From positions 1 through 64,000 of IMG/VR virus record IMGVR_UViG_3300045303_000221: a stretch of 64,000 bases of DNA; one strand, 5' to 3'. Source of the DNA: a virus. The notes beneath the pieces are model-generated. The model did not search any database. It was given only the letters and a program-made list of their open reading frames with translations, and was not told the origin of the DNA. The position numbers and the translations under genes were made by a program. Position 1 is the first letter of the stretch. Every line of letters begins with the position of its first letter. Below are positions 1 through 64,000 of this stretch, piece after piece.

Positions 1-221
1 CGTTCGTCGGCTCGGGTACGACGGGGTGCGCGGCGATGCTGGAGCCGACGGTGGGCCGGTTCGTGGGGATCGAGAAGGACGACGAGTTCGTGCCGATCGC
101 GCGGGCGCGGGTGGCGTGGTGGGCGGAGCATCCGGATGGGATGGAGGTGACGGCGCGGCTGGCGGCGGAGCGGGGGCGGCGGGAGCGGGCGGACGCGGGC
201 CAGCTTGATCTGTTCTCCTGA
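1..221 (+). CDS. DNA methyltransferase, C-terminal part (N4/N6 beta class; gene begins upstream of the window)
   Basis: The frame starting at nt 3 reads FVGSGTTGCAAMLE...FVGIEKD...IARARV, the SAM-binding FxGSGTT motif and typical MTase C-terminus. Confidence 0.8.
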   Translation, partial: FVGSGTTGCAAMLEPTVGRFVGIEKDDEFVPIARARVAWWAEHPDGMEVTARLAAERGRRERADAGQLDLFS

Positions 222-232
222 ACCGGCGGCAT

Positions 233-288
233 GACGCACGATGTGTGCTATTCTTGGAGTGCGGGGAGAGGCCCCGCAGAGAGAGGAG
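233..288 (+). promoter_or_regulatory. Repeated promoter-hairpin-AGAGAGG cassette
   Basis: GACGCACGATGTGTGC-TATTCT (extended -10), then GCGGGG-AGAGG-CCCCGC hairpin and AGAGAGAGGAG before ATG 295. Confidence 0.8.
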
Positions 289-294
289 AGCGTC

Positions 295-597
295 ATGGAG
301 AACACCTTCCGCGAGTGCGACGCCCGGACGCTGGTCACGCAGATCGGACGGATGAACGTCCTCGCCATCAGCGGCGGGCGCGTCATGGCTCGCGAGACGG
401 GCGTCACGCTGCCGGTCGGCTGCGGCTACAGCGTCACCGTCGATCTGGACGGGAACGACACCTACGTCGTGCGCCGGGTGTTCAAGCGGGGCGCGAAGGT
501 CTGGGTCAAGGGCGAGCAGACCAACGTCTACTTCGATGAGGTGGGCGAGGTCGCGTACCAGGCTTCCTGCTTCCGCAACGGCGAGTGGGGCGTCTAA
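295..597 (+). CDS. Hypothetical phage protein
   Basis: ORF with RBS directly after the cassette and typical codon usage. Confidence 0.75.
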   Translation: MENTFRECDARTLVTQIGRMNVLAISGGRVMARETGVTLPVGCGYSVTVDLDGNDTYVVRRVFKRGAKVWVKGEQTNVYFDEVGEVAYQASCFRNGEWGV

Positions 598-646
598 GCT
601 CACGACATGTTACAATGGGGATGCGGGGAGGGACCCCGCAGAGAGG
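595..646 (+). promoter_or_regulatory. Repeated promoter-hairpin-AGAGAGG cassette
   Basis: TAAGCTCACGACATGT-TACAAT, GCGGGG-AGGGA-CCCCGC, AGAGAGG. Confidence 0.8.
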
Positions 647-656
647 CAGGTGCGAG

Positions 657-908
657 ATGACTGGATACACGATCCGCGAGCGCGAGGTGCGCGGGCGCGA
701 CGGACTCCTGGGCTACAACATCGAGGTGGTCAAGCCCGACGGCACCGTCCGCACCACGATCGAGGCTCGCCTCCCCGGCGAGGGCATGTTCGGCGGGGTC
801 GATCAGGGCGGCGTGAACTGGGCCGCGATCGGCACGGCCGACGCCGCCCTGGCGACTGCCTTCGCCGCGGCCATCACGCGCGGGGCCGACCTGATCGGGG
901 AGGTCTGA
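657..908 (+). CDS. Hypothetical protein
   Basis: ATG 657 follows the cassette. Confidence 0.7.
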   Translation: MTGYTIREREVRGRDGLLGYNIEVVKPDGTVRTTIEARLPGEGMFGGVDQGGVNWAAIGTADAALATAFAAAITRGADLIGEV

Positions 909-913
909 CGATC

Positions 914-1264
914 ATGGGACTGAGAGCTTCGATCTACCGCGACTGCTCGATGCAGAACTGCTCCAACGGGGGCATCTCGGCCTACGCGGATCGCGTCACC
1001 GTCGTCAACGTGCCCGGACCGCATGAGCCGACGGAGGACGCGCCCGGCGTGATCCTCCAGCGCGGGCCGCTGGGCACCGTCAACGCGGTGCCGGTGGACG
1101 GCGGCGGGCCGCAGATGATCGGCCCGATGATGGGCGGCTGCTACATCGCCACGTCCGACTCGCGCTTCAGCGAGAAGGTGCGCTCGCTCGGCGGCTCGTA
1201 CGGAGCCATCGCGCTGCACGACCGCTACGAGTCGGTCGAACTGAACCGCTCGATGTCGCTCTGA
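914..1264 (+). CDS. Hypothetical phage protein
   Basis: MGLRASIYRD...CSNGGIS...; translationally coupled to neighbours. Confidence 0.7.
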   Translation: MGLRASIYRDCSMQNCSNGGISAYADRVTVVNVPGPHEPTEDAPGVILQRGPLGTVNAVPVDGGGPQMIGPMMGGCYIATSDSRFSEKVRSLGGSYGAIALHDRYESVELNRSMSL

Positions 1265-1548
1265 TGGCGACGCGAAAGAAGACGGAGGCGACGATGCTGC
1301 CGCCCGGGACGCGCGTGATGGACGACCGAGGCAACCTTGGCACGGTCGTCGGCTGGGCGGGTCGGCACAACGGCTTCTACGTCCGGTACGACGAGCGGTT
1401 CAACCAGTTCTCGCCGGACGTGTGCCGGGTGTCGAGCATCCGGTTGACGCCGACCGACCCGAAGCTGCACGAGCAGTGGGAGAAGCGCTGGGCGACGGCG
1501 GCGTTCATCGACCGCTCGTGGACGGCGGCGGCGTGCGGGGCCGCGTGA
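1264..1548 (+). CDS. Hypothetical protein
   Basis: Overlapping TGATG coupling. Confidence 0.65.
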   Translation: MATRKKTEATMLPPGTRVMDDRGNLGTVVGWAGRHNGFYVRYDERFNQFSPDVCRVSSIRLTPTDPKLHEQWEKRWATAAFIDRSWTAAACGAA

Positions 1549-1787
1549 TGGCGGCCCCGACCGAGCACCGGACGTTCGTGTACGCGACCGGGCGCGGCGT
1601 GCGGGCCGGGAAGGGGAAGACGATCGGCTGGCACGCTTCGTGCGACTGCGGCTGGACGGCGGATGGCGTGAGGGGCGGCATGACGAAGGGCATGGCCGTT
1701 GCTCGCGACCATCGGCTGGACGCGAGGGCGCAGACCCGGCTGGCGCGACCGGGCGGTCCGTCGGGTCGCGCGCCGGGGATGCGGTGA
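1548..1787 (+). CDS. Small protein with CxC...H zinc-binding-like motif
   Basis: TGATG coupling; HASCDCGW motif. Confidence 0.55.
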   Translation: MAAPTEHRTFVYATGRGVRAGKGKTIGWHASCDCGWTADGVRGGMTKGMAVARDHRLDARAQTRLARPGGPSGRAPGMR

Positions 1788-1843
1788 GGTTTGCGGAGTG
1801 GCGGCGGGGAGAGTCCGTGGTGGCAAACCTATAGGAGGGCCAG

Positions 1844-1927
1844 ATGCTGGCGAATCCGAACGACCCGAACGATCCGGGCAAGCCGAATCCGAACGATCCG
1901 GATCCGACGAAGCCGAGCGGCCGGTAG
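1844..1927 (+). CDS. 27-aa Asn/Pro/Asp repeat micropeptide
   Basis: AGGAGG RBS; MLANPNDPNDPGKPNPNDPDPTKPSGR; followed by a long GC hairpin. Confidence 0.5.
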   Translation: MLANPNDPNDPGKPNPNDPDPTKPSGR

Positions 1928-1972
1928 ACGCCGGAGGGGCGTGCCCGCGCCACGGGGCACGTCCCTCCGTCT

Positions 1973-2094
1973 TGGCTCACGATGTGTGTTACACTTCCTG
2001 GTGCGTGGAGGAGCCGGTCAGAATCCGGCCCGGGCAGGTAGCCGGTGGTGATGGTCAAGCACACTGCGCAGGTCGGATGAGCCGACAGAGAGGG
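1973..2094 (+). promoter_or_regulatory. Cassette variant with an extended, structured 5' leader
   Basis: GCTCACGATGTGTGT-TACACT, a multi-hairpin leader, then GTCGG/CCGAC hairpin plus AGAGAGG. Confidence 0.7.
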
Positions 2095-2102
2095 GTGCGA
2101 CG

Positions 2103-2270
2103 ATGAAGAAGCAGAAGATGCTGGCGGCGGCGGGCGTGCTGGCGATGAACGTGCCGCGCGACGAGTACGCGGTCGCGCGAGCGAAGCGCGAGGCGCTGGT
2201 CGGCGGGTTCCGCGCGAAGGGCAAGGGCTACGGCAAGCGCGACCGGACGGCCTGGAAGAAGGGCGCGTGA
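2103..2270 (+). CDS. Small basic protein (55 aa; below ORF-track cutoff)
   Basis: MKKQKMLAAAG...KRDRTAWKKGA; ATG follows the cassette. Confidence 0.6.
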   Translation: MKKQKMLAAAGVLAMNVPRDEYAVARAKREALVGGFRAKGKGYGKRDRTAWKKGA

Positions 2271-2485
2271 TGGTCACCGCCAAGGGCTTCAAGCGGATCG
2301 CGACGATGGCAGGAACGTCGGCGCGCGAGGACGGCGACGGCTACCTATCGGCCGTCCACCCGGTGACGGAGTACGTGCTCGTGCGCTCGCCGACTGGCGG
2401 CGTGTCTGTGCACGCGAGCTACGGAAGCTGGGACAGCGGCGAGAACGCGCTGTCGGCGCTGACCGCGATCTGGAAGGGACGCTGA
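2270..2485 (+). CDS. Hypothetical protein
   Basis: Coupled ORF. Confidence 0.55.
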   Translation: MVTAKGFKRIATMAGTSAREDGDGYLSAVHPVTEYVLVRSPTGGVSVHASYGSWDSGENALSALTAIWKGR

Positions 2486-2637
2486 TGCTCAAGAACGGAC
2501 GCACCATGCTCCACAAGGTCGGCCTCCACTGCGGCTGTTCGTGCTGCAACTCCAAGCAGGTGCGGCGGGCGCAGAAGAAGTCGCTCCGGCAGCGCGAGGC
2601 GCGCGCCTGGAAGCGGGATCAGGAGCGCGCCGCGTAG
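2485..2637 (+). CDS. Small basic Cys-rich protein (50 aa)
   Basis: TGATG coupling; HCGCSCC followed by a Lys/Arg-rich helix. Confidence 0.55.
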   Translation: MLKNGRTMLHKVGLHCGCSCCNSKQVRRAQKKSLRQREARAWKRDQERAA

Positions 2638-2692
2638 ACTCTAGGCATGTCCGGCTGGCACTCCCGGCACGGCTCGGCGCGGTGATGATGGC

Positions 2693-5600
2693 GTGGCGCT
2701 GAACGCCGACCTACAGGTGCTGACGATGCCCGCGGCGACGGGCAACCAGACGTACTCGCTGGCCGCGAACTTCGACCCGAAGGCGATCCTGCTGTGGGCG
2801 ACGCCGCAGACGGCGGACGGCGCGGCCAACTCGATCGCGTTCGGGATGGGGTTCGCCACCTACAAGGGTGGCGCGGTGCAGCAGGCGTACACGGCGTTCC
2901 GGGCGCTGACGGCGGCGGCCAACTCCGACCTGGCGTTCGGCGGCAACACGGACGCCGCGCTGGTGCTGCATACGCAGACGGCGGGCCTGGCGACGCGCGA
3001 CCTGGAGGTCAGGCTGGCCTCGATGCAGACCGGCGCGACGAGCAACGTGGTGCTGAACTGGGTCAACCGGCACACGACGGCCTCGATCCGCGTGTTCATG
3101 CTCGTGCTCGGCGGCTCCGACATCACCGACGCGACCGTCAAGAACGAGTCGCTGACCGGCACGGCCCAGGATCTGCGCGCGGCTGGGTTCCAGCCCGACC
3201 TGATCTTCGCGATGCACAACGGTGCCTACCTGACGGATGTGGCGGACAACTCCGGCTTCGGGTTCGGGTTCGGCTTGAAGGGTGGCACGGGACAGTCGTT
3301 CGGGATGGAGATGTCGGACGGCTCGACCAACGCGCAGATCGCGGCGCAGCAGCGCTCGGACAGGATGATCCTGGCGCAGTACGCAGTGGCGGCGTCATCC
3401 GCGTCGTCGCTCTGCTCCGGCAGGCTGGACGCGGCGGAGAACTGGCCGTCGGACGGCTTCCGGATGCTGTACGACGCGACGATCCCGTTCGACTGCTGGA
3501 TGAGCTACCTGGCGATCAAGACCACAGCGCAGATCGCTATGGGCGTGAACACGGCCCCGACGACTGGCTCTCCCCCGGCCGCGCAGGACAACGCCGCCGG
3601 GTTCGTGCCGAAGGTCGCCCTCGTGCACGGCTGGAGCTTGCCCGCAGGCACCGCGATCGACACGACCTCGACCAGCCTGCTCGGGTACGGGATCGGCGCG
3701 ACGGACGGCACCGACGAGGTGTACGCGGGCTTCACAGACGACGACGCGATCGGCACGATGGTTTCCCGCTCCATCTCGTCGGTCGGCAAGATCCTGCAGA
3801 ACTGGACGCCAGTGACGCCGACCCTGGTGAGTCAGGCGGACTCGTCGTTCGTGGGAAACAACCTGCGGTTGCAGTGGGTGGCGGCCGACACGGTGGCGCG
3901 TCAGTACCAGTGGCTGGTGCTGGGCGACGCGCCAACCTGGACGAGATTCCCGACGACGCCGATCCTGGACAACCTGAATCGGGCGAACACCGGTCCGCCG
4001 CCTGGCCCCGGCTGGACGAGCGGGCTGTTCGGCACGCCCGCGAACGAGCATGGCTGGGTCCTGCAGGGCAACGAGATGCGACCGCAGGGGTCCTATTCGT
4101 CGCCGCAGTTCGCGTCGCAATACTGGTCAGCGCCGATCGCGTCGAACGACCACGAGGTCTACTTCACGGAGGCGTGGGACCCGGCGTTCGCGAACCACGA
4201 GCTATGGGCGCGCGTGTCGAACCCCGGCACGTCCGGCGTGAGCGCCTACCTGGTGACGTTCTATCACAACGGCGGCGTGATCCAGAAGTACGTGTCGGGC
4301 GCGTGGACTGACCTGGCCGGACCGTTCACGACGGCGTTCATCAACTCGCCGACAGGGATGGGGCTGCGCGTCGTCGGCAACACGATCACGGTGTTCGTCC
4401 GCCTGCCGAACGGGCAGTGGCAGCCGATCTCGTCCGCCACCGATTCGACGCTGACCACCGGCACACACATCGGCGTGCTCGGGTACGACAACAATCTGTC
4501 GTACGACGACTTCGGCGGCGGCGCGTACGTCAATCCGCTCTCGGGGACGACGACGCCGATCAGCGTCGGCGGCACGATCACGCCGGGGCCGTCTGCGGAT
4601 GCGTACTCGATCGGCAAGGGGCTGGGCAGCGCCTCCTCGCCGCCGTCGGGGTCGGTCACGCCTGCGGGTGCGCTGTCGATTGCGCCGGTGCCGGTCGAGA
4701 CGGTGATCGATGATTTCAACCGGGCGGACGGACTGGTCACGGCGGGGGCGGGGTCAACGATCTGGGCGGCGACGCGGATCGACGCGGCGACGGCGGTCGC
4801 GATCCGCACGATCAGCAACGCGCTCGGGAACACGATCACCGGCTGGCAGAACGGGTGGACGCAGGCGTTCTACGCGCGGAACGCCGACTTGATCGCGGAC
4901 TGCGTGGTGAAGCCCACGTCGGGCGAGTTCACGCTCTGGTTCGCGTTGCGCGGCGCGGGCGCGACGACGTTCTCCGGTTACGCGCTGGTGCTCGCGATCG
5001 GCGCGACGGACACGTGGACGCTGCGGAGCTACACGAACGGCGTGAATGACGGCACGATCGCGTCGCAGGCGAGCGTGCCGACGCTGGCCGCTGGAGGCTC
5101 GATCTGGGTGCGGAAGCGCGGCACGGCGCTGGAGTTCTACCGGCGGCCGTCCGGCGGCGACTGGACACGGGTGTTCGCGGCGACGAGTTCGCTGTATGAC
5201 CGCTCCGGCTCGTTCGGGATCGAGTTGTCGGACACGACGACGCGATGGGACAACCTGCGCGGCGGGCCGGTCGCCGCGGCCGTGTCGAACCCGCTCTCGG
5301 TGGCGGGCACGGTCACTCCGGCCAGTGTGGTCCGGCGCTCGCTGGCGCGGACGCTGACCGCGACGATCACCCCGGCGGGCGCGCTGCGGCGGACGTGGGC
5401 GCGGACGCTGACGGGCCTCGTCACGCCAGCCGGGGTGACGGTCCGGGTGGGGACGCTGATACGAGCGTTCGCGGGGACGATCACGCCGATCGGTTCGGAG
5501 AAGCGGAGCCTCGCGCGGCGGTTCACGGCGACGCTCACTCCGGCCGGTGCGGCGGTGCGGAGCCTCGCGCGGACGCTGACCGGCCTCGTCACGCCGGGTG

Positions 5601-7891
5601 GCGCGACGAGGCGGCAGACCACGAGGCAGGCGGCGGGCACGATCACTCCCGCTGGAGCGCCGATCATCCGGAGCCTCGCGCTCCACGTCGGCGGCACGCT
5701 TACACCCGCCGGGTCGTCCAACGTCGTCCGGCCGGGCGTGACGAGGCCGCTCAGCGTCAGCGGCACGCTCGGCGGCGCGGTCGCGTTTGACCCGACGGCG
5801 CTGCCGGGGCTGGCGGTGTGGATCGACTTCGCGGGGTGCACGCACGACGGCTCGCAGATCGTGTCGTGGGGGCACGGCGGCTACGCGCCGGACGCAATCA
5901 TCGAGGGCACGGCCTCCGGCACGCCGACGTGGGAGATGAACGAACTGAACGGCCTGTCTGTGGCGCGATTCTCGGCGGGCGGTGGTCGCCTGCGGATCCC
6001 GGGCTGCGGCGTCACGGCGGACTGGACGGTGGCCTACGTCGCGCGGATGCGGGGGCCGACGGCGGGCCGGATTCTGTCCAACATCTCGGTCGGCACCGGC
6101 GGGAACCTGCTCCTCGGTTACTGGAGCGGGTTTGAGGACGTGATGTACGACAACGGGTTCGGCATCCCGGACACGAGGCAGACGGTGACGACGGCGTGGA
6201 AGCTCTACTCGGGCGACGGCAACTCGGGCGCGACGCGGGCGCGCATGTTCCTGGACGGCGTACTGCTCGGCACGAGTAACACGGCGCTCGGCTGGGACAA
6301 CGGCTTCGCGCTGAGCGGCTTCGCAGCGACGACCCCGGACGAGTCGTGCGACTGCGACGTGGCCGAGGTCGTCATGTACGACCACCAGTTGACGACCGTG
6401 GAGCGCCAGCAGGTCGAGGCGTACCTGCGAGCGAAGTGGCTGGTGGCCCCGGCCAGCACGCTCGCGGGTGAGCTTGAGGTGAACCAGATCATCGGCGCGC
6501 TCACCTACCCGCTGACGCCGGGCGGCACGCTCACACCCGCCGGGTCGGTGCGGCGCGAGAGTACCCTGCACGAGACGGCGAGCCTCGCTCCTGCCGGGGC
6601 GATGCGCCGGGCTACGGCGAGGACGTTCGGGGCGACGCTCTCGCAGGTCGGCGCGCTCGCCGTCCCTTGCACCCTTCGCCGATCGATGGCGGGGTCGATC
6701 GCTCCGGCCGGGGCGCTGCGCCGATCGCTCGTGCGGACGCTGGCGGGGACGGCCACCTCGACCGGGGTGGCGACGCGCGTCGTCGGCCACAAGGTGGCGG
6801 GCACGATCACTCCGACGAGCACGGCCGGGCGGGCGATGGCGCGGACGCTGGCGGGGACGCTCACGCCCACCGGCGCGGCGTTGCGCGCGACCACGCACCT
6901 GATCGCGCTCGGCGGATCGCTCGCCCCGGCTGGGGATCAGCGACGCACGACCACGCGCCTGATGGGCAGCACGCTCGTGCCGGGGCCGTCGCTGTTGCTG
7001 CGGTCGCTCGGGAACAGGCTCACGACGAGCGGCACGGTGACGAGTTCAGGCACGGTCGCGGTGATCCGCGCGACCGGGGTCGTCATGGGCGGGACGCTCA
7101 CCTCGGGCAGCGTGCTGCGCCGCGCCACGGGGAAGCTCGCGGTCGGGACGGTCACGCCCACTGGGGCGGAGACGCGGAAGCTCACGCTGTCGATGACGCT
7201 GACCGGGGTGGTCGCGGCGACCGGCTCGGTGCAGCGCGCGATCACGCACAAGTTCGCGGGCACGATCACGCCGCAGGGTGCGCTGGCCGCGTCGCGCGCC
7301 TACCTGCGGGCCGTCGGCGGGACGCTCACGTCTGCCGGGACGATCCGGAGCAGCGTCGGGAAGACGAACTTCGCGGGCACGCTGCTGCCGACGGGGGCGC
7401 TGCGCAGTACGCTCGCGCGGACGCTGACCGGCACGATCGCTCCGGCGGGGGAGGTCGTGAAGGCGACGGCGCGGCGGTTCTCCGGGACGCTGACGCCCTC
7501 CAGCGTGCTGACCGAGGGGTTGGCGTTCGTGCGGTCGATGGGCGGCACGCTAGCCGCAGCGGGCGCTCAGGCGCTTGCGGTGGGGAAGCGGCTTGTCGCA
7601 CTCGTGTCGCCAGAGGGCGACGTGGACACGACATTCACGGCGGCGATCCCGTCCGAGGTGCTGGTGCCCGGCTTCACGCAGCCGGTGCGGTTCGGCGTCC
7701 CGACGGCGACGCAGGCGATCCCGAGCCTCGTCGGCGTGTCGGCGTCGTCCCTGCCGACCGGCCGGGTAGGATCGGTGAACGGCCAGCGGCAGCCCGTCGC
7801 TGCGCCCGTCGCCACGCAGACGGGTCGCGTGTCGGCGGCCGTCAGCAAGACTGGGATCGGTAGCGTGACGACGACGAGGAGAGGCCAATGA
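2693..7891 (+). CDS. Large virion fibre/adhesin-like protein with LamG/concanavalin-like domains and ~21-aa repeats
   Basis: 1732 aa; DDFNRA and CDVAEVVMYDHQLTTVERQQVEAYLRAKW LamG-type motifs; many GT(L/I)TPAG...RR..ART repeats. Confidence 0.7.
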   Translation: MALNADLQVLTMPAATGNQTYSLAANFDPKAILLWATPQTADGAANSIAFGMGFATYKGGAVQQAYTAFRALTAAANSDLAFGGNTDAALVLHTQTAGLATRDLEVRLASMQTGATSNVVLNWVNRHTTASIRVFMLVLGGSDITDATVKNESLTGTAQDLRAAGFQPDLIFAMHNGAYLTDVADNSGFGFGFGLKGGTGQSFGMEMSDGSTNAQIAAQQRSDRMILAQYAVAASSASSLCSGRLDAAENWPSDGFRMLYDATIPFDCWMSYLAIKTTAQIAMGVNTAPTTGSPPAAQDNAAGFVPKVALVHGWSLPAGTAIDTTSTSLLGYGIGATDGTDEVYAGFTDDDAIGTMVSRSISSVGKILQNWTPVTPTLVSQADSSFVGNNLRLQWVAADTVARQYQWLVLGDAPTWTRFPTTPILDNLNRANTGPPPGPGWTSGLFGTPANEHGWVLQGNEMRPQGSYSSPQFASQYWSAPIASNDHEVYFTEAWDPAFANHELWARVSNPGTSGVSAYLVTFYHNGGVIQKYVSGAWTDLAGPFTTAFINSPTGMGLRVVGNTITVFVRLPNGQWQPISSATDSTLTTGTHIGVLGYDNNLSYDDFGGGAYVNPLSGTTTPISVGGTITPGPSADAYSIGKGLGSASSPPSGSVTPAGALSIAPVPVETVIDDFNRADGLVTAGAGSTIWAATRIDAATAVAIRTISNALGNTITGWQNGWTQAFYARNADLIADCVVKPTSGEFTLWFALRGAGATTFSGYALVLAIGATDTWTLRSYTNGVNDGTIASQASVPTLAAGGSIWVRKRGTALEFYRRPSGGDWTRVFAATSSLYDRSGSFGIELSDTTTRWDNLRGGPVAAAVSNPLSVAGTVTPASVVRRSLARTLTATITPAGALRRTWARTLTGLVTPAGVTVRVGTLIRAFAGTITPIGSEKRSLARRFTATLTPAGAAVRSLARTLTGLVTPGGATRRQTTRQAAGTITPAGAPIIRSLALHVGGTLTPAGSSNVVRPGVTRPLSVSGTLGGAVAFDPTALPGLAVWIDFAGCTHDGSQIVSWGHGGYAPDAIIEGTASGTPTWEMNELNGLSVARFSAGGGRLRIPGCGVTADWTVAYVARMRGPTAGRILSNISVGTGGNLLLGYWSGFEDVMYDNGFGIPDTRQTVTTAWKLYSGDGNSGATRARMFLDGVLLGTSNTALGWDNGFALSGFAATTPDESCDCDVAEVVMYDHQLTTVERQQVEAYLRAKWLVAPASTLAGELEVNQIIGALTYPLTPGGTLTPAGSVRRESTLHETASLAPAGAMRRATARTFGATLSQVGALAVPCTLRRSMAGSIAPAGALRRSLVRTLAGTATSTGVATRVVGHKVAGTITPTSTAGRAMARTLAGTLTPTGAALRATTHLIALGGSLAPAGDQRRTTTRLMGSTLVPGPSLLLRSLGNRLTTSGTVTSSGTVAVIRATGVVMGGTLTSGSVLRRATGKLAVGTVTPTGAETRKLTLSMTLTGVVAATGSVQRAITHKFAGTITPQGALAASRAYLRAVGGTLTSAGTIRSSVGKTNFAGTLLPTGALRSTLARTLTGTIAPAGEVVKATARRFSGTLTPSSVLTEGLAFVRSMGGTLAAAGAQALAVGKRLVALVSPEGDVDTTFTAAIPSEVLVPGFTQPVRFGVPTATQAIPSLVGVSASSLPTGRVGSVNGQRQPVAAPVATQTGRVSAAVSKTGIGSVTTTRRGQ

Positions 7892-8268
7892 CCGACATGC
7901 TGGTGCCGCGCGGCGACTCGACCACGGTGACGTTCGTGCTGACGAAGGCGAATCTGGAGACGCAGCGGATCGAGCCGTTCCCGATCAACGACGTGGCGCA
8001 CGAGTTCTGGATGACGGTGAAGGACGACACGAGCAGGCCGGACTCGGAGGCGTTCGTGCAGAAGCGGCTGTCCAGTCCGGGCGACATGACGGTGCGCGCT
8101 GCTCCGCTCGACAACGTGGTGGACGTGCACCTGCTCGCGGGCGAGGTGGCGCTGATGCTCGGCGACTACTTCTACGACGCGCAGGTGCGGGTCAACTCCA
8201 CCGGCGAGGTGCGGACGGTGGACATGGGACGGTTCACGGTCGTGCCTGACGTTACGCGCGCGACGTGA
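7888..8268 (+). CDS. BppU N-terminal-like (baseplate/Ig-fold) protein
   Basis: RGDS...GDYFYDAQV...GRFTVVPDVTR pattern; coupled to the fibre gene. Confidence 0.6.
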   Translation: MTDMLVPRGDSTTVTFVLTKANLETQRIEPFPINDVAHEFWMTVKDDTSRPDSEAFVQKRLSSPGDMTVRAAPLDNVVDVHLLAGEVALMLGDYFYDAQVRVNSTGEVRTVDMGRFTVVPDVTRAT

Positions 8269-8321
8269 GTCATGGCATGATCGAAGGCGAGGCCGGGTAA
8301 CGGGCACCCCCGGCCTCAACT

Positions 8322-8382
8322 TATCTCACGACATGTGTTACTATCCGAGGGCGCGTCGATGAACGGCGCGCAGAGAGGGAGG
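8322..8382 (+). promoter_or_regulatory. Repeated cassette upstream of Ku, preceded by a terminator-like hairpin at 8289-8316
   Basis: TATCTCACGACATGTGT-TACTAT, GCGCGTCG/CGGCGCGC hairpin, AGAGAGGGAGG. Confidence 0.75.
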
Positions 8383-8387
8383 CAACG

Positions 8388-9236
8388 ATGGCATCGACGG
8401 TCAAGAACTCCGTGATCGAGTTCGGCACGCTTGCCGTGCCGGTGGCGCTGCGGAAGGTCAGCACGAAGGGCGAGGTCAACTTTGACCGCGCCGCGCCGGA
8501 CGGCTCGCTGATCAAGCGGCTTGAGGTGAACGCGAACACCGGCGAGACGGTGGAGTCGGCGGACATCATCCGCGGCGTCCGCGACGGCGAGGTGTTCCAC
8601 GAGATCCCGGCGACGGCGATCGACGCGATCAACGTCCAGACGAAGCTCGACTCGTTCACGATCGAGGGCTTCGTGCCGCTGGACGAGGTGCCGTGGGAGC
8701 GCGTCACCGACACCTACTACCTGGCCCCGGTGAAGGGCGGCCAGTCCTCGCGCAAGGCGCTGCGGCTGCTCCTGGACGCGATGAAGCCGGTCCCGGCGAA
8801 GGGGCGCGGCAAGGACAAGATCGAGGGACGCGGCGCACGCGCCGGGGTGTTCAAGCTGATGCCCCGCTCCCTCCAGCACCTCGCGGTCGTCTACCCGAAG
8901 GGCGAGGGCCTGTTCGTGAGCACCCTCGCGTGGGCCGAGGACTTCCGGCAGGCCGACGAGGCGGCGGCGGCGCTGGCCGGGATCGAGTCGGACGAGAAGG
9001 CGCTGGAGATGGCGCGCGCCCTGATCGACGCCTACTCGGAGTCGATCGACCTGATCGACACGTTCAAGGACGACGTGCGCGAGAAGCGCGCCGAGTTGAT
9101 CGCGCAGGCTGCGACCGGCGAGGCGATTGTCGTCCCGGAGGCGGCGGGAACGAAGGCGGGCACCGGGGACGACCTGATGGCGGCGCTGGAAGCGTCGCTC
9201 GCGAACCGGAAGCGCAAGGCTGCGGTCGTCGGGTAG
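8388..9236 (+). CDS. ku: Ku-like DNA end-binding protein
   Basis: IEFGTLAVPVAL...IIRG...IEGFVPLDEV...YYLAP...LEMARALID...DLMAALEASL, the bacterial Ku signature. Confidence 0.9.
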   Translation: MASTVKNSVIEFGTLAVPVALRKVSTKGEVNFDRAAPDGSLIKRLEVNANTGETVESADIIRGVRDGEVFHEIPATAIDAINVQTKLDSFTIEGFVPLDEVPWERVTDTYYLAPVKGGQSSRKALRLLLDAMKPVPAKGRGKDKIEGRGARAGVFKLMPRSLQHLAVVYPKGEGLFVSTLAWAEDFRQADEAAAALAGIESDEKALEMARALIDAYSESIDLIDTFKDDVREKRAELIAQAATGEAIVVPEAAGTKAGTGDDLMAALEASLANRKRKAAVVG

Positions 9237-9242
9237 CGCGAG

Positions 9243-9791
9243 ATGCAGTACGTGTTCCGGCCGCTGTCACACTGGCCGTACGACGTGACCGACCCGAGAC
9301 GCAGCCGCTACGCCTTCAAGGCTCCGTGGTCGAACACGATGCGGCTGCTCGACCGCGAGCTTCGGATGCTGGACGCATCCGACCTCGTGATCGGGGCCGA
9401 CTTCCGCGAGCAGGACCTGCGGCTGGACGGCCTGCCACGCTCCAACGCCCGGGTGCCTCAGCATCCGGGCGTGGAGCTTTCCTTCAACACGCGGCGGCAC
9501 GGGCGGCTCGTGTACGCATCCGACTCGTGCGACTGGTGGGAGCACAACGTGCGGTCGCTGGCGCTGACGCTGGAGGCGCTGCGCGCCGTCGATCGGTTCG
9601 GCGGCACGCGCCGGGGCGAGCAGTACGCGGGGTTCCGGCAGATCGAGTCGGCGGACGGGAAGGTGACGCGCGAGCGCGGCCGTCGGCTGGTCGAGGCGCA
9701 CGGCGGCTACCGGCAGGCGTTGGCGGCGACGCACCCGGACGCGGGCGGCAGCACGGACGACTTCCTGAGCGTGCAAGCTACGCGCGGCTAG
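9243..9791 (+). CDS. Phage protein with C-terminal J-domain-like HPD motif
   Basis: NVRSLALTLEALRAVDRFG...QYAGF...HPDAGG...F..VQ. Confidence 0.7.
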   Translation: MQYVFRPLSHWPYDVTDPRRSRYAFKAPWSNTMRLLDRELRMLDASDLVIGADFREQDLRLDGLPRSNARVPQHPGVELSFNTRRHGRLVYASDSCDWWEHNVRSLALTLEALRAVDRFGGTRRGEQYAGFRQIESADGKVTRERGRRLVEAHGGYRQALAATHPDAGGSTDDFLSVQATRG

Positions 9792-9842
9792 CTCACGACG
9801 TGTTACACTTGGGGTGCGGGGTGAACCCCGCAGAGAGGGAGG
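9788..9842 (+). promoter_or_regulatory. Repeated cassette
   Basis: CTAGCTCACGACGTGT-TACACT, GCGGGG-TGAA-CCCCGC, AGAGAGGGAGG. Confidence 0.85.
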
Positions 9843-9846
9843 CGAC

Positions 9847-10179
9847 ATGACGAACGAGTTGACCCGCGAGCAGGGGCTGGAGTTCCTGAACAAGGACGGG
9901 AACCTCCGCGTCCCGTGCTCGCGCTACGGCCACGACACGGAGACGTGCGCGCCGGTCGCGTGGCGGCTGGCGGTCACGCTGGCGTACGAGACGGGCGAGC
10001 CGCTGACGCTGGAGACGCTGGACTACTGCATGGGGCTGGTCGTCAACGACCACGACGACGTGGCCTACATGCTGGAGAACTACGAGAACTCGGAGCCGCA
10101 GATGGTGAACCCGAGTCCGGCCGAGATCGAGTCCAACATGCGGGCAATGGAGATCCGTGACAGAGAGGCGGGGACATGA
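9847..10179 (+). CDS. Hypothetical protein
   Basis: ATG follows the cassette. Confidence 0.7.
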   Translation: MTNELTREQGLEFLNKDGNLRVPCSRYGHDTETCAPVAWRLAVTLAYETGEPLTLETLDYCMGLVVNDHDDVAYMLENYENSEPQMVNPSPAEIESNMRAMEIRDREAGT

Positions 10180-10364
10180 TCGACATTGCCGGATACGAGG
10201 TGGTTCCTTCGGAGCGCGACGGTGACCTGTGCCGATTCTGGCGCGGCCCCGTCCAGGGCACCTGGAGCGCCACCACCGATGAGGGCCGCCGCGTCGCGAC
10301 GTGCGTCACCCTCAAGGAAGCGCTCGCGGCCGTCACCGAGGACGCGGAGCTACACGCTACGTGA
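10176..10364 (+). CDS. Hypothetical protein
   Basis: Coupled ORF. Confidence 0.55.
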   Translation: MIDIAGYEVVPSERDGDLCRFWRGPVQGTWSATTDEGRRVATCVTLKEALAAVTEDAELHAT

Positions 10365-10723
10365 GACGCGCGGTGCTAGTGCTAGTGGTGCTGGCGGGCT
10401 GCGGGTCGGCGCAGGAGGTCACGTCCGGTCGGGTGATCGACCGGGCGTACCACCCGGCCCACAGCGAGACGAACATGGTCGCGGACTACCGCACCGAGAC
10501 GGACTGCTCGACCGACCCGGACGGCCACATCGACTGCACGTCGAAGCAGGTGCTGACGGGGTATCACTCCGAGCGGAAGCGGTTCCCGGATCGGTGGACG
10601 ATCACGGTCGAGCGGTGCTTTGAGGATCACTGCGCGCGGCGCGACGTGGAGGTCACGCAGGCGGACTTCGATCGGGTGATCGTCGGCGACGACCACTGGG
10701 ACGAGAAGACCGGCATCGTCTAG
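10361..10723 (+). CDS. Putative lipoprotein
   Basis: GTG start; MRRAVLVLVVLAGC lipobox. Confidence 0.65.
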   Translation: MRRAVLVLVVLAGCGSAQEVTSGRVIDRAYHPAHSETNMVADYRTETDCSTDPDGHIDCTSKQVLTGYHSERKRFPDRWTITVERCFEDHCARRDVEVTQADFDRVIVGDDHWDEKTGIV

Positions 10724-10774
10724 CTCACGACGTGTTATACTTTGGGTGCGGGGAGAGGCCCCGCAGAGAGGAGG
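10720..10774 (+). promoter_or_regulatory. Repeated cassette
   Basis: CTAGCTCACGACGTGT-TATACT, GCGGGG-AGAGG-CCCCGC, AGAGAGGAGG. Confidence 0.85.
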
Positions 10775-10780
10775 TGCCCG

Positions 10781-10942
10781 ATGTACGGAGCACTGGCTGA
10801 GGTGCGAGAGGCGCTGGAGACGGCGCTGCGCACGGACAACGTGGTGCCCCTGGTGCTGGCCGTCGGCCGGGCCTACGAGATGGGTGCCACGGACGCGGAC
10901 CTGGCCCTAGTCGAGGACATGCCGTTCGGGGGCGGGTCGTGA
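10781..10942 (+). CDS. Hypothetical protein
   Basis: ATG follows the cassette. Confidence 0.6.
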   Translation: MYGALAEVREALETALRTDNVVPLVLAVGRAYEMGATDADLALVEDMPFGGGS

Positions 10943-11111
10943 CCTGCCTGCGCTGCGGCGCACCGGCGGTCGTCGCGGCGATGCGGACGAACGGGTTCAC
11001 GATCGGCAAGCCGTGGATGGCGTGCTCCGAGCACGCGCCGCGACCGAGCCTGGAGATCGACCTGATCGACCTTCGCGTGCCCGAGCTAGCCGTCCCCGAG
11101 GTGGACGACTG

Positions 11112-11327
11112 ATGGGGGGCCGCGAGCGGATTCTGTCGAACCGCGAGGTGCGCCAGATGGTGACGCGCGAGGGCGGCTCCGTCGTGCCTGGCGGCTCGCA
11201 CCTGAAGATTCGCGACGCGAACGGGCGGCTGGTCGGGATCCTGCCGAAGAACGGGAAGCTGCAGGGCTACCGGGCGTACCTGAACATGCGCTCGCAGCTA
11301 CAGAACGCGGGCCTGTGGAATCCCTGA
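11112..11327 (+). CDS. HicA-like mRNA interferase (standalone)
   Basis: 71 aa; REVRQMV...GGSHLKI...LNMRSQLQNAG resembles the HicA fold with the GSH motif. Confidence 0.55.
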   Translation: MGGRERILSNREVRQMVTREGGSVVPGGSHLKIRDANGRLVGILPKNGKLQGYRAYLNMRSQLQNAGLWNP

Positions 11328-11338
11328 CCGACGAGCGG

Positions 11339-11391
11339 TAGCTCACGACGTGTTATACTTGGAGTGCGGGGAGAGGCCCCGCAGAGAGAGG
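11339..11391 (+). promoter_or_regulatory. Repeated cassette
   Basis: TAGCTCACGACGTGT-TATACT, GCGGGG-AGAGG-CCCCGC, AGAGAGAGG. Confidence 0.85.
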
Positions 11392-11403
11392 ACGGTGCGA
11401 GAG

Positions 11404-11754
11404 ATGACCACGGTTTACGCTCCGCGCACGAACGGCAACCACTGGGGCTACTGGCGGGTCGAGAACATGCTCGACTTGCCCACCGCCACGAAGCGTCGCC
11501 GGAACGCGATCCATTTCATCCTCACGAACGAGGGGCTGGCGCGCTTCACGCGCGACGTGGGGACGCCGACGTGCTGCTACTGCCACGGCGGCATTGAGGA
11601 CGACGGGAAGGTCAAGCCGTACGGCACCTACGTGCCGGGCACGCGCCGCGCGAAGCTGTGGCACTACGAGTGCGGCTGGGGCGCGCTGCTCCAGGACATG
11701 ATCCTGGACGAGCGCGCGAACCGAATCCTCGTCCCCGAGCAGATTCAACTCTAG
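11404..11754 (+). CDS. Hypothetical protein with CxxC...HxxC zinc motif
   Basis: CCYC...WHYEC; ATG follows the cassette. Confidence 0.65.
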   Translation: MTTVYAPRTNGNHWGYWRVENMLDLPTATKRRRNAIHFILTNEGLARFTRDVGTPTCCYCHGGIEDDGKVKPYGTYVPGTRRAKLWHYECGWGALLQDMILDERANRILVPEQIQL

Positions 11755-11762
11755 CGGCTGAC

Positions 11763-11819
11763 TGACTCACAAAGTGTGTTAGACTTCAAGTGCGGGGAGA
11801 GGCCCCGCAGAGAGAGGAG
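11763..11819 (+). promoter_or_regulatory. Repeated cassette
   Basis: CTCACAAAGTGTGT-TAGACT, GCGGGG-AGAGG-CCCCGC, AGAGAGAGGAG. Confidence 0.85.
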
Positions 11820-11823
11820 CGAG

Positions 11824-12219
11824 ATGACTGCGAAGGACCGCCAGTGGGCCGAGCTTGACCGGCGCGCGCACGCCGCGGGGATGGCTGCCGGGCAGGCCGC
11901 ACGGCCCGCGCCGATGACGATCGTGGAGCACACGAACCCGTGGGACGACTCGTCGCCGATCAAGCGCACGTACGCGCCGGTGATGGACGGCATCTGCGGC
12001 ACCGCCTACGTCAAGGTGCGGCCGGGCAATAGCTCGTTCGCGCGCTGGCTGAAGAAGCACCGCGGGGCCTTCACCGCCTACTACGGCGGGGTCCAGTTCT
12101 CGGTGAACGACTTCGGCCAGAGTGTCGAGCGCGGGCTGGCGTACGCCTCGGCCTACGGCGCGGTCGTCCGCGCGGAGTACCCCGAGATGTCCATCTTCAC
12201 CGACTCGTGGGTCAACTAG
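11824..12219 (+). CDS. Hypothetical phage protein
   Basis: GICGTAYVKVRPGNSSFARWLKK...QSVER..AYA; follows the cassette. Confidence 0.7.
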   Translation: MTAKDRQWAELDRRAHAAGMAAGQAARPAPMTIVEHTNPWDDSSPIKRTYAPVMDGICGTAYVKVRPGNSSFARWLKKHRGAFTAYYGGVQFSVNDFGQSVERGLAYASAYGAVVRAEYPEMSIFTDSWVN

Positions 12220-12220
12220 C

Positions 12221-12556
12221 ATGGCCCGGCAGACGATGAACGAGTCGCTGGCGGTGCTCGTGCGCGGCGCGCTGACGAAGCTGCGCGAGTGCAACGACGA
12301 CTTCGCCGAGCTTGAGCCGATCGACTCTGACCTCCAGGTCGTGCTCGCGCTGCTCGGACGGGTCGAGACGATCCCCGCCGGAACGATCGGTACGCCGACC
12401 TGGGACGACGAGGCGGCGGACGAGCCGGTGGTGGCCGTGATCGAACTGACGCAGGCCGAGCTTCAGAAGCTGACGCAGGTGTGCGGCCACGACGGCTTCG
12501 GGATGGTGCCGGAGGCGGCCGAGGCGATCATCGCGAGGCAGGGCGGTCGGCTGTGA
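12221..12556 (+). CDS. Hypothetical protein
   Basis: ORF in operon. Confidence 0.6.
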   Translation: MARQTMNESLAVLVRGALTKLRECNDDFAELEPIDSDLQVVLALLGRVETIPAGTIGTPTWDDEAADEPVVAVIELTQAELQKLTQVCGHDGFGMVPEAAEAIIARQGGRL

Positions 12557-12828
12557 ACCGCCAGCAGAGGATCGCCCGCATCATCCGCGACGCCGCCTTC
12601 GCGGTCGGCGTCCAGGGCCACGGCTGCGAGTCCGCGATCGAGATTGCGGTGCGTGACGCGGGGAACCTGGGCACGTCGAAGGAGAACGTGATCGGCGCGC
12701 TGTGCGACTTCTACTACGGCGGCTCGCTCCTCACCTGGGACGAGATCGTGCGGGTGCTGGACGCGGACAAGCAGCGCCGGTTCAAGTTCCTGGAGGCCGC
12801 GGCCGACTTCTACGGCGGCGGCAACTGA
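12553..12828 (+). CDS. Hypothetical protein
   Basis: GTGA overlap. Confidence 0.6.
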   Translation: MNRQQRIARIIRDAAFAVGVQGHGCESAIEIAVRDAGNLGTSKENVIGALCDFYYGGSLLTWDEIVRVLDADKQRRFKFLEAAADFYGGGN

Positions 12829-13097
12829 TGGGCAGGTGCGTGGAGGTGTCGAAGCTCCCGCCGTGCGACTTGTGCGGCGACGCGGCGCGGTTCGATGTGC
12901 GCACGAGCGGCGGTGCGTGGGCCAACTTCTGCGTCGGCTGCGCGGCGCAGGCGAGGGAGTGCAAGGTGTGGGACGGGTCGCTCGGCACGGGCCTCGGGCA
13001 GGTGCTGGTGCTGAACGACCACCCGGGGGTCGAGGCCGAGGTGATGCGCGCCCTGCGCCGCCGGGTGTCTACCGGCCACATAGCTCACAACATGTGA
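12828..13097 (+). CDS. Zinc-finger phage protein
   Basis: CDLC...ARFDVRT..GAWANFC..C...LGTGLGQ. Confidence 0.65.
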   Translation: MGRCVEVSKLPPCDLCGDAARFDVRTSGGAWANFCVGCAAQARECKVWDGSLGTGLGQVLVLNDHPGVEAEVMRALRRRVSTGHIAHNM

Positions 13098-13139
13098 TAC
13101 TCTTGAGGTGCGGGGAGTGAACCCCGCAGAGAGGAAAGG
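13081..13139 (+). promoter_or_regulatory. Repeated cassette
   Basis: TAGCTCACAACATGTGA-TACTCT, GCGGGG-AGTGAA-CCCCGC, AGAGAGG. Confidence 0.8.
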
Positions 13140-13146
13140 TAACGAG

Positions 13147-13488
13147 ATGCGCGCAGGATCCCTCCAGAACCTGATCGGCGACAACGCGAAGGACGCCCAG
13201 ACTCCCGAGGTCGGCATGGGCTGCACGATCTTCGGCTGGACTGACCGCAACGCGGCGACCGTGATCGAGGTGTCCCGCACGGGCCACAAGATCACCGTCC
13301 AGTACGACACCCAGACCCGCACCGACACGAACGGCATGTCGGACGCCCAGGCGTACGAGTTCACCCCGAACCCGCAGGGCCGCACCGAGACGTTCACGCG
13401 CCGCCAGAACGGCGACTACCGCGTCGTCGGCGGCACCACCCGCTGCCTGGTCGGCGTCCGCGACGCCTACTACGACTTCGGCTTCTGA
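13147..13488 (+). CDS. Hypothetical phage protein
   Basis: PEVGMGCT...TDR.AATVIEV...YYDFGF; followed by a UCCG-loop hairpin at 13501-13524. Confidence 0.75.
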   Translation: MRAGSLQNLIGDNAKDAQTPEVGMGCTIFGWTDRNAATVIEVSRTGHKITVQYDTQTRTDTNGMSDAQAYEFTPNPQGRTETFTRRQNGDYRVVGGTTRCLVGVRDAYYDFGF

Positions 13489-13800
13489 TTCCCCCCACCC
13501 GAGGGGCGGCTCCGGCCGCCCCTCTCCCCTATGGAGGTACGAGATGGCGCAGACCCCGCTCGCGCGCCTTGGACTGCAGCGCGTACCCGATCCGATCGCG
13601 GTCGGCACGCGCGTGACGAACGGCAAGCCCGGCTCGGCGCGGGTGGCCGGGACGGTAGTGGCGGTGGACGGCGAGACGTACACCGTGCAGGGCCGGAACG
13701 GCGAGCGGGCGACGGAGCTTCGTCACAACCTGCTCGCGTTCCCATCCACGTGATAGGAAGACAGAATCATTCGATCATTCGATCAGAGAGGAAGGGCGAC

Positions 13801-14169
13801 ATGCCCGCAATGACGTACGAGGGAATCGAACTGCTCGGGCTGGACGCATCGAACACGCTGGCCGCGCTCGGCGCGGTGCGGATCGAGTACCAGCCGGGCA
13901 ACGGCACGCGCTACGACGTGCTGATCACGGGCCAGCCGGATCGCGTCGGCCCGGACTACGGATCGAGCAACGACGACCACTGGATTGTGGCGGTGCTGAA
14001 CTTCGGGACGGTGCACGAGATGCGTCGCGACGAGGCCCCGATGCCGGTGTACCTGGCGGAGAAGCTGACGAGCCGGAACATGACGGACGCGGCTGCGCTG
14101 CACCTGCTCCTGTCGGCCGTGGCCGCGTCGAAGCCGCACGTGACGCTGACGGACGCGGGCGTCCGGTGA
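13801..14169 (+). CDS. Hypothetical protein
   Basis: AGAGAGGAAGG RBS; YQPGNGTRY motif. Confidence 0.65.
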   Translation: MPAMTYEGIELLGLDASNTLAALGAVRIEYQPGNGTRYDVLITGQPDRVGPDYGSSNDDHWIVAVLNFGTVHEMRRDEAPMPVYLAEKLTSRNMTDAAALHLLLSAVAASKPHVTLTDAGVR

Positions 14170-14289
14170 GCACCTTCGGGCTGGGCATGATCGTCGGCGG
14201 CCTGATCGGGATCGTCGGCACGATGTGGATCGTCGGCAGGGCGGCGCGGCGCGTCGGCGACGAACTGCGCAAGTCGGGACGGCTCCGCG

Positions 14290-14781
14290 ATGACTGACAC
14301 GATGGAGCGGATCCTGGTGCTGCTCGTGCGGCACGCGCGCGGGCATCACCCGCTGCGCGGCGAGGCGATGACGTGCCTCGACATGGCGCACGGCCTCGGG
14401 TTTCGGAGCGGGTCCGACCGCCGGTCTGCGCGCGACGGCCGGGTCATGTCGCCAGCGCAGCGGGTCATCCAGCCGGTGACGGCGCTGCGCAAGCTCGGGC
14501 TGCTGCGGCTGGCCCCTCGCCCGGATCGCCTCACCGGCACGGCGTACGCGCTGACGGAGGAGGGCGAGCGCGAGGCCGACAAGCTGATCGAGGCCGGGGC
14601 GCTGGCCCGGCGGGTCGAGCACAAGGTGGAGGTCGTCCAGGCGAACACGATGGTCTACCACGCCGTCTGCTCGTGCGGCTGGCGAAGCTCGCCGTCGAAC
14701 ATCGCGGCGTTCGCTCACAACGACGGCGAGCGGCACGTGGCGATGGCACGCACGGGGGTGCCTGCCCCCTTCGACGGGTAG
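14290..14781 (+). CDS. Winged-helix protein with C-terminal CxC...H motif
   Basis: LRKLGLL...YALTEEG wHTH wing; CSCGW. Confidence 0.55.
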   Translation: MTDTMERILVLLVRHARGHHPLRGEAMTCLDMAHGLGFRSGSDRRSARDGRVMSPAQRVIQPVTALRKLGLLRLAPRPDRLTGTAYALTEEGEREADKLIEAGALARRVEHKVEVVQANTMVYHAVCSCGWRSSPSNIAAFAHNDGERHVAMARTGVPAPFDG

Positions 14782-15560
14782 CGCTGACACCCCTGGAGTG
14801 CGCCGGTCGGCGGACCGCGCTAGAGTCACGCGGGTGGGTGCCTTGACTGTCTGGGGAGGTCCGTTGGATGGAGCGCAAGCTCCACTCCGCCGCCGGACAG
14901 CCACCATGTGGATCGAGGACACCGCACCGCACCGCATCCGTCTCACGCCCGGCCCTGGGCGACTCATGCACCGACTCCAAGGCGACCTACTCGTGTACGT
15001 GGAGTTGACGATGACGATCTGCGACGGCTGCGGCGCGCACCATGCTCGCGTTGACTCGTGCGTGCTCTGCGGCGCGCAGCTTCGGCGGACATGACGATCG
15101 ACGCCCAGGACTCGGGCGTGCTGGTGCTGGGCGCTGCCGCGCGGAGGGAGATCGCGGAGGCCGCGAAGGCGGCGCGCATGGCGTACGCGATGGCTCGCCC
15201 GGAGACGGGCGACCTGCACATCGAACGGATCGTACGGCTCGTAGAGGGCGGCGATGCCGCCCGCGAGCACTCGCCGCCGGGCGACTAGGCCCGGCGACCT
15301 TCCTGCGGACCGACTGCTGGCCGGTCTGTCCCGCCAACCTCGTGATCAGAGAGAAGCCCACCGATGGCAACCGCCCTACCCGTCGAAACGAGCCGCCCAG
15401 ACGGCCTCACGGAGAACCTGAACGAGCCGTCGCTGTGCGAGTGCGACCGTGGCGTCCAGTACGAGCACCGCTGCTGCGGAGCGCTCTCGGAGGGCAGGTG
15501 CTGCATGGACCCCGAGTGGGTCATGCGCGAGTGTGACCAGTGCGGCGGGGTCGGCATCAG

Positions 15561-16145
15561 GTGACCGACGAGCCGCAGGAGATTCGCGAGTGGGACAAGC
15601 GCGACAACGAGTCGCCGCAGGCGTTCGCGGCGTTCGTCGCCTACCGGAACCTCGGTCCGTCGCGTTCGGTCGTGAAGGCGTGCAAGGAGGTCGGGAAGAC
15701 CCGCGCCACGCTGCACCCGTGGAGCACGCAGCACGACTGGGTTGCGCGGGCGGGGGCGTGGGATCGCTACTGCGACCAGCAGGATCAGCGACGCGACGAG
15801 GTGGAGCGGCTGGAGGGTCGCCGCCTGATGCACGAGGATCACGCGAAGGCGGGCAAGCGCATGTGGCGGCTCGCGGCGGACGCGCTGGGCGTGTCGGCCG
15901 ACACCTCGGACGAGGCCGCGAAGGAGATCGTCGGCAAGCTGCCCTCGTCGGTGCACGTGAAGCTGTTGCAGGTCGGCATGGCGGCGGAGGTGCGCGCCCG
16001 GCACAACATGGTCGGCAGGAACCTCGACCCGCGCGACGCGGAGCGGATCGCAGACGAGTTGATCGAGGTGGCGCTGCGGTTCGTTCCGGAGGAGCAGCAG
16101 GCGGCGTTCCTGTCCGAGATTGAGTCGTTCATGTTGGGCGCGTAA
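15561..16145 (+). CDS. Putative terminase small subunit / HTH DNA-binding protein
   Basis: ESPQAFAAFVAYRNLGPSRS...WSTQHDWVARAGAWD pattern, common in phage small-terminase-like HTH proteins. Confidence 0.55.
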   Translation: MTDEPQEIREWDKRDNESPQAFAAFVAYRNLGPSRSVVKACKEVGKTRATLHPWSTQHDWVARAGAWDRYCDQQDQRRDEVERLEGRRLMHEDHAKAGKRMWRLAADALGVSADTSDEAAKEIVGKLPSSVHVKLLQVGMAAEVRARHNMVGRNLDPRDAERIADELIEVALRFVPEEQQAAFLSEIESFMLGA

Positions 16146-16156
16146 CCGGCGTCCTC

Positions 16157-16211
16157 TATCTCACAACGCGCTATACTGTGGGTGCGGGGAGAGGAACTTC
16201 CCGCAGAGAGG
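16157..16211 (+). promoter_or_regulatory. Repeated cassette
   Basis: TATCTCACAACGCGC-TATACT, GCGGG.../...CCCGC hairpin, AGAGAGG. Confidence 0.75.
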
Positions 16212-16217
16212 AACACG

Positions 16218-16499
16218 ATGACCACGTGCCGCTACTTCGCCCTCTGCACGAACGAGGCTGAGGGCTTCGTCATCCTCCCGTTCGGGGACATCCCGACCTG
16301 CGGGCGCTGCGCTACGAAGATGGAGCAGACGATGACCTACACGATGGCCGAGGTCGAGACGGCCAAGGACACGATCCGCCGCGAGGTGATGGCGAAGTTC
16401 GGCGGGATGCTCGGACCGGCGCTGACCGGGGTCGAGGTCGGCGACGAGGACGCCATCCGGTTCCTGGGCGGCGCGACGGTCGAGGAACTGCTCGCCTAG
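16218..16499 (+). CDS. Hypothetical zinc-binding protein
   Basis: CRYFALCTN...PTCGRC. Confidence 0.65.
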   Translation: MTTCRYFALCTNEAEGFVILPFGDIPTCGRCATKMEQTMTYTMAEVETAKDTIRREVMAKFGGMLGPALTGVEVGDEDAIRFLGGATVEELLA

Positions 16500-16550
16500 C
16501 ACACGACATGTGATAGACTTGAGGTGCGGGGTGGGGAACCCCGCAGAGAG
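16496..16550 (+). promoter_or_regulatory. Repeated cassette
   Basis: CTAGCACACGACATGTGA-TAGACT, GCGGGG/CCCCGC hairpin, AGAGAGG. Confidence 0.8.
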
Positions 16551-16558
16551 GACACGAG

Positions 16559-16735
16559 ATGAACACCGAGATGATCGCCGAGATGGAGCAGAAGGTCACC
16601 GAGCTTCGCGAGATGCTGACGACCTTCACCGAGGGGCAGGACGAGAACGCAGACGAGGGGAACGAGGGGACGATCGAGCAGGCCGAGCGCGCCCTCGACA
16701 CCCTGGAGATGGCCCTCTGCGAGCTGGTCCCATGA
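16559..16735 (+). CDS. Small acidic helical protein (58 aa; not in ORF track)
   Basis: MNTEMIAEMEQKVTELREML...EGQDENADEGNEG...; ATG follows the cassette. Confidence 0.6.
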   Translation: MNTEMIAEMEQKVTELREMLTTFTEGQDENADEGNEGTIEQAERALDTLEMALCELVP

Positions 16736-16973
16736 CGACGGGGACCGACCGCCGCTGGTGGCTCGCCTACGACAACGGCGAGGTGTGGCCCTGCGAGGTG
16801 ATCGGCCCCTCGCTCGTCGGCCACTGGCACGTCCGCCCGCTGGCTCCGGCTCCCGACGCCGGGACGGATAGGATCGAGCCGACCCGCCGCGTGTACGACA
16901 ACCGGCTGCAGGCTCCCAAGCTCACCGACTTCACGAAGGACTAGCGGGACTTCCCCGCAGAGAGGAACACGAC

Positions 16974-17171
16974 ATGCAGTCCGACATCACGATCGTCAAC
17001 ACGGAGCGGCACACGAAGGCGGGGCTGCTCGTGAGTCCGTTCGATACCGACGGCTCCGCTCACCTCACGCCGTTCAAGGGCGAGAGGCCGGGCAACGCCC
17101 TCATCCTCGATCGCGGGGCGGTGCGCGAGTTGCGCGACCTGCTGACCGAGATTCTGGAGAGCGCCGAGTAG
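16974..17171 (+). CDS. Hypothetical protein
   Basis: Preceded by a hairpin plus AGAGAGG, without the promoter box. Confidence 0.6.
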   Translation: MQSDITIVNTERHTKAGLLVSPFDTDGSAHLTPFKGERPGNALILDRGAVRELRDLLTEILESAE

Positions 17172-17513
17172 ATGGGGCGCGTTCCGTGCCGGACGTGCCC
17201 GTGGCGAGTTGAGCAGCACGCCGACGAGATCCCTGGGTTCGTGCTGGACCTGGCCGAGGGGCTGGTGAGCACGACGAGCGATCAGCTTGGCGCTCCGGTG
17301 TTCGCCTGCCACCAGTCGAAGAACGGCCGCGAGGTGGTCTGTACCGGCTGGCTGTGGCGCTACGGGTGGAACTCGATCGCGGTGCGGCTGGCGATGCTGC
17401 GCCGCGAGATGACGCCGGACGATCTTGAGCCGGACCCGACGATCGAACTGCACGAGACGTACGAGCAGGTGATCGCGAAGCTGCGGGACGACACGCACCG
17501 GGGCGCGGACTAG
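17172..17513 (+). CDS. DUF6283-like Cys-rich protein
   Basis: PCRTCPWR...FACH...CTGWL. Confidence 0.65.
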   Translation: MGRVPCRTCPWRVEQHADEIPGFVLDLAEGLVSTTSDQLGAPVFACHQSKNGREVVCTGWLWRYGWNSIAVRLAMLRREMTPDDLEPDPTIELHETYEQVIAKLRDDTHRGAD

Positions 17514-17570
17514 CGGTCGCGCACGATGCGTGCTAGGGTTGCGCGGGTCAACGCACTAGGGAGGCGACCA

Positions 17571-17948
17571 GTGGCGGAGCGTAGTAAGAGCGCGGCGCGA
17601 GCGACGCGGCGACAGCGCGCGTCGGATCGTGAAGGGGTGGAGCAGATCGAGCACCTGCCGAAGTCGTTCACGTTCATGCAGCGGACGCACAACACGCGCG
17701 AGCGCCGCGAGGTGGCGGCGGTCGTGGAGGCACTGAAGGCGCGGCCGGGCGAAGACGCGCGCGTGAAGCGGCTCCAGAAGCGCGCGAACGCCGAGGAGTT
17801 CGCGGAGACGCTGACGCAGTACGCGAGCGAACACGGGATCGACCTGGACGTGGATCTGCGCGGCAACGAGGTGTTCGCCCGGCTCGGGCCGCCCGAGCCG
17901 ACGCAGCTTCCGGCTGACCCGGTTGCCGACCCGGACGGCGTGGAGTAG
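17571..17948 (+). CDS. Hypothetical (possibly DNA-binding) protein
   Basis: GGGAGG RBS, GTG start, upstream promoter-box variant at 17519-17540. Confidence 0.6.
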   Translation: MAERSKSAARATRRQRASDREGVEQIEHLPKSFTFMQRTHNTRERREVAAVVEALKARPGEDARVKRLQKRANAEEFAETLTQYASEHGIDLDVDLRGNEVFARLGPPEPTQLPADPVADPDGVE

Positions 17949-17951
17949 GTC

Positions 17952-18260
17952 ATGGCGAGCACTGATCTGGTGCCGATGGGCACAGAGAGGGACGACGCCC
18001 CGGCCGTCACGAAAGAGTTCCTGGCCGAGTTCCAGGAACTGACAGCGCTCGTACGCGCGTGCGGGGCCGACCTGGAGGAGTTGTCGCGGCTGTGCTTCAT
18101 CCGCGCGACGCCGCTGGCTCGCCGCCGGTCGCACGAGGTGGACACGACCCGGCTGGCGCTGCTCCGGCAGTTGTCGGCGGCGGAGCACAAGCTCCAGGAG
18201 GAGCTGGACCGCTTCAACCTCCGCCGCCAGATGCGGGCCATCCCGGGATCCCGTTCGTGA
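17952..18260 (+). CDS. Hypothetical protein
   Basis: ORF in operon. Confidence 0.55.
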   Translation: MASTDLVPMGTERDDAPAVTKEFLAEFQELTALVRACGADLEELSRLCFIRATPLARRRSHEVDTTRLALLRQLSAAEHKLQEELDRFNLRRQMRAIPGSRS

Positions 18261-18694
18261 CCGACGGCATCACGCCGGAGGACGCCGCCTCTCCCGAGAT
18301 GAAGGCGCGGGTCGTGGCGGCCACCGAGGTCGTCGCTCGTACCGGAGCGTCGTCGGTGACGCTGCGGTTCTCCGACCCGGACGAGGATGAGGATGGCGGT
18401 CCAACCGTGTGGATCGCCATCTCCACCCACCGTCAGGGCGAGCGCGAGGTCTGCTCCGTGGCGGCGGGCCTCAACCCGCTGGCGGCGCTGTACCGGCTCT
18501 GCGACGAACTGGTGGACGGCGGCATGTGCGCGAAGTGCGGCCGTCCGACGGCGTTCATCCAGGACGAATCCGGGGGGCCGATGCCGCGCAAGATCGAGGG
18601 CCGCGAGGTGTGCTGGACATCGTGGGACGCACCGTCCGAGAAGTTCATGCGGGACTGCGATCGGCCGCGTACAAACGGCGGACGCGGCGGCTAG
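18257..18694 (+). CDS. Hypothetical protein with CxxC
   Basis: GTGA overlap; GGMCAKCGR. Confidence 0.6.
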   Translation: MTDGITPEDAASPEMKARVVAATEVVARTGASSVTLRFSDPDEDEDGGPTVWIAISTHRQGEREVCSVAAGLNPLAALYRLCDELVDGGMCAKCGRPTAFIQDESGGPMPRKIEGREVCWTSWDAPSEKFMRDCDRPRTNGGRGG

Positions 18695-19207
18695 GATGGG
18701 CCTTACCCTCGTGATGACCGACGACCGGCCCGACAGCCTCGACATGGACGTTGAGCGCGCCTACGAGGGCCGCGCCGAAGACACCTACGATCTGCTCGCC
18801 CGCGAGGCGCGCAGGGACGCGGTGCGGCGCGCGAAGAAGAAGCGGCAGTCCCTCGCGCTGGCCGTCGCGTCGTTCCTGATGATGCACCTGGCGCTGTGGA
18901 CGAACTCGTGGCAGGACTCGCACCGGCTCGACCTGGTGGCGCTCGCGTGGTCGGTCGCGCTGGCGGTGCTGGCCGTCATCGTCTACCCGAGGAAGGACTA
19001 GGTGGCCGGGTGGCCGTGCTCGTCCTCTCGTCGCTCCCAGACGAGCCGATCCTCCCGGCGGTGCTGTTCGTGCGGGAGTCGCCGGACGAGGTGGCGGCCA
19101 TGACGAACATGCCGGTGCGGCACGTGCTCGTGACGCTGCTCGGCGACGGCGAGCCGTGGTGGGTGAGGGCCGACGCGATCACACTCATCCAACCCGACAC
19201 ACCCGCG

Positions 19208-19268
19208 TGAGCACACAGCGTGTGTTACGCTGCGTGTCATCGTGGCGGAATAGACCGCCAGAGAGGAG
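19208..19268 (+). promoter_or_regulatory. Repeated cassette upstream of ssb
   Basis: GCACACAGCGTGTGT-TACGCT, TGGCGG/CCGCCA hairpin, AGAGAGGAG. Confidence 0.75.
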
Positions 19269-19277
19269 ACATCACCC

Positions 19278-19721
19278 ATGAGCATGTTCGCCGTGAACAA
19301 GGTCGTCTTGTTCGGGAACCTGACGCGCGACCCGGAACTGCGCACGACGCCGAGCGGGTACAGCGTGTGCGACCTGCGGCTCGCCGTGAACGAGAGCACG
19401 AAGGACAGAACGACGGACGAGTGGAAGGACCGCGCGAACTACTTCAACGTCGTGGTCTGGGGCAAGATGGGCGAGTTCGTCGCCCGCGAGGCCGCGAAGG
19501 GCACGCCGATGCTGATCGAGGGCAGGCTGCGCTGGGAGGAGTGGGAGGACTCCACGTCCGGCCAGAAGCGGCAGGCCGTGAAGATCATCGCCGACAAGGC
19601 GATTCCCGTCGGACGGCGCGAGCGCAACGGCGAACCGGCGACGAAGCGGCCGACGGACGAGGGCGGCCCGTGGGACGCGGGCGCACCGGCCTCCGGCATT
19701 GACGACGATATCCCGTTCTAG
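19278..19721 (+). CDS. ssb: Single-stranded DNA-binding protein
   Basis: NKVVLFGNLTRDPELRTTPSG...IEGRL...DDDIPF C-terminus. Confidence 0.97.
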   Translation: MSMFAVNKVVLFGNLTRDPELRTTPSGYSVCDLRLAVNESTKDRTTDEWKDRANYFNVVVWGKMGEFVAREAAKGTPMLIEGRLRWEEWEDSTSGQKRQAVKIIADKAIPVGRRERNGEPATKRPTDEGGPWDAGAPASGIDDDIPF

Positions 19722-20080
19722 CTTGTAAGTCCTAACGGTACGGCCTGCGAGTGAGTGGGCAGAGAGGGGTCCGAGGTGTCGATCCTGTGTGACTTCGGGG
19801 CGGGCTGTGACGAGCCGCGGTGGTTTTACCCGGCAGAGTCCTTCACGTTCCGGCTGCCTATCGCGGGTGCTCGTCCACACGAGAGCACCGGCGGGTGGCT
19901 GGCGTGCGACCGTTGTCACGCGATGATCGAGGGCGGCGACTGGGTGTCGCTGGCGTGGTCGAGCATCCCGACCACGATGCGACAGGAGCACCGTCAGACC
20001 ACGTACCGATTCATGCGTGGGCTGCACGAGGCGTTCGTCGCCGCTCGGACTGGTCCGGCTGAACCGTTCCGAGGAGGGAC

Positions 20081-20497
20081 ATGAGGACGCTGAGAATCAC
20101 CCTGGCCGTCATAGCGACGGCGCTGACTGTTCCGGCGGTGGCAGACGCGCAATCGGTGGCGTCACTGGTACGACACGCGGGCGGCAACCCGTTCGCGTGC
20201 AACATGGGATCGAGGGCGTGGAGCGTGGCGGAGAACAAGTGCGTCGCGACGCTCGTGTTCGGGCCGCGGATCCGGAGGCAGGCGATGCGGATCATCCGGT
20301 GCGAGTCGAACTGGAACGAGCGCGACGTGAACGGATCGTCCGGCGCGTCCGGCCTCGGGCAGTTCCTCCGCTCGACCTGGCGGAACCTGCCGCGCCGGTT
20401 CTCGCGGCACTCGGTGTTCCACCCGGTGTGGAACCTGCGCGGGATGCGCTACCTGCGGATGCACGACGGCGATTTTCACCAGTGGGTGTGCCGGTAG
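20081..20497 (+). CDS. Secreted SLT/lytic transglycosylase-like protein
   Basis: Signal peptide; CES...NGSSGASGLGQF..STW...N catalytic motifs. Confidence 0.8.
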   Translation: MRTLRITLAVIATALTVPAVADAQSVASLVRHAGGNPFACNMGSRAWSVAENKCVATLVFGPRIRRQAMRIIRCESNWNERDVNGSSGASGLGQFLRSTWRNLPRRFSRHSVFHPVWNLRGMRYLRMHDGDFHQWVCR

Positions 20498-20562
20498 CTA
20501 GACTCACGGCGTGAGGCACGTCGGCGAGGGCTTCGGCGGTTACCGCCGACGTGCCTCACGCT

Positions 20563-20610
20563 TAGCGCAAGATGTGTGGTACAGTCCGGCTTGCCGACGA
20601 CGGCAGAGAG
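20563..20610 (+). promoter_or_regulatory. Repeated cassette with AGAGAGG about 60 nt upstream of the start codon
   Basis: TAGCGCAAGATGTGTGG-TACAGT, TGCCG/CGGCA hairpin, AGAGAGG; a separate GAGGAGG RBS precedes ATG 20674. Confidence 0.65.
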
Positions 20611-20673
20611 GTTCGGCCGTTGGAAGTAAAGGGCGCGGTGCAAGCGTCCGATAACGACCGAGGAGGTCACACG

Positions 20674-21114
20674 ATGCGTAGGTCCCTGCAGGGCGCTGCT
20701 CTGCTCGCCGCGATGGCGGCAACGATGGTCGGCACTGCTCAGGCTGACGCGAGCACGCCGTCGCTGAAGTCGCTGGCAAAGGCGGTCAAGAAGCTCCAGC
20801 ACGACAACAAGGTGCTGTCGAGCCGGATCAAGACGCAGGCGGCTGCGCTGAACGGGTTGGTCGGCTGCATGTCGGTCGTGAACCTGACGCAGTACGGGGC
20901 GGCAGACGGCACCTTCGGCTACATGTACGACGAGAACCCGTTCGATCCGACCGTGGTGCCGTTCGCGACCACCGGCATCGACGCGACGCAGGCTGGCGAC
21001 ACCGGCACCGGGTTCCTGATCGTCGGCTCCGACTGCGGCTCGACCGGACGCGCTGCGCGCGCCTTCGGACTGAGCACCTTCCCGATGGCGACGATCGCGA
21101 ACAGCGCTCGCTAG
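20674..21114 (+). CDS. Secreted protein with coiled coil
   Basis: MRRSLQGAALLAAMAATMVGTAQA signal peptide. Confidence 0.7.
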   Translation: MRRSLQGAALLAAMAATMVGTAQADASTPSLKSLAKAVKKLQHDNKVLSSRIKTQAAALNGLVGCMSVVNLTQYGAADGTFGYMYDENPFDPTVVPFATTGIDATQAGDTGTGFLIVGSDCGSTGRAARAFGLSTFPMATIANSAR

Positions 21115-21125
21115 CCGTCAAGGAT

Positions 21126-21324
21126 CTCACGGGACCCCTCACCCGCCGGTCGCCGACTCTCCCCAAGGAAGCGACCGACTGAGTTCCGTGAGCACGGGCG
21201 TGCTGCTCCCCTCCGCGTTCCTCCTCTCCGCGGTGGGGAGCGCCGCCCACTAGATACCCTCGGCCGGAGCGGCTGAGGTTCCACCGAACGCCGTCGCGTC
21301 TTGCCCCTGACGCGGCGGCGTTCG
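21126..21324 (+). ncRNA. Putative structured RNA: four tandem hairpins with pyrimidine-rich loops
   Basis: Stems CTCACGGGA/TTCCGTGAG, GCTCCCC/GGGGAGC, CCTCGGCCG/CGGCTGAGG and a 16-bp stem; G-U pairs favour the + strand. Confidence 0.5.
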
Positions 21325-21337
21325 CTATGCTCGGCGC

Positions 21338-21670
21338 GTGGAGCGCCAGTACGGGTACATCATGCGCACGCGCGGCGGAGAGAGCTTCCGCTGCTACTAC
21401 GAGACGGTGCCGTCGGAGATGATCGGCCACGCCGAGGAGCGGGCGCGGATCGCGAGCCTGGAGCGCTCCGGGTACACGGCGGTGATGTTCTACTCGGCCG
21501 GGGCCGACGATGCGCTGGGTGGGCTGGCGAAGGACTACGGCACGACGCTCACGGAGGCGGAGTTCGTGGCCGCTCGCGAGGCGGGATGGCCGGACAGTCG
21601 CCCGGCTCCGCGGACGCACACGATCGCTGTCGGCGGATCGCTGGACGCACGCGGCGAAGCGGACTCCTGA
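21338..21670 (+). CDS. Hypothetical protein (leaderless)
   Basis: TATGCT-N6-GTG start. Confidence 0.6.
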   Translation: MERQYGYIMRTRGGESFRCYYETVPSEMIGHAEERARIASLERSGYTAVMFYSAGADDALGGLAKDYGTTLTEAEFVAAREAGWPDSRPAPRTHTIAVGGSLDARGEADS

Positions 21671-21974
21671 GCCGCTGCGCGTGGCTCGGGGGCGCTACCG
21701 GATCACGGTGTGGTATCTGTCGCGCGAGCACTTGCTCGGCGGCGTCCCGAGGGCATCGACCAGCGTGAGGCGTCCACCGCTGGAGCGGGTCTGGACGTTC
21801 GCCGCGTCCGGGCCTCCGCCGCCGCCCGAGCGGGCCTCTCGGTGGTGCGTCCGCTACCGGCCGAAGGGCGGCGAGGCGGTCGAGGTAACGCTCGACATGA
21901 GGTTCGTGCTGGACGTAGAGGCGTTGTCCGGTGCGCCGAAACCTCCATAATGCTCGCAACTAGGGAGGTGGTAG

Positions 21975-22856
21975 TTGAAGGGTTTCATCGCAAGGCTCGC
22001 CGCGCTCTCACTGGCGGCGGGGTTCGGACTGGCGCTGCCAGCCATCGCGTCCGCCAACCAGGTGCCGGGGAATCCGCCGCAGTCGCCGTGTGCGCACGGC
22101 AACCCGACGGACCTGTGCGACCGGGTGGCGATCGTGGTGGAGCCGCCGGGCGCGAACTGCCCGAACGGCGGCCTGAAGGTGATCGTCGTGAACGGGCTGC
22201 TGGACTCGGACCCGATGGCTCACAACAAGCGCAAGCCCCGGGACCCGGCGGACGAGGTGTTCTTCGTCTGCAACGGTGCTGACGGGCAGCCTGGGCCGCC
22301 TGGTCCTCCTGGCCCGGCTGGGCCGCCTGGTACGTCGCCGGTGATCACGGCGGAGCCTGCGGGCGCGAACTGCGCGGCGGGGGGCGTGAAGATCACGATG
22401 CCCGGCACGCCGCCTGCGCCGGACGAGACGTTCTTCATCTGTAACGGCGTGGCCGGTCCTCCTGGCCCGGCCGGTCCTCCTGGCCCGGCTGGTCCTCCTG
22501 GCCCGGCTGGTCCCGGCGGCACGCCGGGCACCGCTCCGTGCGTGTCGAACAGGGTCGCGTCGTGGCACGTGATCGTGCGGCGCAACGTCCGGGTGAGCCG
22601 GGTGCGGGCCACGTTCAACGGCCGCCGGACCACCCTGAACCCGACCAGGACGCGGCGCGGTCTGGTCTTCTACCGGGTGCGGGTTGACATGCGCGGCTTG
22701 CAGTCGGGCGTGTACGTGGCGCGGATTCGGTACACGTTCCGGCGGGTCGGCTCGACCCGGCGGATCCCGCGCACGAAGGTGCACTACTACCGCGTGGGCT
22801 GCCCCGGCCAGTACGGTCCGGGGGGTCTGAACCTGAACGAACTCACGGTTCTGTAG
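21975..22856 (+). CDS. Secreted collagen-like protein with two EP.GANC..GG repeats
   Basis: Signal peptide; GPP triplets; duplicated Cys modules. Confidence 0.75.
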
Positions 22857-22926
22857 GCTGCGGGGAGGCCCCGGAGTATGCGGCTCCGGGGTCGCCCCGT
22901 CCTCTAACTCGCATCGTGCGCCATGA

Positions 22927-22978
22927 ATCGCGGCGTGTGCTAGTCTTAGCGTGACCGGAGAGGCCGGTCAGAGAGGAG
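22927..22978 (+). promoter_or_regulatory. Repeated cassette
   Basis: GCGTGTGC-TAGTCT, TGACCGG-AGAGG-CCGGTCA, GAGAGGAG. Confidence 0.7.
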
Positions 22979-22984
22979 TACGAC

Positions 22985-23866
22985 ATGGCACAAGTCACGT
23001 ACGTGAAGAAGGCGCAGGCGCGCTACAAGATGGTGCCGGTGATCGATCCGGCGACCGGCGAGCAGAAGGTCACGCCGGTGATGCGCGCGGACGGCACGCC
23101 GAAGGTCACGAAGCACGGCCACCAGGTCGTGATGCGGCAGACGGTCGCCGACCGGACGCAGCCGCTGCCGCCGCTGGTCTGCGAGTTCTGCAACGAGCCG
23201 ATCGAGGTCGGCACCCCGTACAAGCACGTGTCCCCGAAGTCGGGGCCGTACGGCGGGTATCAGCGCAACCGACACAAGGACTGCCCGGGCTGGCAGGCGT
23301 GGGATCTGACGAACGCCTGGTGGGCGCGCATCGCGCGCGCCACGAGCGGCTTCGACGTGTCGGAGTTCATGGACAACCCGGACGAGTCGTCCGTGGAGAA
23401 CATCCGAGGGGCGCTGGAGCAGGTCGCGGACGAGGTGCGCGGCCTGGCCGAGGAGAGCCGCGAGACGGCCTCCAACATCGAGCAGGGCTTCGGCCACTCC
23501 ACGCAGCAGTCGCAGGAGGCCGAGGATCGCGCCGACGCGCTGGAGGCGTGGGCGGACGAGATCGCCGAGGCCGACCTGCCCGACTTCCCCGAGGCCGAGA
23601 CGGAGACGGAGACGCGGTGGTTCGTGATCAACGTGGACGGCTCCGGCGACGTGGCCGAGGACACGCCGGAAGGCTTCGATGACGAGGCCGAGGCTCGGCG
23701 CTACATGAACGGCATCATCGAGCGCTACCCGCAGGCCAAGGACGACATGGAGCTTGAGTCGCGCGAGGTCGAGGTCACCGGCGACGAGCCGACCGAGGAA
23801 CAGATCGAGAACTGGCGCTCCGAGGTGGAGTCCGCCATCGGGATCGTGGATGAGTCCCCTGTCTAG
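22985..23866 (+). CDS. Phage protein with zinc-binding N-terminus and acidic coiled-coil C-terminus
   Basis: CEFC...IEVGTPY...HKDC; very Glu/Asp-rich tail. Confidence 0.75.
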   Translation: MAQVTYVKKAQARYKMVPVIDPATGEQKVTPVMRADGTPKVTKHGHQVVMRQTVADRTQPLPPLVCEFCNEPIEVGTPYKHVSPKSGPYGGYQRNRHKDCPGWQAWDLTNAWWARIARATSGFDVSEFMDNPDESSVENIRGALEQVADEVRGLAEESRETASNIEQGFGHSTQQSQEAEDRADALEAWADEIAEADLPDFPEAETETETRWFVINVDGSGDVAEDTPEGFDDEAEARRYMNGIIERYPQAKDDMELESREVEVTGDEPTEEQIENWRSEVESAIGIVDESPV

Positions 23867-24167
23867 TGGGACGCCGGGGCCACAGGATCATCTCCCGCGG
23901 GCCTCTGTCCGCGGGCGTGATCCGTCCCGGGGACGAGTGGGTACTGGTGGAGCTTCGGGACGGCGTGTGGAACGTCTCGCTGCTCCATCAGCCCCCTCGC
24001 GGCTACCCGACGGAGGTGTGCCGGTGCGAGCGGCGCACGCGGTGGGGCGCGGGTCGAGCAGCGCGACGGATGCTGGACGGCTGGCGGCCACGAGGTCGGA
24101 AGCCGCGGGAGTGGACGGTGCACCCGTGGTGACAGAACGTGCGACACTGACCCCCCAGGAGGGGACG

Positions 24168-24524
24168 ATGCGAACGGGACCACGGAAGACGAGGGACGTG
24201 CTGCGGCGGCGTCTGGAGCACCTGGAGGCGAGGATCAGCGCCTCGCGGTCTTCGGATGGCGTGGACCTGTCGTTCGACCGCGCTGAATGCGCGGCCCTGC
24301 GCTCCGCGATCCACGCTGTGGAGCGGACGATCATCCCCACGGAGGGGACGGCGCTGGTGCTGCGCGATGGCCGGGACGGCGGCGCGCAGTTGCTGCTCGT
24401 GACGGACGGCGACGAGGTGGCCGAGGTGAATGCCTCGATCATCGATGGCCGGGTGCAGCTTGTCGCGAAGGGCGACGTGCTGGTGCGCTGGGACAGCGAG
24501 GTCGAGAGCGCGGACGTAGGCTGA
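24168..24524 (+). CDS. Hypothetical protein
   Basis: AGGAGG RBS. Confidence 0.6.
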   Translation: MRTGPRKTRDVLRRRLEHLEARISASRSSDGVDLSFDRAECAALRSAIHAVERTIIPTEGTALVLRDGRDGGAQLLLVTDGDEVAEVNASIIDGRVQLVAKGDVLVRWDSEVESADVG

Positions 24525-24526
24525 GC

Positions 24527-25861
24527 GTGGAGTGGGCGCTGGACGACGGCGACGTGCGGATCGCGCTGGGCGACGCGGCAGAGCGGCTGCGCGAGATGGC
24601 CTCGGGGTCGGTGCAGATGGTCTGCTCCAGCCCGCCGTTCTGGGGTCTACGCGACTACGGGACGGGCACATGGGAGGGCGGCGATCCGGAGCATGAGCAC
24701 GACCGGGTGGGCGCACGCGGCGGTAGGGGCGGCTCCGGATCGCCGGGCAAGAACACGGTCGGCGCGACCCCGGCGACGGTGCCGGTGCCGGAGTGCTCGT
24801 GCGGCGCGCTCTACGTTGATCCGCAGATCGGGATGGAGGAGACGCCGGACGAGTGGGCGGCGCGGCTCGTGGGCGTGTACCGCGAGTGCCGCCGCGTGCT
24901 CCGCGACGACGGCGTGATGTTCGTGGAGGTCGGCGACAGCTACTCCGGGACTCCCCACTGGGGAGGGAACAACGGTCTGGGTCATCCTCCGACCGATGCG
25001 CAGGCCGGTGGGCAGAGGGGGGCGCGTCGGAGCAACGTCGCCGACGCGATCAAGCCGAAGGACATGATCGGCCAGCCGTGGCTGCTCGCGTTCGCGCTCC
25101 GTGCCGACGGGTGGTTCCTGCGCTCGGAGATCATCTGGGCGAAGGCGAACCCGATGCCCGAGTCCGTCACGGACCGCGTGACGCGGGCGCACTCCACGGT
25201 GTTCATGCTGTCGAAGCGGCCACGCTACTTCTGGGACGCGGACGCGATTCGCGAGGCGTACATCATGGACGGCCGGAAGGTGACGACGGTGACCGGCACC
25301 GACGCTTCTGCGCAGCACCGCGACGGCGAGCGGTGGCCGAACCCAATGGGCGCGAACGCCCGCAGCGTGTGGACTCTCGCGACCGAGCCGACGCCGTTCG
25401 CGCACTTCGCCACCTGGCCGCAGGCGCTGGTCGAGCGGATGGTGAAGGCGAGCACGAGCGAGTACGGATGCTGCGTGGCGTGCGGCGCTCCGTGGCGGCG
25501 CGTGGTGGAGCGCGAGGGCGAGTCCACTGGGGAGCGGCTGGCCCGGAAGACGAAGCGGGACGCCGCCGCGCCGATCGCACCGCGTAGCGATGGCGGCTTG
25601 ACGCAGCACGCGGCGGGGAGCCTGCTCGCCGTTCCCCGCGAGGCTCGGATGGTCGGCTGGGAGCCGACGTGCCAGTGCGGCGTCGGCCCGGAGACGATCC
25701 CGGCGACGCGGCCGTGCGTGGTGCTCGACCCGTTCATGGGATCGGGCACAACGGCGCTGGTCGCGCGGCGGCTCGGGAGGCACGCCGTCGGGGTGGAGTT
25801 GAACCCGGACTACCTGGGCATCGCGGCGCGGCGGCTCCAGCAGTTGTCGCTGCTCGCGTGA
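24527..25861 (+). CDS. DNA methyltransferase (N4-C/N6-A, beta class)
   Basis: CSSPPFWG catalytic motif, IIWAKANPMPESV, HFATWP, VLDPFMGSGTT...GVELNPDY. Confidence 0.93.
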   Translation: MEWALDDGDVRIALGDAAERLREMASGSVQMVCSSPPFWGLRDYGTGTWEGGDPEHEHDRVGARGGRGGSGSPGKNTVGATPATVPVPECSCGALYVDPQIGMEETPDEWAARLVGVYRECRRVLRDDGVMFVEVGDSYSGTPHWGGNNGLGHPPTDAQAGGQRGARRSNVADAIKPKDMIGQPWLLAFALRADGWFLRSEIIWAKANPMPESVTDRVTRAHSTVFMLSKRPRYFWDADAIREAYIMDGRKVTTVTGTDASAQHRDGERWPNPMGANARSVWTLATEPTPFAHFATWPQALVERMVKASTSEYGCCVACGAPWRRVVEREGESTGERLARKTKRDAAAPIAPRSDGGLTQHAAGSLLAVPREARMVGWEPTCQCGVGPETIPATRPCVVLDPFMGSGTTALVARRLGRHAVGVELNPDYLGIAARRLQQLSLLA

Positions 25862-25898
25862 CCCCGCTGTGATCGTTGGTCGTGTACGCTCGCAGTCG

Positions 25899-26399
25899 AT
25901 GGCGGACCGTGGGCGTCACGAGCGGCAAGAGGTGGAACGGCGGGTGGCCCGAGAGCTAGGCCGGATCGCCGACGCCCTGGAGGCGCGCGTGCGTCGGCGC
26001 GACAAACTGCCCGCGTGGGCGGAGAGGATGGAAGCGAAGATGGCGGATCTCGATCAGGCGATTCTCGACCTGCAGGCGGCAACGAAGTCGGTCGTGGAGG
26101 ACGCGAAGAACGCGGTCGTGAACGAGCTTCACCGGCTCTCGGACGAGGTGCGCAACGCGCCCGACACGGACGCGGCGGCCGAGAAGATCAGCGCGGTAGC
26201 GGAGTCGCTGTCGCAGGCGGCGGTGGACATGAAGTCGGCGGTGGACGAGACGGACGGCGACGAAGCCGCTCCGGCCGACCCCGGCACCGGCGAGGCTCCG
26301 GCGGACGGCACAGCGGAGCCGCTGCCCGACCTGCCCGGCGACCCGGTGAACACCGAGGATCTGGGCACCGGCGACGGCGGCGACCTCCCCCCCGCCTGA
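25899..26399 (+). CDS. Coiled-coil protein with acidic tail
   Basis: Helical ORF followed by a UCCG-loop hairpin at 26426-26451. Confidence 0.6.
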   Translation: MADRGRHERQEVERRVARELGRIADALEARVRRRDKLPAWAERMEAKMADLDQAILDLQAATKSVVEDAKNAVVNELHRLSDEVRNAPDTDAAAEKISAVAESLSQAAVDMKSAVDETDGDEAAPADPGTGEAPADGTAEPLPDLPGDPVNTEDLGTGDGGDLPPA

Positions 26400-26456
26400 C
26401 CGACCCCTCACGCCCGATGATGTAGCGAAGCCCGGCTCCGGCCGGGCTTCGTCGTT

Positions 26457-26510
26457 CTAGCTCACGACGTGTTATACTTGGGGTGCGGGGAGAGTCCCCG
26501 CAGAGAGGAG
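26457..26510 (+). promoter_or_regulatory. Repeated cassette
   Basis: CTAGCTCACGACGTGT-TATACT, GCGGGG-AGAGT-CCCCGC, AGAGAGGAG. Confidence 0.85.
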
Positions 26511-26519
26511 ACGCAGGAC

Positions 26520-26996
26520 ATGACCCGACGGTATGTGAGTTGCGCGGAGACGGCGAAGCTGGTTCGCGCCGCACTCAAGGCGAAGTTCCCGGGGGTGAAG
26601 TTCTCGGTCCGATCCCACACCTACTCGGGTGGGGCGTCGATCGACGTGACGTGGCTGGATGGGCCGACCGGCAAGGACGTGGCGCTGGTGACGGAGCTTT
26701 ACCGCGGCTCGACCTTCGACGGGATGATCGATCTGAGGACGAGCCACACGACGCTGCTCGCCAGCCCGGACGGGTCGGTCGAGGAGGTTCACTTCGCAGC
26801 GGACTACGTGTTCACGCACCGCAACCTGTCGCCGGAGTTCCAGGCGACCCTGGGCGCGATGTACGAGGCGGAGTACGGCGCGGTGTACGACCGCGAGGCG
26901 TACGACAACAGCGCCGACCACTACTACCGCAAGCTCGTGAGCGAGACGTGGGGGCCGCTGCGGAAGGTCGCGAAGATGGAAGGGGCGACGAGGTGA
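26520..26996 (+). CDS. LPD29-like (large polyvalent protein-associated domain) protein
   Basis: ETAKLVRAALK..FPGVKFSVRS..YSGGASIDV.W.DGPT...FDGMID. Confidence 0.75.
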   Translation: MTRRYVSCAETAKLVRAALKAKFPGVKFSVRSHTYSGGASIDVTWLDGPTGKDVALVTELYRGSTFDGMIDLRTSHTTLLASPDGSVEEVHFAADYVFTHRNLSPEFQATLGAMYEAEYGAVYDREAYDNSADHYYRKLVSETWGPLRKVAKMEGATR

Positions 26997-27286
26997 AGAC
27001 CTCCATCCGGATCGCGCGGGTGCTGGACTCTGCGTCCGATCAGGTGCTCGCTTCCGGGGAGGGTGTGGAGGCCGCGATCGAACTCGGCATCCGCGCCGTC
27101 CCCCGCAACCAGGCCCCGACGAAGGCGGCTGTCATCGACCACCTGTGCATGTGGTGGAACGGCGTCGGTCAGATGAAGTCGAAGAACTACTGGACGTGGG
27201 ACCGCATCCGCGACTACTTCGACAACGCGCCGAACCGGGCGAGCCTGCTCAACCAGTGCGCCGACTTCTGGCGCGGAGGGAACTGA
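26993..27286 (+). CDS. Hypothetical protein
   Basis: GTGA overlap. Confidence 0.55.
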   Translation: MKTSIRIARVLDSASDQVLASGEGVEAAIELGIRAVPRNQAPTKAAVIDHLCMWWNGVGQMKSKNYWTWDRIRDYFDNAPNRASLLNQCADFWRGGN

Positions 27287-27467
27287 TGGCGATGAACAAG
27301 CGCGAAGGCATCCGCTACCACGTGGACGCGCTCCCGCACGGCCGGGGGCAGATGGTGGCCGACCTGATCGACGGCGGCAAGCTCGTGCAGACGTGGCCGG
27401 TCGGAAGCCCGGCCCCGTTCGACACGGTGCAGCGCGCGGCTGATGAGGCGAACGGCGAGCGCCGGGC

Positions 27468-27953
27468 ATGACGCTCGCGCCGGGTGATCGTGTCGCCTAC
27501 GAGGCGCACGGCAACTTCGTGGTGATCGGCGACGACCACTGGCCGGGCAGGATCGGCTACGTGCTCGCCGTCGATCAGTCCTCCGCCGCCGTCGTCTGGG
27601 AGGGCGGCAGCACGAGCACGCTGCCGTTCTCGCGGCTGCGGCTGATCGCGCCGGAGCGGTTCTGTCAGATGTGCTTCCGCAACGTGTACCTCGCGCACGG
27701 CGTGCAGACCGGGCACCTGATGGAGTGGGTGCCGGACAGCGAGGGCGAGGTGACGCTGATCGGCGGCCGGGCGGTGTCGCTGGATTCGACGGAGGCTGAC
27801 CGGCAGGTGCGGCGGCGGAAGATGATGCGCGCGAACGAGGAGATCAACAGGCTCGTCGCGCACTGGCGCATCTGCTCGTCGTCGCCGAAGTACGTGGGTG
27901 TACCATCCCGACGTGGCTCACGACGTAGGCCAACTAGCGATCACCCGTCCTGA
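27468..27953 (+). CDS. Hypothetical protein
   Basis: ORF in operon. Confidence 0.55.
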   Translation: MTLAPGDRVAYEAHGNFVVIGDDHWPGRIGYVLAVDQSSAAVVWEGGSTSTLPFSRLRLIAPERFCQMCFRNVYLAHGVQTGHLMEWVPDSEGEVTLIGGRAVSLDSTEADRQVRRRKMMRANEEINRLVAHWRICSSSPKYVGVPSRRGSRRRPTSDHPS

Positions 27954-28282
27954 GCGGGCCTGGGACGTGCACCGGCTGACCGAGCGTCAGCACGGCGTGC
28001 TGGAGTGGGCGCGGCTGCACGGCGACGTGCGTACCCGCGAGCTTCGCCGGGCGCATGGCTACTCGCGGCCGTCGGCGGCGTTGAAGGTGTTGGAGCGGCG
28101 GGGTCTGCTGCGGAAGGTCGGGCGCGGCCGGTACGTGCCGGTCGCCGCGCCGACCGAGGTGGCGGCATGAAGATGCTGGCGGCGCTCGGTCTGATCCTGT
28201 GGCTGGCCGCCGACTCGCGGTTCGGGCTGATCCTGTTCTCGGGCAGCCTCGCGCTGGCGCTGATGAGCAGCGGGAGGACGGC

Positions 28283-28768
28283 GTGACGACGGACGTGAAG
28301 CCGACGTTCACCGGGCCGGGCGGGAGCGCGTGGGAAGTGGCCGTGCCGGACGCGCCGGGCCACGGGCAGGTGTGCCAGTGGCTGCTGTTCGCGCCCACCG
28401 CGCACCCGTTCTGGAACTTCCACGTCATCACGGTCGCGCACCTGCTGCCGATCGAGGGCGTGAAGGACGCGCACGTCCAGTTCCCGGGCGCGTCGCACGA
28501 AATGCTCGTGCTGGCGCTCGATCCGGAGACGGAGGACGCGATCGACCCGGCTGACGCCGCGACGCAGAAGCAGTGGATGCAGCCGCCGGACGCCGTGGTG
28601 CAGTTCATCGTCGCGAACGACGAGCAGGCGTGCGCCGTGGCGCGGTTCTCGGCGCAGGCCGTGACGCAGGGACTGATCGCCCCGGACTCGGACTTCAGGC
28701 AAGCGTGGGAGGTGGGCGTGGCGGCGACGGCTGAGCACGTCCGGCTCGGCGAGCACCCGGAGGGCTGA
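28283..28768 (+). CDS. Hypothetical phage protein
   Basis: WLLFAPTAHPFW...GASHEMLVLALDP...LIAPDSD; coupled to the terminase. Confidence 0.65.
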   Translation: MTTDVKPTFTGPGGSAWEVAVPDAPGHGQVCQWLLFAPTAHPFWNFHVITVAHLLPIEGVKDAHVQFPGASHEMLVLALDPETEDAIDPADAATQKQWMQPPDAVVQFIVANDEQACAVARFSAQAVTQGLIAPDSDFRQAWEVGVAATAEHVRLGEHPEG

Positions 28769-30540
28769 TGCCGTCGCACGCGATCACCACGCTGCGCGGG
28801 AAGATGGCCGGGGCGGCGACGCGGCGGCTCAACGAGGCGCGCGCGGTGCAGGCGCGGAAGGTCAGCGAGACGGGCTTCTACGAGTGGGCGCTGCGCATCC
28901 CGGAGCCGAAGACGGGGACGCTCGACTTCGACAAGTTCCCGTTCCAGAAAGAGATGTACCAGGAGTCCGGCGAGCGCGAGATCGTGGTGAAGAAGGCCAC
29001 CCAGATCGGCGTGTCGGCGTACCTGATCCGGTGGTCGCTGTTCTACGCCGACACGCGCGGCTGGTCGGTGCTCTACATCTTCCCGACGGTGAAGCAGTTG
29101 TACGACCTGTCGGACGCGCGGGTGCAGCCGCTGATCGACAACACGGAGTACCTGCGCGGCCGGGTGCCGCGCACGCGGGTGCAGAACAAGGGCCTGAAGG
29201 GCGTCGGCCTCGGGCTGGTCTACTTCCGCGGCTCGGAGCGCAAGCGGGCGCTCGACTCGGTGGACGCGGACGCCATCGCCTTCGATGAGTACGACACGCT
29301 GACGCAGGACAACCTGCCGGACGCCGAGCGGCGCGTGTCCGGCTCCGAGCACGGCCTGCTGCGCCGCGTCGGCGTGCCGTCGGTGCCGGACTTCGGGGTC
29401 AGCGCGGGGTACGAGCGCAGCGACCAGCGGCGGTGGCTGACGAAGTGCGAGGGGTGCGGCGAGTGGCAGCCGATCGACTTCTGGAAGAACGTGGACCAGG
29501 AGCGGATGATGGTCGTCTGTTTCGTGTGCCGGAAGCCGCTGGAGGTGGAGCGCGGCGAGTGGGTGGCGCAGTACCCGGAGCGCGACGTGCGCGGCTACCA
29601 CGCGCCGCGGCTGATCGTGCCGCGCATCGCTCGGAACGAGAACGGTGCTCTGGAGGGCATCGTCAAGGAGAGCAAGAAGCGGAAGCCGTACGAGGTCACC
29701 GTCTTCCACAACAAGGACCTGGCCGAGGACTACGCACCGGCGGAGGGGCGGCTGACGCTGGCGGCCATCCAGGCGGCGCAGACGGCGGGCGGCGGCTACG
29801 CGCAGTTGACGGGGTACACCGGCGACCGGCTGGTGACGATGGGCGTGGACGTGGCGTCCACCCGGAACCTGAACGTGCGGATCTCTGAGCACCTGCGCGA
29901 CGGCGTGAAGCGGGCGCTCTACATCGGGGAGGCCAAGAGCTTCGATGAGGTGGGCGAGTTGATCCGCCGGTTCCGGGTGAACATGACGGCGATCGACCAC
30001 CTGCCCGAGCACCGGCTGGCGATGGGCCTGGCGGAGCAGTACGCGGGCCTCGTCTACCTGGTGAACTACTCGGCTCCGAAGGTGGGGCCGGTGCTGACCG
30101 TGAATGAGGGGCTGCGGACGGCGAGCGTGCGGCGGACGGAGGCGATCGACGCGACGTTCCAGCAGATGCGCGAGCAGCGCAACCACCTGCCGATCGACCT
30201 GCCGGAGGGCTACGCGCAGCAGATGACGACGCTCGTGCGGCACGTGACGGTGGACGAGTCGGACAAGGTGGTCGTGAGCTACAAGGCGACCGGCCCGCAC
30301 GACTATGCGCAGGCCGAGGTGTACGACCTGATCGCGGGCGAGTTGTGGACGTTCCGGCAGGCCGTCGATGCCGAGATGCAGTCGGAGCTTCGGCCGCTCG
30401 ATGACATGCTGGAGTTTGAGCGCAGCGCGCTGTCGGACGAGAGCGTCGGCTACTCGCCGGGGCCGAGCCTGGACGAGGGGTTCGCGGAGGATGAACTGCC
30501 GGACTACGACGATCCCGAGGTGGCTGGCGGCGACTGGTGA
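28768..30540 (+). CDS. terL: Terminase large subunit (lambda GpA-like)
   Basis: Walker A-like KKATQIGVS, Walker B IAFDEYD, SDQRRW..CxxC...CxxC, nuclease MGVDV and HDYAQA motifs. Confidence 0.88.
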   Translation: MPSHAITTLRGKMAGAATRRLNEARAVQARKVSETGFYEWALRIPEPKTGTLDFDKFPFQKEMYQESGEREIVVKKATQIGVSAYLIRWSLFYADTRGWSVLYIFPTVKQLYDLSDARVQPLIDNTEYLRGRVPRTRVQNKGLKGVGLGLVYFRGSERKRALDSVDADAIAFDEYDTLTQDNLPDAERRVSGSEHGLLRRVGVPSVPDFGVSAGYERSDQRRWLTKCEGCGEWQPIDFWKNVDQERMMVVCFVCRKPLEVERGEWVAQYPERDVRGYHAPRLIVPRIARNENGALEGIVKESKKRKPYEVTVFHNKDLAEDYAPAEGRLTLAAIQAAQTAGGGYAQLTGYTGDRLVTMGVDVASTRNLNVRISEHLRDGVKRALYIGEAKSFDEVGELIRRFRVNMTAIDHLPEHRLAMGLAEQYAGLVYLVNYSAPKVGPVLTVNEGLRTASVRRTEAIDATFQQMREQRNHLPIDLPEGYAQQMTTLVRHVTVDESDKVVVSYKATGPHDYAQAEVYDLIAGELWTFRQAVDAEMQSELRPLDDMLEFERSALSDESVGYSPGPSLDEGFAEDELPDYDDPEVAGGDW

Positions 30541-30739
30541 GCGATCAGTACGGGAAGCGGTGGCGCGGCGGGGTGGACTGGCACAAGTGGGGCGTCGCGC
30601 TGATCGTGATGGTCGGCGAGTCGCGCGACGTGCCGGGGGACACGACGGTCATGTACGTGGAGCCGTGGCAGATCCACGTGCAGGTCGGGCCGTGGTGGGG
30701 CGACGTGCGTGGCCGGTTCCCGGACACGCCTGGGCCTGC

Positions 30740-30795
30740 CTAGCTCACGACGTGCTATACTTGGGGTGCGGGGAGGGACCCCGCAGAGAGGCAGG
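30740..30795 (+). promoter_or_regulatory. Repeated cassette
   Basis: CTAGCTCACGACGTGC-TATACT, GCGGGG-AGGGA-CCCCGC, AGAGAGGCAGGT (leader nearly identical to the copy at 595). Confidence 0.85.
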
Positions 30796-30801
30796 TGCGA
30801 C

Positions 30802-31077
30802 ATGGGCACGACGAGGACCCCGACCTTCCGCGTGGAGGCGACCTCGGTACGGCTGCGCGACGGCAAGCGGTTCCACGAGGTGCTGCTCGGCTGGCGCGGC
30901 ACGGCGACGGACGCGAAGCTCGCGGAGTGGGTCGAGACGTTCGACACGGCGACCGCGCCGGGCGGCGTGAACGCCCACCTCGGGCAGCACCAGACGACGC
31001 GCGCGAAGGTCGTCCGGCAGACCACCGGCGAGACGGTCGCGACGTTCGTCCGCCCGATGTTTGAGGCGGTGGCGTGA
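30802..31077 (+). CDS. Hypothetical protein
   Basis: ATG follows the cassette. Confidence 0.7.
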   Translation: MGTTRTPTFRVEATSVRLRDGKRFHEVLLGWRGTATDAKLAEWVETFDTATAPGGVNAHLGQHQTTRAKVVRQTTGETVATFVRPMFEAVA

Positions 31078-32106
31078 TGGCGGTTGACCACGCGACCTGG
31101 CCGTATCGCTACCCGAACACGTACGAGATGCACATGCGCAACGTCGTGACCGGCGAGGTGCGCCACGTGCTGGCGAAGGCGTTCGACTCCACGACCGCGC
31201 TGGCGTACGTGCTGCGCAACGAGCGGACGGGCCAGTGGGTGCTGGACGGCTTCGTCTACGACGAGCAGACGGGCGGCGGAGGCCGTGCCGGGACGCTCCA
31301 CCCGCGGCAGGCCGGGACGCCGGGGTACGTGCCGTGACGGCGCTGCGCCGGGCGTTCGCCTGGGACCTGATCGGCTTCGACGGCGCGTGCCGGACGCTCC
31401 CGAACGGCCGGGCGGTGTGGGAGGCCGTGGACTACGACGACTCCCGCACGCCCGCCCGCCGGAAGGTGAAACTGTCGCGGCTCGTGGTGGACGAGTCCGG
31501 GCTGCGGCAGGTGACGCGCTACGTCGATCCGGACCAGCCGATGGAAGTGCTGGCGGAGCCGTCGGCGTGATCATCCTGGCGTTCATCGTGCTGTGCGCGT
31601 TCGCCCCGCTGATGTGGGAGATGTTCAAGACCGCGCTGGTCGTGGCCGGGTGGGCGCTGGTCGCGGCCTGGGCCGCGCTGGTCGCGGTGTGGTGGATCGC
31701 CGTTGTGATCGTGACGGCGGTCGGCGAGGCGTGGCTGTGGTGGCGCGCTCGGCGGCGGCGGCGGGCGGAGTTGCTGGCGGCGGGCAGGTTTGTGCTGGAG
31801 GGCAAGCCGGTGGTGCGGCCGGTGGCGCTCGCGAACCCGGAGTGGTGGGACCTGATTCCGGACGATGCGTTCGTGCCGCCGCTCGGGTGGCGGGTGCGCA
31901 AGAAGCTGCGGCTGCCTGCGCGTCCGCTGCCGCAGGTGCCGACGCCGGGCCGGGCTGCGCTGCCTCCTGCCACGGTGCTGCCGCCGCCGCCCGCGCGGAA
32001 GAAGAAGCCGTCCGCCGAGGGCGCTACGCTTCGATCCTCAACCTAGTCACTCCCGACCGAAGCCCGCCCCTCCGGGGGCGGGCTAGTCGCTCCCGGTGAC
32101 TGGCGG

Positions 32107-32160
32107 CTAGCGCACGGTGTGTGTTACAATTGAGGTGCGGGGACGACCCCCGCAGAGAGG
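32107..32160 (+). promoter_or_regulatory. Repeated cassette upstream of the helicase
   Basis: CTAGCGCACGGTGTGTGT-TACAAT, GCGGGG-ACGA-CCCCGC, AGAGAGG; upstream UCCG hairpin at 32061-32084. Confidence 0.85.
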
Positions 32161-32167
32161 AACGCGG

Positions 32168-34555
32168 ATGAGCACAACGATCGCATCGCTGGAAGTGGCC
32201 GTTCAGACGCTCGCCGCGCGTGACACTGACCGCGCTTACGAGCGCAACGGCGTCGGCTACAACAAGGCCGACTCGTGGATCGGGCACGCGCTGGCCGAGA
32301 TCCCTGCGGACACCTGGGGCGACGAAACGACGTACGCAGCGTGGGCGATGCTGCGGAAGTACCGCGGCCAGCTTGCGGGGGCCGGGATCGACTTCGACGC
32401 GATCCCCGTCCCGGCTGAGCCGGAGTACGGCGAGGATGCGGCGCGCGACACGGCGCGCACGGCGGCGTACCGCTGGCGGGTCGAGAAGCGCCGCGCTGAG
32501 CGCCGCGCCGCGAACGTGCCGACGATCGAGATGGACGCCGGAGGGTTCGGCGTCCGGTTCCCGTACGACGAGGAGCTTGTCGCCGCGATCCGCGAGGTGC
32601 CCGACCGCCGCTGGGATCGCGACCGCACGGTGTGGGTCGTCGCGCCGAAGGGCGCTGCGGCGCTGGCGGCGTGGGCTGAGCAGTACGGCGCGCAGATGTC
32701 GGCAGAGGTGGAGTCGGCTCTCGCCGGGCTGGCCGAGTGGGCGGCGGCGGAGGCCGCGAAGCCCGCGAAGCGGCTGGAGATGAGCGGCGACACGATCCTC
32801 GTCTACTTCCCCTACGACTCCAGCATCGTCACGATCATGCGGAGCCTGAACGGCCGCTGGGACAAGGCGGCGTCGGTGTGGAAGGTGGCCGGGCGGCAGG
32901 CCGCGAAGCTGATCGACATGGCGCGCGAGCACGACTTCGACATCGCGCCGGAGATCCTGGCGGCGGTCGAGGCGCTGGAGACGCGCCGGGCCGCGAAGGT
33001 CGATGCCTCCCGCGCGCTGGACGCAGACCTGGACATCCCCGGCATCCGCGACGGGATGAAGCTGCACCCGTTCCAGCGGGCGGGCATCCGCTACCTCCTG
33101 GAGCACGCAGACGGGCGCGGGATCATCGGCGACGAGATGGGCCTCGGGAAGACGCCGCAGACGATGTGCACGGTGGAGCACGCCGACGCCTTCCCGTGCC
33201 TGGTGGTGGTGCCGAACCTCGTGAAGCTGAACTGGCTGCGCGAGATTGACCTGTGGCTGCCGGGCCGCTCGATCACCCTGCTCGACTCCAGCAAGACGGC
33301 CGAGGTGAAGACGGTGAGCTTCCGCCGCCATCTGCTCGCGGGCGGGGGTCGCCGGACGATCCGCACGAACGATCCGACGGCGGAGTTCATGGTCGTCAAC
33401 TACGACATCCTGCACAAGCTCCTGCCGCGCTTCAGCGGCAAGTCGCTGGGCGCGGTGATCTTCGATGAGGCGCACTACCTGAAGAACCCGAAGGCGCTGC
33501 GCACGAAGGCCGCGAACGCCATCGCGTCGATCGCGAAGCTGCGCCTGATGGCGACCGGCACGGCGATCCTGAACCGGCCGATCGAGCTTCTGTCGCCGCT
33601 GGAGATTCTGGGCCGGGCCGGGGAGTTCGGTGGCCGGTCGAGCTACCAGCGCCGCTACTGCAACGCGCACGAGGACTCTCGCGGTCACTGGGACGTGTCG
33701 GGTGCGAGCAACCTGCCGGAGTTGAACGAGCGGCTGCGCGAGGTCTGCTACGTGCGGCGCGATAAGCGCGACGTGCTGACCGAGCTTCCGCCGGTGCAGC
33801 GGCAGACGGTGCTGCTCCCGATCACGAACCGCAAGGAGTACGAGCGGGCCGAGGACGACGTGGTGCAGTGGGCACGCGACAAGGCCCGGACCGACCGCGC
33901 GTTCCACGCAACGCTGGGCGGCCTGACGGCGGCGGAGCGGACGGAGGCGATCCGGGCACACGCGGCGGAGGCTGGCACTCGCGCGATGGCGGCGGAGGCG
34001 CTGCGCCGGATGGGCGCGCTGCGCAAGCTGACCGGCGAGGGTAAGGTCGCTGCGGTGAAGGACTGGGTGACGGAGTTCCTGACCGAGGAAGACAAGCTGA
34101 TCCTGTTCACCTGGCACGTGGAGGGTGTGCAGGAGGCCCTGATCGACACCTTCCCCGGCTGCGCCCGGGTGCTGGCGTCGGACTCCAAGGAGCGCCGCGA
34201 CGCGGAGGTGGAGCGGTTCCAGACCGACCCGGACTGCAAGCTGATCGTCATCAGCCTGAACGTCGGCGGGGTCGGCCTCACGATCACCGCCGCGCATCAC
34301 CTGGCGTTCGTGGAGCTTCCCTGGCGGCCTGGTGATGTTGACCAGGCCGAGGGGCGCGCGTACGGTCGCCTGAACGATGCGCACGGCCTCACGAGCTACT
34401 TCCTGCTCGGCGAGGACACCTTCGATCTGGACATGGCTGACTTGCTGGACGAGAAGCGGATGGTGACCGACGCGGTGAACAGCGGCGCGGACGGCGCGAG
34501 CGGCGACTCGATCATGGCGAGCCTGGTCGCGAAGATGGCGGAGCGGGCGGCGTGA
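32168..34555 (+). CDS. SNF2-family helicase with two HARP-like domains
   Basis: GDEMGLGKT, DEAH, TGT..NRP.EL, QAEGRAYGR motifs; two FPYD...RWD...W repeats. Confidence 0.9.
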   Translation: MSTTIASLEVAVQTLAARDTDRAYERNGVGYNKADSWIGHALAEIPADTWGDETTYAAWAMLRKYRGQLAGAGIDFDAIPVPAEPEYGEDAARDTARTAAYRWRVEKRRAERRAANVPTIEMDAGGFGVRFPYDEELVAAIREVPDRRWDRDRTVWVVAPKGAAALAAWAEQYGAQMSAEVESALAGLAEWAAAEAAKPAKRLEMSGDTILVYFPYDSSIVTIMRSLNGRWDKAASVWKVAGRQAAKLIDMAREHDFDIAPEILAAVEALETRRAAKVDASRALDADLDIPGIRDGMKLHPFQRAGIRYLLEHADGRGIIGDEMGLGKTPQTMCTVEHADAFPCLVVVPNLVKLNWLREIDLWLPGRSITLLDSSKTAEVKTVSFRRHLLAGGGRRTIRTNDPTAEFMVVNYDILHKLLPRFSGKSLGAVIFDEAHYLKNPKALRTKAANAIASIAKLRLMATGTAILNRPIELLSPLEILGRAGEFGGRSSYQRRYCNAHEDSRGHWDVSGASNLPELNERLREVCYVRRDKRDVLTELPPVQRQTVLLPITNRKEYERAEDDVVQWARDKARTDRAFHATLGGLTAAERTEAIRAHAAEAGTRAMAAEALRRMGALRKLTGEGKVAAVKDWVTEFLTEEDKLILFTWHVEGVQEALIDTFPGCARVLASDSKERRDAEVERFQTDPDCKLIVISLNVGGVGLTITAAHHLAFVELPWRPGDVDQAEGRAYGRLNDAHGLTSYFLLGEDTFDLDMADLLDEKRMVTDAVNSGADGASGDSIMASLVAKMAERAA

Positions 34556-35073
34556 CGACGCCGGTCGAGGCGTTGCTGTTGCTGCTGGGCGAGGCGCACG
34601 ACTACGTGGACCCGGCGCTGCATCCCGGCTTCCACGAGCGGGTGCACGAGGCCGTCGCTGCCTACGAGAAGCCCGGCTCGTTGTGGCTGGTCACGTCCGG
34701 CGAATACAGCGGCTTCGGCGTGGAGTTCGCGATGCCGTCCGAGGAGGCGGCCGAGGCGTGGTGCCAGCGCGTCCTGGAGGTGCACGGCCTGCGCTACGAC
34801 GTGCAGGAGGTGAGGCTGGTCGGCGACGAGGGGCCTGCGATCCTGACCTGGTACACGGCCCTCGTGACGCGGACGTTCCCGGACATGCAGGTCTTGACGC
34901 ATCAGGAGTTGGAGTTCGTGATGCCGAATCTGGTGCAGGCGAAGACGACGACGCAGACCCTGCCGAACGGCGAGTGGTCGGTGCACTCGATCGGCACCGA
35001 CAAGGATCGGGTGGTGAAGGCGGCGCACGATGCCGTCGCGACCGTTCGTGCCCGGGCGGCGGGCGTGTCGTGA
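34552..35073 (+). CDS. Hypothetical protein
   Basis: GTGA overlap. Confidence 0.6.
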   Translation: MTTPVEALLLLLGEAHDYVDPALHPGFHERVHEAVAAYEKPGSLWLVTSGEYSGFGVEFAMPSEEAAEAWCQRVLEVHGLRYDVQEVRLVGDEGPAILTWYTALVTRTFPDMQVLTHQELEFVMPNLVQAKTTTQTLPNGEWSVHSIGTDKDRVVKAAHDAVATVRARAAGVS

Positions 35074-36418
35074 TCGACTCGGGGAAGGTCGAGCTTGTCG
35101 GCGTGGAGGACGACTACGAGGGCGGCGTGCGGCTCTACTACACGCACCGGTCGATGGGCGTCTACGCGCTCGTGACCGACCCGGAGTGGGTCGCGAAGGC
35201 GCGGCAGGCGTGGGCGGGGATGGGTCGCGTGTTCATCCCGCGGCCGGAGCGTGGGCGGCGGTTCCAGGATCGCGATGCAGAGCAGTTCCCCGGCCCCGAG
35301 TGGCGGCCGTGATGACGTGGCTGCAGCGGATCACGATGGGGATCGTCGCGGCGCTGATCGTCGTCGGCGTCGTGACGGTGCTGGTGCGGCTATGACGAGC
35401 GAGCCGCGCCACTACCTGTTCGGCGGTGAGGACTACTACCCGAGCGCGCCGCCGGGCGACCTGATCCTTGTCGGCACGCTGGAGCAGTGCCGGGCGATGG
35501 CGGTGACGGTCGCCGACCGCGGCTACATACACCGCGAGGGCGGGATCGGCGGGACTCCGGTCTTCACGCTGCCGGAGAACAGCGACGACTTCTCGTTCAT
35601 GCGAATGTCGATCGAGTGGTGGCGGATCCTGAACGCGGACATGGAGGTGGTCGAGCATGGTGCGGACGACAACCCCTACGGCGGCTGAGCGGTGAGCGGC
35701 ATCCCGATCCTGTTCCGGGGGCGCAAGCGCCAGCCGGTCACGCACCACCTGGTGAACGGCGTGGTGGTCGAGAACAACGATCCGGACAAGCCGCGCTACA
35801 CGTACACGGACCTGCGGGGCGTGACGATCACGACTGACGACCGGCCGCCCGGGTTCAGCCGTCCGCCGTCGGTCTGGAGCATGAGGATCGCCGTGTCGTT
35901 GGCGGCGATCGCGGCGATAGGGATGTTCTCGCTGCTCGGCTACGTGACCGTCGTGTACGTCATCCAGGGGAAGCCGACGGCGCGCGAGCGCCAGAGGCAG
36001 AATGTCGCCGAGCTTCAGCGCGAGGTCGCCGAGTTGAAGCTGCGGGTCGATACGCTGTCTCTGCGGATCGAGGGAGAGCGATGAAGCCGGGCCAGTGGGT
36101 GCGCGACGTGAAGCTGTCGGACGGCCCGGAGGGTCAGGTGCTGAACGTGCGGGAGTGGTGGGGGCAGTCCGGCCAGCGGCCGACGTGGCTGCTCGTGCAG
36201 TGGCGCGGCGAGGCGGGGCCGCGATCGGTGGCGCTGGAGGCGGTGGAGTTCGTGCGCGAGGGGCCGGAGCGGATCGTCGTCGTGAGCCTGCCGGTGAGCG
36301 CGCTCGTGCAACTCGTGGACGCGGCGTTCTCGGCCGAGGGCGAGGGACAGGCGGACGCGGCGTGCTCGCGGAACCTGGTGGAAGCGCTCGGGGCGGAGTG
36401 GACTGGGATGGAGCCGTG

Positions 36419-37126
36419 GTGACCCGCGCCGCCGTGGGGTTCGTCGTCGTGCTGCTCGTGACGGCTCCGGGCTGGAACTGGCAGTCGAAGCCGGGGCCGC
36501 CGGGGCCGCGCGGGAAGCCGGGCAAGACGGGCAAGCAGGGGCCGCGCGGGCCTCGTGGGTTCCGCGGCGTGCCGGGCGTGCCTGGTGCCCCTGGTGCGCC
36601 GGGTGCGACCGGCCCGCAGGGGCCTGCAGGGCCAGCTACGGGCGTCCCTGGGCCGCCGGGGGCTACGGGCGCGCAGGGTCCGCAGGGCGCTCAGGGGCCG
36701 CAGGGGCCGCCCGGACCGCCCGGCGCGACCGGCGGGCAGGGCGAGACTGGGCCGCGCGGGTCACGCGGGCCGCGAGGTTTACGAGGCCCGCGCGGGCCGA
36801 GAGGCGTCAGGGGCCAGCGTGGACCGCGCGGCGTCCGGGGTCGCACCGGCCCGCAGGGACCGCCTGGTCCTGGGATCACGGAGCCGGAGGTCGTGACGCA
36901 TCGCAGTGACAACAGCAATGCGGACGTGAAGACTTCGACGGCGACATGTCCACCAGGCACGTTTCTCACGGGCGGTGGATTCTCGACCAACCTGCTCGAT
37001 GAGCGTCTGACTCCCTTGCGGATGTTCCCGCACGGGCCGTCTTGGACGGTCACGGTAGCTGAGATCAACGGCGTCCCGAACAACGTTCTGTGGGACGTGA
37101 CGGCGTACGCTGTCTGCGTGTCGTAG
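36419..37126 (+). CDS. Collagen-like protein with N-terminal hydrophobic segment
   Basis: Long Gly-X-Y run; C-terminal ATCPPG..LTGGG...AYAVC domain. Confidence 0.75.
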
Positions 37127-37631
37127 AGACGAGAGAGGAGAGCATGATGGAAAGGCTCAGAGAGGCGCTGGAGCGCGTGGCGCAGGCCCTGGGGCGGCTG
37201 CTGGAGGCAGTCGCGACGGCGCTGGACAACCTCGCGCTGTTGATCGAGCGGTCGGTACGGCGGCGGACGAGGCGGCTTGAGACGCGGCGGCTCGGTGATG
37301 CGCGGAGGATGGCACGGGGCGAGCCGAGGTTCGTGGCCGCGACGGTGCGGCGACGGTGAACTGCCGGGGCTGTGGTGCGCCGGTGAAGATGCTGGCGACG
37401 TACGGCGGGTGGCGCTACTCGCCGCCGAAGATGATGCCGCTCGACCCGGACCCGGTGGAGAACGGCAACGTCGTGATCGAACCGCCGGACGGCGCGATCC
37501 CGGCGCGGGCGCGGGTGCTGAAGAAGGGCGAGGCGGAGAACCTGCCGGAGGGCACCCTGCGATACAGGAGCCACTTCGCGACTTGCTCGGAGGCGGACAA
37601 GTTTCGACGCCGATAGTGCTAAGCTCGCGGT

Positions 37632-38087
37632 GTGAGTTTGGCTGACGGACTCAGAGAGGTGGCGATGGAGTGCGATCTACTTCTGCCGGACCAGGCGATG
37701 AAGCTCCGCGCGTTCGCGAGAACGCTGGACGAGGAGGCGGCGCAGGTGCTGGCCGCTCGCGAGGGGAAGTCGCACCGCTTCGGTCAGCCGACGGAGCACA
37801 AGGCGGCGCAGCGTCGCCTGCCGGGGTGGGGAACGCAGTGCGGCCTGCTGCTGAGGTCGATCGTGGAGCGCGGCCACGACGGCTACACCCAGAACGAGAT
37901 GGAGCGGATTCCGGGGATCAGGACGAACGCGCACCGCACCCGGAAGAACGACCTGGAGGACATGGGCCTGGTGATGGACTCGGGTCGCACCCGCAAGACG
38001 GAGACGGGCACGGACGCGATCGTGTGGATCGCGACGCTGAAGGGTCACCGCTGGCACGAGGAGAACGTACGACGCCGCGCGGGCTGA
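37632..38087 (+). CDS. Winged-helix DNA-binding protein
   Basis: GYTQNE...RTR..DL...GLV.DSG..R.T..G..AIVW. Confidence 0.65.
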   Translation: MSLADGLREVAMECDLLLPDQAMKLRAFARTLDEEAAQVLAAREGKSHRFGQPTEHKAAQRRLPGWGTQCGLLLRSIVERGHDGYTQNEMERIPGIRTNAHRTRKNDLEDMGLVMDSGRTRKTETGTDAIVWIATLKGHRWHEENVRRRAG

Positions 38088-38333
38088 CGCTGGCGCGACT
38101 GGCGACGCTGGTGCTGGTGGCGGCGATGACGGTGGTCATCGCTCAGATGACGCCGCCGTGGGCGCAGTCGATCCTGCTGGCGCTGGTCGCGTTCTACGGG
38201 ACGTTCGCGATGGCGATCTGGCAGGTCGTGGAGCGCGGCGAGTGAGCGCGATCGTCGTGTTCATCTGTCGGCGGTGCGGCAAGGAGATGCCGCCGATCCG
38301 GAAGTGCCCGCACTGCGATTACGAGCCTGGCCG

Positions 38334-38615
38334 ATGAAGGCGATCTACAAGTACCCGCTGACGGTCGCCCGTGACCAGGAGGTGTGGCTGCGGGAGGGCG
38401 CGGCCATCCTGACGGTCGCGTACGAGGGGCAAGACCTGCGGCTGTGGGCGCTGTGCGACCAGTCGCGCGAACCGGAGATGCGGAAGGTCTGGGTGTTCGG
38501 CGACGGAGCGCCGGTGCCGGGCAGCGTCTATGCGGAGATGTACCTGACGAGCGTGTTCCATCCGGGCATCGGGCTGACGTTCCACGTGTTCGTGGAGCGC
38601 GAGGTGGCGGTGTGA
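38334..38615 (+). CDS. Hypothetical phage protein
   Basis: MKAIYKYPL...ILTV...LWAL...FHVF pattern. Confidence 0.65.
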   Translation: MKAIYKYPLTVARDQEVWLREGAAILTVAYEGQDLRLWALCDQSREPEMRKVWVFGDGAPVPGSVYAEMYLTSVFHPGIGLTFHVFVEREVAV

Positions 38616-38817
38616 CCCCGAGCGAGATAGTGGCGCGGCTGCGTGCTCGCGCCGATCTCGCGGAAGTGACGCTGGCGCGGGGCATCGGCGCGGGCGTGAC
38701 AGGACACGGAACGCCGTACCCGCCGAGCCGGATCAAGCGCATCGAGGAGGCCGTCGCGCTCGACCGCGAGGCCGCCGACTTGATCGAGGTGCTGGGCGGC
38801 GTGCGAGAGGTGGCGGG

Positions 38818-39195
38818 GTGAAGCGCTCGCCGATGAAGCGCACCCGGATCGAGCGGGACTGGACGGACGCGCGGGCGAAGTGCGTGGCCGAGGGCCGGTG
38901 CCGGGTGTGCGGGCGGAAGGGCAAGGTGGAGGCGGGGCACGTGATCGGCCGCGAGCATGACCGCCCGCGTACGCTGGGCGAGGCGAAGCTGTGGGTGAAC
39001 CCGCTGGACGTGGTGCCGCTGTGCACGACGCATCACCGGGCGTACGATCACCGGAAGCTCGACCTGCTCGGGGTACTGACGGTGGAGGAGCAGGCGCGGG
39101 CGGTGTACGTGGCGGGCGGGATGATCACGGCGCTGCGCCGGATCACGGGCAATCGCGAGGTTGCTGTCACGGAAGGCGCGTCGGCAGGCTTGTAG
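38818..39195 (+). CDS. HNH endonuclease-like protein
   Basis: CRVCG...EAGHV...VPLCTTHHRAYD. Confidence 0.7.
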   Translation: MKRSPMKRTRIERDWTDARAKCVAEGRCRVCGRKGKVEAGHVIGREHDRPRTLGEAKLWVNPLDVVPLCTTHHRAYDHRKLDLLGVLTVEEQARAVYVAGGMITALRRITGNREVAVTEGASAGL

Positions 39196-39603
39196 AGGTA
39201 TGGCGAATGACAAGACCCGACTCCACCAGGGCGCGCACGCGCGCACCGCATACGAGTGCTCGTGCGGCAAGATCGTCCACGGGAACGGTGCCCGCGCGTC
39301 GCACCGCGCAGCGCACGAGCGGCGCGGCGAGTTCGTGACCCTGCGGCGCTACAACCCGTACAACGCGGCGAAGCCCTAGACTCACCGGATGGCTGAATAC
39401 CGACTGTGGCTGCGCGGTGGCGCGAGCCTTGAGATTGACGAGGAATCGCGCGAGCACCTGATCAGCTACTTCGCGGCGGAGGATCGCGGCGACATCCACG
39501 ACCCGCCGACGATGATGCAGTTGACCAGTCCGCAGGGCAAGCAGATGGACGTGCGGATCAAGGCCGTGGACGCGATCACGTTCAACACCGCCTAGCGCTT
39601 GCC

Positions 39604-39688
39604 CTAACGCACGGCGTGTGTTAGGTTCCGTAGTACGCCGGGAGTGCAACCGGCAAAGAACGCCGAGCGGAGGCTCGGCAGAGAGGGG
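39604..39688 (+). promoter_or_regulatory. Repeated cassette with a two-hairpin leader
   Basis: CTAACGCACGGCGTGTGT-TAGGTT, GCCGG/CCGGC and GCCGAGC/GCTCGGC hairpins, AGAGAGG. Confidence 0.7.
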
Positions 39689-39694
39689 TACGAC

Positions 39695-40135
39695 ATGCGT
39701 GAAGGAATCAAGCGCGTCTGCATCGGGGTCGGCATTCTGCTGGCCGGTGTGGGCGTCGCGTCGGCGCTCGCTGCGTGCGGTAGCGCCGCGACGGCAGGAA
39801 CGGAGGCGGCCCCGGCCGCGACGGTGACGGTGCAGGCTCCGGCCGCTCCGGCGGTGACGGTGACGACGCCCGCTCCCGAGGACACCGCGACCGAGGACTC
39901 GACCACCGAGGACGCCCCGGCCGAGGACGTGAAGATGCCCGACTACGTGGGGCAGACGCTCGACATCGCCGAGGACGAGTTGGACTCGATGGGCGTCACC
40001 TACCACGAGGTCGGCGGCGGCACCTTCGGGATCGTCGTGCCGTCCAACTGGACGGTCTGTCAGACGAAGCCGAAGGCTGGCAAGTCGATCGACATCGCGA
40101 CCGACGTGGCCCTCATCGTGAAGCGGGAGTGCTGA
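39695..40135 (+). CDS. PASTA-domain lipoprotein
   Basis: LAAC lipobox; MPDYVGQTLDIAEDEL...WTVCQT.PKAG. Confidence 0.8.
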   Translation: MREGIKRVCIGVGILLAGVGVASALAACGSAATAGTEAAPAATVTVQAPAAPAVTVTTPAPEDTATEDSTTEDAPAEDVKMPDYVGQTLDIAEDELDSMGVTYHEVGGGTFGIVVPSNWTVCQTKPKAGKSIDIATDVALIVKREC

Positions 40136-40375
40136 GATGAGCGACCGGGCCTGGGCGATCATCGGCGTGCTCTGCGTCATCTCGATCTCGTCGTTCATCT
40201 ACATGCACACGGTCGGCGCGAAGGGCGAGTCGGCCGGTCCGGCGACGCCGTTCGTCACGCCGTCGTCCGAGACGAACCTGGACGGCACGCCGCGGGTGCT
40301 GCCGCCGGGCATCTCGCTGGAGGATCTGTGTGCGCAGAACCCGGCTCCGTCCGGCTACACCGATCCGGCGTGTGG

Positions 40376-40636
40376 ATGATGGGCAGGGTCACTTCCGTGC
40401 TGGCCGTGCTGGCCTGTGCGCTCGCGGTTGCGAGCGTCCCGGCTGAGGGCGCGGCGAAGCACTACAAGAACTGCGGGGCCGTGCACAAGCGCTATCCGCA
40501 CGGCATCGCGAAGTCGCGGGCGGCGGCGAACCGGCAGGTGTGGGTGACGGGCCGCCCGAAGATCAGCGCGTCGCTCTACAAGGCCAACAAGCGGCTCGAC
40601 CGCGATCACGACGGGATCGCCTGCGAGGCACCGTAG
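40376..40636 (+). CDS. Secreted excalibur calcium-binding domain protein
   Basis: Signal peptide; YKNC...LDRDHDGIACE. Confidence 0.85.
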   Translation: MMGRVTSVLAVLACALAVASVPAEGAAKHYKNCGAVHKRYPHGIAKSRAAANRQVWVTGRPKISASLYKANKRLDRDHDGIACEAP

Positions 40637-40748
40637 CTCGACCCACCGACCCCGCCGGTACGCGCGGCGGGGTCGTGGCTTGTGAGAGGCACAAGCCGCT
40701 CATCCCCCCGAAGCCCGCCTGACCGGCGGGAGAGAGGAGCAAGCGCAG

Positions 40749-41318
40749 ATGCGCAAGCTCATCATGTTCGCGAGCGCCCTGGCGGCTCTCGTGGTTCCCT
40801 CGATCGCGTCGGCCGACGTGCCGCGCTATCAGACGCAGACGGCGAAGTTCACGATGATCCAGCCCGCGAACGAGTACCACCAGTTCGCCAACGTCTGGAC
40901 GCACGACTTCACCGTCACGACCAACCCGTGCAACGACACGTTCTCGGGCACCGGCGTGCAGACCGGCCACGACGGCAACGGCGACTACACCGCCACGTGG
41001 GACATCACCGGCAAGTTCGGCGCTGGCAACACGGTCACCTTCACGGCGACCCGCGCCGACACGCTCGTGCTCGGCCTGACCAACGCGCCGATGGACAACG
41101 TGCTCGGCGGCACGAACGGCACCGTCACGATCGCCTCGACCGAGTTCGCCGGGCTTCCGCTCGTCACGCCCGACGTGATCGAGGAGAAGCTGTCGGCTCC
41201 GGTGTTCTCCAACCTGAGCAACTACCGCAACCACGGCGCGTACGTCTCGTCCGTCGGCGGCGGCAGCGATGCGGCTCACTCCTGCATCGGGATGCCGATC
41301 GTCTCGGCTCGCTCGTAG
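40749..41318 (+). CDS. Secreted protein
   Basis: MRKLIMFASALAALVVPSIASA signal peptide; NHGAYVS motif. Confidence 0.75.
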   Translation: MRKLIMFASALAALVVPSIASADVPRYQTQTAKFTMIQPANEYHQFANVWTHDFTVTTNPCNDTFSGTGVQTGHDGNGDYTATWDITGKFGAGNTVTFTATRADTLVLGLTNAPMDNVLGGTNGTVTIASTEFAGLPLVTPDVIEEKLSAPVFSNLSNYRNHGAYVSSVGGGSDAAHSCIGMPIVSARS

Positions 41319-41680
41319 CTCGACGCTGCGTGCTGCGCGGGCGACCAGCCTCCCCTGGTCGCCCGCGTGGTGCGGAGCGCCTGCTCCCGTGGAACGCCTC
41401 TCCCGCCGGGTCCCATACCGGCGGGAGAGTTCGTTCGTCCCCAGAACTCGCACGAAACTGGCCGAGCGCGCAGTATCGTGCGAGTTACGGGGGTGCAGAT
41501 GGACTGCCCGAGGTGCGGCACGCCAATGGTGCGCGAGAAGGCTCACGACACCTGCCACTGGTGCGGCTACATCGAGCCGTGCTGCTCGGGCGAGTGCTCG
41601 CCGCCGGACTACCCCCCAACCGGCGTGCGCGCGGACCGTTCCCAACGATTCCAGGCCGCGCGTCCCTACTACCCGACAGG

Positions 41681-42097
41681 TTAGGCCGCTGCGGCGGCGA
41701 CGCCAAGGCTGGCGACCCCGAGGATGCTCATCAGCGTGCCGCGCGGGATCGAGCGGTTGCCGTGCATCGGCACGACCACCTTCCGGCCGCCGCCGGGCGG
41801 CTCAAAGACGGCGTGCGATCCCTTCTGGCCGATGCGCTTGAACCCGGCCTTCACGAGCATCTTGTAGACCTGCTTGGGAGTCATCGCCGGGAGCCGCGAG
41901 CCGACGAAGCTGCGCGTCTCGATCGGGTGCCCTTGGCCGTCCATCGGGATGAACTCGCCGATGCGGTTGCGGCGGTGCAGAGCCTCGTCCCACCGGACGG
42001 ACGGAGGGCGGGCCTCCATGATCCTCGCGGCGCGCAGGGCGACCGCGAGGGACACGCCGCGCGACTCGTGGAGAGCCACCCGATCCCAGAAGTCCAT
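41681..42097 (-). CDS. HicA-family mRNA interferase fused to an N-terminal HPR-like tag (leaderless)
   Basis: Start reassigned to MDFWD (TACGAT-N6-ATG on the - strand); WDEALHRRNRIGEF followed by MTPKQVYKML..AGF..IGQKGSH...VVVPMH...IPRGTL.SIL. Confidence 0.85.
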   Translation of the reverse strand: MDFWDRVALHESRGVSLAVALRAARIMEARPPSVRWDEALHRRNRIGEFIPMDGQGHPIETRSFVGSRLPAMTPKQVYKMLVKAGFKRIGQKGSHAVFEPPGGGRKVVVPMHGNRSIPRGTLMSILGVASLGVAAAAA

Positions 42098-42140
42098 GCG
42101 TGGATCGTAGTACGACCGCTGCGACCTGTAGCATTCAGGC

Positions 42141-43736
42141 ATGGGATGGGAGGACTCCGAGGCGCGGCGGTGTGCCGTGGAGCGCCTTCTCGCGGAGGCG
42201 GACTTCAACCCGGGCCTGCACCCGCACGACCGGCGCGGCCGGTTCATGCGCACCTGGCACCGCCCGAAGATGCCCGACTACGCGCAGGGCGGGCACCCGT
42301 TCGCGTCGCGCTACAAGCCGCACATCGACGTGCTGCGCGCGCTGGACGACGCGACGATCAAGCAGCTTGCGACGGAGCACAACGCGGCGTACCCCGAGGC
42401 GGCGGCGGAGATCGCGCAGGGCCACGGGATCGTGAAGGTGTCGATCAAGCCGGACAAGTACGGCAAGACGGCGGAGGTCGTGTTCGCGCCGCAGGTTGTG
42501 CTGGCGGACGGCGGCACGGCGTCGGCGGCCGAGCCGATGATCTTCCCGATCGCGCACGGCGGCGTGAACCGTCCGTTCCTGAAGCAGGTGAAGGGCCACT
42601 TCCGAGGGATGCAGGTGCCGGTGCACGTGGAGTCGGTGACCGGCTACTCGCGCGACACCGAGGTGATCCCTCCGACGATCCGCTCGCAGAGCCTGAGCCG
42701 TCAGGTCGCCACCGGGCAGGCCGACTCGCCGCAGCCGGTGATCCCGGGCCTCGACCCGCAGTCGCGCGCGGACGCGGTGCTGAAGCGCCTGGAGCCGCTG
42801 CGGACGATGCGGACGTACGGCGAGGGCTACGACCGGACGGTGGCGACGCACGCGAACGACGCGCAGCGGATGGCGCTGGCCGGGCGGGTGGACGAGGCGG
42901 AGCACTGGGCGACGCACGCCGAGAAGGCGGCGGCGCACGTGCGGGAGCGAGCGGCGGAGCGTGCAGCGCGAGGCACGGAGGCGTGGTCGAGCACGGCCTG
43001 GCAGCGCCAGCCGAGGATACGGGAGGGCGTCATGGAACTGGACCGGGACGAGGCGGTGGCCTACTACGGCCGCGCGATGGAGCGGCTGGCCGAGCACGGC
43101 TGGCGGCCTCAGCAGGCGCACACGATCGCGCTGGAGGCGGGACGCACGCGGTACGGCAGCGAGTTCAGCACGCTCGTCCTGAGCGAGGGCCTGTTCACGC
43201 GGCTCGGGCACGCCGTCGGCGGCGGCGCTACGCACTACGACAAGTCGAAGCACCCGCACGGCCGGGGCGGCAGGTTCGCGGAGACGCCGGACGCGCCGAA
43301 GCCGGTGCGCCACGAGGCCCCGGAGCCGGAGGCGGCGCTGCCGTCCGAGCACGGCCTGGCGAACATGACGCCGAGGGCGAAGTCGCTGGTGAACGCGGTC
43401 GCGCTCCACTACAAGGCGTTCGGCGGCTCCGACTCGGAGATGCGGTTCCGGTTTCAGTCCGGCAACCTGCATCCGCAGGATCTGCGGCGGATGCGGGAGC
43501 AGGCGATGCGCGCTCGCGATGAGCGCAGCAAGTCGGGCGACGCGGCGGGTGAGAAGGCGGCGCGCGACACGCTCAGCGCGATCAGAGTGGTGGAGCGCGA
43601 GCTTGGTCTGAGCGCCCAGACAGCGCAGCAGGAGAAGCCTGTCTCGTCCGAGGAACTGCTACGGCGGGTGCGCAACCGGCCGGTGGAGCGGTCGATCGTT
43701 GACCCGTACGGGCACTACTCGTATCAGACGGGCTAG
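42141..43736 (+). CDS. Multi-module protein with two HPR-like tags (leaderless)
   Basis: TAGCAT-N6-ATG; LLAEA-DFNPGLHPHDRRGRF and LSEG...YDKSKHPHGRGGRF. Confidence 0.75.
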   Translation: MGWEDSEARRCAVERLLAEADFNPGLHPHDRRGRFMRTWHRPKMPDYAQGGHPFASRYKPHIDVLRALDDATIKQLATEHNAAYPEAAAEIAQGHGIVKVSIKPDKYGKTAEVVFAPQVVLADGGTASAAEPMIFPIAHGGVNRPFLKQVKGHFRGMQVPVHVESVTGYSRDTEVIPPTIRSQSLSRQVATGQADSPQPVIPGLDPQSRADAVLKRLEPLRTMRTYGEGYDRTVATHANDAQRMALAGRVDEAEHWATHAEKAAAHVRERAAERAARGTEAWSSTAWQRQPRIREGVMELDRDEAVAYYGRAMERLAEHGWRPQQAHTIALEAGRTRYGSEFSTLVLSEGLFTRLGHAVGGGATHYDKSKHPHGRGGRFAETPDAPKPVRHEAPEPEAALPSEHGLANMTPRAKSLVNAVALHYKAFGGSDSEMRFRFQSGNLHPQDLRRMREQAMRARDERSKSGDAAGEKAARDTLSAIRVVERELGLSAQTAQQEKPVSSEELLRRVRNRPVERSIVDPYGHYSYQTG

Positions 43737-43739
43737 ACG

Positions 43740-43800
43740 CTAAGCACGCATCGTGCGCTATACTCCATGTGCGGGGCGAGTGCGCCGCAGAGAGGAGGAG
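43740..43800 (+). promoter_or_regulatory. Repeated cassette
   Basis: CTAAGCACGCATCGTGCGC-TATACT, TGCGG/CCGCA hairpin, GAGAGGAGGAG. Confidence 0.75.
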
Positions 43801-43806
43801 CGAATC

Positions 43807-44376
43807 GTGTCTATTTTCGAGCAGCCGATCAACGTCGATACCCGAGTCGGGCGGATGCTGGACGCGCTTGCTGTGTCTGACAACCGGCGCGGGATGGTGC
43901 TCGTCACCGTCACCGTGAAGGCTGCGGACGGAGGGCGGCGCTACCACGAGGCGTTCGCGATCAAGCAGTGGGCTGGCCGGGACGGGACCCGCAACCTGAG
44001 CGTGAGCATCCACAACTCGGGCGACTGGGCGTCGGGGATCAAGCCGATCACCGTCATGCACCTGAACCTGCTCACCCGCGAGATGTTCCCGGGGCGGGAC
44101 GAGCGCGGCGCTGCGCCGCTGATCCGGTACGCCGCGAACGCCGCGCTGCGGTTCGCGTGGACGGGGACGCTGCCGACTCCGGCGAACGGTTCGGTGGAGG
44201 CGGTCGAGGCGGCGAAGTGCGGCCGGTGCGGGGCGACCCTGGTCGATCCCGAGTCGATCGCGCGGGGCCTCGGGCCGGAGTGCGCGTCGAAGCCGACAGG
44301 CTCGCGGACGATCCGCTCCCGCGAGCGGCAGATGCAACTGGCCGAGCCGGAGCCGGACCTGGCTCCGACCGGCTGA
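43807..44376 (+). CDS. DUF6011-like zinc-ribbon protein
   Basis: CGRCGATLVDPESIARGLGPEC. Confidence 0.8.
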   Translation: MSIFEQPINVDTRVGRMLDALAVSDNRRGMVLVTVTVKAADGGRRYHEAFAIKQWAGRDGTRNLSVSIHNSGDWASGIKPITVMHLNLLTREMFPGRDERGAAPLIRYAANAALRFAWTGTLPTPANGSVEAVEAAKCGRCGATLVDPESIARGLGPECASKPTGSRTIRSRERQMQLAEPEPDLAPTG

Positions 44377-45016
44377 CTGAGAGAGGGGAGTGCCCTAGTC
44401 AGGGTGCTCCCCTTTCGCTATCGTTCTCTGCCCGGCCGGACGGCTGGGAGTGCCACCGGGCGGACGCCCGGAGGGAGGACGACGATGATCACCCGCATCC
44501 GCGTAGAGGCCGAGGGCGAGTCCCTGGAGGTAGTGGAGCGCGACCTGCGAGCCGTTCACGCTCGGCTCGTGGCGCACCTACCGGAGCCGCACGTCACGCA
44601 CACGCGCGAGCACGTCTACGAGGAGGTCGATCACGCCGACGCGCCGATCAGCGCCCGGTGGTTCAAGGGCCGGTACGTGTTCGCGTTCCCGGTGGATACG
44701 GAGCACTCGGTGGACGCCGCTCGGCTGAACGGCGAGGCAGCGCCGCCGAGGGAGGGCTTCGTGCCCGGCTACCGGGAAGTGATCGCTGAGCCGGGGACGC
44801 CGGTGACGGCAGCCGGACTCATCGCGGAGTCACAGCGCGCGGACGCGATGGCCGACCGGATGGAGCAGGTCGCAGAGCGGATCGCCGAGAAGTCACCGGA
44901 TCAGCGTGTGTCAGACCAGCTTGCCGCGATGGGCGGCGACGACGATGGAGCGCATGACGTGCGCTAGACTGTGCGCAACGGCCCGCGACCGACGGGCCTG
45001 ACGGCAGGAGCAGGAG

Positions 45017-45370
45017 ATGCTTGACACAGTGATGGACGGTCTGCGCTCCGCTGCGGCGGAGAAGCAGAGCGAGATCGAGGCGATGGAGGCTCGACTGGCC
45101 GATGCCCGGAGCGAGCTTCGGCGCGTGCACAGGGCCATCGCCGCGCTCGATCCGACGGTCGGACACGCACGCCGGGAGACGCCGGTGTTCGCGAACGAGG
45201 TGCGTCGGCTGCTCGCGGACGGGCCGATGACGAAGGCTGAGATCAGCCGCAAGATCGGCGGGCACCGGACGCGCGCCACGTACGCGCTGCGGACGCTGAT
45301 CGCGGCCGGGGAGGTCACGGCCACCGGCGAGCAGCGGTCGCGGTCCGACGAGTACGCGCTGACGGGCTAG
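45017..45370 (+). CDS. Coiled-coil plus winged-helix protein
   Basis: GPMTKAEISRKI...L..LIAAGEV. Confidence 0.6.
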   Translation: MLDTVMDGLRSAAAEKQSEIEAMEARLADARSELRRVHRAIAALDPTVGHARRETPVFANEVRRLLADGPMTKAEISRKIGGHRTRATYALRTLIAAGEVTATGEQRSRSDEYALTG

Positions 45371-45373
45371 CCG

Positions 45374-45637
45374 ATGCCCATGTACCGGAAGAAGCCGGTC
45401 GTCATCGAGGCGTTCCAGTTCGACTCGGAGACGACCGGCAACGCGATCGTGAAGTGGTCGGCGGGGATGGTGCGCGGCGTGTTCGATGACGACGAGGGGC
45501 CGTACCTGTCGATCGAGACGCACGAGGGGATCATGCGAGCGACGCTCGGTGACTGGGTGATCAAGGGCATCGCGCACGAGTATTACCCGTGCAAGGACGA
45601 CATCTTTCAGGCGACGTACGACCAGGCTGGCGAGTGA
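45374..45637 (+). CDS. Conserved phage protein
   Basis: YRKKPVVIEAFQF...IETHEG.M....GDWVIKG...EYYPCK.DIF..TY. Confidence 0.8.
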   Translation: MPMYRKKPVVIEAFQFDSETTGNAIVKWSAGMVRGVFDDDEGPYLSIETHEGIMRATLGDWVIKGIAHEYYPCKDDIFQATYDQAGE

Positions 45638-46091
45638 TGACGCCGGAGCAGATCAACGCGCTCACGAACTACTGCCTGTTGTCGGTCGAGACGATCAACC
45701 CGCGGTTCGCGTGGGGGAGTCCGAGCGGCACGCATGTGCTGACCGTGAACGCGGGCTACGAGTGAATGGAGCGCAGCCTGGGCGGGCCAGTTTGGCACGC
45801 GAGCGCAGTGGGTAGGTCGGTTCAGTCGAGCGAGGCGATGGCGCGGCACATGCTGCGCGGCGTCGGCGACTACCGGGCGGGCGAGTGGGTGATGGGCGGC
45901 GAGGGCACCGTGGTGCACGTCCAGCGGCGGCTCAAGCCCGAGGAGGCGGAGACGACGGGCGCGATGCGTGACGTGCGCAGGACGCCGGAGGCGGTGGCCC
46001 GGGTGGACGTGCTGGTCGAGGCGCTGCTCGCGATCGGCCATCCGATGGCTGGGATGATCCGCGACATGAGCCGCGGACTGGGGGAGGTGTG

Positions 46092-46346
46092 ATGCCGCCA
46101 GCGCTCGTGTCGGTGCAGGTGCGGGTGCCGCCGGAGATGCGCGACCGGTGGGCGGCGAAGGCGGCGGGGCTGGGCGTGACGCTGCCGGAGTTCGTGCGCT
46201 CGTGCGTGGAGCAGACGCTGGCCGGGCCGGTGCCCGCGCCGCGCGGCTCCACGACCGGCGGCACGGGTCACGTGACGGTGGAGTGTCGCTGGCAGCAGCG
46301 GCACAAGAAGGGCGTCCGCTGCGGCTACTGCCACCAGACGCCATGA
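46092..46346 (+). CDS. Ribbon-helix-helix protein with zinc tail
   Basis: VQVRVPPEMRDRW...AA..GVTLPEFVR. Confidence 0.65.
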   Translation: MPPALVSVQVRVPPEMRDRWAAKAAGLGVTLPEFVRSCVEQTLAGPVPAPRGSTTGGTGHVTVECRWQQRHKKGVRCGYCHQTP

Positions 46347-46578
46347 CGCGCCCGTCGATGCTGAGGTGTCCGCGCGACGAGGTGCACGAGGCGCACGACT
46401 GGCTGTGTCCGTGGCAGACGCCGACGGAGCGGTGGTGCCCGGGCGTCGCGCGCACGGAGACGTTCTACTACCGGGCGAATCGGCCGCGCGCGATGGACCT
46501 GCGCGATCGACCAAAGAAGATCGACATCCGGTGAGTTTTGGCTGCCCGTAAGGGATTGCCGCGAGGGCTGCCGGAGGG

Positions 46579-46628
46579 CTATCTCATAGCATGTGCTATA
46601 CTTCGGTTGGGCGACAACCAACTGGAGG
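46579..46628 (+). promoter_or_regulatory. Repeated promoter box plus hairpin (no AGAGAGG)
   Basis: CTATCTCATAGCATGTGC-TATACT, GTTGG/CCAAC hairpin, GGAGG. Confidence 0.65.
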
Positions 46629-46635
46629 CACCGCC

Positions 46636-46932
46636 ATGACCGACGAGAACGCGCCGAACACCTACCAGATCAGCAAGCTGGAGTGGTCTGATCTGGGGAG
46701 CGGGTGGAAGCAGGCCGTCGTGCGCGTGGAGCGCGGCGAGACGGCCGACAACCCGACCAGCACGAAGCCGTGGAAGCGGCTGCTCGGGCCGAGCCTCGTG
46801 ACCTACGAGCAGGCCCCCGACGGCGGCATCCGGGTGCTCGTGCAGGACCTGCCGCCGAAGCCGCGGTTCACGGACGAGGAGAAGGAATCGCTGCGTCGGC
46901 AGAACGCCGCGATCGGCGACGCCCTGCTGTAG
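46636..46932 (+). CDS. Hypothetical protein
   Basis: ATG follows the promoter. Confidence 0.65.
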   Translation: MTDENAPNTYQISKLEWSDLGSGWKQAVVRVERGETADNPTSTKPWKRLLGPSLVTYEQAPDGGIRVLVQDLPPKPRFTDEEKESLRRQNAAIGDALL

Positions 46933-46936
46933 CAGG

Positions 46937-47020
46937 CTAGCGCACAACGTGTGATATGCTCCGGGTGCGGAGTGAGTGCAAGCTCCGCACCCGGAGGACG
47001 ACGGGGACCCGTCAGAGAGG
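46937..47020 (+). promoter_or_regulatory. Repeated cassette with a 14-bp perfect inverted repeat
   Basis: CTAGCGCACAACGTGTGA-TATGCT, CTCCGGGTGCGGAG/CTCCGCACCCGGAG, GACGG/CCGTC, AGAGAGG. Confidence 0.75.
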
Positions 47021-47030
47021 ATGGAGCGAG

Positions 47031-47285
47031 ATGGCAGAGATCATCGCCACACGAAGGAAGATCGGCGATCGGCGCGTGATGTACCGGCACGAGGTGTGGG
47101 TCGGCGGCCGGACGAACGAGGACGGCACGTTCACTCCCGCTCGGAAGATCGGCCAGCGCGTGTCCACCGGCCAGTACGGCTTCGCGATCCTGGACAACGT
47201 GCGGATGGTCATCGACCGGTACACGAACTCGCCGCCGACGCGCAGGCCGATGGGCAAGACCATCGTCGGGTTCACGGACATCTGA
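47031..47285 (+). CDS. Hypothetical protein
   Basis: ATG follows the cassette. Confidence 0.65.
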   Translation: MAEIIATRRKIGDRRVMYRHEVWVGGRTNEDGTFTPARKIGQRVSTGQYGFAILDNVRMVIDRYTNSPPTRRPMGKTIVGFTDI

Positions 47286-47905
47286 TGGGCTACGACGAGA
47301 ACGCGCCGACGCGCGCCGAGGCTGAACTGGACGAGGCCGTGTGGGGCTGGGAGGAGAACGAGGACGGCGAGATGGTCTGGACGCCTCGCCCGCGCCCGTT
47401 CACGCCCGGGCCGCCGCCGCTGGTGCCGTGGAGCGTGTGGCGCGCGGGCAAGCGGGACCCGTTCTGATGCGCCGCCGCTATCGCGTCTACTGTCCCGGCC
47501 GCGAGCATTGGCGGACTGCCGCGAACGGCACCCGCTACAGGGCGTGGTGCAGCTTCGACTCGCACCGGAAGGCGGAGTCGCCGGAGGCGGCGGTCGCGAA
47601 GCCGTGTCCGCAGTGCGGCGGGTCGGTGCTGATCCACCCTGGCGACCCGGCCTACGTGTCGGGTTGGAGCAAGCAATGAGCGTAGGCCGCAAGCCGTTCT
47701 CGCCGTGCACGAGGGGCTATCGCCACTGGTTCACGCGGTACAACCAGCCGGGCGAGCGGACGACGTTCTGCCAGCGGTGTGGCGGCGTCAACCCGACGTG
47801 CATCTGGTGCGACGGGAAGGTGCGGGTGCTCGACTCGGGCCACGTCGAATGCAAGCGCTGCGGGAACATCACCGGCCCCGAGGAGAACCCGATGCGGCGG
47901 TCGTC

Positions 47906-48514
47906 GTGATCCGTCGATGCACGTATGCCATCTGTGCATCGTTCGTGCTCGCGCTGTTCCCGACCACCGGCACGGCGCACACGAAGGCGGACGAGGCGCG
48001 CGTGCTGCGGAGCCTGGCGGCGCTGACGACGGCCGCGCCGCTGTCGATGAGCGGCTACTCGCGGGACGAGTTCCCGCACTGGCGCGACCCGGATGGCAAC
48101 GGCTGCAACGCGAGGCAGGACACGCTCCGCCATGACGGCACCCGCGTCGTGGTCGGCGCGGGCTGCCGGATCGTGTCCGGCAGGTGGGTCGATCGCTACT
48201 CGGGGACGGTGTACCGGGTAGCGAGGTCGCTCGACTGCGATCACCTGGTGCCGCTGGCCGATGCCTGGCGGAGCGGTGCTCGTCGGTGGAGCGACGAGCG
48301 GCGCGAGCGGTACGCGAACGACCCGGTGGTGCTGGTGATGACGAGCGCGCACCTGAACCGGCAGAAGGGCGACAGCGACCCGTCTGAGTGGGTGCCGCCG
48401 CGCCGGGCGTACTGGTTCACGTACGCGAAGCGGTGGGTGCGGATCAAGGCCCGCTACCACCTGGCCGTGACGCGGGCGGAGCGCAAGGCGCTGCGCGCGA
48501 TGGTGACCGGATGA
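47906..48514 (+). CDS. Secreted HNH nuclease (DUF1524-like)
   Basis: Signal peptide; GYSRDEFPHW.D..GC..R...DCDHLVPLADAWRSGA...N..KGD.DP.EW.P. Confidence 0.85.
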   Translation: MIRRCTYAICASFVLALFPTTGTAHTKADEARVLRSLAALTTAAPLSMSGYSRDEFPHWRDPDGNGCNARQDTLRHDGTRVVVGAGCRIVSGRWVDRYSGTVYRVARSLDCDHLVPLADAWRSGARRWSDERRERYANDPVVLVMTSAHLNRQKGDSDPSEWVPPRRAYWFTYAKRWVRIKARYHLAVTRAERKALRAMVTG

Positions 48515-48684
48515 CGCACAACGTGAGCACGTCAAGTGAGCGATCCCTGACGCAGACTCAAGGGTGCGGTTTGTCCTAGCGCGCATCGTGTGTTACCATC
48601 CGAGGTACAACACAAGCCGGTCGTGAAGGGGCACCACGCTGACAATGAGTCCGCCGACGCCCTGACCGGAGATCGGAGAAACCC

Positions 48685-49605
48685 GTGAGTCCACGGGAGA
48701 ACGCGAAGCCTGAGCTTCGCCAGATCGCCGTTGGCGATCTCACTGTGCTGGCACATATCCAGCGCACCCCTCGTCCGGCCCGCGTCGCGAAGATCGCGCG
48801 TGAGTGGGACGAGAGCAAGGTCGGCATCCTCAAGGTCGCGAAGATCACGACCGGCCGCAACAAGGGCAAGTACCACGTCGTTGACGGCGGTACTCGCTGG
48901 AAGGCGGCCGAGCTTGCCTTCGGTGACGACTACCTGTTCTGGTGCGTCGTCACGGGCGGGACGGAGTTTGAGGCAGCGGAGGACTTCCTCGCGGCCAACA
49001 ACCTGTCGAAGAAGCCGACCGCGTACGAGAACTACATGGTCGGCCTGCGAGCGGACGTGGACTACTGCAACGCGATGGCGAAGGCGTTCAAGGCCGTCGG
49101 TGTCGATGCGGACGAGTCCAGCACGCGCACGTCAGTCGGCTCCATCGCTGCGTGCCGCCGGATCGTGGACCGCGCCGAGGCCGAGGCCAAGCGGACGCTG
49201 AACGGCGACTACTCGCCCGAGGACAAGCAGGATGCGGCGTGGGAGTACGGCTCCGACCGGCTCCGCGACGTGCTGATCCTCACGCGCGAGATGTACCTCG
49301 ACCGGCCGGACGGCGGCCCTCGGGCGCACGATGCCGACATCATCCAGGCGGTCGCCCGCATCTGGGAGATCAACCCAGGCAAGCTCGGTACGAACGGCTG
49401 CCGCGCCCGGTTCGTGGAGCGGATCGCCGTGGTCCGCGTCGCCGAGTGGCGGCACGACGGGCAGAAGGACACCCGGACGTACGGCGGCTCCGAGTCGCGT
49501 GCGACGGCGATGGCCCGGCTGATGTGCATGGAGCACAACAAGCGCCTCAGCCCCGACTCGCCGTGCTTCCTGAAGGGTCCGGCTGACCCCAAGCCGCGCT
49601 ACTAG
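48685..49605 (+). CDS. ParB/Srx-like (DUF6551-type) protein
   Basis: IQR...RVAKIAREWD..KVG.L.V...YHVVDGGTRWKAA...EAAEDF...N; promoter box at 48576-48599. Confidence 0.7.
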   Translation: MSPRENAKPELRQIAVGDLTVLAHIQRTPRPARVAKIAREWDESKVGILKVAKITTGRNKGKYHVVDGGTRWKAAELAFGDDYLFWCVVTGGTEFEAAEDFLAANNLSKKPTAYENYMVGLRADVDYCNAMAKAFKAVGVDADESSTRTSVGSIAACRRIVDRAEAEAKRTLNGDYSPEDKQDAAWEYGSDRLRDVLILTREMYLDRPDGGPRAHDADIIQAVARIWEINPGKLGTNGCRARFVERIAVVRVAEWRHDGQKDTRTYGGSESRATAMARLMCMEHNKRLSPDSPCFLKGPADPKPRY

Positions 49606-50302
49606 CTCGACCTGATCGACCACGGGGGGGCGGCACCGGCGAGACGGGTGTCGCCCCCCTTCTGCGTGGGGCTGCTGGCGCGGACCCGCGGCTCTGCGTA
49701 TCCTGACCGTCGTGAGGCGGCTGACGCAACGGTGGGAAGCGGCGATGTTCTGGACGATCGTGCTCGCGGTCGCCGCCGTCTACGCACGCATCTTCTGGGG
49801 GGCCTGATGCCGGACACGAGGGTGCGCCAGCGCGTCGGACTGCCGCGCGTGTTCGATCCGTGCGTGACCTGTCCGGGCGGTGCGCCGATCGGCGAGGCCC
49901 CGGGCGGGAGCGGCTGCGAGTGCCGGATCGAGCGGTCGGCGATCCTCGCGTCGATCGATCCGTCGTCTCTCGTGAAGTTCTGTCTGAGCGCGGACGGCTA
50001 CCAGACGTGTCCGACCTGGCAGGCTGAGAAGCAGCGCGTGTGGGCACGCCGCGCACTGCTCCCCGACTGACAGCGGACTATGCTGTGTCGCGTGGCGGAC
50101 ACGCCGATCAAGGTGCGCGAGCCTCGGCTCGGAAGGCGGTCGCCACGGATCGGCGACTTCTACACGAACGGCCGGGAGTTGTACGAGGTGCTGATCGTGG
50201 CGGACGGCCGGGCGGCGATGGAGAACTGCCGGACGGAGTTCACCACCGAGTACGACCTGGAGACGGTGCGCCGGATGCGGCTCGTGCGCGTGGGAGGTAC
50301 TG

Positions 50303-52195
50303 ATGGGCTGGCTTGAGGGCGTGTCGAAGCGGCTACAGGAGGCGGCTGGGGTGTCGCTGGTCGCGCCGGAGGAACGGGCGGTGGAGGAGCGCCTGTTGGA
50401 GGCGACGACGCGCGAGTTGAGCGCCACCCGGAAGGACCTCGACCTGCTCGGCTGGACGGCGCTGGACTACGTGGCCGGGATGCCGCAGGACATGCCGGTG
50501 CAGAACCGGCGCGAGCTTGTCGCGCACGCCCGGCGGGTGTGGCGGCGCGACCCGATGGCGGGCGCGGCCGTTGACCTGCTGAACGACTTCACGTTCTCGC
50601 GCGGCGTCCCGCTGCCGCGCGCTCGGGACGAGGAAGTGCAGATCGTGATCGATGAGGCGTGGAACGACGTGGACAACAAGGCGGTGCTGACGACGTACGC
50701 GGCGCAGCTAGCGCTCGGCACCGACCTGACGCTCCAGTCCAACGTGTTCCTGGCCGTGTTCGATGACGGCGACGACGGCAAGGTGAAGCTGACGATCGTG
50801 CCGCACGACTCGGTGATCGACGTGGTGCGCGACCCGGACAACCCGATGCGGATCCTCTACTACGTCGTGCAGGTGAACGACACGGAGTGGGACTTCGACG
50901 CGGACGCGCCGAAGGTGAAGGCGGCGGCGGGCGCGGCGGCGGGCACCGGCGGCACGTACAAGGCGGGGCAAGCGCCGGTCGGCCGGGTGCTGTATTTCGA
51001 GCACTGGCTGAACTGCCGGATGCTGCGAGAGGAAGGGATCGACTTCCCCGAGCCGCCAGCGGAGAAGCAGGCGGCGGGCAAGATGTACCACATCGCCACG
51101 AATCGCGGCTCGGAGATGGCGTTCGGCGTGCCGCGGATGGAGCGGACGCTGCGCTGGCTGACGGGCTACAACGAGATCGTCGCGGCGCGCGTGGACATGG
51201 CGAAGGCGGCGGCGGCCTTCATCATGAAGCGCAAGATCACCGGCACGAAGGGGCAGGTCGAGCGGCTGGCGTCGCAGGCCATCTCGCGCCGGTCGGAGCT
51301 TGGCGCGGCGAGCGCGGCGGGCACCGGCTCGCAGATTCCTCCGGCGACCGGTTCGATCCTGAACGAGAACGAGTCGGTGCAGCACGAGCCGTTGAAGCTG
51401 GACTCCGGGTCGAGCGGGGCGATGCAGGACGCGCAGATGATCCGCGCGCAGGTGTCGGCCGCGACGCGCTGGCCGCAGCACTACCTGGGCGACGTGAACG
51501 CTGCGAGCCTGGCCGGATCGACGGCGATCGAGCTTCCCGTGCTGAAGCTCGTGGAGGCCAACCAGGAACTGTTTGAGAACCTGTTCCGGGCGTTCCTCGA
51601 CCGCGTGATCGAGCGGGCGGTGGAGGTCGGGAGGCTCGACAAGAACGCGCCCGCGCCGGAGGGTGAGGCGCTGGAGGCGGCGGACAACGACGACGAGGAA
51701 TCGACCGAGCGCGACCTGAGCTACGAGTTCAAGATGCCGTCCGCGATGCGGCGGATGATGACCGACCTGGTGACTTCGGTCGCGACGACGGCGCAGACGT
51801 TCGACCCGAACAACTCCAACCTGGAACTGAGCCGGACGCTGCTCACGATCGTGCTGGGCGAGGCGTTTGAGCTACAGGACCCGGCGGAGGCGGTCGATCG
51901 CATCTTCCCCGAGGGCTATGTCGATCCGGCGGTGCAGGCGGCGCAGGCGCAGGCGGAGATCCCCGGCACCGAGGGGTTCGATCAGGCCAGCGAGGAAGGC
52001 GCTCCGACCGGCGGCGACGGGCAGGACCAGGCGACCAACCCGTACGGCGCTCCGATGAAGTCGCCGCCGCCGGAGCAGCGGGCGCGGATGGCGGAGGCCG
52101 CCGACGGCATCGAGGAGGCGCTGTTGGACGACCCGGCGTTCCGCGAGGCGTGGATCGCGGCGGTCGGCATCGGACGCAATGGCGACGGACACTGA
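50303..52195 (+). CDS. Portal protein
   Basis: 630 aa; DPMAGAAVDLLNDFTFSRGV...FGVPRM...WL..Y...PQHYLGD pattern; immediately upstream of the MuF-like gene. Confidence 0.75.
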   Translation: MGWLEGVSKRLQEAAGVSLVAPEERAVEERLLEATTRELSATRKDLDLLGWTALDYVAGMPQDMPVQNRRELVAHARRVWRRDPMAGAAVDLLNDFTFSRGVPLPRARDEEVQIVIDEAWNDVDNKAVLTTYAAQLALGTDLTLQSNVFLAVFDDGDDGKVKLTIVPHDSVIDVVRDPDNPMRILYYVVQVNDTEWDFDADAPKVKAAAGAAAGTGGTYKAGQAPVGRVLYFEHWLNCRMLREEGIDFPEPPAEKQAAGKMYHIATNRGSEMAFGVPRMERTLRWLTGYNEIVAARVDMAKAAAAFIMKRKITGTKGQVERLASQAISRRSELGAASAAGTGSQIPPATGSILNENESVQHEPLKLDSGSSGAMQDAQMIRAQVSAATRWPQHYLGDVNAASLAGSTAIELPVLKLVEANQELFENLFRAFLDRVIERAVEVGRLDKNAPAPEGEALEAADNDDEESTERDLSYEFKMPSAMRRMMTDLVTSVATTAQTFDPNNSNLELSRTLLTIVLGEAFELQDPAEAVDRIFPEGYVDPAVQAAQAQAEIPGTEGFDQASEEGAPTGGDGQDQATNPYGAPMKSPPPEQRARMAEAADGIEEALLDDPAFREAWIAAVGIGRNGDGH

Positions 52196-55100
52196 CCCGC
52201 TACGGGCACGACTGCGGGCGCTGACCGAGCAGGTGGTCGCGGCCGAGCCGCCGCCGGTGGAGGAGCCTCCGGCCCGGCCTGACGCGGTGACGGCGGCGAC
52301 GGGCCTGGCGGCGGCGCTCGCGGCTGGTGGGGCGGTCGCTCCGGTGGTGGTCGGCGTGCAGGCGTACAAGCAGGGCGCGGACACCGTGATGGCGGGGACG
52401 GCGATGGTGCTGGCGGCCCTCGCGCACCAGGCGGGCCAGATGGACGTGGCCGAGATCGTGGCGGCGGCGATGGACGACCCGGTGTTCGCCGACGACGACA
52501 TCGAGCAGGCCATCCAGGCCGAGCGGGCGATGCAGGAGACGTTCGTGCGCAAGCAGCGCGCCCGGGTGAAGCGCGACCTGCCGAAGGCGCTGAAGCTGGA
52601 GGACGCGGCCGAGCGACGGGCGGCCGTCCAGAAGCTCGTGGAGCGCGAGAAGCGCTACTCGCAACAGCGGATCGAGGCGTTGCGTGAGCGGCTGGCCGGG
52701 ATGGCGGAGATGAAGCGGGTCGAGGCGCAGTCGCCGGGCGGCGCGCTGTGGCTGCTCTCGGACGGCGTGAAGGTGCACACGCCGGACTGCATCGCGATGA
52801 GCGGGAAGGTGTGGCCGTGGCCGGTGCTGAAGCTGTGGCACCCGCCGCTGCACCACGGCTGTCCGTGCATCCTCGTGGGCATCCCGGACGCGCTCAAGCA
52901 GGGCCTGATCAAGCCGGGGATGATCCCCACCGACCACGCCGACGCGGTGAAGCGGGCGCGGGCGATCATGCGCAAGGCGCAGCGGTTGGAGGAGGTCGCG
53001 GCCGAGGGCGAGGTGGAGGCGTACCTGGAGGCCGTGGAGGCCCGCTGGGAGCGCCGCTTCCCGAAGGGCACCGACCGGGCCGGGCAGTTCATGCCGCGCC
53101 GGGGAGGGTCGGCGCGCGCGTTGCTGCGCGACCTGGTGCCGCGCCAGCCTCGCCGTCGGGTGACGCGGATCGGTGGGCACCGGGTGGTGATCCCCGAGGA
53201 GCGCAGCTTCAAGCGGACGATCGGCGACCACACGTACACGTCGCCGCCGGGCACGACGAAGGTGCTGCGGGACGGCAAGCCGCTCGGGCGCGACCCGGGG
53301 GGCGAGAAGCACGACCTGACGCTGACCCGGCCGACGGGCGACCTGCGGCCGTCCACGCCGGAGCGCGAGGCGCTGGCGAAGGTGCTGAACGGCGCGCAGG
53401 CGGACACGCTCACCGGGATGCGGTACGCGGGCGTGGAGGAGGGCCTGCTGGCGCACGGGTTCATCCCCGTGGCGGTGAAGGGGGAGGACCCGCTCAACCG
53501 CTACTTCTACCGGCACCCGTCCGGCTCCACGATGACGCTGAACCTGGTGCGGTGGGCTTCCGGGCGGATGGAGGTCGGCGTCGCGTACTACTCCCCGGCG
53601 CAGGTGCCGGTGCGCGCCGACTACCCGCGCGCGAGCAGGCCGCCGGAGACGTGGGACGAGTTCCTGAAGGACGCGACGGCGCTGGCGGCGAACATCGCGG
53701 AGCGCACGAACGCGCACCTCGGGCTGGGGACGATCGCGACGAGCGAGCACCTTACTGACCACACCGGCGACCACTCATGGGATGGCGACATTCGGCTCGC
53801 GCCGAACGTGATGGCGGACGTGCAGGATGCGCTCAACAAGCAGGCGCGGGGCGAGACGATCACGCTCCCGTCCCCGGTGTACCGCGCGTACCACACGACC
53901 GCACACGAGCTTCTGCACGCGATCAATGCGGGCACGGCGGGCGACTACCACACGCAGGGCGGCCGGACGCTGGAGGAAGCGCTGGTCGAGGAGTTGTCGC
54001 ACGTAGTGGCGCAGGAACTGCTCTCCGATCACGGCCTGGGAGAGGTCGCGCAGTGGGCGGCGAACAACCCCTCCAAGGACGCCGCGCGCGGCACGTACAT
54101 CGGGTTCCGGGCGACGCTGGACGGGATGCTGAACGACGCGGGCGTGCCCGCCGCTGACCGGCCGGGCCTGCTCTGGGCGATGAAGACGGGGATGCAGACG
54201 GACGACCGACTGGAGTTCCTGGCGGCGCTGATGAAGACGGACGTGGAGGCGGTGCGCGGGCGGCTCACATCCAACGCGACCGGCAAGGACATGGCCGAGT
54301 ACCTGCCGATGGTCGCCGCATCGACACGGCCTGTCGTGACGCCGGGCGTGTTCCGGATGGGCGGCGAGCAGGTCGGCCGGGGCGCGCTGCTGCGGCTCAA
54401 GGACGGCACGATCACGCGGGTGGCGGACGTGGGCGACCAGAACGGCGTCGTGTTCGCGTGGACGGACGACGAGGAGGGTCACGTGCACCTCGTGACCGAG
54501 GGTGACGTGGACAGGGTGCTGACCCCGCCGACCAGTCGCGGCGACCAGGGCAGGTCGCTGGCGCTGCGCTGGGAGGGCGCTGCGGAGCACGAGGACGTGG
54601 CGATCGGCGACGTGATCGACTTCGGCGACGGTACGCACGGCCGGGTGGAGGACGTGTTCGGCCGCGGTTCCGCGACGGCGATCAGGGTCGCGACCGATCA
54701 GGGGTCGGTGTGGGTGACCGAGAAGCGGCGCACCGTGCACCCGATCAAGGTCACGACCGGACGCGGCCCCGAGATGGAGGAGCCGCCCGAGGCGAAGGCG
54801 ACCGGCACGCAGTCGATCATCGACGCCGGGTTCGGCAAGGCGGAGCAGGCCGGGGAGGAACTGATGCTGCTCCAGAGCGTGCCGCACCTCCTGCGGATGT
54901 CGCTGCACCGGGTGCTGGTGCGGCAGCGCGAGCTACAGCGGATCGTCGGCCGCGACCCGATGGCCGCGAACGCCGACGTGGTGGAGGCGGAGGCGGAGCT
55001 TCGCCGGATCGAGCGGCTGATCAAGGCGCGAGAGGCGGCGCGCGACGCCCGCGCCAAGGCGTTCAAGCGCGAGCACGGCTACTGGGCGATCACGCAAGCC

Positions 55101-55343
55101 GAGTACGACGCGGCGATGGACGAGCCGAACGTCACCACCGACGACCCGCACGTGGCGCTCCCCGGCGGCGTCGTCGCTCCGAAGTCCGTGATCTTCGACC
55201 ACGTGCATCGGCCGGACGGGAAGATCAGGATCGTGAAGGCGCTGCGCGACGCGCGGGACGCGCCGATGTACCGCAGCGACCTGCTCTCGCAGGAGCATCG
55301 CGAGGCGGCGCTGAGGTCAATCGGCGCGTACGATCCGGACTAG
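52179..55343 (+). CDS. MuF-like head morphogenesis protein extended with HPR-like tag, zincin (HExxH) and SH3-like modules
   Basis: HTPDC...PPLHHGCPC MuF-type motif; WERRFPKGTDRAGQF; HELLH...LEEALVE. Confidence 0.7.
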   Translation: MATDTDPLRARLRALTEQVVAAEPPPVEEPPARPDAVTAATGLAAALAAGGAVAPVVVGVQAYKQGADTVMAGTAMVLAALAHQAGQMDVAEIVAAAMDDPVFADDDIEQAIQAERAMQETFVRKQRARVKRDLPKALKLEDAAERRAAVQKLVEREKRYSQQRIEALRERLAGMAEMKRVEAQSPGGALWLLSDGVKVHTPDCIAMSGKVWPWPVLKLWHPPLHHGCPCILVGIPDALKQGLIKPGMIPTDHADAVKRARAIMRKAQRLEEVAAEGEVEAYLEAVEARWERRFPKGTDRAGQFMPRRGGSARALLRDLVPRQPRRRVTRIGGHRVVIPEERSFKRTIGDHTYTSPPGTTKVLRDGKPLGRDPGGEKHDLTLTRPTGDLRPSTPEREALAKVLNGAQADTLTGMRYAGVEEGLLAHGFIPVAVKGEDPLNRYFYRHPSGSTMTLNLVRWASGRMEVGVAYYSPAQVPVRADYPRASRPPETWDEFLKDATALAANIAERTNAHLGLGTIATSEHLTDHTGDHSWDGDIRLAPNVMADVQDALNKQARGETITLPSPVYRAYHTTAHELLHAINAGTAGDYHTQGGRTLEEALVEELSHVVAQELLSDHGLGEVAQWAANNPSKDAARGTYIGFRATLDGMLNDAGVPAADRPGLLWAMKTGMQTDDRLEFLAALMKTDVEAVRGRLTSNATGKDMAEYLPMVAASTRPVVTPGVFRMGGEQVGRGALLRLKDGTITRVADVGDQNGVVFAWTDDEEGHVHLVTEGDVDRVLTPPTSRGDQGRSLALRWEGAAEHEDVAIGDVIDFGDGTHGRVEDVFGRGSATAIRVATDQGSVWVTEKRRTVHPIKVTTGRGPEMEEPPEAKATGTQSIIDAGFGKAEQAGEELMLLQSVPHLLRMSLHRVLVRQRELQRIVGRDPMAANADVVEAEAELRRIERLIKAREAARDARAKAFKREHGYWAITQAEYDAAMDEPNVTTDDPHVALPGGVVAPKSVIFDHVHRPDGKIRIVKALRDARDAPMYRSDLLSQEHREAALRSIGAYDPD

Positions 55344-55876
55344 CTCAAGGTGTGCGATACGCTGTGGGGCGTGTCCGCTCTCCCTGAATCCCGGCCCGAG
55401 GTGCTGATGCCTGGGGCGTCGTCGTGCGCCGGTCTGACGCCGTACGAGCCGCTGGGCCTGCCGGGCGGCGAGGTGCTGCGCAGGCGGGTCGAGGCGCGGC
55501 TGCGGCGCGAGGGCTACAACGTGGAGGGCCTGGCTCGGGAGATCGTGCGGATGGCTGAGGAGTGCCTGTGAGAATGGAGACGACATGGCCTACCTGGTGA
55601 ACATCGCGCACGTCTGCGGGAAGGACGGGTGCTCGGCGCGTGCGACGGTGCAGCTTTACAACCTCTCCAACGCGCCTGCCGGGTGCTACTGCAAGCGGCA
55701 CGGCGACGCGGCGCTGCGCGAGATGAAGCAGCGCGAGGACGACTGGTGGAAGGCGCAGCGAGAGGCGTAGTGGCGGAGCACAAGCTCATCGTCATCGCCG
55801 CGTTCGTCCTCGTCGTGATCGCCGTCGTGTGGGTGATCCTGGCGGTCGCCGCGAGCAAGAGCGACGAGTCGTAGGG

Positions 55877-56230
55877 TCAGTGCTTCCGGCCCTTGTGGCC
55901 CTTGTGGCCCTTCCCCTTGGAGTGGCCGCGGGACGAATCTCGGCGGGGTTTCGTCCCGGCCTGACGGACGGAGCGCACGACGACTCGCCGGACGACGACG
56001 TGGACGTGGTTGACGACCCGCACCTTCTCGTGCGTGACGGTGACCGGCGGCGGTGCGGGCACGGTGACGGGCGGCGGGGCGGGCGTCGTGACGGTGGTCG
56101 TGCGGATGATCGGCGCGGGCGCGGCCGAGGTCGCAGCGGGCTGGCGGGCGACGTGCGTGGTGATCGCCGCGCTGGTGCTGACGCCGAGTCCGGCGGCGGC
56201 GAGCATGGCTGGGATGAGCGCGCGGTGCAC
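55877..56230 (-). CDS. Secreted Pro/Thr-rich protein (leaderless)
   Basis: TAGTGT-N7-GTG on the - strand; signal peptide; PAPPPVTV repeats. Confidence 0.6.
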   Translation of the reverse strand: MHRALIPAMLAAAGLGVSTSAAITTHVARQPAATSAAPAPIIRTTTVTTPAPPPVTVPAPPPVTVTHEKVRVVNHVHVVVRRVVVRSVRQAGTKPRRDSSRGHSKGKGHKGHKGRKH

Positions 56231-56337
56231 GCGGTTGACACTACCCGCCGACGCCGATCCCGAATCCGGTAGTCTCCGCGCCGGAGGCGACCGTCGGGCG
56301 TGTACCGCGAAGCCGCGACCCGGCGGGCCTCCACCTA

Positions 56338-56413
56338 GCGCGGCTGGGCAAATGGTAAAGCCACCCGGTTCAACCCTCGGGAGACAGTCTGGGTTCGACT
56401 CCCAGGCCGCGCA
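56338..56413 (+). tRNA. Atypical tRNA (8-nt or bulged anticodon loop TTCAACCC; CAA or undetermined)
   Basis: Acceptor GCGCGGC/GCCGCGC, D arm GGC-AAATGGTAAA-GCC, T arm CTGGG-TTCGACT-CCCAG; no encoded CCA. Confidence 0.7.
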
Positions 56414-56414
56414 C

Positions 56415-56618
56415 CTACGGCAGAAGCGGCGGCGGCTGCTGCGTGATGGTGACCGGCGGCACGACGGTCACGGTGGTCACGACCGGGATGGTGAAGATGA
56501 CCTGGCGCGGCTTCGGGGCGCTGATCGTGGTGGCGTAGATGAGGCCGACGCCGACGCCGAACACGAACAGCGCGAGGGCTGCGAACAACGGTGCTGCTAT
56601 GCCGCGCGTCTCATCCAC
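56415..56618 (-). CDS. Small membrane protein (leaderless)
   Basis: TACACT-N6-GTG on the - strand; one TM helix plus a Thr/Val/Pro tail. Confidence 0.55.
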   Translation of the reverse strand: MDETRGIAAPLFAALALFVFGVGVGLIYATTISAPKPRQVIFTIPVVTTVTVVPPVTITQQPPPLLP

Positions 56619-56825
56619 GGAGCGAGTGTAACGACACGGCGGCATCGCGCACGGCGTGCGTTAGTATGCGGTGTAATGCTGATGCTGTACCTGATCTTCA
56701 AGGCGACCGCCGCGTTCCTCATGGCGGTGTTCGTGCTCGGCCTCCTGAGCATCGCCGCGCTCGTGTGGCTGACCGTGGAGGTCGCCCGGATGATCGCCGA
56801 GTGGCGCGGCGACCAGCGTCGCGCG

Positions 56826-56848
56826 TAGCGCACAGCGTGTGTTACACT
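56826..56848 (+). promoter_or_regulatory. Repeated promoter box driving a structured RNA region
   Basis: TAGCGCACAGCGTGTGT-TACACT. Confidence 0.75.
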
Positions 56849-56958
56849 GGGGGAGTACGACGATACCAACGGTCAAGTCGCGAGTGACCAACAGGGGGCT
56901 GAAAGATCCTTCGGGAGCACGGACCACTCCCGCCCCCGATCAACCGCGAAGGTCAGGT

Positions 56959-57039
56959 GTCGCTGGTTCTGACAGGCAGACGCTCCCCCCGACCTCACCG
57001 TGTGGGGAGCGCCGCTGGGTTCGACTCCCGGCAGCGACG
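56959..57039 (+). ncRNA. tRNA-like RNA with an extended anticodon arm
   Basis: Acceptor GTCGCTG/CAGCGAC, D arm TCTG/CAGA, 8-bp CGCTCCCC/GGGGAGCG stem with 15-nt loop, T arm CTGGG-TTCGACT-CCCGG. Confidence 0.65.
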
Positions 57040-57077
57040 TAACGTAGGGCGGCACCAGCCGCAGAGAGGAGCACGAC

Positions 57078-57365
57078 ATGCACGAGGGAACGTTCGTGAC
57101 GCTCACCGACCTGACCCGCCTGTCGATGATCGTGAGCATGGCGGGCCGGTGCGCGAAGGTCGCACGGCAGGTGGACGGCGTTGGCATCGTCTACGGCCAA
57201 GCTCGCTCGGTCGGCGACGAGCGCGGCAACTTCACGCCGAGCGGCGGCAACGTGATCGGCGAGTACCTGCGCGTCACCACGCGCGAGGGGATGGAGGCGT
57301 TCTGGCCGGTCGAGGACCTGGCCGACGAGATCGCCAGCGGCCACTTCGCGGAGTACGACTGGTGA
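57078..57365 (+). CDS. Hypothetical protein
   Basis: Preceded by a GCGGC/GCCGC hairpin plus AGAGAGGAG. Confidence 0.65.
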   Translation: MHEGTFVTLTDLTRLSMIVSMAGRCAKVARQVDGVGIVYGQARSVGDERGNFTPSGGNVIGEYLRVTTREGMEAFWPVEDLADEIASGHFAEYDW

Positions 57366-57609
57366 CCGTCATCCCCGACCCGCTGATCACGATCGAGATC
57401 CGCGCCGAGTCGCCGCCCTACGAGCGGCAGATGGGCGTGGACATGACGGGGCAGATCCTCGTCGCGGGCAACGTCGTCTGGGAGACGGAAACCGAGTTCG
57501 CGAAGGGCATCCCGGACGAGCCGGAGCGGGTCGAGCGACTGCTCCGAACGAAGTGCGAGGTGCGACTCGGCGACGCCCTGGCGATCCTGCTGCGAATGCC
57601 GGAGCCGCT

Positions 57610-58293
57610 GTGAACGCGCCATCGCCGCTCGACCTGTTCCGGGAGCCACACGAACTGCCTGTCACCCGCGAGGAGTGGCTGATGGCCGCAGACCTCGGGC
57701 AGAAACGGCGGCGCGCGAACGATGCGACGCGCACGGCCACCCAGGACCGCGGCGACAAGAACCTGATCGGCGACGTGATGGGGTGCCTCGCAGAACTGCG
57801 GGTCGTGAACCTGTGCAAGAACCTCGGCTACCACTACGAGGCGACGCTGCTGCACGACGGCGGCGGTGCGGCGGTGCGCTGGAAGCCGGACGTGCGCATC
57901 CAGCACGACCGGTGGCTGAACTACGACGTGAAGTGCCACATGACCATGAACGCGGCGCAGCGAGCGATGGTCAACGTGCCGCCCAAGAAGGACATGGCGC
58001 TGAGCGTGCCGTCGATGGGGAAGGCGCTGAAGGGCGGCACGGCGAACCTGCTACCGGTGATGGCCGCGCCCGGCGGCGACGTGATACTGCTCGGCCGCGT
58101 CCTGCCGATCGCGGAGGTGCTGACGTGGCCGCAGCACGACTACGGCTACGGCAGCATCGTGTACCGGATGCCGATGGCGGTCGTCGCCCCACACCTGTTC
58201 GGCCGCACGTTCGCCGAGTGCGAGGAGATCGTGCTGGGCGGCGCGAGCATCGCGCGACTCCACACGCTGTTGACGTACAAGGCCGCAGCGTGA
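57610..58293 (+). CDS. PD-(D/E)xK nuclease-like protein
   Basis: GCLAE...KPDV...YDVK motif order. Confidence 0.55.
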   Translation: MNAPSPLDLFREPHELPVTREEWLMAADLGQKRRRANDATRTATQDRGDKNLIGDVMGCLAELRVVNLCKNLGYHYEATLLHDGGGAAVRWKPDVRIQHDRWLNYDVKCHMTMNAAQRAMVNVPPKKDMALSVPSMGKALKGGTANLLPVMAAPGGDVILLGRVLPIAEVLTWPQHDYGYGSIVYRMPMAVVAPHLFGRTFAECEEIVLGGASIARLHTLLTYKAAA

Positions 58294-58470
58294 TCCGCCG
58301 CGTGATCGCACTGGCGATGAAGGTCGAGTGCCCCGCGTGCGGGATGCCACCCGGCGAGCCGTGCAAGAGCCTCACCGCCTACTACCCGCAGCGCATCTTC
58401 CCACCACACCGCCAGCGCGGCGAAGCGGCGCTCAAGGCCGAGCAGAGCACGTCGGCGTAGACTGCGCGGC

Positions 58471-60654
58471 ATGGACCTGACAGCGCAGATCGAGGCGGCT
58501 GCGCAGACCGCCGACCCCAACGAGCGCCGGGCGAAGCTCCGCATCCTGCGAGAGGAAGCGGAGGCGCAACTGGGGACGATCGACACCCACCTCGCCGACG
58601 TGGACTACGAGCGCGAGGCCGCCGTCCACGAGTTCACCGCCAAGGAAGCCGCCGCGCGCCACAACGCCACCCTGCGCGAGGAACTGATCCGACGCGGCAT
58701 CTCCGACGAAGCGAGCATGGACGACGCCGGACTGCTCTCCCACGCCGACCTCGACGCGCTCTCCGAGGAGGGCCTGCTGGAGCACGCACTGGACGTGCTG
58801 TTCCCCGTCACCGAGGGGGCGGGCGGGAAGGTGTTCGGCACCATGATCCACTTCCAGGAGAAGCTGCACCCGCGCGGCCGAGGCGGCAAGTTCGCGAAGA
58901 AGCCCGGCGGTGGCGGCCCCGAGCCGAAGGCCGCGAAGCGCGCCCCGAACGTGCCCGGCAACGGCGGCGGCAAGACCAAGGCGCAGTCGCGCGCCACACC
59001 GGCACCGGCCGCCAGCGCATCACACGCACGACGCGAGGCGGAAGCCGCCCGCGCGAAAGAGTTCAAGCCGGTCGTGCCGGAGGACGTGCCGCAGCGCCCG
59101 AAGGGCCAGAGCGAGGAGAACAAGGCGAAGGTCGCGAACCTCGCAGCACGCATCGGCAAGCGCATCGCCGGAGCCGCCGCAGGCCGCCAGTCCTCACCGG
59201 AGAACACGATCTTCAACGCGAAGGGCAGCGTCTCACAGCACACGCTGCTCCAGTACGTCCGCGACGCCGCCAGCGAGCCGGACACGATGCAGCTTCACTC
59301 GCGCATGGGCCAAGACGGCCGACCCGTGTTCACCGCGGAACGCAAGGCCCTGCACGAGGCGATCATCGACATGGCGCTGCGCGCACCACGCTTCCGCCCA
59401 GACCCGCAGAAGCCCGACAAGAAGCTCCTGGAGTTCGACCCGAACGGCGCATTCCTGGAACCCGACCCCGACGGCCAGCCCAAGACGCTATTCAGCGGCG
59501 GCGGCTACGCAGCGGGCAAGGGCGCAAGCCTCGCCCGACTCGGAGACGACGAGAAGCCACGCAACGCGATCCTGCTCGACCCCGACCGGATCAAGGCGCT
59601 CCTCCCCGAGTTCCACGACGGCCTGGACAGCGACGACCCCGAAGCGAACCTGCACGTCTACCGCGAAGCGTGGGAGATCGCGCAGGAAGTGCAGCGCCGC
59701 GCCCAGGCGAAGAAGCTGAACATGGTCGTGGACGGCATCTCGGACACGACGGTGGAGGAAATCGACTCGCGCGTGCAGAGCTTCCTCGACCACGGCTACA
59801 AGGTGCACATGGTCTACACCGACATCCCCACGGAGGAAGCGATCAGCCGCGCAGCGGGACGCGCAGCCGGGGCGAAGGCCGACAGCGACCGACGCCACAT
59901 CCCCGACACGATCATGCGCGCAGTGCACCGCGACGTGGCCGCGACGATCCCAGCCCTCATGGAGCACATGCAGTCGAAGCCGGAAGGCACCGCAAGGCCA
60001 CGCATCGAGGTGTACGACAACCACCAGGGACAAGCCGACGACGGATCGTTCAACCCGCCGAAGCGAATGGCGCTATTCGACCCGGAGACGGGCCAGTTCA
60101 ACGTGGAGGACGACGCGCTGTGGCAGCGCCTGCAAGCGAAGGGCGACGAGAAGATCCCCGGCCTCGACGCGCCGGAACGACCCGCGCAACCCGCGCCGGT
60201 CAGCGAAGCGGCGGAACCGCCGCAGGAAGGAGCGCCCGCCGTGCAGCCGGACGCACCCACACCGACACCCGCAGACGAGCCGCCCGCACCGACGCCCGGC
60301 CCGAAGACGACGGACGAGATCGTGCAGGCCGGACTGCGCGTGGACGTGCCGTACGAACTGCCCGCCAGCCAGCCACTGAAGTACGAGGAAGGCGAACCGG
60401 CAGCGGAGACGCCGCCGGTGAACGCGAGCGAGATGGCCGACCGCGCGAGCGACGCGCTGGAGCGCAGCGGCATGACGAACGACCCGGACAGCAGCGCCGC
60501 GACCGGCCTGTTCCAGTACGACGCGCACGACGAGGCGGATGCCGTGAATCAAGCTCCGAAGGATGATTCACAGCCGGAAGCGAAAACGCCTGCAAATCCG
60601 GCACCGGTGAATACACCGAAGCCACCTTCGCCCACCGGCGGGACGCAGGGCTAG
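58471..60654 (+). CDS. Zeta-toxin-like P-loop kinase with N-terminal HPR tag (leaderless)
   Basis: TAGACT-N7-ATG; FQEKLHPRGRGGKF; GGGYAAGKG Walker A, LLDPDRIK, NMVVDG, GYKVHMVY...AI.RA..R...R.IP, YDN. Confidence 0.8.
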   Translation: MDLTAQIEAAAQTADPNERRAKLRILREEAEAQLGTIDTHLADVDYEREAAVHEFTAKEAAARHNATLREELIRRGISDEASMDDAGLLSHADLDALSEEGLLEHALDVLFPVTEGAGGKVFGTMIHFQEKLHPRGRGGKFAKKPGGGGPEPKAAKRAPNVPGNGGGKTKAQSRATPAPAASASHARREAEAARAKEFKPVVPEDVPQRPKGQSEENKAKVANLAARIGKRIAGAAAGRQSSPENTIFNAKGSVSQHTLLQYVRDAASEPDTMQLHSRMGQDGRPVFTAERKALHEAIIDMALRAPRFRPDPQKPDKKLLEFDPNGAFLEPDPDGQPKTLFSGGGYAAGKGASLARLGDDEKPRNAILLDPDRIKALLPEFHDGLDSDDPEANLHVYREAWEIAQEVQRRAQAKKLNMVVDGISDTTVEEIDSRVQSFLDHGYKVHMVYTDIPTEEAISRAAGRAAGAKADSDRRHIPDTIMRAVHRDVAATIPALMEHMQSKPEGTARPRIEVYDNHQGQADDGSFNPPKRMALFDPETGQFNVEDDALWQRLQAKGDEKIPGLDAPERPAQPAPVSEAAEPPQEGAPAVQPDAPTPTPADEPPAPTPGPKTTDEIVQAGLRVDVPYELPASQPLKYEEGEPAAETPPVNASEMADRASDALERSGMTNDPDSSAATGLFQYDAHDEADAVNQAPKDDSQPEAKTPANPAPVNTPKPPSPTGGTQG

Positions 60655-60685
60655 CCGAAATGATTCACGCGAAAGAGGTAGCCGC

Positions 60686-61024
60686 ATGGCGATGACCGTC
60701 CGTCGGATCGTGCTGGACGACGTGGTGGGGCCGCAGAAGGTGCAGATGGCACCGGAGGGCTTCCCGATGACCGCCACCTACTGGAGGGACCCGGACGACG
60801 AGGGGATGACCGTCTCGGCGCTGGTGCTGTACGCGGCGGCGGACGAGGCCGACTCGACCGCGGAGTGGACGGTGACGGTGGTGCGGGCCGGGGACGTGGT
60901 GCCGGACGACGGCAGCTACGTCGCGTCCACGCTGGCCGCCGACGGCCGCGTCCGGCACGTGTTCGTGACGCCGCCGGACTGGGACATCGACGGCACCGAC
61001 CCGCCGTCGTCCGACGCCGCGTAG
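60686..61024 (+). CDS. Hypothetical protein
   Basis: AGAGG RBS; YVAST...VRHVF. Confidence 0.6.
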   Translation: MAMTVRRIVLDDVVGPQKVQMAPEGFPMTATYWRDPDDEGMTVSALVLYAAADEADSTAEWTVTVVRAGDVVPDDGSYVASTLAADGRVRHVFVTPPDWDIDGTDPPSSDAA

Positions 61025-61056
61025 ACCGGAGCGCACATCGCGTGTTAGGGTGGCCG

Positions 61057-61312
61057 CAGACCGAGCGGTGGGGAGACGCTGGCTCGGCAGACGGTCACCC
61101 CACGTGGCCTTTGCACACGGACTCCCCCTGAGATACTGCCCCCCGAGCAGCCCCAATACGGTCGCGGCGTCCGACCCCCCGTAGGTCGCCGCGACCGGGG
61201 TGGTGGCCTAAGATGGAGGCCGGACCCACCTCCGGGTTGCCTCCCGAGTTGCACGCTAGGGTCCACGTGGGGCTGCGGCGTTTCACGCGAACGTCGCAGT
61301 CCCACCCTGTCT
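61057..61312 (+). ncRNA. Putative ~260-nt multi-stem non-coding RNA
   Basis: Own promoter box (GCGCACATCGCGTGT-TAGGGT, 61031-61051); nested stems CCCCACGTGG/CCACGTGGGG, CGGTCGCGGCG/CGCCGCGACCG, GGCCT/AGGCC, CTGCGGCGTTT/GAACGTCGCAG. Confidence 0.6.
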
Positions 61313-61340
61313 GACGGTTGAGTGCGTAGAGTGCTCAAGG

Positions 61341-61631
61341 GTGAGCACCCCTCTGCCACTGCTCGCGTTGGACAGCACCGTCAGCGTGGTCACGACGATC
61401 GTGGCGGTCGTGTCGGCGCTGTCGGCGATCGTGCTGGGCTGGCTGAAGTGGGGCCGGGAGGACGCCGGGCAGACCGCTTCGACGGCGAAGACGCTGGTCG
61501 AGACGATGCGCGATGTGAGCGCTGAGGTGAAGGCGCAGCGGGACGAGTGCATGGTGGATCGTGAAGCGCTGCGCGTAAAGGCGCAGAATCTGGAGGCCGA
61601 GCTTGACCGGCGGGAGGCCGAGCGTGGCTGA
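61341..61631 (+). CDS. Membrane-anchored coiled-coil protein (possible lysis accessory)
   Basis: TAGAGT-N8-GTG; one TM helix plus coiled coil. Confidence 0.6.
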
Positions 61632-62298
61632 GCAGCCCGAGGTCACCGAGGTGATCGAGCGAGAGGACGACGACGAGTCTGCGCTGGTGGGAGCGCTGGA
61701 CGGGATGGCGGCCGAGATCCGGACGCTGCACTGGCGCTCGCGGCTGTCGCTGATCGTGATGGGCGTGCTGACGCTGTTGACGATCCTGGCGTTCGGGACG
61801 GCGGCGCTGTCGCTGCGGCAGACGGCGAACGCGGCGAAGGACCGGGCGTCGCAGGCGAAGGTGGAGGCGCAGGCGGCGAACGCCTTGCTGGTGCAGTGCC
61901 TGACGAAGCAGACGCAGGCGGAGATTCAGGCGTGCCTCGGGGTGATGCCGGGTGCTCCGGGCGAGCCGGGCGTGGAGGGCGCGGCGGGCGTGCCGGGAGT
62001 GCCGGGGACGCCGGGCGAGCAGGGCCAGCCGGGCGCGATCGGGAAGCAGGGGCCGCCGGGCGCGACGGGGCCTGCGGGTCCGGCCGGGCCGACGGGGAAG
62101 GGAGGGCCGCGAGGCGCTACGGGATCGCGAGGGGCGACGGGTCCGACGGGGCAGACCGGCCCGCAGGGGACGCCTGGGCCGCCGGGTCGGCGTGGGCCAG
62201 CGGGGCCGCAGGGACGGCCGGGCGCTCCGGCGCAGTTCCCGCTGACGATGACGTGCCGCTCGCCGGATGGCCGCACGTTCACGTGTAACCCCGCGTGA
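61624..62298 (+). CDS. Membrane-anchored collagen-like protein
   Basis: TM helix, Gly-X-Y run, C-terminal Cys pair. Confidence 0.75.
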
Positions 62299-62318
62299 GC
62301 GACAGCTAGAGTCTGCTC

Positions 62319-64000
62319 GTGGAGCCGCACGACGATCTGTCTGAGGCCGCTGGCGGAACGCCGCCACCGAAGCGTCGCGGTGGGCAGGGCGCGAACCAGG
62401 AGTTTGAGGGCGCGCACCCGCGATCGGCGAAGGGCCGGGTGGGCGGCGGCGAGTTCGCGAAGAAGCCCGGGCAGGGCGGCGCGGCGAAGCCGAAGATGCA
62501 GGCGGTGTCGGTCGCGTCGGCGCTGAAGGCGGCCGGGGTGAAGTCGATCGCCGAGTTCCAGAAGACGCGCGGGCTGCCGGTGACGGGCAGGCTCGACTCG
62601 CGGACGATGGTGGCGCTGCGCAACGCCTACGTCGCGCACCTCGTGGACTTGCAGTCCGGCGGTGGGACGGCGGCCGGGACGAACGCGGCGGCGAAGGCCG
62701 GGGTGACGCTCGGGCTGCACGACTACGCGAAGCGCGGGATGGGCACGAAGGCAGACCCGGACTCGCGCGTGAGCCGGGTGCAGCAGACCCTGGAGCGGCT
62801 GGGCTACGACGTGCCGATCGACGGCGTGTATAGCTCCGAGCTTGAGACGGCCGTGAAGCAGTTCCAGGCCGACCACGGACTGCCCGCCACGGGCGTCGTG
62901 AGCGTGCAGACGCTGCGGCAGATGGACAAGCTCCACTCGCAGCGCGACGCCGGGAAGGAGCCGGGCGGCGGCCTGTCGGCGGACACGCCGGGCACGAAGC
63001 ACCGGGTCGGCACGGACGAGGTGAAGTCGCTCGCGAACCGGGCACGCGCCGGGCGGATCGCGCGCACCGGCCGGGTGGCGGCGACGGTGAAGACGACCAC
63101 CCCGAAGGCGAAGGCGAAGCCGACCGGCACGAAGCCGCGCAAGCCGCCTGCGACGACGGCCGTGAAGATCACCCAGGCAGCGGTCGATGAGCCGGACGAG
63201 GCGCGCTTCGACGCGCTCGTGATCGACGGCGAGGAGGTCGAGCCGACGGACGTGACGACGCTCCCCTGGTGGGACGAGGACGAGACGTTCGCGCAGGAGG
63301 CGGCGATCGACTGGCGCGAGGTGCTGCACCCCCGGAACCGGCTCGGGAAGTTCCGGCGCGTGTTCGGCGACCCGCGCCCACAGACGCACACGCAGCGGCT
63401 GGTGGCGGAGCCGCCGGTGCAGACGCGGCGCACGGCCGGGAAGCTCGGGGCGCGTCGCACACGGCGCGAGACGCCGGTGCCGGACCAGTGGGGCCAGAAG
63501 CTGATCGAGCACGCCGAGTGGAGCGACAAGGACAACAAGTGGCTCCAGGAGGGCGGGGTGCTGGCGACGGTCACGCACCTGGCGACGGCGCACCGCTGGC
63601 CGAGCATCGCGCCGTTCCAGGGGTTCGACGCGAAGTCGCTGCGCAACTCGGAGGGCGAGCTTCGGATCAGGCCGCCGCAGGAGGTGAACGGGCAGCGCAT
63701 TTTCGAGCAGTGGTGGATCACGGCCGCGATCAGCGCGGCGAAGAAGGGCGTCACCGAGATGGTGATCGCGCACGAGGTGGGGCACATGCTGGACGCATCG
63801 CTGATGCGCCCCGAGGACGGCCAGCCCGATCCGCGCAACAAGAGGATGGACTACCACTTCCACGGCAGCGAGGCAGCGGCGAACATGTCGATCGAGACGA
63901 TCGAGCGGCAGGGCTTCGCGATGTCGGCGGAGCAGCACGCGAGGTGGCGCGAGTTCCTGAAGATCGCCGTCACGCCGTCGGTGCTGGGGCAGACGAAGTA
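62319..64000 (+). CDS. Multi-module protein with two HPR tags, peptidoglycan-binding domains and a zincin HExxH motif (runs off the window; absent from ORF track)
   Basis: Translated by hand: TAGAGT-N6-GTG; [18 protein letters not shown]; [13 protein letters not shown] and [10 protein letters not shown]...DG.Y....[15 protein letters not shown]; [14 protein letters not shown]; [10 protein letters not shown]. Confidence 0.8.

What the first reader, a model, noticed from the sequence alone, without database searches (positions are those of the whole stretch)
41681..64000. Shared HPR peptide tag after Glu sites on five dispersed genes with different cargos: candidate capsid-loading/effector-delivery system
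SEEN: seven copies of one short motif in otherwise unrelated proteins. They are WDEALHRRNRIGEF (41951-41992, - strand, before HicA); FNPGLHPHDRRGRF (~42204-42245) and YDKSKHPHGRGGRF (43236-43277) in 42141-43736; WERRFPKGTDRAGQF (53046-53090, most divergent, after the MuF domain and before a zincin); FQEKLHPRGRGGKFAKKPG (58852-58908, before the zeta-like kinase); [23 protein letters not shown] (62403-62471, before the PG-binding domains); and [14 protein letters not shown] (63312-63353, before a second zincin). Every copy lies within about 20 aa after an x-x-E-(A/G) site (IMEA, LAEA, LSEG, YLEAVEA, VTEG, LSEA, AQEA), and the portal has similar sites (LQEA, LLEA, ALEA, MAEA). KNOWN: the T4 gp21 and phiKZ gp175 prohead proteases cut after Glu, T4 internal proteins use a short capsid-targeting peptide, and MuF proteins can carry toxin extensions. 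INFERENCE: the tag is a modular address label. Polyproteins would be packaged in the prohead, cut at Glu, and released as tag-led effectors (RNase, kinase, peptidases) injected with the DNA. Four of the five genes have their own leaderless promoter, consistent with independently acquired cargo cassettes.
Basis: partly seen in the sequence, partly recalled or inferred. Interest (0 to 1): 0.9.

Follow-up and report, generated by a model that had tools for sequence, protein, structure and literature searches.

The report
Junction tag on phage head cargo
An uncultured soil phage puts one short peptide, just after a likely cutting site for its own head protease, in front of at least sixteen different protein modules (toxins, peptidases, a kinase, RNA enzymes). 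These are therefore probably loaded into the virus head, cut apart and injected with the DNA, using a widespread signal that I could not find described anywhere.

Summary
The motif is real and was under-counted. The 87.9-kb contig holds 16 profile-supported copies of [WFY]-x3-[LKQ]-H-P-R-x3-G-x-[FW] in 9 genes. Eight lie in one 3,915-aa polyvalent protein that runs off the window. The MuF-like gene carries a seventeenth, divergent but conserved, variant. None lies in the first 41 kb.

In the 1.84-billion-protein representative library, 669 proteins match the motif profile. Nearly all of the 150 best hits carry several copies, with the same cargo types (zeta, HicA, PG-binding, ART, GNAT, CCA-type enzymes).

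In 14 of 16 copies a PHI-x-E-[A/G/S] site lies just upstream. The same site is strongly over-represented in the protease-scaffold protein (17 seen, 3.3 expected), the portal and the capsid protein N-terminus. The N-terminal domain of the protease-scaffold protein folds like T4 gp21, the Glu-specific prohead protease (Z 10.9).

An unrelated phage has Lys before its tags and Lys-type sites in its scaffold. The tag-led parts are almost cysteine-free.

The cut-at-Glu reading is therefore well supported indirectly. The address-label role of the tag, packaging and injection are untested.

Earlier agents of this scan found the same tag in other phages. I found no paper or curated family that describes it.

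The parts
41681..42097 (-). HicA-toxin gene with an N-terminal leader, a cut-type site (IME|A) and the tag WDEALHRRNRIGEF (41951-41992)
   Evidence: Pfam HicA_toxin E 3e-16. Tag scored by both HMMs. Start at 42097 inferred from TACGAT-N6-ATG. HicA+tag fusions were seen in 2 of 65 other tag proteins.
42141..43736 (+). 531-aa two-module protein of unknown function. Tags at 42204-42245 (after LAE|A) and 43236-43277 (after LSE|G)
   Evidence: No Pfam, PHROG or NCBIfam hit. The single Cys lies in the 19-aa leader before the first site.
42129..42134 (+). TAGCAT -10-like hexamer 6 nt before the ATG of 42141 (leaderless-type start). Equivalent hexamers lie at 42104-42109(-), 58458-58463 and 62307-62312
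   Evidence: TANNNT-N5-8-start at 19 high-GC3 gene starts in the contig. The sigma-70 consensus scan found none.
50303..52195 (+). Portal protein, with PHI-x-E-[AGS] sites clustered at both ends
   Evidence: phrog_10963 portal, E 2.8e-27. 10 sites against 3.9 expected, z 3.4. Positions.
52179..55343 (+). 1,054-aa MuF-like protein (start overlaps the portal stop region) with one HExxH motif. Divergent tag-like element at 53046-53090, after YLEAVEA
   Evidence: No Pfam or PHROG MuF hit. The variant element is conserved in the MuF homologues of relatives G1 and G2 but is not scored by the tag HMMs. There is no Cys after residue 230.
58471..60654 (+). 727-aa protein: 115-aa N-terminal part, VTE|G site, tag FQEKLHPRGRGGKF (58852-58893), Zeta-toxin-type kinase domain
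   Evidence: Pfam Zeta_toxin E 2.4e-20. Tag. Zero Cys. Zeta+tag seen in 5 of 65 other tag proteins.
62319..64000 (+). First 560 codons of a 3,915-aa polyvalent protein (gene runs to contig position 74066). Tags at 62403-62456 and 63312-63353 in the window. Six more follow, with H codons at 65886, 67278, 69306, 70656, 72039 and 72966
   Evidence: The modules are 2x PG_binding_1, four zincin (HExxH)+LPD1 modules only 30-38% identical to each other, GNAT, PolyA_pol/CCA-type nucleotidyltransferase, and two unknown modules. Zero Cys.

Best explanation
The window is part of an uncultured phage of about 88 kb or more (CheckV completeness 74%). The DNA comes from soil, and the closest relatives sit in MAGs of Actinomycetota.

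Between its portal (50.3 kb) and its protease-scaffold and capsid genes (85.0-87.9 kb), and just upstream of the portal, it encodes a set of head-cargo proteins. There are nine tagged genes, one of them a 3,915-aa polyvalent protein. Each module begins with the same composite junction:
(1) In most stand-alone genes, a short leader.
(2) A PHI-x-E|(A/G/S) site. I infer that the phage's own T4 gp21-type prohead protease cuts here.
(3) 1-20 residues later, the tag [WFY]-x-(E)-x-L-H-P-R-(D/G)-x-x-G-(R/K)-(F/W), which is conserved across phage lineages.

Most likely mechanism: the proteins are built into the prohead with the scaffold. The protease then cuts at the Glu sites, which degrades the scaffold, trims the capsid protein and the portal, and splits the polyproteins into tag-led modules of roughly 300-850 aa. 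The nearly cysteine-free modules leave the capsid with the DNA and act early in the next host. By their domains, the candidate activities are mRNA cleavage (HicA), zeta-type kinase, peptidoglycan binding, zincin peptidases, acetyltransferase and RNA 3'-end nucleotidyltransferase.

Shown here: the motif and its excess, its position at module starts, the site enrichment and its specificity, the protease fold, the gene location, the cysteine depletion, and the Glu versus Lys parallel between two phages.

Inferred: that the sites are cut, that the proteins are in virions, that they are injected, and what the tag itself binds. My estimates for the tag's own role:
- loading onto scaffold or capsid interior: about 0.35-0.4
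- exit or DNA-associated signal: about 0.2
- other: the rest
For: Motif:
- 14 strict matches against 0.056 expected.
- 15-16 copies by two HMMs, none in genes before 41 kb.
- The identical core HPRDRRGRW persists between zincin modules that are only 30-38% identical. That points to purifying selection on the tag.

Family:
- 669 representative proteins at E<=1e-3 and 107 at E<=1e-10. Nearly all of the 150 best hits have 2-18 copies.
- The median distance between tags is 294 aa. Only 2 of 144 proteins end within 40 aa of their last tag, so tags lead modules.
- The cargo domains recur: PG_binding, Zeta, ART, GNAT, PolyA_pol, HD, HicA, NUDIX. MuF and an S78_2 head protease occur once each. No conjugation-type domain is among the 25 families listed.

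Cut site:
- 14 of 16 tags follow PHI-x-E-[AG] (p 2e-11).
- Protease-scaffold protein: 17 sites against 3.3 expected (z 7.8). The controls are flat: PHI-x-D-[AGS] 0 against 3.2, reversed pattern 3 against 3.3, E followed by a non-small residue 8 against 9.8.
- Twelve site columns are kept in at least 30 of 45 homologues.
- IFE|A is conserved near the capsid protein N-terminus in two 46%-identical relatives.
- Genes before 41 kb are not enriched: 56 seen, 48.5 expected.

Protease:
- Domain model with pLDDT 80. The best of 48,161 PDB representatives is T4 gp21 (5jbl_A): Z 10.9, 130 of 165 residues aligned. Herpesvirus proteases also appear in the list.
- His61 and Ser128 are invariant in 45 homologues.
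- T4 gp21 cuts after L/I-x-E, including Glu-Ala bonds (PMC9026906).

Parallel case:
- An unrelated phage locus (L029, 45% GC) has 7 tags in 4 genes flanking its portal and preceding its protease and capsid genes. Each tag follows PHI-x-K.
- Its protease-scaffold protein is enriched for PHI-x-K (33 seen, 18 expected, z 4.2) and not for PHI-x-E (z 1.0).
- Among hits with three or more copies, the pre-tag residue is lineage-specific: E 23, K 11, D 2, R 2.

Cysteine: 2 Cys in 6,092 tag-led residues, against 76 expected at the genome's 1.25%. Family-wide the figure is 0.20%.
Against: - No direct evidence exists: no virion proteome, no N-termini, no expression data.
- The tag lies on the C-terminal side of the putative cut. 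It is therefore not removed as the T4 capsid targeting sequence is, and its role as the loading signal is only one of several possibilities.
- Two tags lack an upstream Glu site (70641-70682, and the N-terminal one at 74072-74113). Family-wide, only 31% of copies have E-[AGS] upstream.
- The gp21 assignment is by fold only. Foldseek found nothing, and the profile comparison with the T4 gp21 sequence was not significant.
- Helical Ala/Glu/Leu-rich scaffolds might favour L-x-E-A for structural reasons, although the controls argue against that.
- Two tagged genes (HicA, 42141) lie 6.5 kb upstream of the portal, and one of them is on the other strand.
- Untagged genes are interspersed in the block, among them a methyltransferase-like gene and an SLT lysin.
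- Cyanophage PSS2's MuF-zeta polyvalent head protein has no tag, so the tag is not general to polyvalent proteins.
Confidence: 0.62

Rival explanations
1. The junction is processed by the polyvalent proteins' own zincin metallopeptidase modules, in cis or in trans, as Iyer et al. proposed for MPTase domains. On this reading the tag is the zincin's recognition element, not a capsid signal.
For: Four of the eight tags in the giant protein, and the variant in the MuF-like protein, are followed within about 150-290 aa by an HExxH module. An extended junction, DVTTLPWW...EA..W...LHPRDRRGRW, precedes three of those four modules. PMC5512222 predicts autoproteolysis by such domains.
Against: Most tags precede non-zincin cargo: HicA, zeta, PG-binding, GNAT/CCA and unknown modules. 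Only 54 of 148 tag proteins contain HExxH at all. The relatives G1 and G2 and the K-type phage L029 have tags but no homologue of these zincins, and no convincing HExxH in their head blocks. A zincin would not explain why the pre-tag residue matches the sites enriched in each phage's scaffold.
Confidence: 0.08
2. The system is the same protease-cut head cargo, but the tag works after cleavage. It could be an exit or translocation signal for passage through portal and tail, or a basic DNA-binding handle that lets modules leave with the DNA. On this reading it is not the capsid-loading label. Loading would be done by the removed leader or by the scaffold.
For: The tag stays on the module after the inferred cut. 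It sits at the new N-terminus. In this phage it is very basic (HPRDRRGRWR). The modules are nearly Cys-free, as expected for proteins that must pass unfolded through a narrow channel and an oxidising compartment. The stand-alone genes share a separate pre-cut leader resembling W-D-x-S-E-Q-R-x-R-x-V...L-x-E, which could be the true analogue of the T4 capsid targeting sequence.
Against: Family-wide, only two basic positions of the tag are conserved, and many copies are acidic (HPRGEHGRW). Some genes start directly with the tag, with no leader: 74063 here, and L038 and L039 in relatives. Loading cannot depend on a leader in those. There are no data on ejection.
Confidence: 0.2
3. The motif is a structural linker or folding element at domain boundaries of proteins that act inside the producing cell (host takeover, lysis, defence against other phages) and are never packaged.
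For: No virion data exist. Several tagged genes have their own leaderless-type promoter-like starts. One is on the opposite strand. PG-binding and toxin domains could equally act in the infected cell.
Against: It does not explain the adjacent protease-type site that changes with lineage. It does not explain the confinement to head-gene blocks in three unrelated contexts (G000, L029, L038/L039). It does not explain the tenfold cysteine depletion, or the fusion of tags to MuF or head protease in other hits.
Confidence: 0.08

Closest known systems
Phage T4 internal proteins (IPI-III, Alt) with the capsid targeting sequence, processed by prohead protease gp21
   Same: Non-structural proteins are carried in the head and injected. 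A short modular peptide suffices for loading foreign proteins. Cleavage follows L/I-x-E, often Glu-Ala, by a gp21-fold serine protease that also degrades the scaffold and trims the capsid and portal-region proteins (PMC9026906). Here there is a gp21-fold protease and PHI-x-E-[AGS] sites in the scaffold, capsid protein N-terminus, portal and cargo.
   Different: The T4 targeting sequence is the first ~10 residues, lies before the cut and is removed. Here the conserved tag lies after the cut and would be kept. The tag sequence is unrelated to the T4 one. It is used inside giant polyproteins as well as at N-termini. It recurs in phages whose pre-tag residue is Lys or Asp. This phage is not T4-like: its capsid protein is a Pfam Phage_capsid_4 member and its protease is fused to the scaffold.
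Giant-phage head processing (phiKZ gp175, 201phi2-1, SPN3US): inner-body and ejection proteins cut at S/A-x-E
   Same: Many head proteins, including ejected ones, are cut after Glu at a minimal motif, with redundant sites in the propeptides (PMC9026906).
   Different: I know of no shared tag after the cut described for those phages (my own knowledge plus the searches). Their genomes and capsids are much larger.
Phage-type polyvalent proteins (Iyer, Burroughs, Anand, de Souza, Aravind 2017; PMC5512222)
   Same: The 3,915-aa protein strings PG-binding, zincin, LPD1, GNAT and nucleotidyltransferase domains together in a head-gene block. This is exactly the class predicted to be packaged and injected. 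The same domain vocabulary appears in other tag proteins (ART-PolyVal, Zeta, NUDIX).
   Different: The paper's text contains no hit for HPR, linker, junction-type terms or conserved motif. It proposes zincin autoproteolysis rather than prohead-protease cutting at lineage-matched sites. PSS2 gp030, a polyvalent MuF-zeta protein, lacks the tag.
MuF polymorphic toxins of temperate phages (Jamet et al. 2017; PMC5576092)
   Same: A head-associated N-terminal carrier with variable C-terminal toxin cargo, and a modular exchange of effectors.
   Different: There the carrier is the MuF domain itself. No junction, linker or cleavage term is found in that paper. Here most cargo is not fused to MuF, and the MuF assignment of 52179-55343 is not profile-supported.
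Encapsulin cargo-loading peptides and the HK97 protease C-terminal capsid-targeting tail (my own knowledge, not tested here)
   Same: Short, transferable peptides that dock cargo onto the inner face of an HK97-fold shell.
   Different: Those peptides are usually C-terminal, have different sequences and are not paired with protease sites. No docking of the HPR tag to any shell has been shown.

Membership tests
Phage-type polyvalent proteins (Iyer et al. 2017) | One polypeptide with several unrelated effector or enzymatic domains, including family-specific LPD domains | tested here: met
   Gene 62319-74066: PG_binding_1 x2 (E 4e-23), LPD1 (41.7 bits, cut-off 27), PolyA_pol (E 2.7e-12), PolyA_pol_RNAbd, four HExxH modules, and a sub-threshold GNAT hit.
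Phage-type polyvalent proteins (Iyer et al. 2017) | Encoded among virion/head genes of a phage with a portal-terminase packaging system | tested here: met
   Portal 50303-52195 (phrog_10963). Terminase large subunit 28768-30540 (GpA_ATPase). Protease-scaffold 85015-86358 and capsid protein from 86853 (PF25209, E 3e-35).
T4-type prohead processing (gp21 / capsid targeting sequence) | Prohead serine protease of the gp21/assemblin fold | tested here: met
   Domain model against 48,161 PDB representatives: 5jbl_A Z 10.9, rmsd 3.2 A, 130 of 165 aligned, next unrelated hit Z 5.4. This is fold level only. Sequence-profile comparison with T4 gp21 was not significant. Foldseek found nothing.
T4-type prohead processing (gp21 / capsid targeting sequence) | Cleavage after Glu in a hydrophobic-x-Glu motif in scaffold, capsid protein and internal proteins | tested here: inconclusive
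   Strong, specific and conserved enrichment of PHI-x-E-[AGS] in the scaffold, portal, capsid protein N-terminus and pre-tag positions. No cleavage was observed.
T4-type prohead processing (gp21 / capsid targeting sequence) | Targeting peptide lies N-terminal of the cut and is removed on maturation | tested here: not met
   The conserved tag lies 1-20 residues C-terminal of the putative cut in 14 of 16 copies. A weakly shared pre-cut leader exists in the stand-alone genes, but it is lineage-specific.
T4-type prohead processing (gp21 / capsid targeting sequence) | Proteins are present in virions and injected | not testable with these tools
   Uncultured phage. No proteome exists, and no RNA holder was listed.
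MuF (SPP1 gp7 / Mu F) head morphogenesis proteins and MuF polymorphic toxins | Profile match to Phage_Mu_F / MuF PHROGs in the N-terminal domain | tested here: not met
   52179-55343 has no Pfam hit at E<0.1 except noise, and no PHROG or NCBIfam hit. Only its position after the portal and the motif C-x23-C-x-C preceded by PPLHH resemble MuF. One other tag protein in the family does hit Phage_Mu_F.
HicA / Zeta toxin domains as cargo | Curated Pfam match above the gathering score | tested here: met
   HicA_toxin 59.7 bits (cut-off 27). Zeta_toxin 73.2 bits (cut-off 22.3). No HicB-like neighbour was found.

The most novel reading that the evidence does not exclude
The HPR..G.(F/W) peptide is a general cargo code of tailed phages that does not depend on the protease family. 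Any module led by it is taken into the prohead and later delivered to the host. Each lineage simply places its own protease's cut site (Glu here, Lys or Asp elsewhere) in front of it. If so, the injected protein repertoire of thousands of uncultured phages could be read directly from sequence. The tag would also be a portable handle for packaging foreign proteins into phage capsids.
Probability: 0.35. Interest if true: 0.9.

Novelty: new variant of a known kind. Interest (0 to 1): 0.74.

Why it matters
Which proteins a phage carries in its head and injects ahead of gene expression is known for only a handful of model phages. For the huge polyvalent proteins it has remained a prediction.

A short tag found across phage lineages, paired with a cut site that matches each phage's own head protease, would turn that prediction into a testable rule that can be read from sequence. 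It would define the early-strike arsenal of uncultured phages: RNases, kinases, ADP-ribosyltransferases, peptidases and RNA-modifying enzymes. It would explain how 4,000-7,000-aa polyproteins are made usable. It would also offer a candidate handle for loading proteins into capsids.

This genome adds three things. It is a clear Glu-type case with a gp21-fold protease. It is a very rich one, with 16 tags, 8 of them in one protein. And its tag-led sequence is almost completely free of cysteine.

Tried and rejected
- Megablast of the portal-MuF region and tblastn of a zincin module against 50,697 phage records: no match. tblastn of the portal protein found only a 24%-identical archaeal virus. No cultured relative with a proteome is therefore available.
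- tblastn with a 28-aa tag query: only noise at E 10.
- tblastn with the zeta protein led to cyanophage PSS2 gp030, a MuF-zeta head protein. It has no tag.
- Profile of the tag against PDB sequences: nothing below E 1.
- No Pfam, PHROG or NCBIfam model covers the tag or the unknown tagged proteins.
- Literature: searches for HPR-type motif strings returned only unrelated papers. The polyvalent-protein paper and the MuF-toxin paper contain no junction, linker or motif description. 'Polyvalent protein' plus 'prohead protease' gave nothing relevant. This covers the open-access library only.
- Foldseek on both protease models: no match at E<=0.001.
- hhalign of the protease family against T4 gp21, and against the L029 protease: not significant.
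- Sigma-70 consensus scan of 41000-60900: 0 sites. This scan is not informative for Actinomycetota-type promoters.
- No RNA holder was listed for the stretch.
- Chance as an explanation is rejected.
- The tRNA-like element at 56338-56415 is below Rfam gathering scores.

Full report
WHAT THE DNA IS. The window is the first 64 kb of a single 87,892-bp virus record: linear, CheckV completeness 74%, about 70% G+C. It has no near relative among 50,697 deposited phage genomes. Near-identical DNA is held by one soil metagenome, which may be the source of this DNA. Four other soil metagenomes hold only 9-23% of its sampled words. Relatives of its head protease lie on contigs binned with Actinomycetota MAGs such as Baekduia.

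The left 41 kb carries replication and DNA-handling genes. These include Ku, an N6/N4 methylase, an SNF2 helicase and a gpA-type large terminase at 28768-30540.

The head block is as follows:
- portal 50303-52195 (phrog_10963, E 2.8e-27)
- a 1,054-aa MuF-like protein, 52179-55343
- about 30 kb of mostly unknown genes
- a protease-scaffold gene at 85015-86358
- the capsid protein from 86853 to the contig end (PF25209, E 3e-35)

THE OBSERVATION. Searching the whole contig with F or W allowed at the last position gives 16 copies of [WFY]-x3-[LKQ]-H-P-R-x3-G-x-[FW] in 9 genes:
- the HicA gene on the minus strand
- gene 42141-43736 (two copies)
- the zeta-kinase gene 58471-60654
- one giant gene, 62319-74066 (eight copies)
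- four further genes beyond the window, starting at 74063, 74961, 78670 and 80145

The starts at 74063 and 80145 are GTG codons that overlap the preceding stop as GTGA.

A strict pattern occurs 14 times against 0.056 expected from shuffles. An HMM built only from 451 instances in other organisms' proteins recovers 15 copies, and no gene before 41 kb scores.

Neither HMM scores the copy in the MuF-like protein. The same divergent element does sit at the same place in the MuF homologues of two related phages. I therefore treat it as a conserved variant, not as a confirmed member.

ANATOMY OF THE GIANT PROTEIN. The 3,915-aa product is a textbook polyvalent protein:
- a 32-aa leader
- two PG_binding_1 repeats
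- four zincin (HExxH) modules, each followed by an LPD1 signature
- a GNAT-like segment plus a PolyA_pol/CCA-type nucleotidyltransferase
- two modules of unknown function

The tags sit exactly at the module boundaries, giving modules of 304, 853, 464, 676, 450, 461, 309 and 366 aa. The four zincin modules are only 30-38% identical to each other. Six of the eight tags nevertheless share the identical core HPRDRRGR(W/F), so the tag is under much stronger constraint than the domains it separates.

THE MOTIF ELSEWHERE. A profile of the 16 local copies was run against 1.84 billion representative proteins. It found 669 proteins at E<=0.001 and 107 at E<=1e-10. Nearly all of the 150 best carry 2-18 copies, in proteins of 239 to 7,334 aa.

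In 453 instances from 144 of these proteins, the positions not fixed by my extraction pattern behave as follows:
- an aromatic residue at -5 in 420
- Glu at -3 in 338
- Leu or Lys at -1 in 326

Tags are spaced a median of 294 aa apart. In 54 proteins the first tag lies within 60 aa of the N-terminus. Only 2 of 144 proteins end within 40 aa of their last tag. Tags therefore head modules rather than trail them.

Sixty-five of the hits were scanned against Pfam and show the same cargo vocabulary as here: PG_binding, Zeta toxin, ADP-ribosyltransferases including ART-PolyVal, GNAT, PolyA_pol with HD, HicA, and NUDIX. Phage_Mu_F and a Peptidase_S78_2 head protease occur once each. All ten hits whose source I looked up come from metagenome or MAG assemblies.

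THE GLU SITE AND THE PROTEASE. In 14 of 16 local copies a PHI-x-E-[A/G] site lies 6-27 residues before the His, against a background of 0.124 (p 2e-11). In 10 of 16 the Glu lies 7-11 residues before the His.

Against composition-matched shuffles, the wider pattern PHI-x-E-[A/G/S] gives:

| Protein or set | Seen | Expected | z |
|---|---|---|---|
| Protease-scaffold protein | 17 | 3.3 | 7.8 |
| Portal (clustered at both ends) | 10 | 3.9 | 3.4 |
| Partial capsid protein | 5 | 1.6 | 2.7 |
| Pooled genes before 41 kb | 56 | 48.5 | about 1.1 |

The enrichment is specific. The Asp version is depleted (0 against 3.2). The reversed pattern is at expectation (3 against 3.3). Glu followed by a non-small residue is not enriched (8 against 9.8).

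In 45 homologues that are 45-87% identical, the protein carries 17.6 sites on average, and twelve alignment columns keep a site in at least 30 sequences. The capsid proteins of two relatives keep I-F-E|A about 15-23 residues from their N-termini.

The protein has a beta-rich N-terminal domain followed by long acidic helices. Folded alone (pLDDT 80, pTM 0.75), the domain's best match among 48,161 PDB representatives is the T4 prohead protease gp21: 5jbl_A, Z 10.9, rmsd 3.2 A, 130 of 165 residues. The next unrelated chain scores Z 5.4. Herpesvirus proteases are also listed. The whole-protein model gave Z 7.7 for the same hit. His61 and Ser128 are invariant in the family and are the candidate catalytic pair. 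I could not verify their structural equivalence to the gp21 active-site residues.

T4 gp21 cuts after L/I-x-E, first seen at a Glu-Ala bond in the scaffold. The phiKZ-type proteases cut at S/A-x-E (PMC9026906). The gene simply lies outside the window.

A SECOND, INDEPENDENT LINEAGE. The Glu site is not part of the conserved tag. Only 31% of family-wide copies have E-[AGS] upstream, and the trait is bimodal between proteins. Among hits with three or more copies, the residue before a small residue just upstream of the tag is consistently Glu in 23, Lys in 11, Asp in 2, Arg in 2, absent in 26 and mixed in 26.

I followed one Lys-type case. It is a 105-kb IMG/VR contig at 45% G+C (locus L029). It has seven tags in four genes that flank its portal and precede its head protease and capsid genes. 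Each tag is preceded by PHI-x-K. Its protease-scaffold protein is enriched for PHI-x-K (33 seen, 18 expected, z 4.2) but not for PHI-x-E (z 1.0). Here the reverse holds: PHI-x-K-[AGS] is 2 against 1.05.

The two proteases show no detectable sequence similarity. The constant part (the tag) and the variable part (the pre-tag residue) thus behave as expected if each phage's own head protease cuts in front of a shared signal. Earlier agents of this scan reported the same pattern in other phages. My check covers two lineages, not a survey.

CYSTEINE. Downstream of their first tag, the nine proteins contain 2 Cys in 6,092 residues. The rest of the proteome has 1.25%, which predicts 76. The giant protein has none. 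The MuF-like protein has none after residue 230. Family-wide the tag-led parts hold 0.20% Cys, and 41 of 148 proteins have none at all. This is an independent mark of the cargo set. It fits proteins that must travel unfolded or through an oxidising compartment, though that reading is inference.

PROMOTERS. A -10-like TANNNT hexamer lies 6-7 nt before the start codons at 42097(-), 42141, 58471, 62319 and 78670. These genes lack a Shine-Dalgarno sequence. The portal, protease and capsid genes have one. About 19 gene starts in the contig share it, as expected for a phage of a host that uses leaderless mRNAs. It is no evidence of separate acquisition.

WHAT THE TAG ITSELF DOES. This remains open.
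- Because it follows the cut, it would form the new N-terminus of every released module. That is the opposite of the T4 targeting sequence.
- It occurs with two unrelated protease families, so it is unlikely to be read by a protease active site.
- It could dock modules to the scaffold or to the inner capsid face during assembly. That is my preferred reading, at about 0.35-0.4.
- It could instead act later, as an exit or DNA-associated signal.
- The zincin-autoprocessing idea of Iyer et al. fits four junctions here. It fails to explain the many tags before non-zincin cargo, the tag-bearing phages with no zincin nearby, and the match to scaffold sites.

NOVELTY AND LIMITS. The general system is known from T4 and the phiKZ-like phages: head-packaged proteins processed by the prohead protease. 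Polyvalent proteins are also a described class. What I could not find is a description of this tag or of its pairing with lineage-matched cut sites. I looked in Pfam, PHROGs, NCBIfam, PDB sequences, the polyvalent-protein and MuF-toxin papers and the open-access text library.

The library excludes most subscription journals, so prior description cannot be excluded.

Noticed in passing
contig 85015-86358 (outside the window; L009:12015-13358): Protease and scaffold are one 447-aa protein. It has a gp21-fold N-terminal domain and an acidic, helical C-terminal part full of PHI-x-E-[AGS] sites. More than 320 homologues exist, all uncultured and all without a Pfam domain, so this large head-protease family is not in curated libraries.
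   Followed up: yes
contig 74063 and 80145 (L008:12063, L008:18145): Two tagged genes start with a GTG that overlaps the previous gene's TGA (GTGA). They read like further modules of the preceding polyprotein, split off by a stop codon and probably translationally coupled.
   Followed up: partly
window 42141-42200; contig 74961-75040, 78880-78960, 80145-80215: The stand-alone tagged genes share a second, weaker motif before the Glu site, resembling W-D-x-S-E-Q-R-x-R-x-V-x-x-H-L. It could be a removable leader analogous to the T4 capsid targeting sequence.
   Followed up: no
window 56338-56415 (+): ARAGORN calls a 78-nt tRNA-like gene with a four-base anticodon (caac). Rfam gives only sub-threshold hits (tRNA-Sec 22.4 bits, gathering score 47). 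It may be an odd tRNA or a false call.
   Followed up: partly
window 28768-30540 versus 50303: The large terminase gene (GpA_ATPase, E 8e-21) lies 20 kb upstream of the portal, separated from it by helicase and other non-structural genes. This is an unusual arrangement for a tailed phage.
   Followed up: no
window 8388-9236 and 2693-7891: A Ku-domain protein (E 5e-18), and a 1,732-aa ORF with high GC3 and no Pfam hit at all.
   Followed up: no
contig 83261-84917 (outside the window): Two untagged, cysteine-containing cell-wall genes lie directly upstream of the protease gene: one with PG_binding_1, one with SLT transglycosylase plus PG_binding. They contrast with the tagged, Cys-free PG-binding module of the giant protein.
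   Followed up: no
contig 78670-78990 (outside the window): The N-terminal ~100 aa of the 492-aa tagged protein precede three PHI-x-E sites and contain a D-G-S-F-P-I...D-L-x-N-A motif. Its C-terminal 130 aa match phrog_13953 (unknown function, E 4e-19).
   Followed up: no
L014 (G002 contig 42691-48351): The related 129-kb phage has an ORF of about 1,886 aa in its head block, with no tag detected inside it, next to tagged zeta-like and PG-binding genes.
   Followed up: no

Follow-up and report, generated by a model that had tools for sequence, protein, structure and literature searches.

The late leader of phage lambda (PR'-6S RNA-tR') and the put RNA of HK022 are known layouts of phage leaders and antitermination. 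In mycobacteria, dnaB and secretion genes are among the targets of the 6C small RNA. 6C needs no chaperone to bind G-rich ribosome-binding sites through its C-rich loops, and such loops are present in many actinobacterial sRNAs (PMC6486639). In the non-RepA Cluster A mycobacteriophages, a transcribed non-coding region beside parABS is required for prophage replication (PMC7157519). Very few regulatory RNAs are on record from actinobacterial phages, and the C-loop seed rule in high-GC bacteria rests mainly on 6C.

The locus described here belongs to an uncultured phage from soil that infects high-GC bacteria. Its viral contig of 87.9 kb has 70% GC and is 74% complete as a genome record; the window is the stretch of 64,000 nucleotides that was analysed. 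The phage lineage itself is poorly known, and the best match of its portal protein in cultured phages has 24.5% identity, to an archaeal virus (Methanoculleus viruses; tblastn against 50,697 phage records). By a measure of third-position GC, no truly non-coding gap of the genome is longer than 61025-61340; a longer stretch of flat GC3 at 36.5-37.0 kb was rejected as such a gap, being a collagen-like gene. Third-position GC is 0.9-1.0 in the flanking genes and drops, whichever of the three phases is taken, to 0.6-0.8 across 61031-61340. This collapse bears out the view of a first-pass annotation that the stretch holds no credible ORF, and the box, hairpins, stems and C6 runs which that annotation had listed were all found in place. 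The features at the start of the element are as follows.

61033-61051, + strand: promoter box GCACATCGCGTGTTAGGGT, a member of the phage's dispersed promoter family
61046-61051, + strand: -10 hexamer TAGGGT, part of this promoter box
61059-61305, + strand: predicted non-coding RNA of ~247 nt, extending from the predicted start through the 3' hairpin

One homologue of the element was found, at 2968-3175 (~208 nt) of a syntenic soil-metagenome contig, L002. The order common to both is a zeta-like kinase gene (65% identity), a DUF7352 gene, the RNA and membrane-protein genes. L002 keeps the promoter, the 5' domain, and both the small and the long hairpin, each with its C-run loop. Blocks of 17 and 11 nt are identical, as are CCGAGC, GGGGAGACGC and GCUCGG, within a spacer that has otherwise diverged. 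Since this relative keeps the element with compensating base changes, the element is a real RNA element. The changes were counted between two sequences, the window and L002, by a script working on explicit coordinates, because MAFFT misaligned the structures of the two RNAs. Covariation among homologs had been proposed as a check on the earlier reading, and against this one related phage compensatory changes are indeed seen.

No match to the element with its flanks was obtained by blastn (distant mode) among 50,697 phage records, nor to the DUF7352 protein by tblastn against the same records; in a set of 5.8 billion proteins the DUF7352 protein found only itself. In IMG/VR, single flanking proteins led to no related locus, the exact pattern of the long hairpin H4 (see below) was absent and the two-block pattern CACGGACTCCCC..CTGCCCCCCG gave 0 matches, while an alignment of the membrane protein retrieved one distant phage, L014, which has no upstream spacer. 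The GTDB genomes gave 0 matches to the 5'-domain pattern and 0 to the alignments of the zeta-like and membrane proteins. Five GTDB matches of the two-block pattern (L009-L013) were set aside as chance, four of them looking coding and one being unrelated intergenic DNA, with no flanking motifs; a match of a 16-nt block in IMG/VR (L015), within a gene of a low-GC phage, was dismissed in the same way. The zeta-like relatives P0004-P0010 were compared only where their contigs were found in JGI. L003, L005 and L008 carry the zeta-like gene, and L003 and L005 also the same promoter module; the DUF7352 gene and the RNA are both absent from these three contigs, in which a single-sequence covariance model, R1, had no match. 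The one R1 match in the 127-kb record behind L008 (11.2 bits) lies within coding DNA and was discarded. Within the genome itself, neither a paralogue of the element nor a long antisense match to it was found. Among public runs, no RNA run holding the sequence is listed. In close strains from other soil samples, 2 differences occur in the RNA part and many more in the adjacent gene.

Comparison with L002 bears directly on the possibility that the stretch is a decayed gene, a small ORF (such as the frames opened by GTG 61104, with 26 codons, and by GTG 61050, with 44) or neutral spacer, which we regard as very improbable. The 5' end resembles an ordinary gene leader in which the ribosome-binding box has decayed, and one frame through a conserved block translates as AHGLP in either phage. 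However, the frame shifts between the conserved blocks, owing to a length difference of 13 nt, and no reading frame common to both stands out (frame-pair scores 24-55). In L002 the matching frame lacks a start codon beyond the predicted transcription start, GTG 61050 lies within the -10 region, and GC3 periodicity is absent. The small-ORF reading was rejected on this comparison of frames, and the compensatory changes in hairpins H4 and H2, given below, are not expected of a neutral spacer.

The first-pass annotation had placed the stretch behind a copy of the promoter box. Matches to the box expression number 14 on the + strand of the genome and 2 on the - strand; GCACATCGCGTGTTAGGGT, one of the 14, is also consistent with the phage's 26-copy box list. 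It is a genuine family member, and the box is kept in L002, where a box-like sequence with the -10 TACGTT stands at the equivalent place. Judged from the -10 spacing, transcription probably starts at ~61058-61059. The promoter-leader module of the phage consists of the box (GCAC..GTG..TAnnnT), a transcript-start hairpin, AGAGAGG and a start codon within ~50 nt. The first two are present in the element; in place of AGAGAGG stands the degenerate CAGACGG, and neither GC3 nor frame comparison with L002 revealed a conserved start codon or an ORF behind the box and hairpin. The element looks derived from such a module and seems to have ceased to be a gene leader of this kind. The phage has one other long promoter-driven leader, at 56855-57080, which is unrelated to the element and of ordinary stability (z 0.29).

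The 5' part of the predicted RNA holds the following features.

61061-66 / 61082-87, + strand: hairpin H1, CCGAGC / GCUCGG, with a 15-nt loop that includes GGGGAGACGC; ensemble probability 0.43
61070-61127, + strand: conserved 5' domain: irregular stem with the variable hairpin H2 as its cap
61070-75 / 61122-27, + strand: P1, GGGGAG / CUCCCC
61079-81 / 61118-20, + strand: P2, CUG / CGG
61087-91 / 61110-14, + strand: P3, GCAG(A) / (U)UUGC
61093-98 / 61104-09, + strand: H2, GGUCAC / GUGGCC
61111-61127, + strand: 17-nt block UUGCACACGGACUCCCC, identical in both phages

The degenerate CAGACGG stands directly 3' of H1. Both arms of H1 and GGGGAGACGC are identical in L002, and the hairpin resembles the generic leader hairpins behind most of the phage's promoters, for example near 39604. 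The 5' hairpin reported earlier is thus present, but as a variant of the generic leader hairpin that competes with the conserved pairing GGGGAG/CUCCCC. The conserved 5' domain is part of the minimum free energy (MFE) fold in both phages, and in L002 P1 extends to 9 bp with a probability of 0.99. Between the window and L002, P2 changes from U-G to C-G and P3 from A-U to G-U, in each case only through G-U, and H2 retains all 6 bp, 5 of them with both bases replaced. From the modelled folds, the 5' domain and H1 would be mutually exclusive, or both would form together as a pseudoknot. No identical run in the region is longer than the block UUGCACACGGACUCCCC, which is on par with the longest runs of the adjacent small genes (15 and 16 nt).

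Two hairpins with loops of cytosines follow.

61135-61150, + strand: H3, CUGC / GCAG, with a loop of 5-6 C followed by GA; C6 run at 61139-44
61159-61197, + strand: H4, CGGUCGCGGCG / CGCCGCGACCG, an 11-bp G+C stem; C6 run of the loop at 61175-80
61159-69 / 61187-97, + strand: arms of H4, as DNA CGGTCGCGGCG/CGCCGCGACCG; probability 0.97

The two loops with six consecutive C noted in the first pass are those of H3 and H4. The run of H3 sits within the conserved block ACUGCCCCCCG; its stem is invariant, its loop is C-rich in both phages, and the probability that the run is unpaired is 0.72 in the window and 0.81 in L002. In H4, 7 pairs are unchanged between the two phages, 3 have changed in a compensatory manner, 1 has gone from G-C to G-U and 0 are broken. 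All 7 substitutions in its arms keep pairing, an outcome reached by 7 random substitutions in 3.5e-4 of trials. The loop of H4 is unpaired with a probability of 0.87 in the window and 0.64 in L002, and the loops of L002 carry CCCCCC and CCCCC. On the + strand of the genome, C6 runs are rarer than expected (9 seen against ~54), and two of the nine lie in the loops of H3 and H4, 36 nt apart. The core at 61121-61180 contains 30 C and 13 G, the fourth most C-over-G 60-nt window of the genome, and this bias is kept in L002.

Beyond H4, the element and the unit downstream of it are made up as follows.

61198-61262, + strand: lineage-specific 3' module with the stems GGCCU/AGGCC and GACCC/GGGUU, absent from L002
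61098-107 / 61263-272, + strand: 10-bp stem CCCCACGTGG/CCACGTGGGG; probability 0.29-0.37
61263-72, + strand: CCACGUGGGG, 3' arm of the 10-bp stem, directly 3' of the lineage-specific module
61267-61305, + strand: 3' hairpin GUGGGGCUGCGGCGUU / AACGUCGCAGUCCCAC, 16 bp, with arms 61267-82 / 61290-305
61327-61631, + strand: downstream unit, with the -10-like TAGAGT at 61327-32, then GTG 61341 starting a 96-aa protein

A multibranch domain closed by the 10-bp stem had been proposed as the overall architecture. The long-range stem is present in the window, but neither it nor the proposed domain is conserved: L002 lacks the 3' partner of the stem and the whole 61198-61262 module. The global multibranch fold with this stem is one among several near-isoenergetic alternatives, and a fold in which the stem is enforced lies 0.7 kcal/mol above the MFE. 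The stem probabilities are 0.61 for CTG/CAG, 0.37 for GGCCT/AGGCC and 0.58 for GACCC/GGGTT; in the strain variant 61220 C>T, a G-C pair of the GGCCU/AGGCC stem becomes G-U. The 3' hairpin, described earlier as 11 bp, is present and can be extended to 16 bp, and its inner 10 bp (61273-82 / 61290-99) form with a probability of 0.97. The corresponding hairpin of L002 has 7 bp, that of the window being much stronger. The 3' hairpin is terminator-like except that no U tract follows, the tail reading CCUGUCUGACGG, and a consensus terminator scan found 0 intrinsic (Rho-independent) sites in 60600-61700.

The fold of the + strand is more stable than that of shuffled sequences, with a z of -3.75 over 316 nt (0/100 shuffles as stable) and of -3.42 over the 254 nt from the predicted start (0/200 shuffles), whereas the - strand has a z of -0.49. 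The conserved helices contain 3 G-U pairs per phage, which are A-C mismatches on the opposite strand. The preference for the + strand suggested earlier agrees with both results. They also weigh against the blocks and inverted repeats being protein-binding or packaging signals on double-stranded DNA. Such a role could draw on the perfect inverted repeats and the palindrome CCACGTGG, with the conserved blocks as operators; yet the excess stability is strand-specific, the conserved helices hold G-U pairs, and changes pass through G-U in P2, P3, pair 2 of H4 and the variant at 61220. In addition, the promoter is kept directly upstream in both phages and the CCACGTGG palindromes are not conserved in L002. 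A DNA-level site is therefore improbable.

The 96-aa protein encoded from GTG 61341 has an N-terminal membrane helix and a coiled coil (ORF and coding periodicity, with homologues found) and matches phrog_1009 weakly; its L002 orthologue has weak matches to Rz-like spanins. No ribosome-binding site lies upstream of GTG 61341, and the -10-like TAGAGT 8 nt upstream suggests that the gene is served by its own (near-)leaderless promoter. In L002 the gene that starts 19 nt past the 3' hairpin encodes a 129-aa multi-pass membrane protein and has its own ribosome-binding site; thus the element there is at least also a 5' leader.

The main rival explanation is that the element acts in cis, as the long structured 5' UTR, leader or attenuator, of the downstream membrane-protein (lysis-like) genes; we consider this possible, though not probable. 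The C-rich core would load Rho, or the hairpins would stop RNA polymerase, and the downstream genes would be expressed by read-through, either factor-dependent or through RNA-mediated antitermination, in a layout like lambda PR'-6S leader-tR' or HK022 put. A high-C, low-G composition is typical of Rho loading sites, and the C-over-G bias of the core and the lack of a U tract at either hairpin fit such a mechanism. So do the spanin-like matches of the L002 orthologue, the place of the element directly ahead of small membrane-protein genes in both phages, the 19 nt ahead of the L002 gene, which leave no room for a promoter, and the 5' end, which has the make-up of a standard leader module but for a decayed ribosome-binding box. 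The promoter-like TAGAGT and missing ribosome-binding site of the next gene in the window argue for separate expression, however, and the gene directly downstream differs between the window phage and L002. Nor do the much greater strength of the 16-bp hairpin in the window than in L002 and the want of a conserved cis partner for the C loops favour a leader.

The surroundings of the element also bear on whether it could be an RNA-primed replication origin, of the kind put forward for the non-RepA Cluster A mycobacteriophages and ColE1 RNA II. There are actinophages with a transcribed non-coding region required for prophage replication (PMC7157519), and a promoter-driven structured RNA is present here too. 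Cluster A origins, however, adjoin parABS, and ParB_N (PF02195) and ParA/CbiA (PF01656) are absent from the 74%-complete, 87.9-kb record. The element is surrounded by head, tail and lysis-like genes, replication genes not being among its neighbours, and GC skew is positive on either side of it, with a local dip only at 58-60 kb. The RNA core is C-rich, not G-rich, and a C-rich rather than G-rich RNA is unfavourable for a persistent RNA-DNA hybrid. An origin at this locus is very unlikely.

At gathering thresholds, Rfam 15 gave 0 matches over the whole window, its tRNA, tmRNA, RNase P, SRP, riboswitch and ribozyme families included. ARAGORN found nothing in the element, its one call being a tRNA-like gene at 56338-56415. 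The Rfam scan that the first pass had suggested thus returned no family at threshold, and the lack of tmRNA, RNase P and SRP signatures that it reported agrees with these results. Permissive Rfam scans gave sub-threshold hairpin matches only. Those to Scr3202 (RF02833; 20.1 bits, gathering score 52), 6C (RF01066; 18.7 bits, E 5.1, gathering score 47) and F6 (RF01791; 15.5 bits, gathering score 46) are all to actinobacterial sRNAs and all arise through H4. In L002 no 6C match appears even at E up to 10. On these sequence matches, the element is not a member of the 6C family. What the phage carries is a real RNA-level element without a match among known families.

As to its function, we tentatively favour a promoter-driven regulatory RNA whose C loops would pair with G-rich RNA, by analogy with 6C. 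Transcription from the promoter-family box, at ~61058-61059, would give a non-coding RNA of ~247 nt in four parts, namely the conserved 5' domain, the C-rich and G-poor core of H3 and H4, the lineage-specific module and the strong 3' hairpin. Its working surface would be the two C-run loops of H3 and H4, with 5-6 unpaired cytosines each. These loops may pair with exposed G-rich RNA, typically with G-rich ribosome-binding regions in the mRNAs of host or phage, and such pairing would lower the translation or the stability of the target mRNAs. An earlier remark on the likeness to the C6 loops of 6C holds well as an analogy of function; in both phages the two C-run loops are conserved and predicted to be unpaired. 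Counting against this function, 6C-type sRNAs are smaller and simpler than a 247-nt element with a conserved 5' domain.

As predicted partners of the RNA, translation-start regions of the phage itself did no better than random windows (Mann-Whitney p 0.88-1.0), and its usual ribosome-binding box, AGAGAGG, is not complementary to the C runs. The idea that the C loops mirror the phage's own ribosome-binding sites is not supported, predicted pairing showing no enrichment at translation starts. No target was found, and the single lead within the phage is the G-rich site ahead of GTG 10939. The first-pass proposal of a novel phage ncRNA stands in so far as the element is non-coding, structured on the + strand, conserved and outside the Rfam families; the stand-alone transcript, its ends, its action in trans and any target are what we infer. 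Nothing points to the ribozyme or sponge that had also been suggested.

A more elaborate proposal, which we consider unlikely, combines cis and trans action: a phage RNA with several C loops that mimics the 6C-type regulators of the host and captures host ribosome-binding sites, while its 5' domain gates termination. Such an RNA would be made during infection, capture of G-rich sites on host mRNAs would reprogram host translation, and through the GGGGAG/CUCCCC switch or pseudoknot the RNA would control whether it terminates before the lysis-like genes. A phage RNA that is conserved, driven by a promoter and equipped with two C loops at the entry of a lysis-like gene block would extend the C-loop rule to phages. 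It would be a concrete, mutable object for the study of late or lysis gene timing, or of interference with host translation. As an uncatalogued RNA it is a candidate for Rfam; with two sequences it is a good candidate, not yet a discovery.

Scr3202 and F6 share with the element a G+C hairpin with a C-rich loop, although the likeness is confined to one hairpin and lies far below gathering scores. The non-RepA Cluster A origins likewise belong to actinophages and produce a promoter-driven intergenic non-coding RNA, whereas the element lies among structural and lysis-like genes and not beside parABS. With lambda PR'-6S-tR' and HK022 put it has in common the succession of a promoter, a structured non-coding transcript of ~200 nt, a hairpin and late genes of lysis type. 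It has no sequence or Rfam relation to them, however; it lacks a U-tract terminator, the downstream gene seems to have its own promoter, and no Q- or N-like factor was identified. From the 6C sRNA (B11, RF01066) the element differs in its size, ~247 nt (~208 nt in L002) against the 75 positions of the Rfam model, in its additional conserved 5' domain and 17-nt conserved block, in being phage-borne, and in that its second hairpin in the cmscan alignment has no C loop. Nevertheless, both come from high-GC organisms and have loops with runs of six cytosines, and in the alignment made by cmscan CCGACCCCCCG, the loop context of H4, agrees with the consensus loop of 6C. The two adjacent hairpins with C-run loops in the element correspond to the design of 6C, a likeness of design and not of homology.

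A promoter-linked, non-coding, structured element lies on the + strand between the DUF7352 gene and the gene for a small membrane protein. The window covers the first 64 kb of an IMG/VR record of 87,892 bases, classed as linear, with an estimated completeness of 74%. Its G+C content is ~70%, GC skew is positive throughout and nearly all genes are on the + strand. The phage stands far from any in culture, and its portal protein has its best match in Methanoculleus viruses (24.5% identity). The features around the element, in order, are as follows.

Portal protein, upstream of the element, first in order
1054-aa large protein without a family match, upstream, after the portal protein
58471-60654, 727-aa protein with a zeta-toxin-type kinase domain, upstream
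60686-61024, 112-aa DUF7352 protein, upstream, last before the element
61033-61051, + strand, promoter box GCACATCGCGTGTTAGGGT
61059..61305, + strand, the element (predicted non-coding RNA)
61341-61631, 96-aa protein with one membrane helix and a coiled coil, downstream
Collagen-like tail-fibre-type protein, downstream, after the 96-aa gene
Giant protein with peptidoglycan-binding domains at its start, downstream, after the collagen-like gene

An RNA-primed replication origin, for which a comparison system is described in PMC7157519, is unlikely because parA/parB were not found in the record (74% complete), the element lies among structural genes and GC skew shows no switch. The clearest terminator-like site noticed, a G7...C6 hairpin followed by TTCT, is at 49624-49660, just past a gene ending at 49605.

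A dispersed promoter module is present at 26 sites (window 233-61051). It consists of a box GCAC..GTG..TAnnnT, a hairpin starting ~7 nt past the -10 hexamer, a ribosome-binding box AGAGAGG and a start codon; the preceding gene often ends on the TAG of the box. A regular expression for one box subtype found 14 matches on the + strand and two on the - strand, and the copy which the first-pass annotation had placed ahead of the stretch, GCACATCGCGTGTTAGGGT, is among the 14. The spacing puts the expected transcription start near 61058-61059. The 5' hairpin CCGAGC...GCUCGG is a variant of the generic leader hairpin (its arms are almost the same in the unit near 39604), CAGACGG follows in place of CAGAGAGG, and no usable ORF lies beyond. 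For these reasons the element seems to have arisen from an ordinary gene leader which has ceased to serve a gene. A -10-like TAGAGT (61327-32) is located 8 nt ahead of GTG 61341, which has no ribosome-binding site and sits inside a small hairpin, GCUCA-AGGG-UGAGC. This arrangement suggests that the membrane-protein gene is (near-)leaderless, with a separate promoter. A second long promoter-driven leader, of ~220 nt, was seen at 56826-57080 ahead of ATG 57078. In it a C6 run (56985) pairs with a GGGGAG, GGUUCGACUCCC forms a T-arm-like hairpin, and the 3' end carries the generic hairpin and AGAGAGG. Its overall stability is not unusual (z 0.29), and it was rejected as a relative of the element, with just 3.5 bits under the single-sequence covariance model R1.

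DNA and single-protein searches for relatives found nothing. Relatives of the 727-aa zeta-like protein, with 37-65% identity, occur on many uncultured contigs, some >100 kb, and an alignment of nine such proteins, used as query, led to six loci in JGI metagenomes and one in IMG/VR. Only one of these, L002 (contig Ga0070715_10006713, 3,930 nt), is syntenic, with the following gene order.

Zeta-like gene, protein 65% identical
DUF7352 gene (Pfam E 2.7e-10)
2809-2946, extra 45-codon membrane ORF, upstream of the RNA
~2947-3188, non-coding stretch
3189-3578, extra 129-aa multi-pass membrane protein, downstream of the RNA
Orthologue of the 96-aa membrane and coiled-coil protein

The window has neither of the two extra membrane ORFs. 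The 129-aa protein gave no Pfam or PHROG match; its gene has an ATG with a ribosome-binding site, 19 nt past the last hairpin. Three other loci with the zeta-like gene (L003, L005 and L008) have neither DUF7352 nor the RNA, which accompany the zeta-like gene only in the closest relative. The full promoter module is seen in L003 at 1735-1800 and 3215-3280, and at least its box in L005 at 805-835; the zeta-like proteins of these two loci have 57-64% identity across the best matched segment. Pattern scans with conserved blocks returned chance matches only. Model R1 recovered L002 in two pieces (17.5 and 12.4 bits) and nothing credible outside it, and the comparative evidence is thus from two sequences.

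The earlier statement that the stretch has no credible ORF holds. Both flanking genes have a third-position G+C of 0.9-1.0, and this value drops to 0.6-0.8 in all three phases over 61031-61340, the longest gap without codon periodicity, a collagen-type repeat gene excepted. At the peptide level no window/L002 frame pair stands out (local scores 24-55). A protein-coding reading was rejected: the frame changes from one conserved block to the next, the matching frame of L002 offers no start codon beyond the inferred transcription start, and the 44-codon window frame starts within the -10 hexamer.

On the + strand, z was -3.75 for the 316-nt fold (0/100 shuffles equally stable) and -3.42 for the 254 nt from the inferred start (0/200), whereas the - strand gave -0.49. 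Folding thus supports a + strand RNA. The conserved helices hold three G-U pairs per phage, which fits an RNA read from the + strand, the strand that G-U pairs favoured at first pass. The strand asymmetry, together with these G-U pairs, speaks against a site acting as DNA. All the stems reported at first pass, and both C6 runs, were found in place. In the predicted ensemble, hairpin H4 (61159-69 / 61187-97) and the 3' hairpin (61273-82 / 61290-99, extendable to 16 bp) are robust, each with a probability of 0.97, and the remaining fold is degenerate. The 5' hairpin reaches 0.43, and GGGGAG/CUCCCC is an alternative pairing included in the MFE. The multibranch architecture proposed earlier stands only in part: its 10-bp long-range stem is present and costs only 0.7 kcal/mol to enforce, but its probability is just 0.29-0.37 and its 3' arm is missing from L002, which lacks module 61198-61262 and has a larger H2 cap instead.

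The two spacers have ~51% identity across aligned columns. Blocks common to both are CCGAGC, GGGGAGACGC and GCUCGG, and the 17-nt UUGCACACGGACUCCCC and the 11-nt ACUGCCCCCCG are identical; the longest identical runs in the two adjacent small genes are 15 and 16 nt. GGGGAG/CUCCCC (P1) is paired in both ensembles, with a probability of at least 0.71 in the window and, as a 9-bp helix, 0.99 in L002.

Helices of the element in L002 relative to the window.
P1: invariant
P2: U-G to C-G
P3: A-U to G-U
H2, cap hairpin: 6 bp in the same place, five pairs altered on both sides
H3 (CUGC/GCAG): invariant, C5-6 loop
H4: seven pairs unchanged, three compensatory, one G-C to G-U, none broken

The H4 register was set by sequence similarity (15/22 arm bases identical), and the covariance-model alignment agrees. 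In simulation, seven substitutions drawn at random over the 22 arm positions spared all 11 pairs in only 3.5e-4 of trials. The comparison with L002 shows blocks of conserved sequence, stem changes that are compensatory, and C-run loops that are conserved and predicted to be exposed. The compensatory changes speak against a decayed gene. Near-identical strains, present in Logan contigs of four further soil studies, differ at only two positions across the pieces covering 61036-61340: 61037 A>G, in the promoter box, and 61220 C>T, by which a G-C pair in the GGCCU/AGGCC stem becomes G-U. The next gene (61341-61516) has 3 to 8 differences in each piece. At depths of 2-5, where single-contig differences may be errors, these data hint at constraint on the RNA part.

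Runs of six or more C number nine on the + strand of the whole record, against ~54 expected from composition, and G6 runs are likewise depleted (11 against ~186). Mycobacterial genomes show similar G-run depletion (PMC6486639). Two of the nine C6 runs lie in the H3 and H4 loops, 36 nt apart, with predicted unpaired probabilities of 0.72 and 0.87 in the window and 0.81 and 0.64 in L002. The core (61121-61180; 30 C, 13 G) ranks fourth among 60-nt windows for excess of C over G, in a genome otherwise G-rich on its + strand, and L002 keeps this bias.

From these features we infer a transcript, its ends and a function. The main rival for the function, rated slightly less likely than the reading adopted here, is a cis-acting leader or attenuator of membrane-protein, lysis-like genes. 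In its favour, both phages place the element ahead of such membrane-protein genes, the L002 gene begins 19 nt past the hairpin, the hairpins have no U tracts, and the untranslated core is C-rich and G-poor. Untranslated RNA of this composition is typical of Rho loading sites. The reading adopted here, tentatively and by analogy, is a regulatory RNA whose C-run loops would base-pair with exposed G-rich RNA; the two are compatible and not exclusive. No partner was found inside the phage. It has no long antisense match to the element, and predicted duplexes with 88 translation-start regions were no better than those with 600 random windows (p 0.88-1.0). The best predicted phage partner of both C-run loops (-24.3 and -24.8 kcal/mol) is UCGGGGGCGGG, ahead of GTG 10939 (window 10914-10944), a start codon overlapping the preceding gene's stop; taken as the top site out of 88, it is not significant alone and may serve as a candidate partner.

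Rfam 15 gave no match in the window at gathering thresholds, and ARAGORN called no tRNA or tmRNA within the stretch, in agreement with the first-pass annotation. Its sole tRNA-type call in the window is a tRNA-like gene of undetermined identity at 56338-56415, with a four-base anticodon (caac). A permissive Rfam scan of 60900-61450 gave only sub-threshold matches to the actinobacterial sRNAs Scr3202 (20.1 bits; gathering score 52), 6C (18.7; 47) and F6 (15.5; 46), each passing through H4 and its C-rich loop. The L002 homologue has no 6C match whatever. Pairing of C-run loops with exposed G-rich RNA was shown for 6C and is regarded as a general mechanism among sRNAs in high-GC bacteria (PMC6486639). 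From the 6C comparison made at first pass, this mechanism is retained as the best, still tentative, reading of the element, but family membership is rejected because the element falls below the model score in both phages, is three times the model length and has an extra conserved 5' domain.
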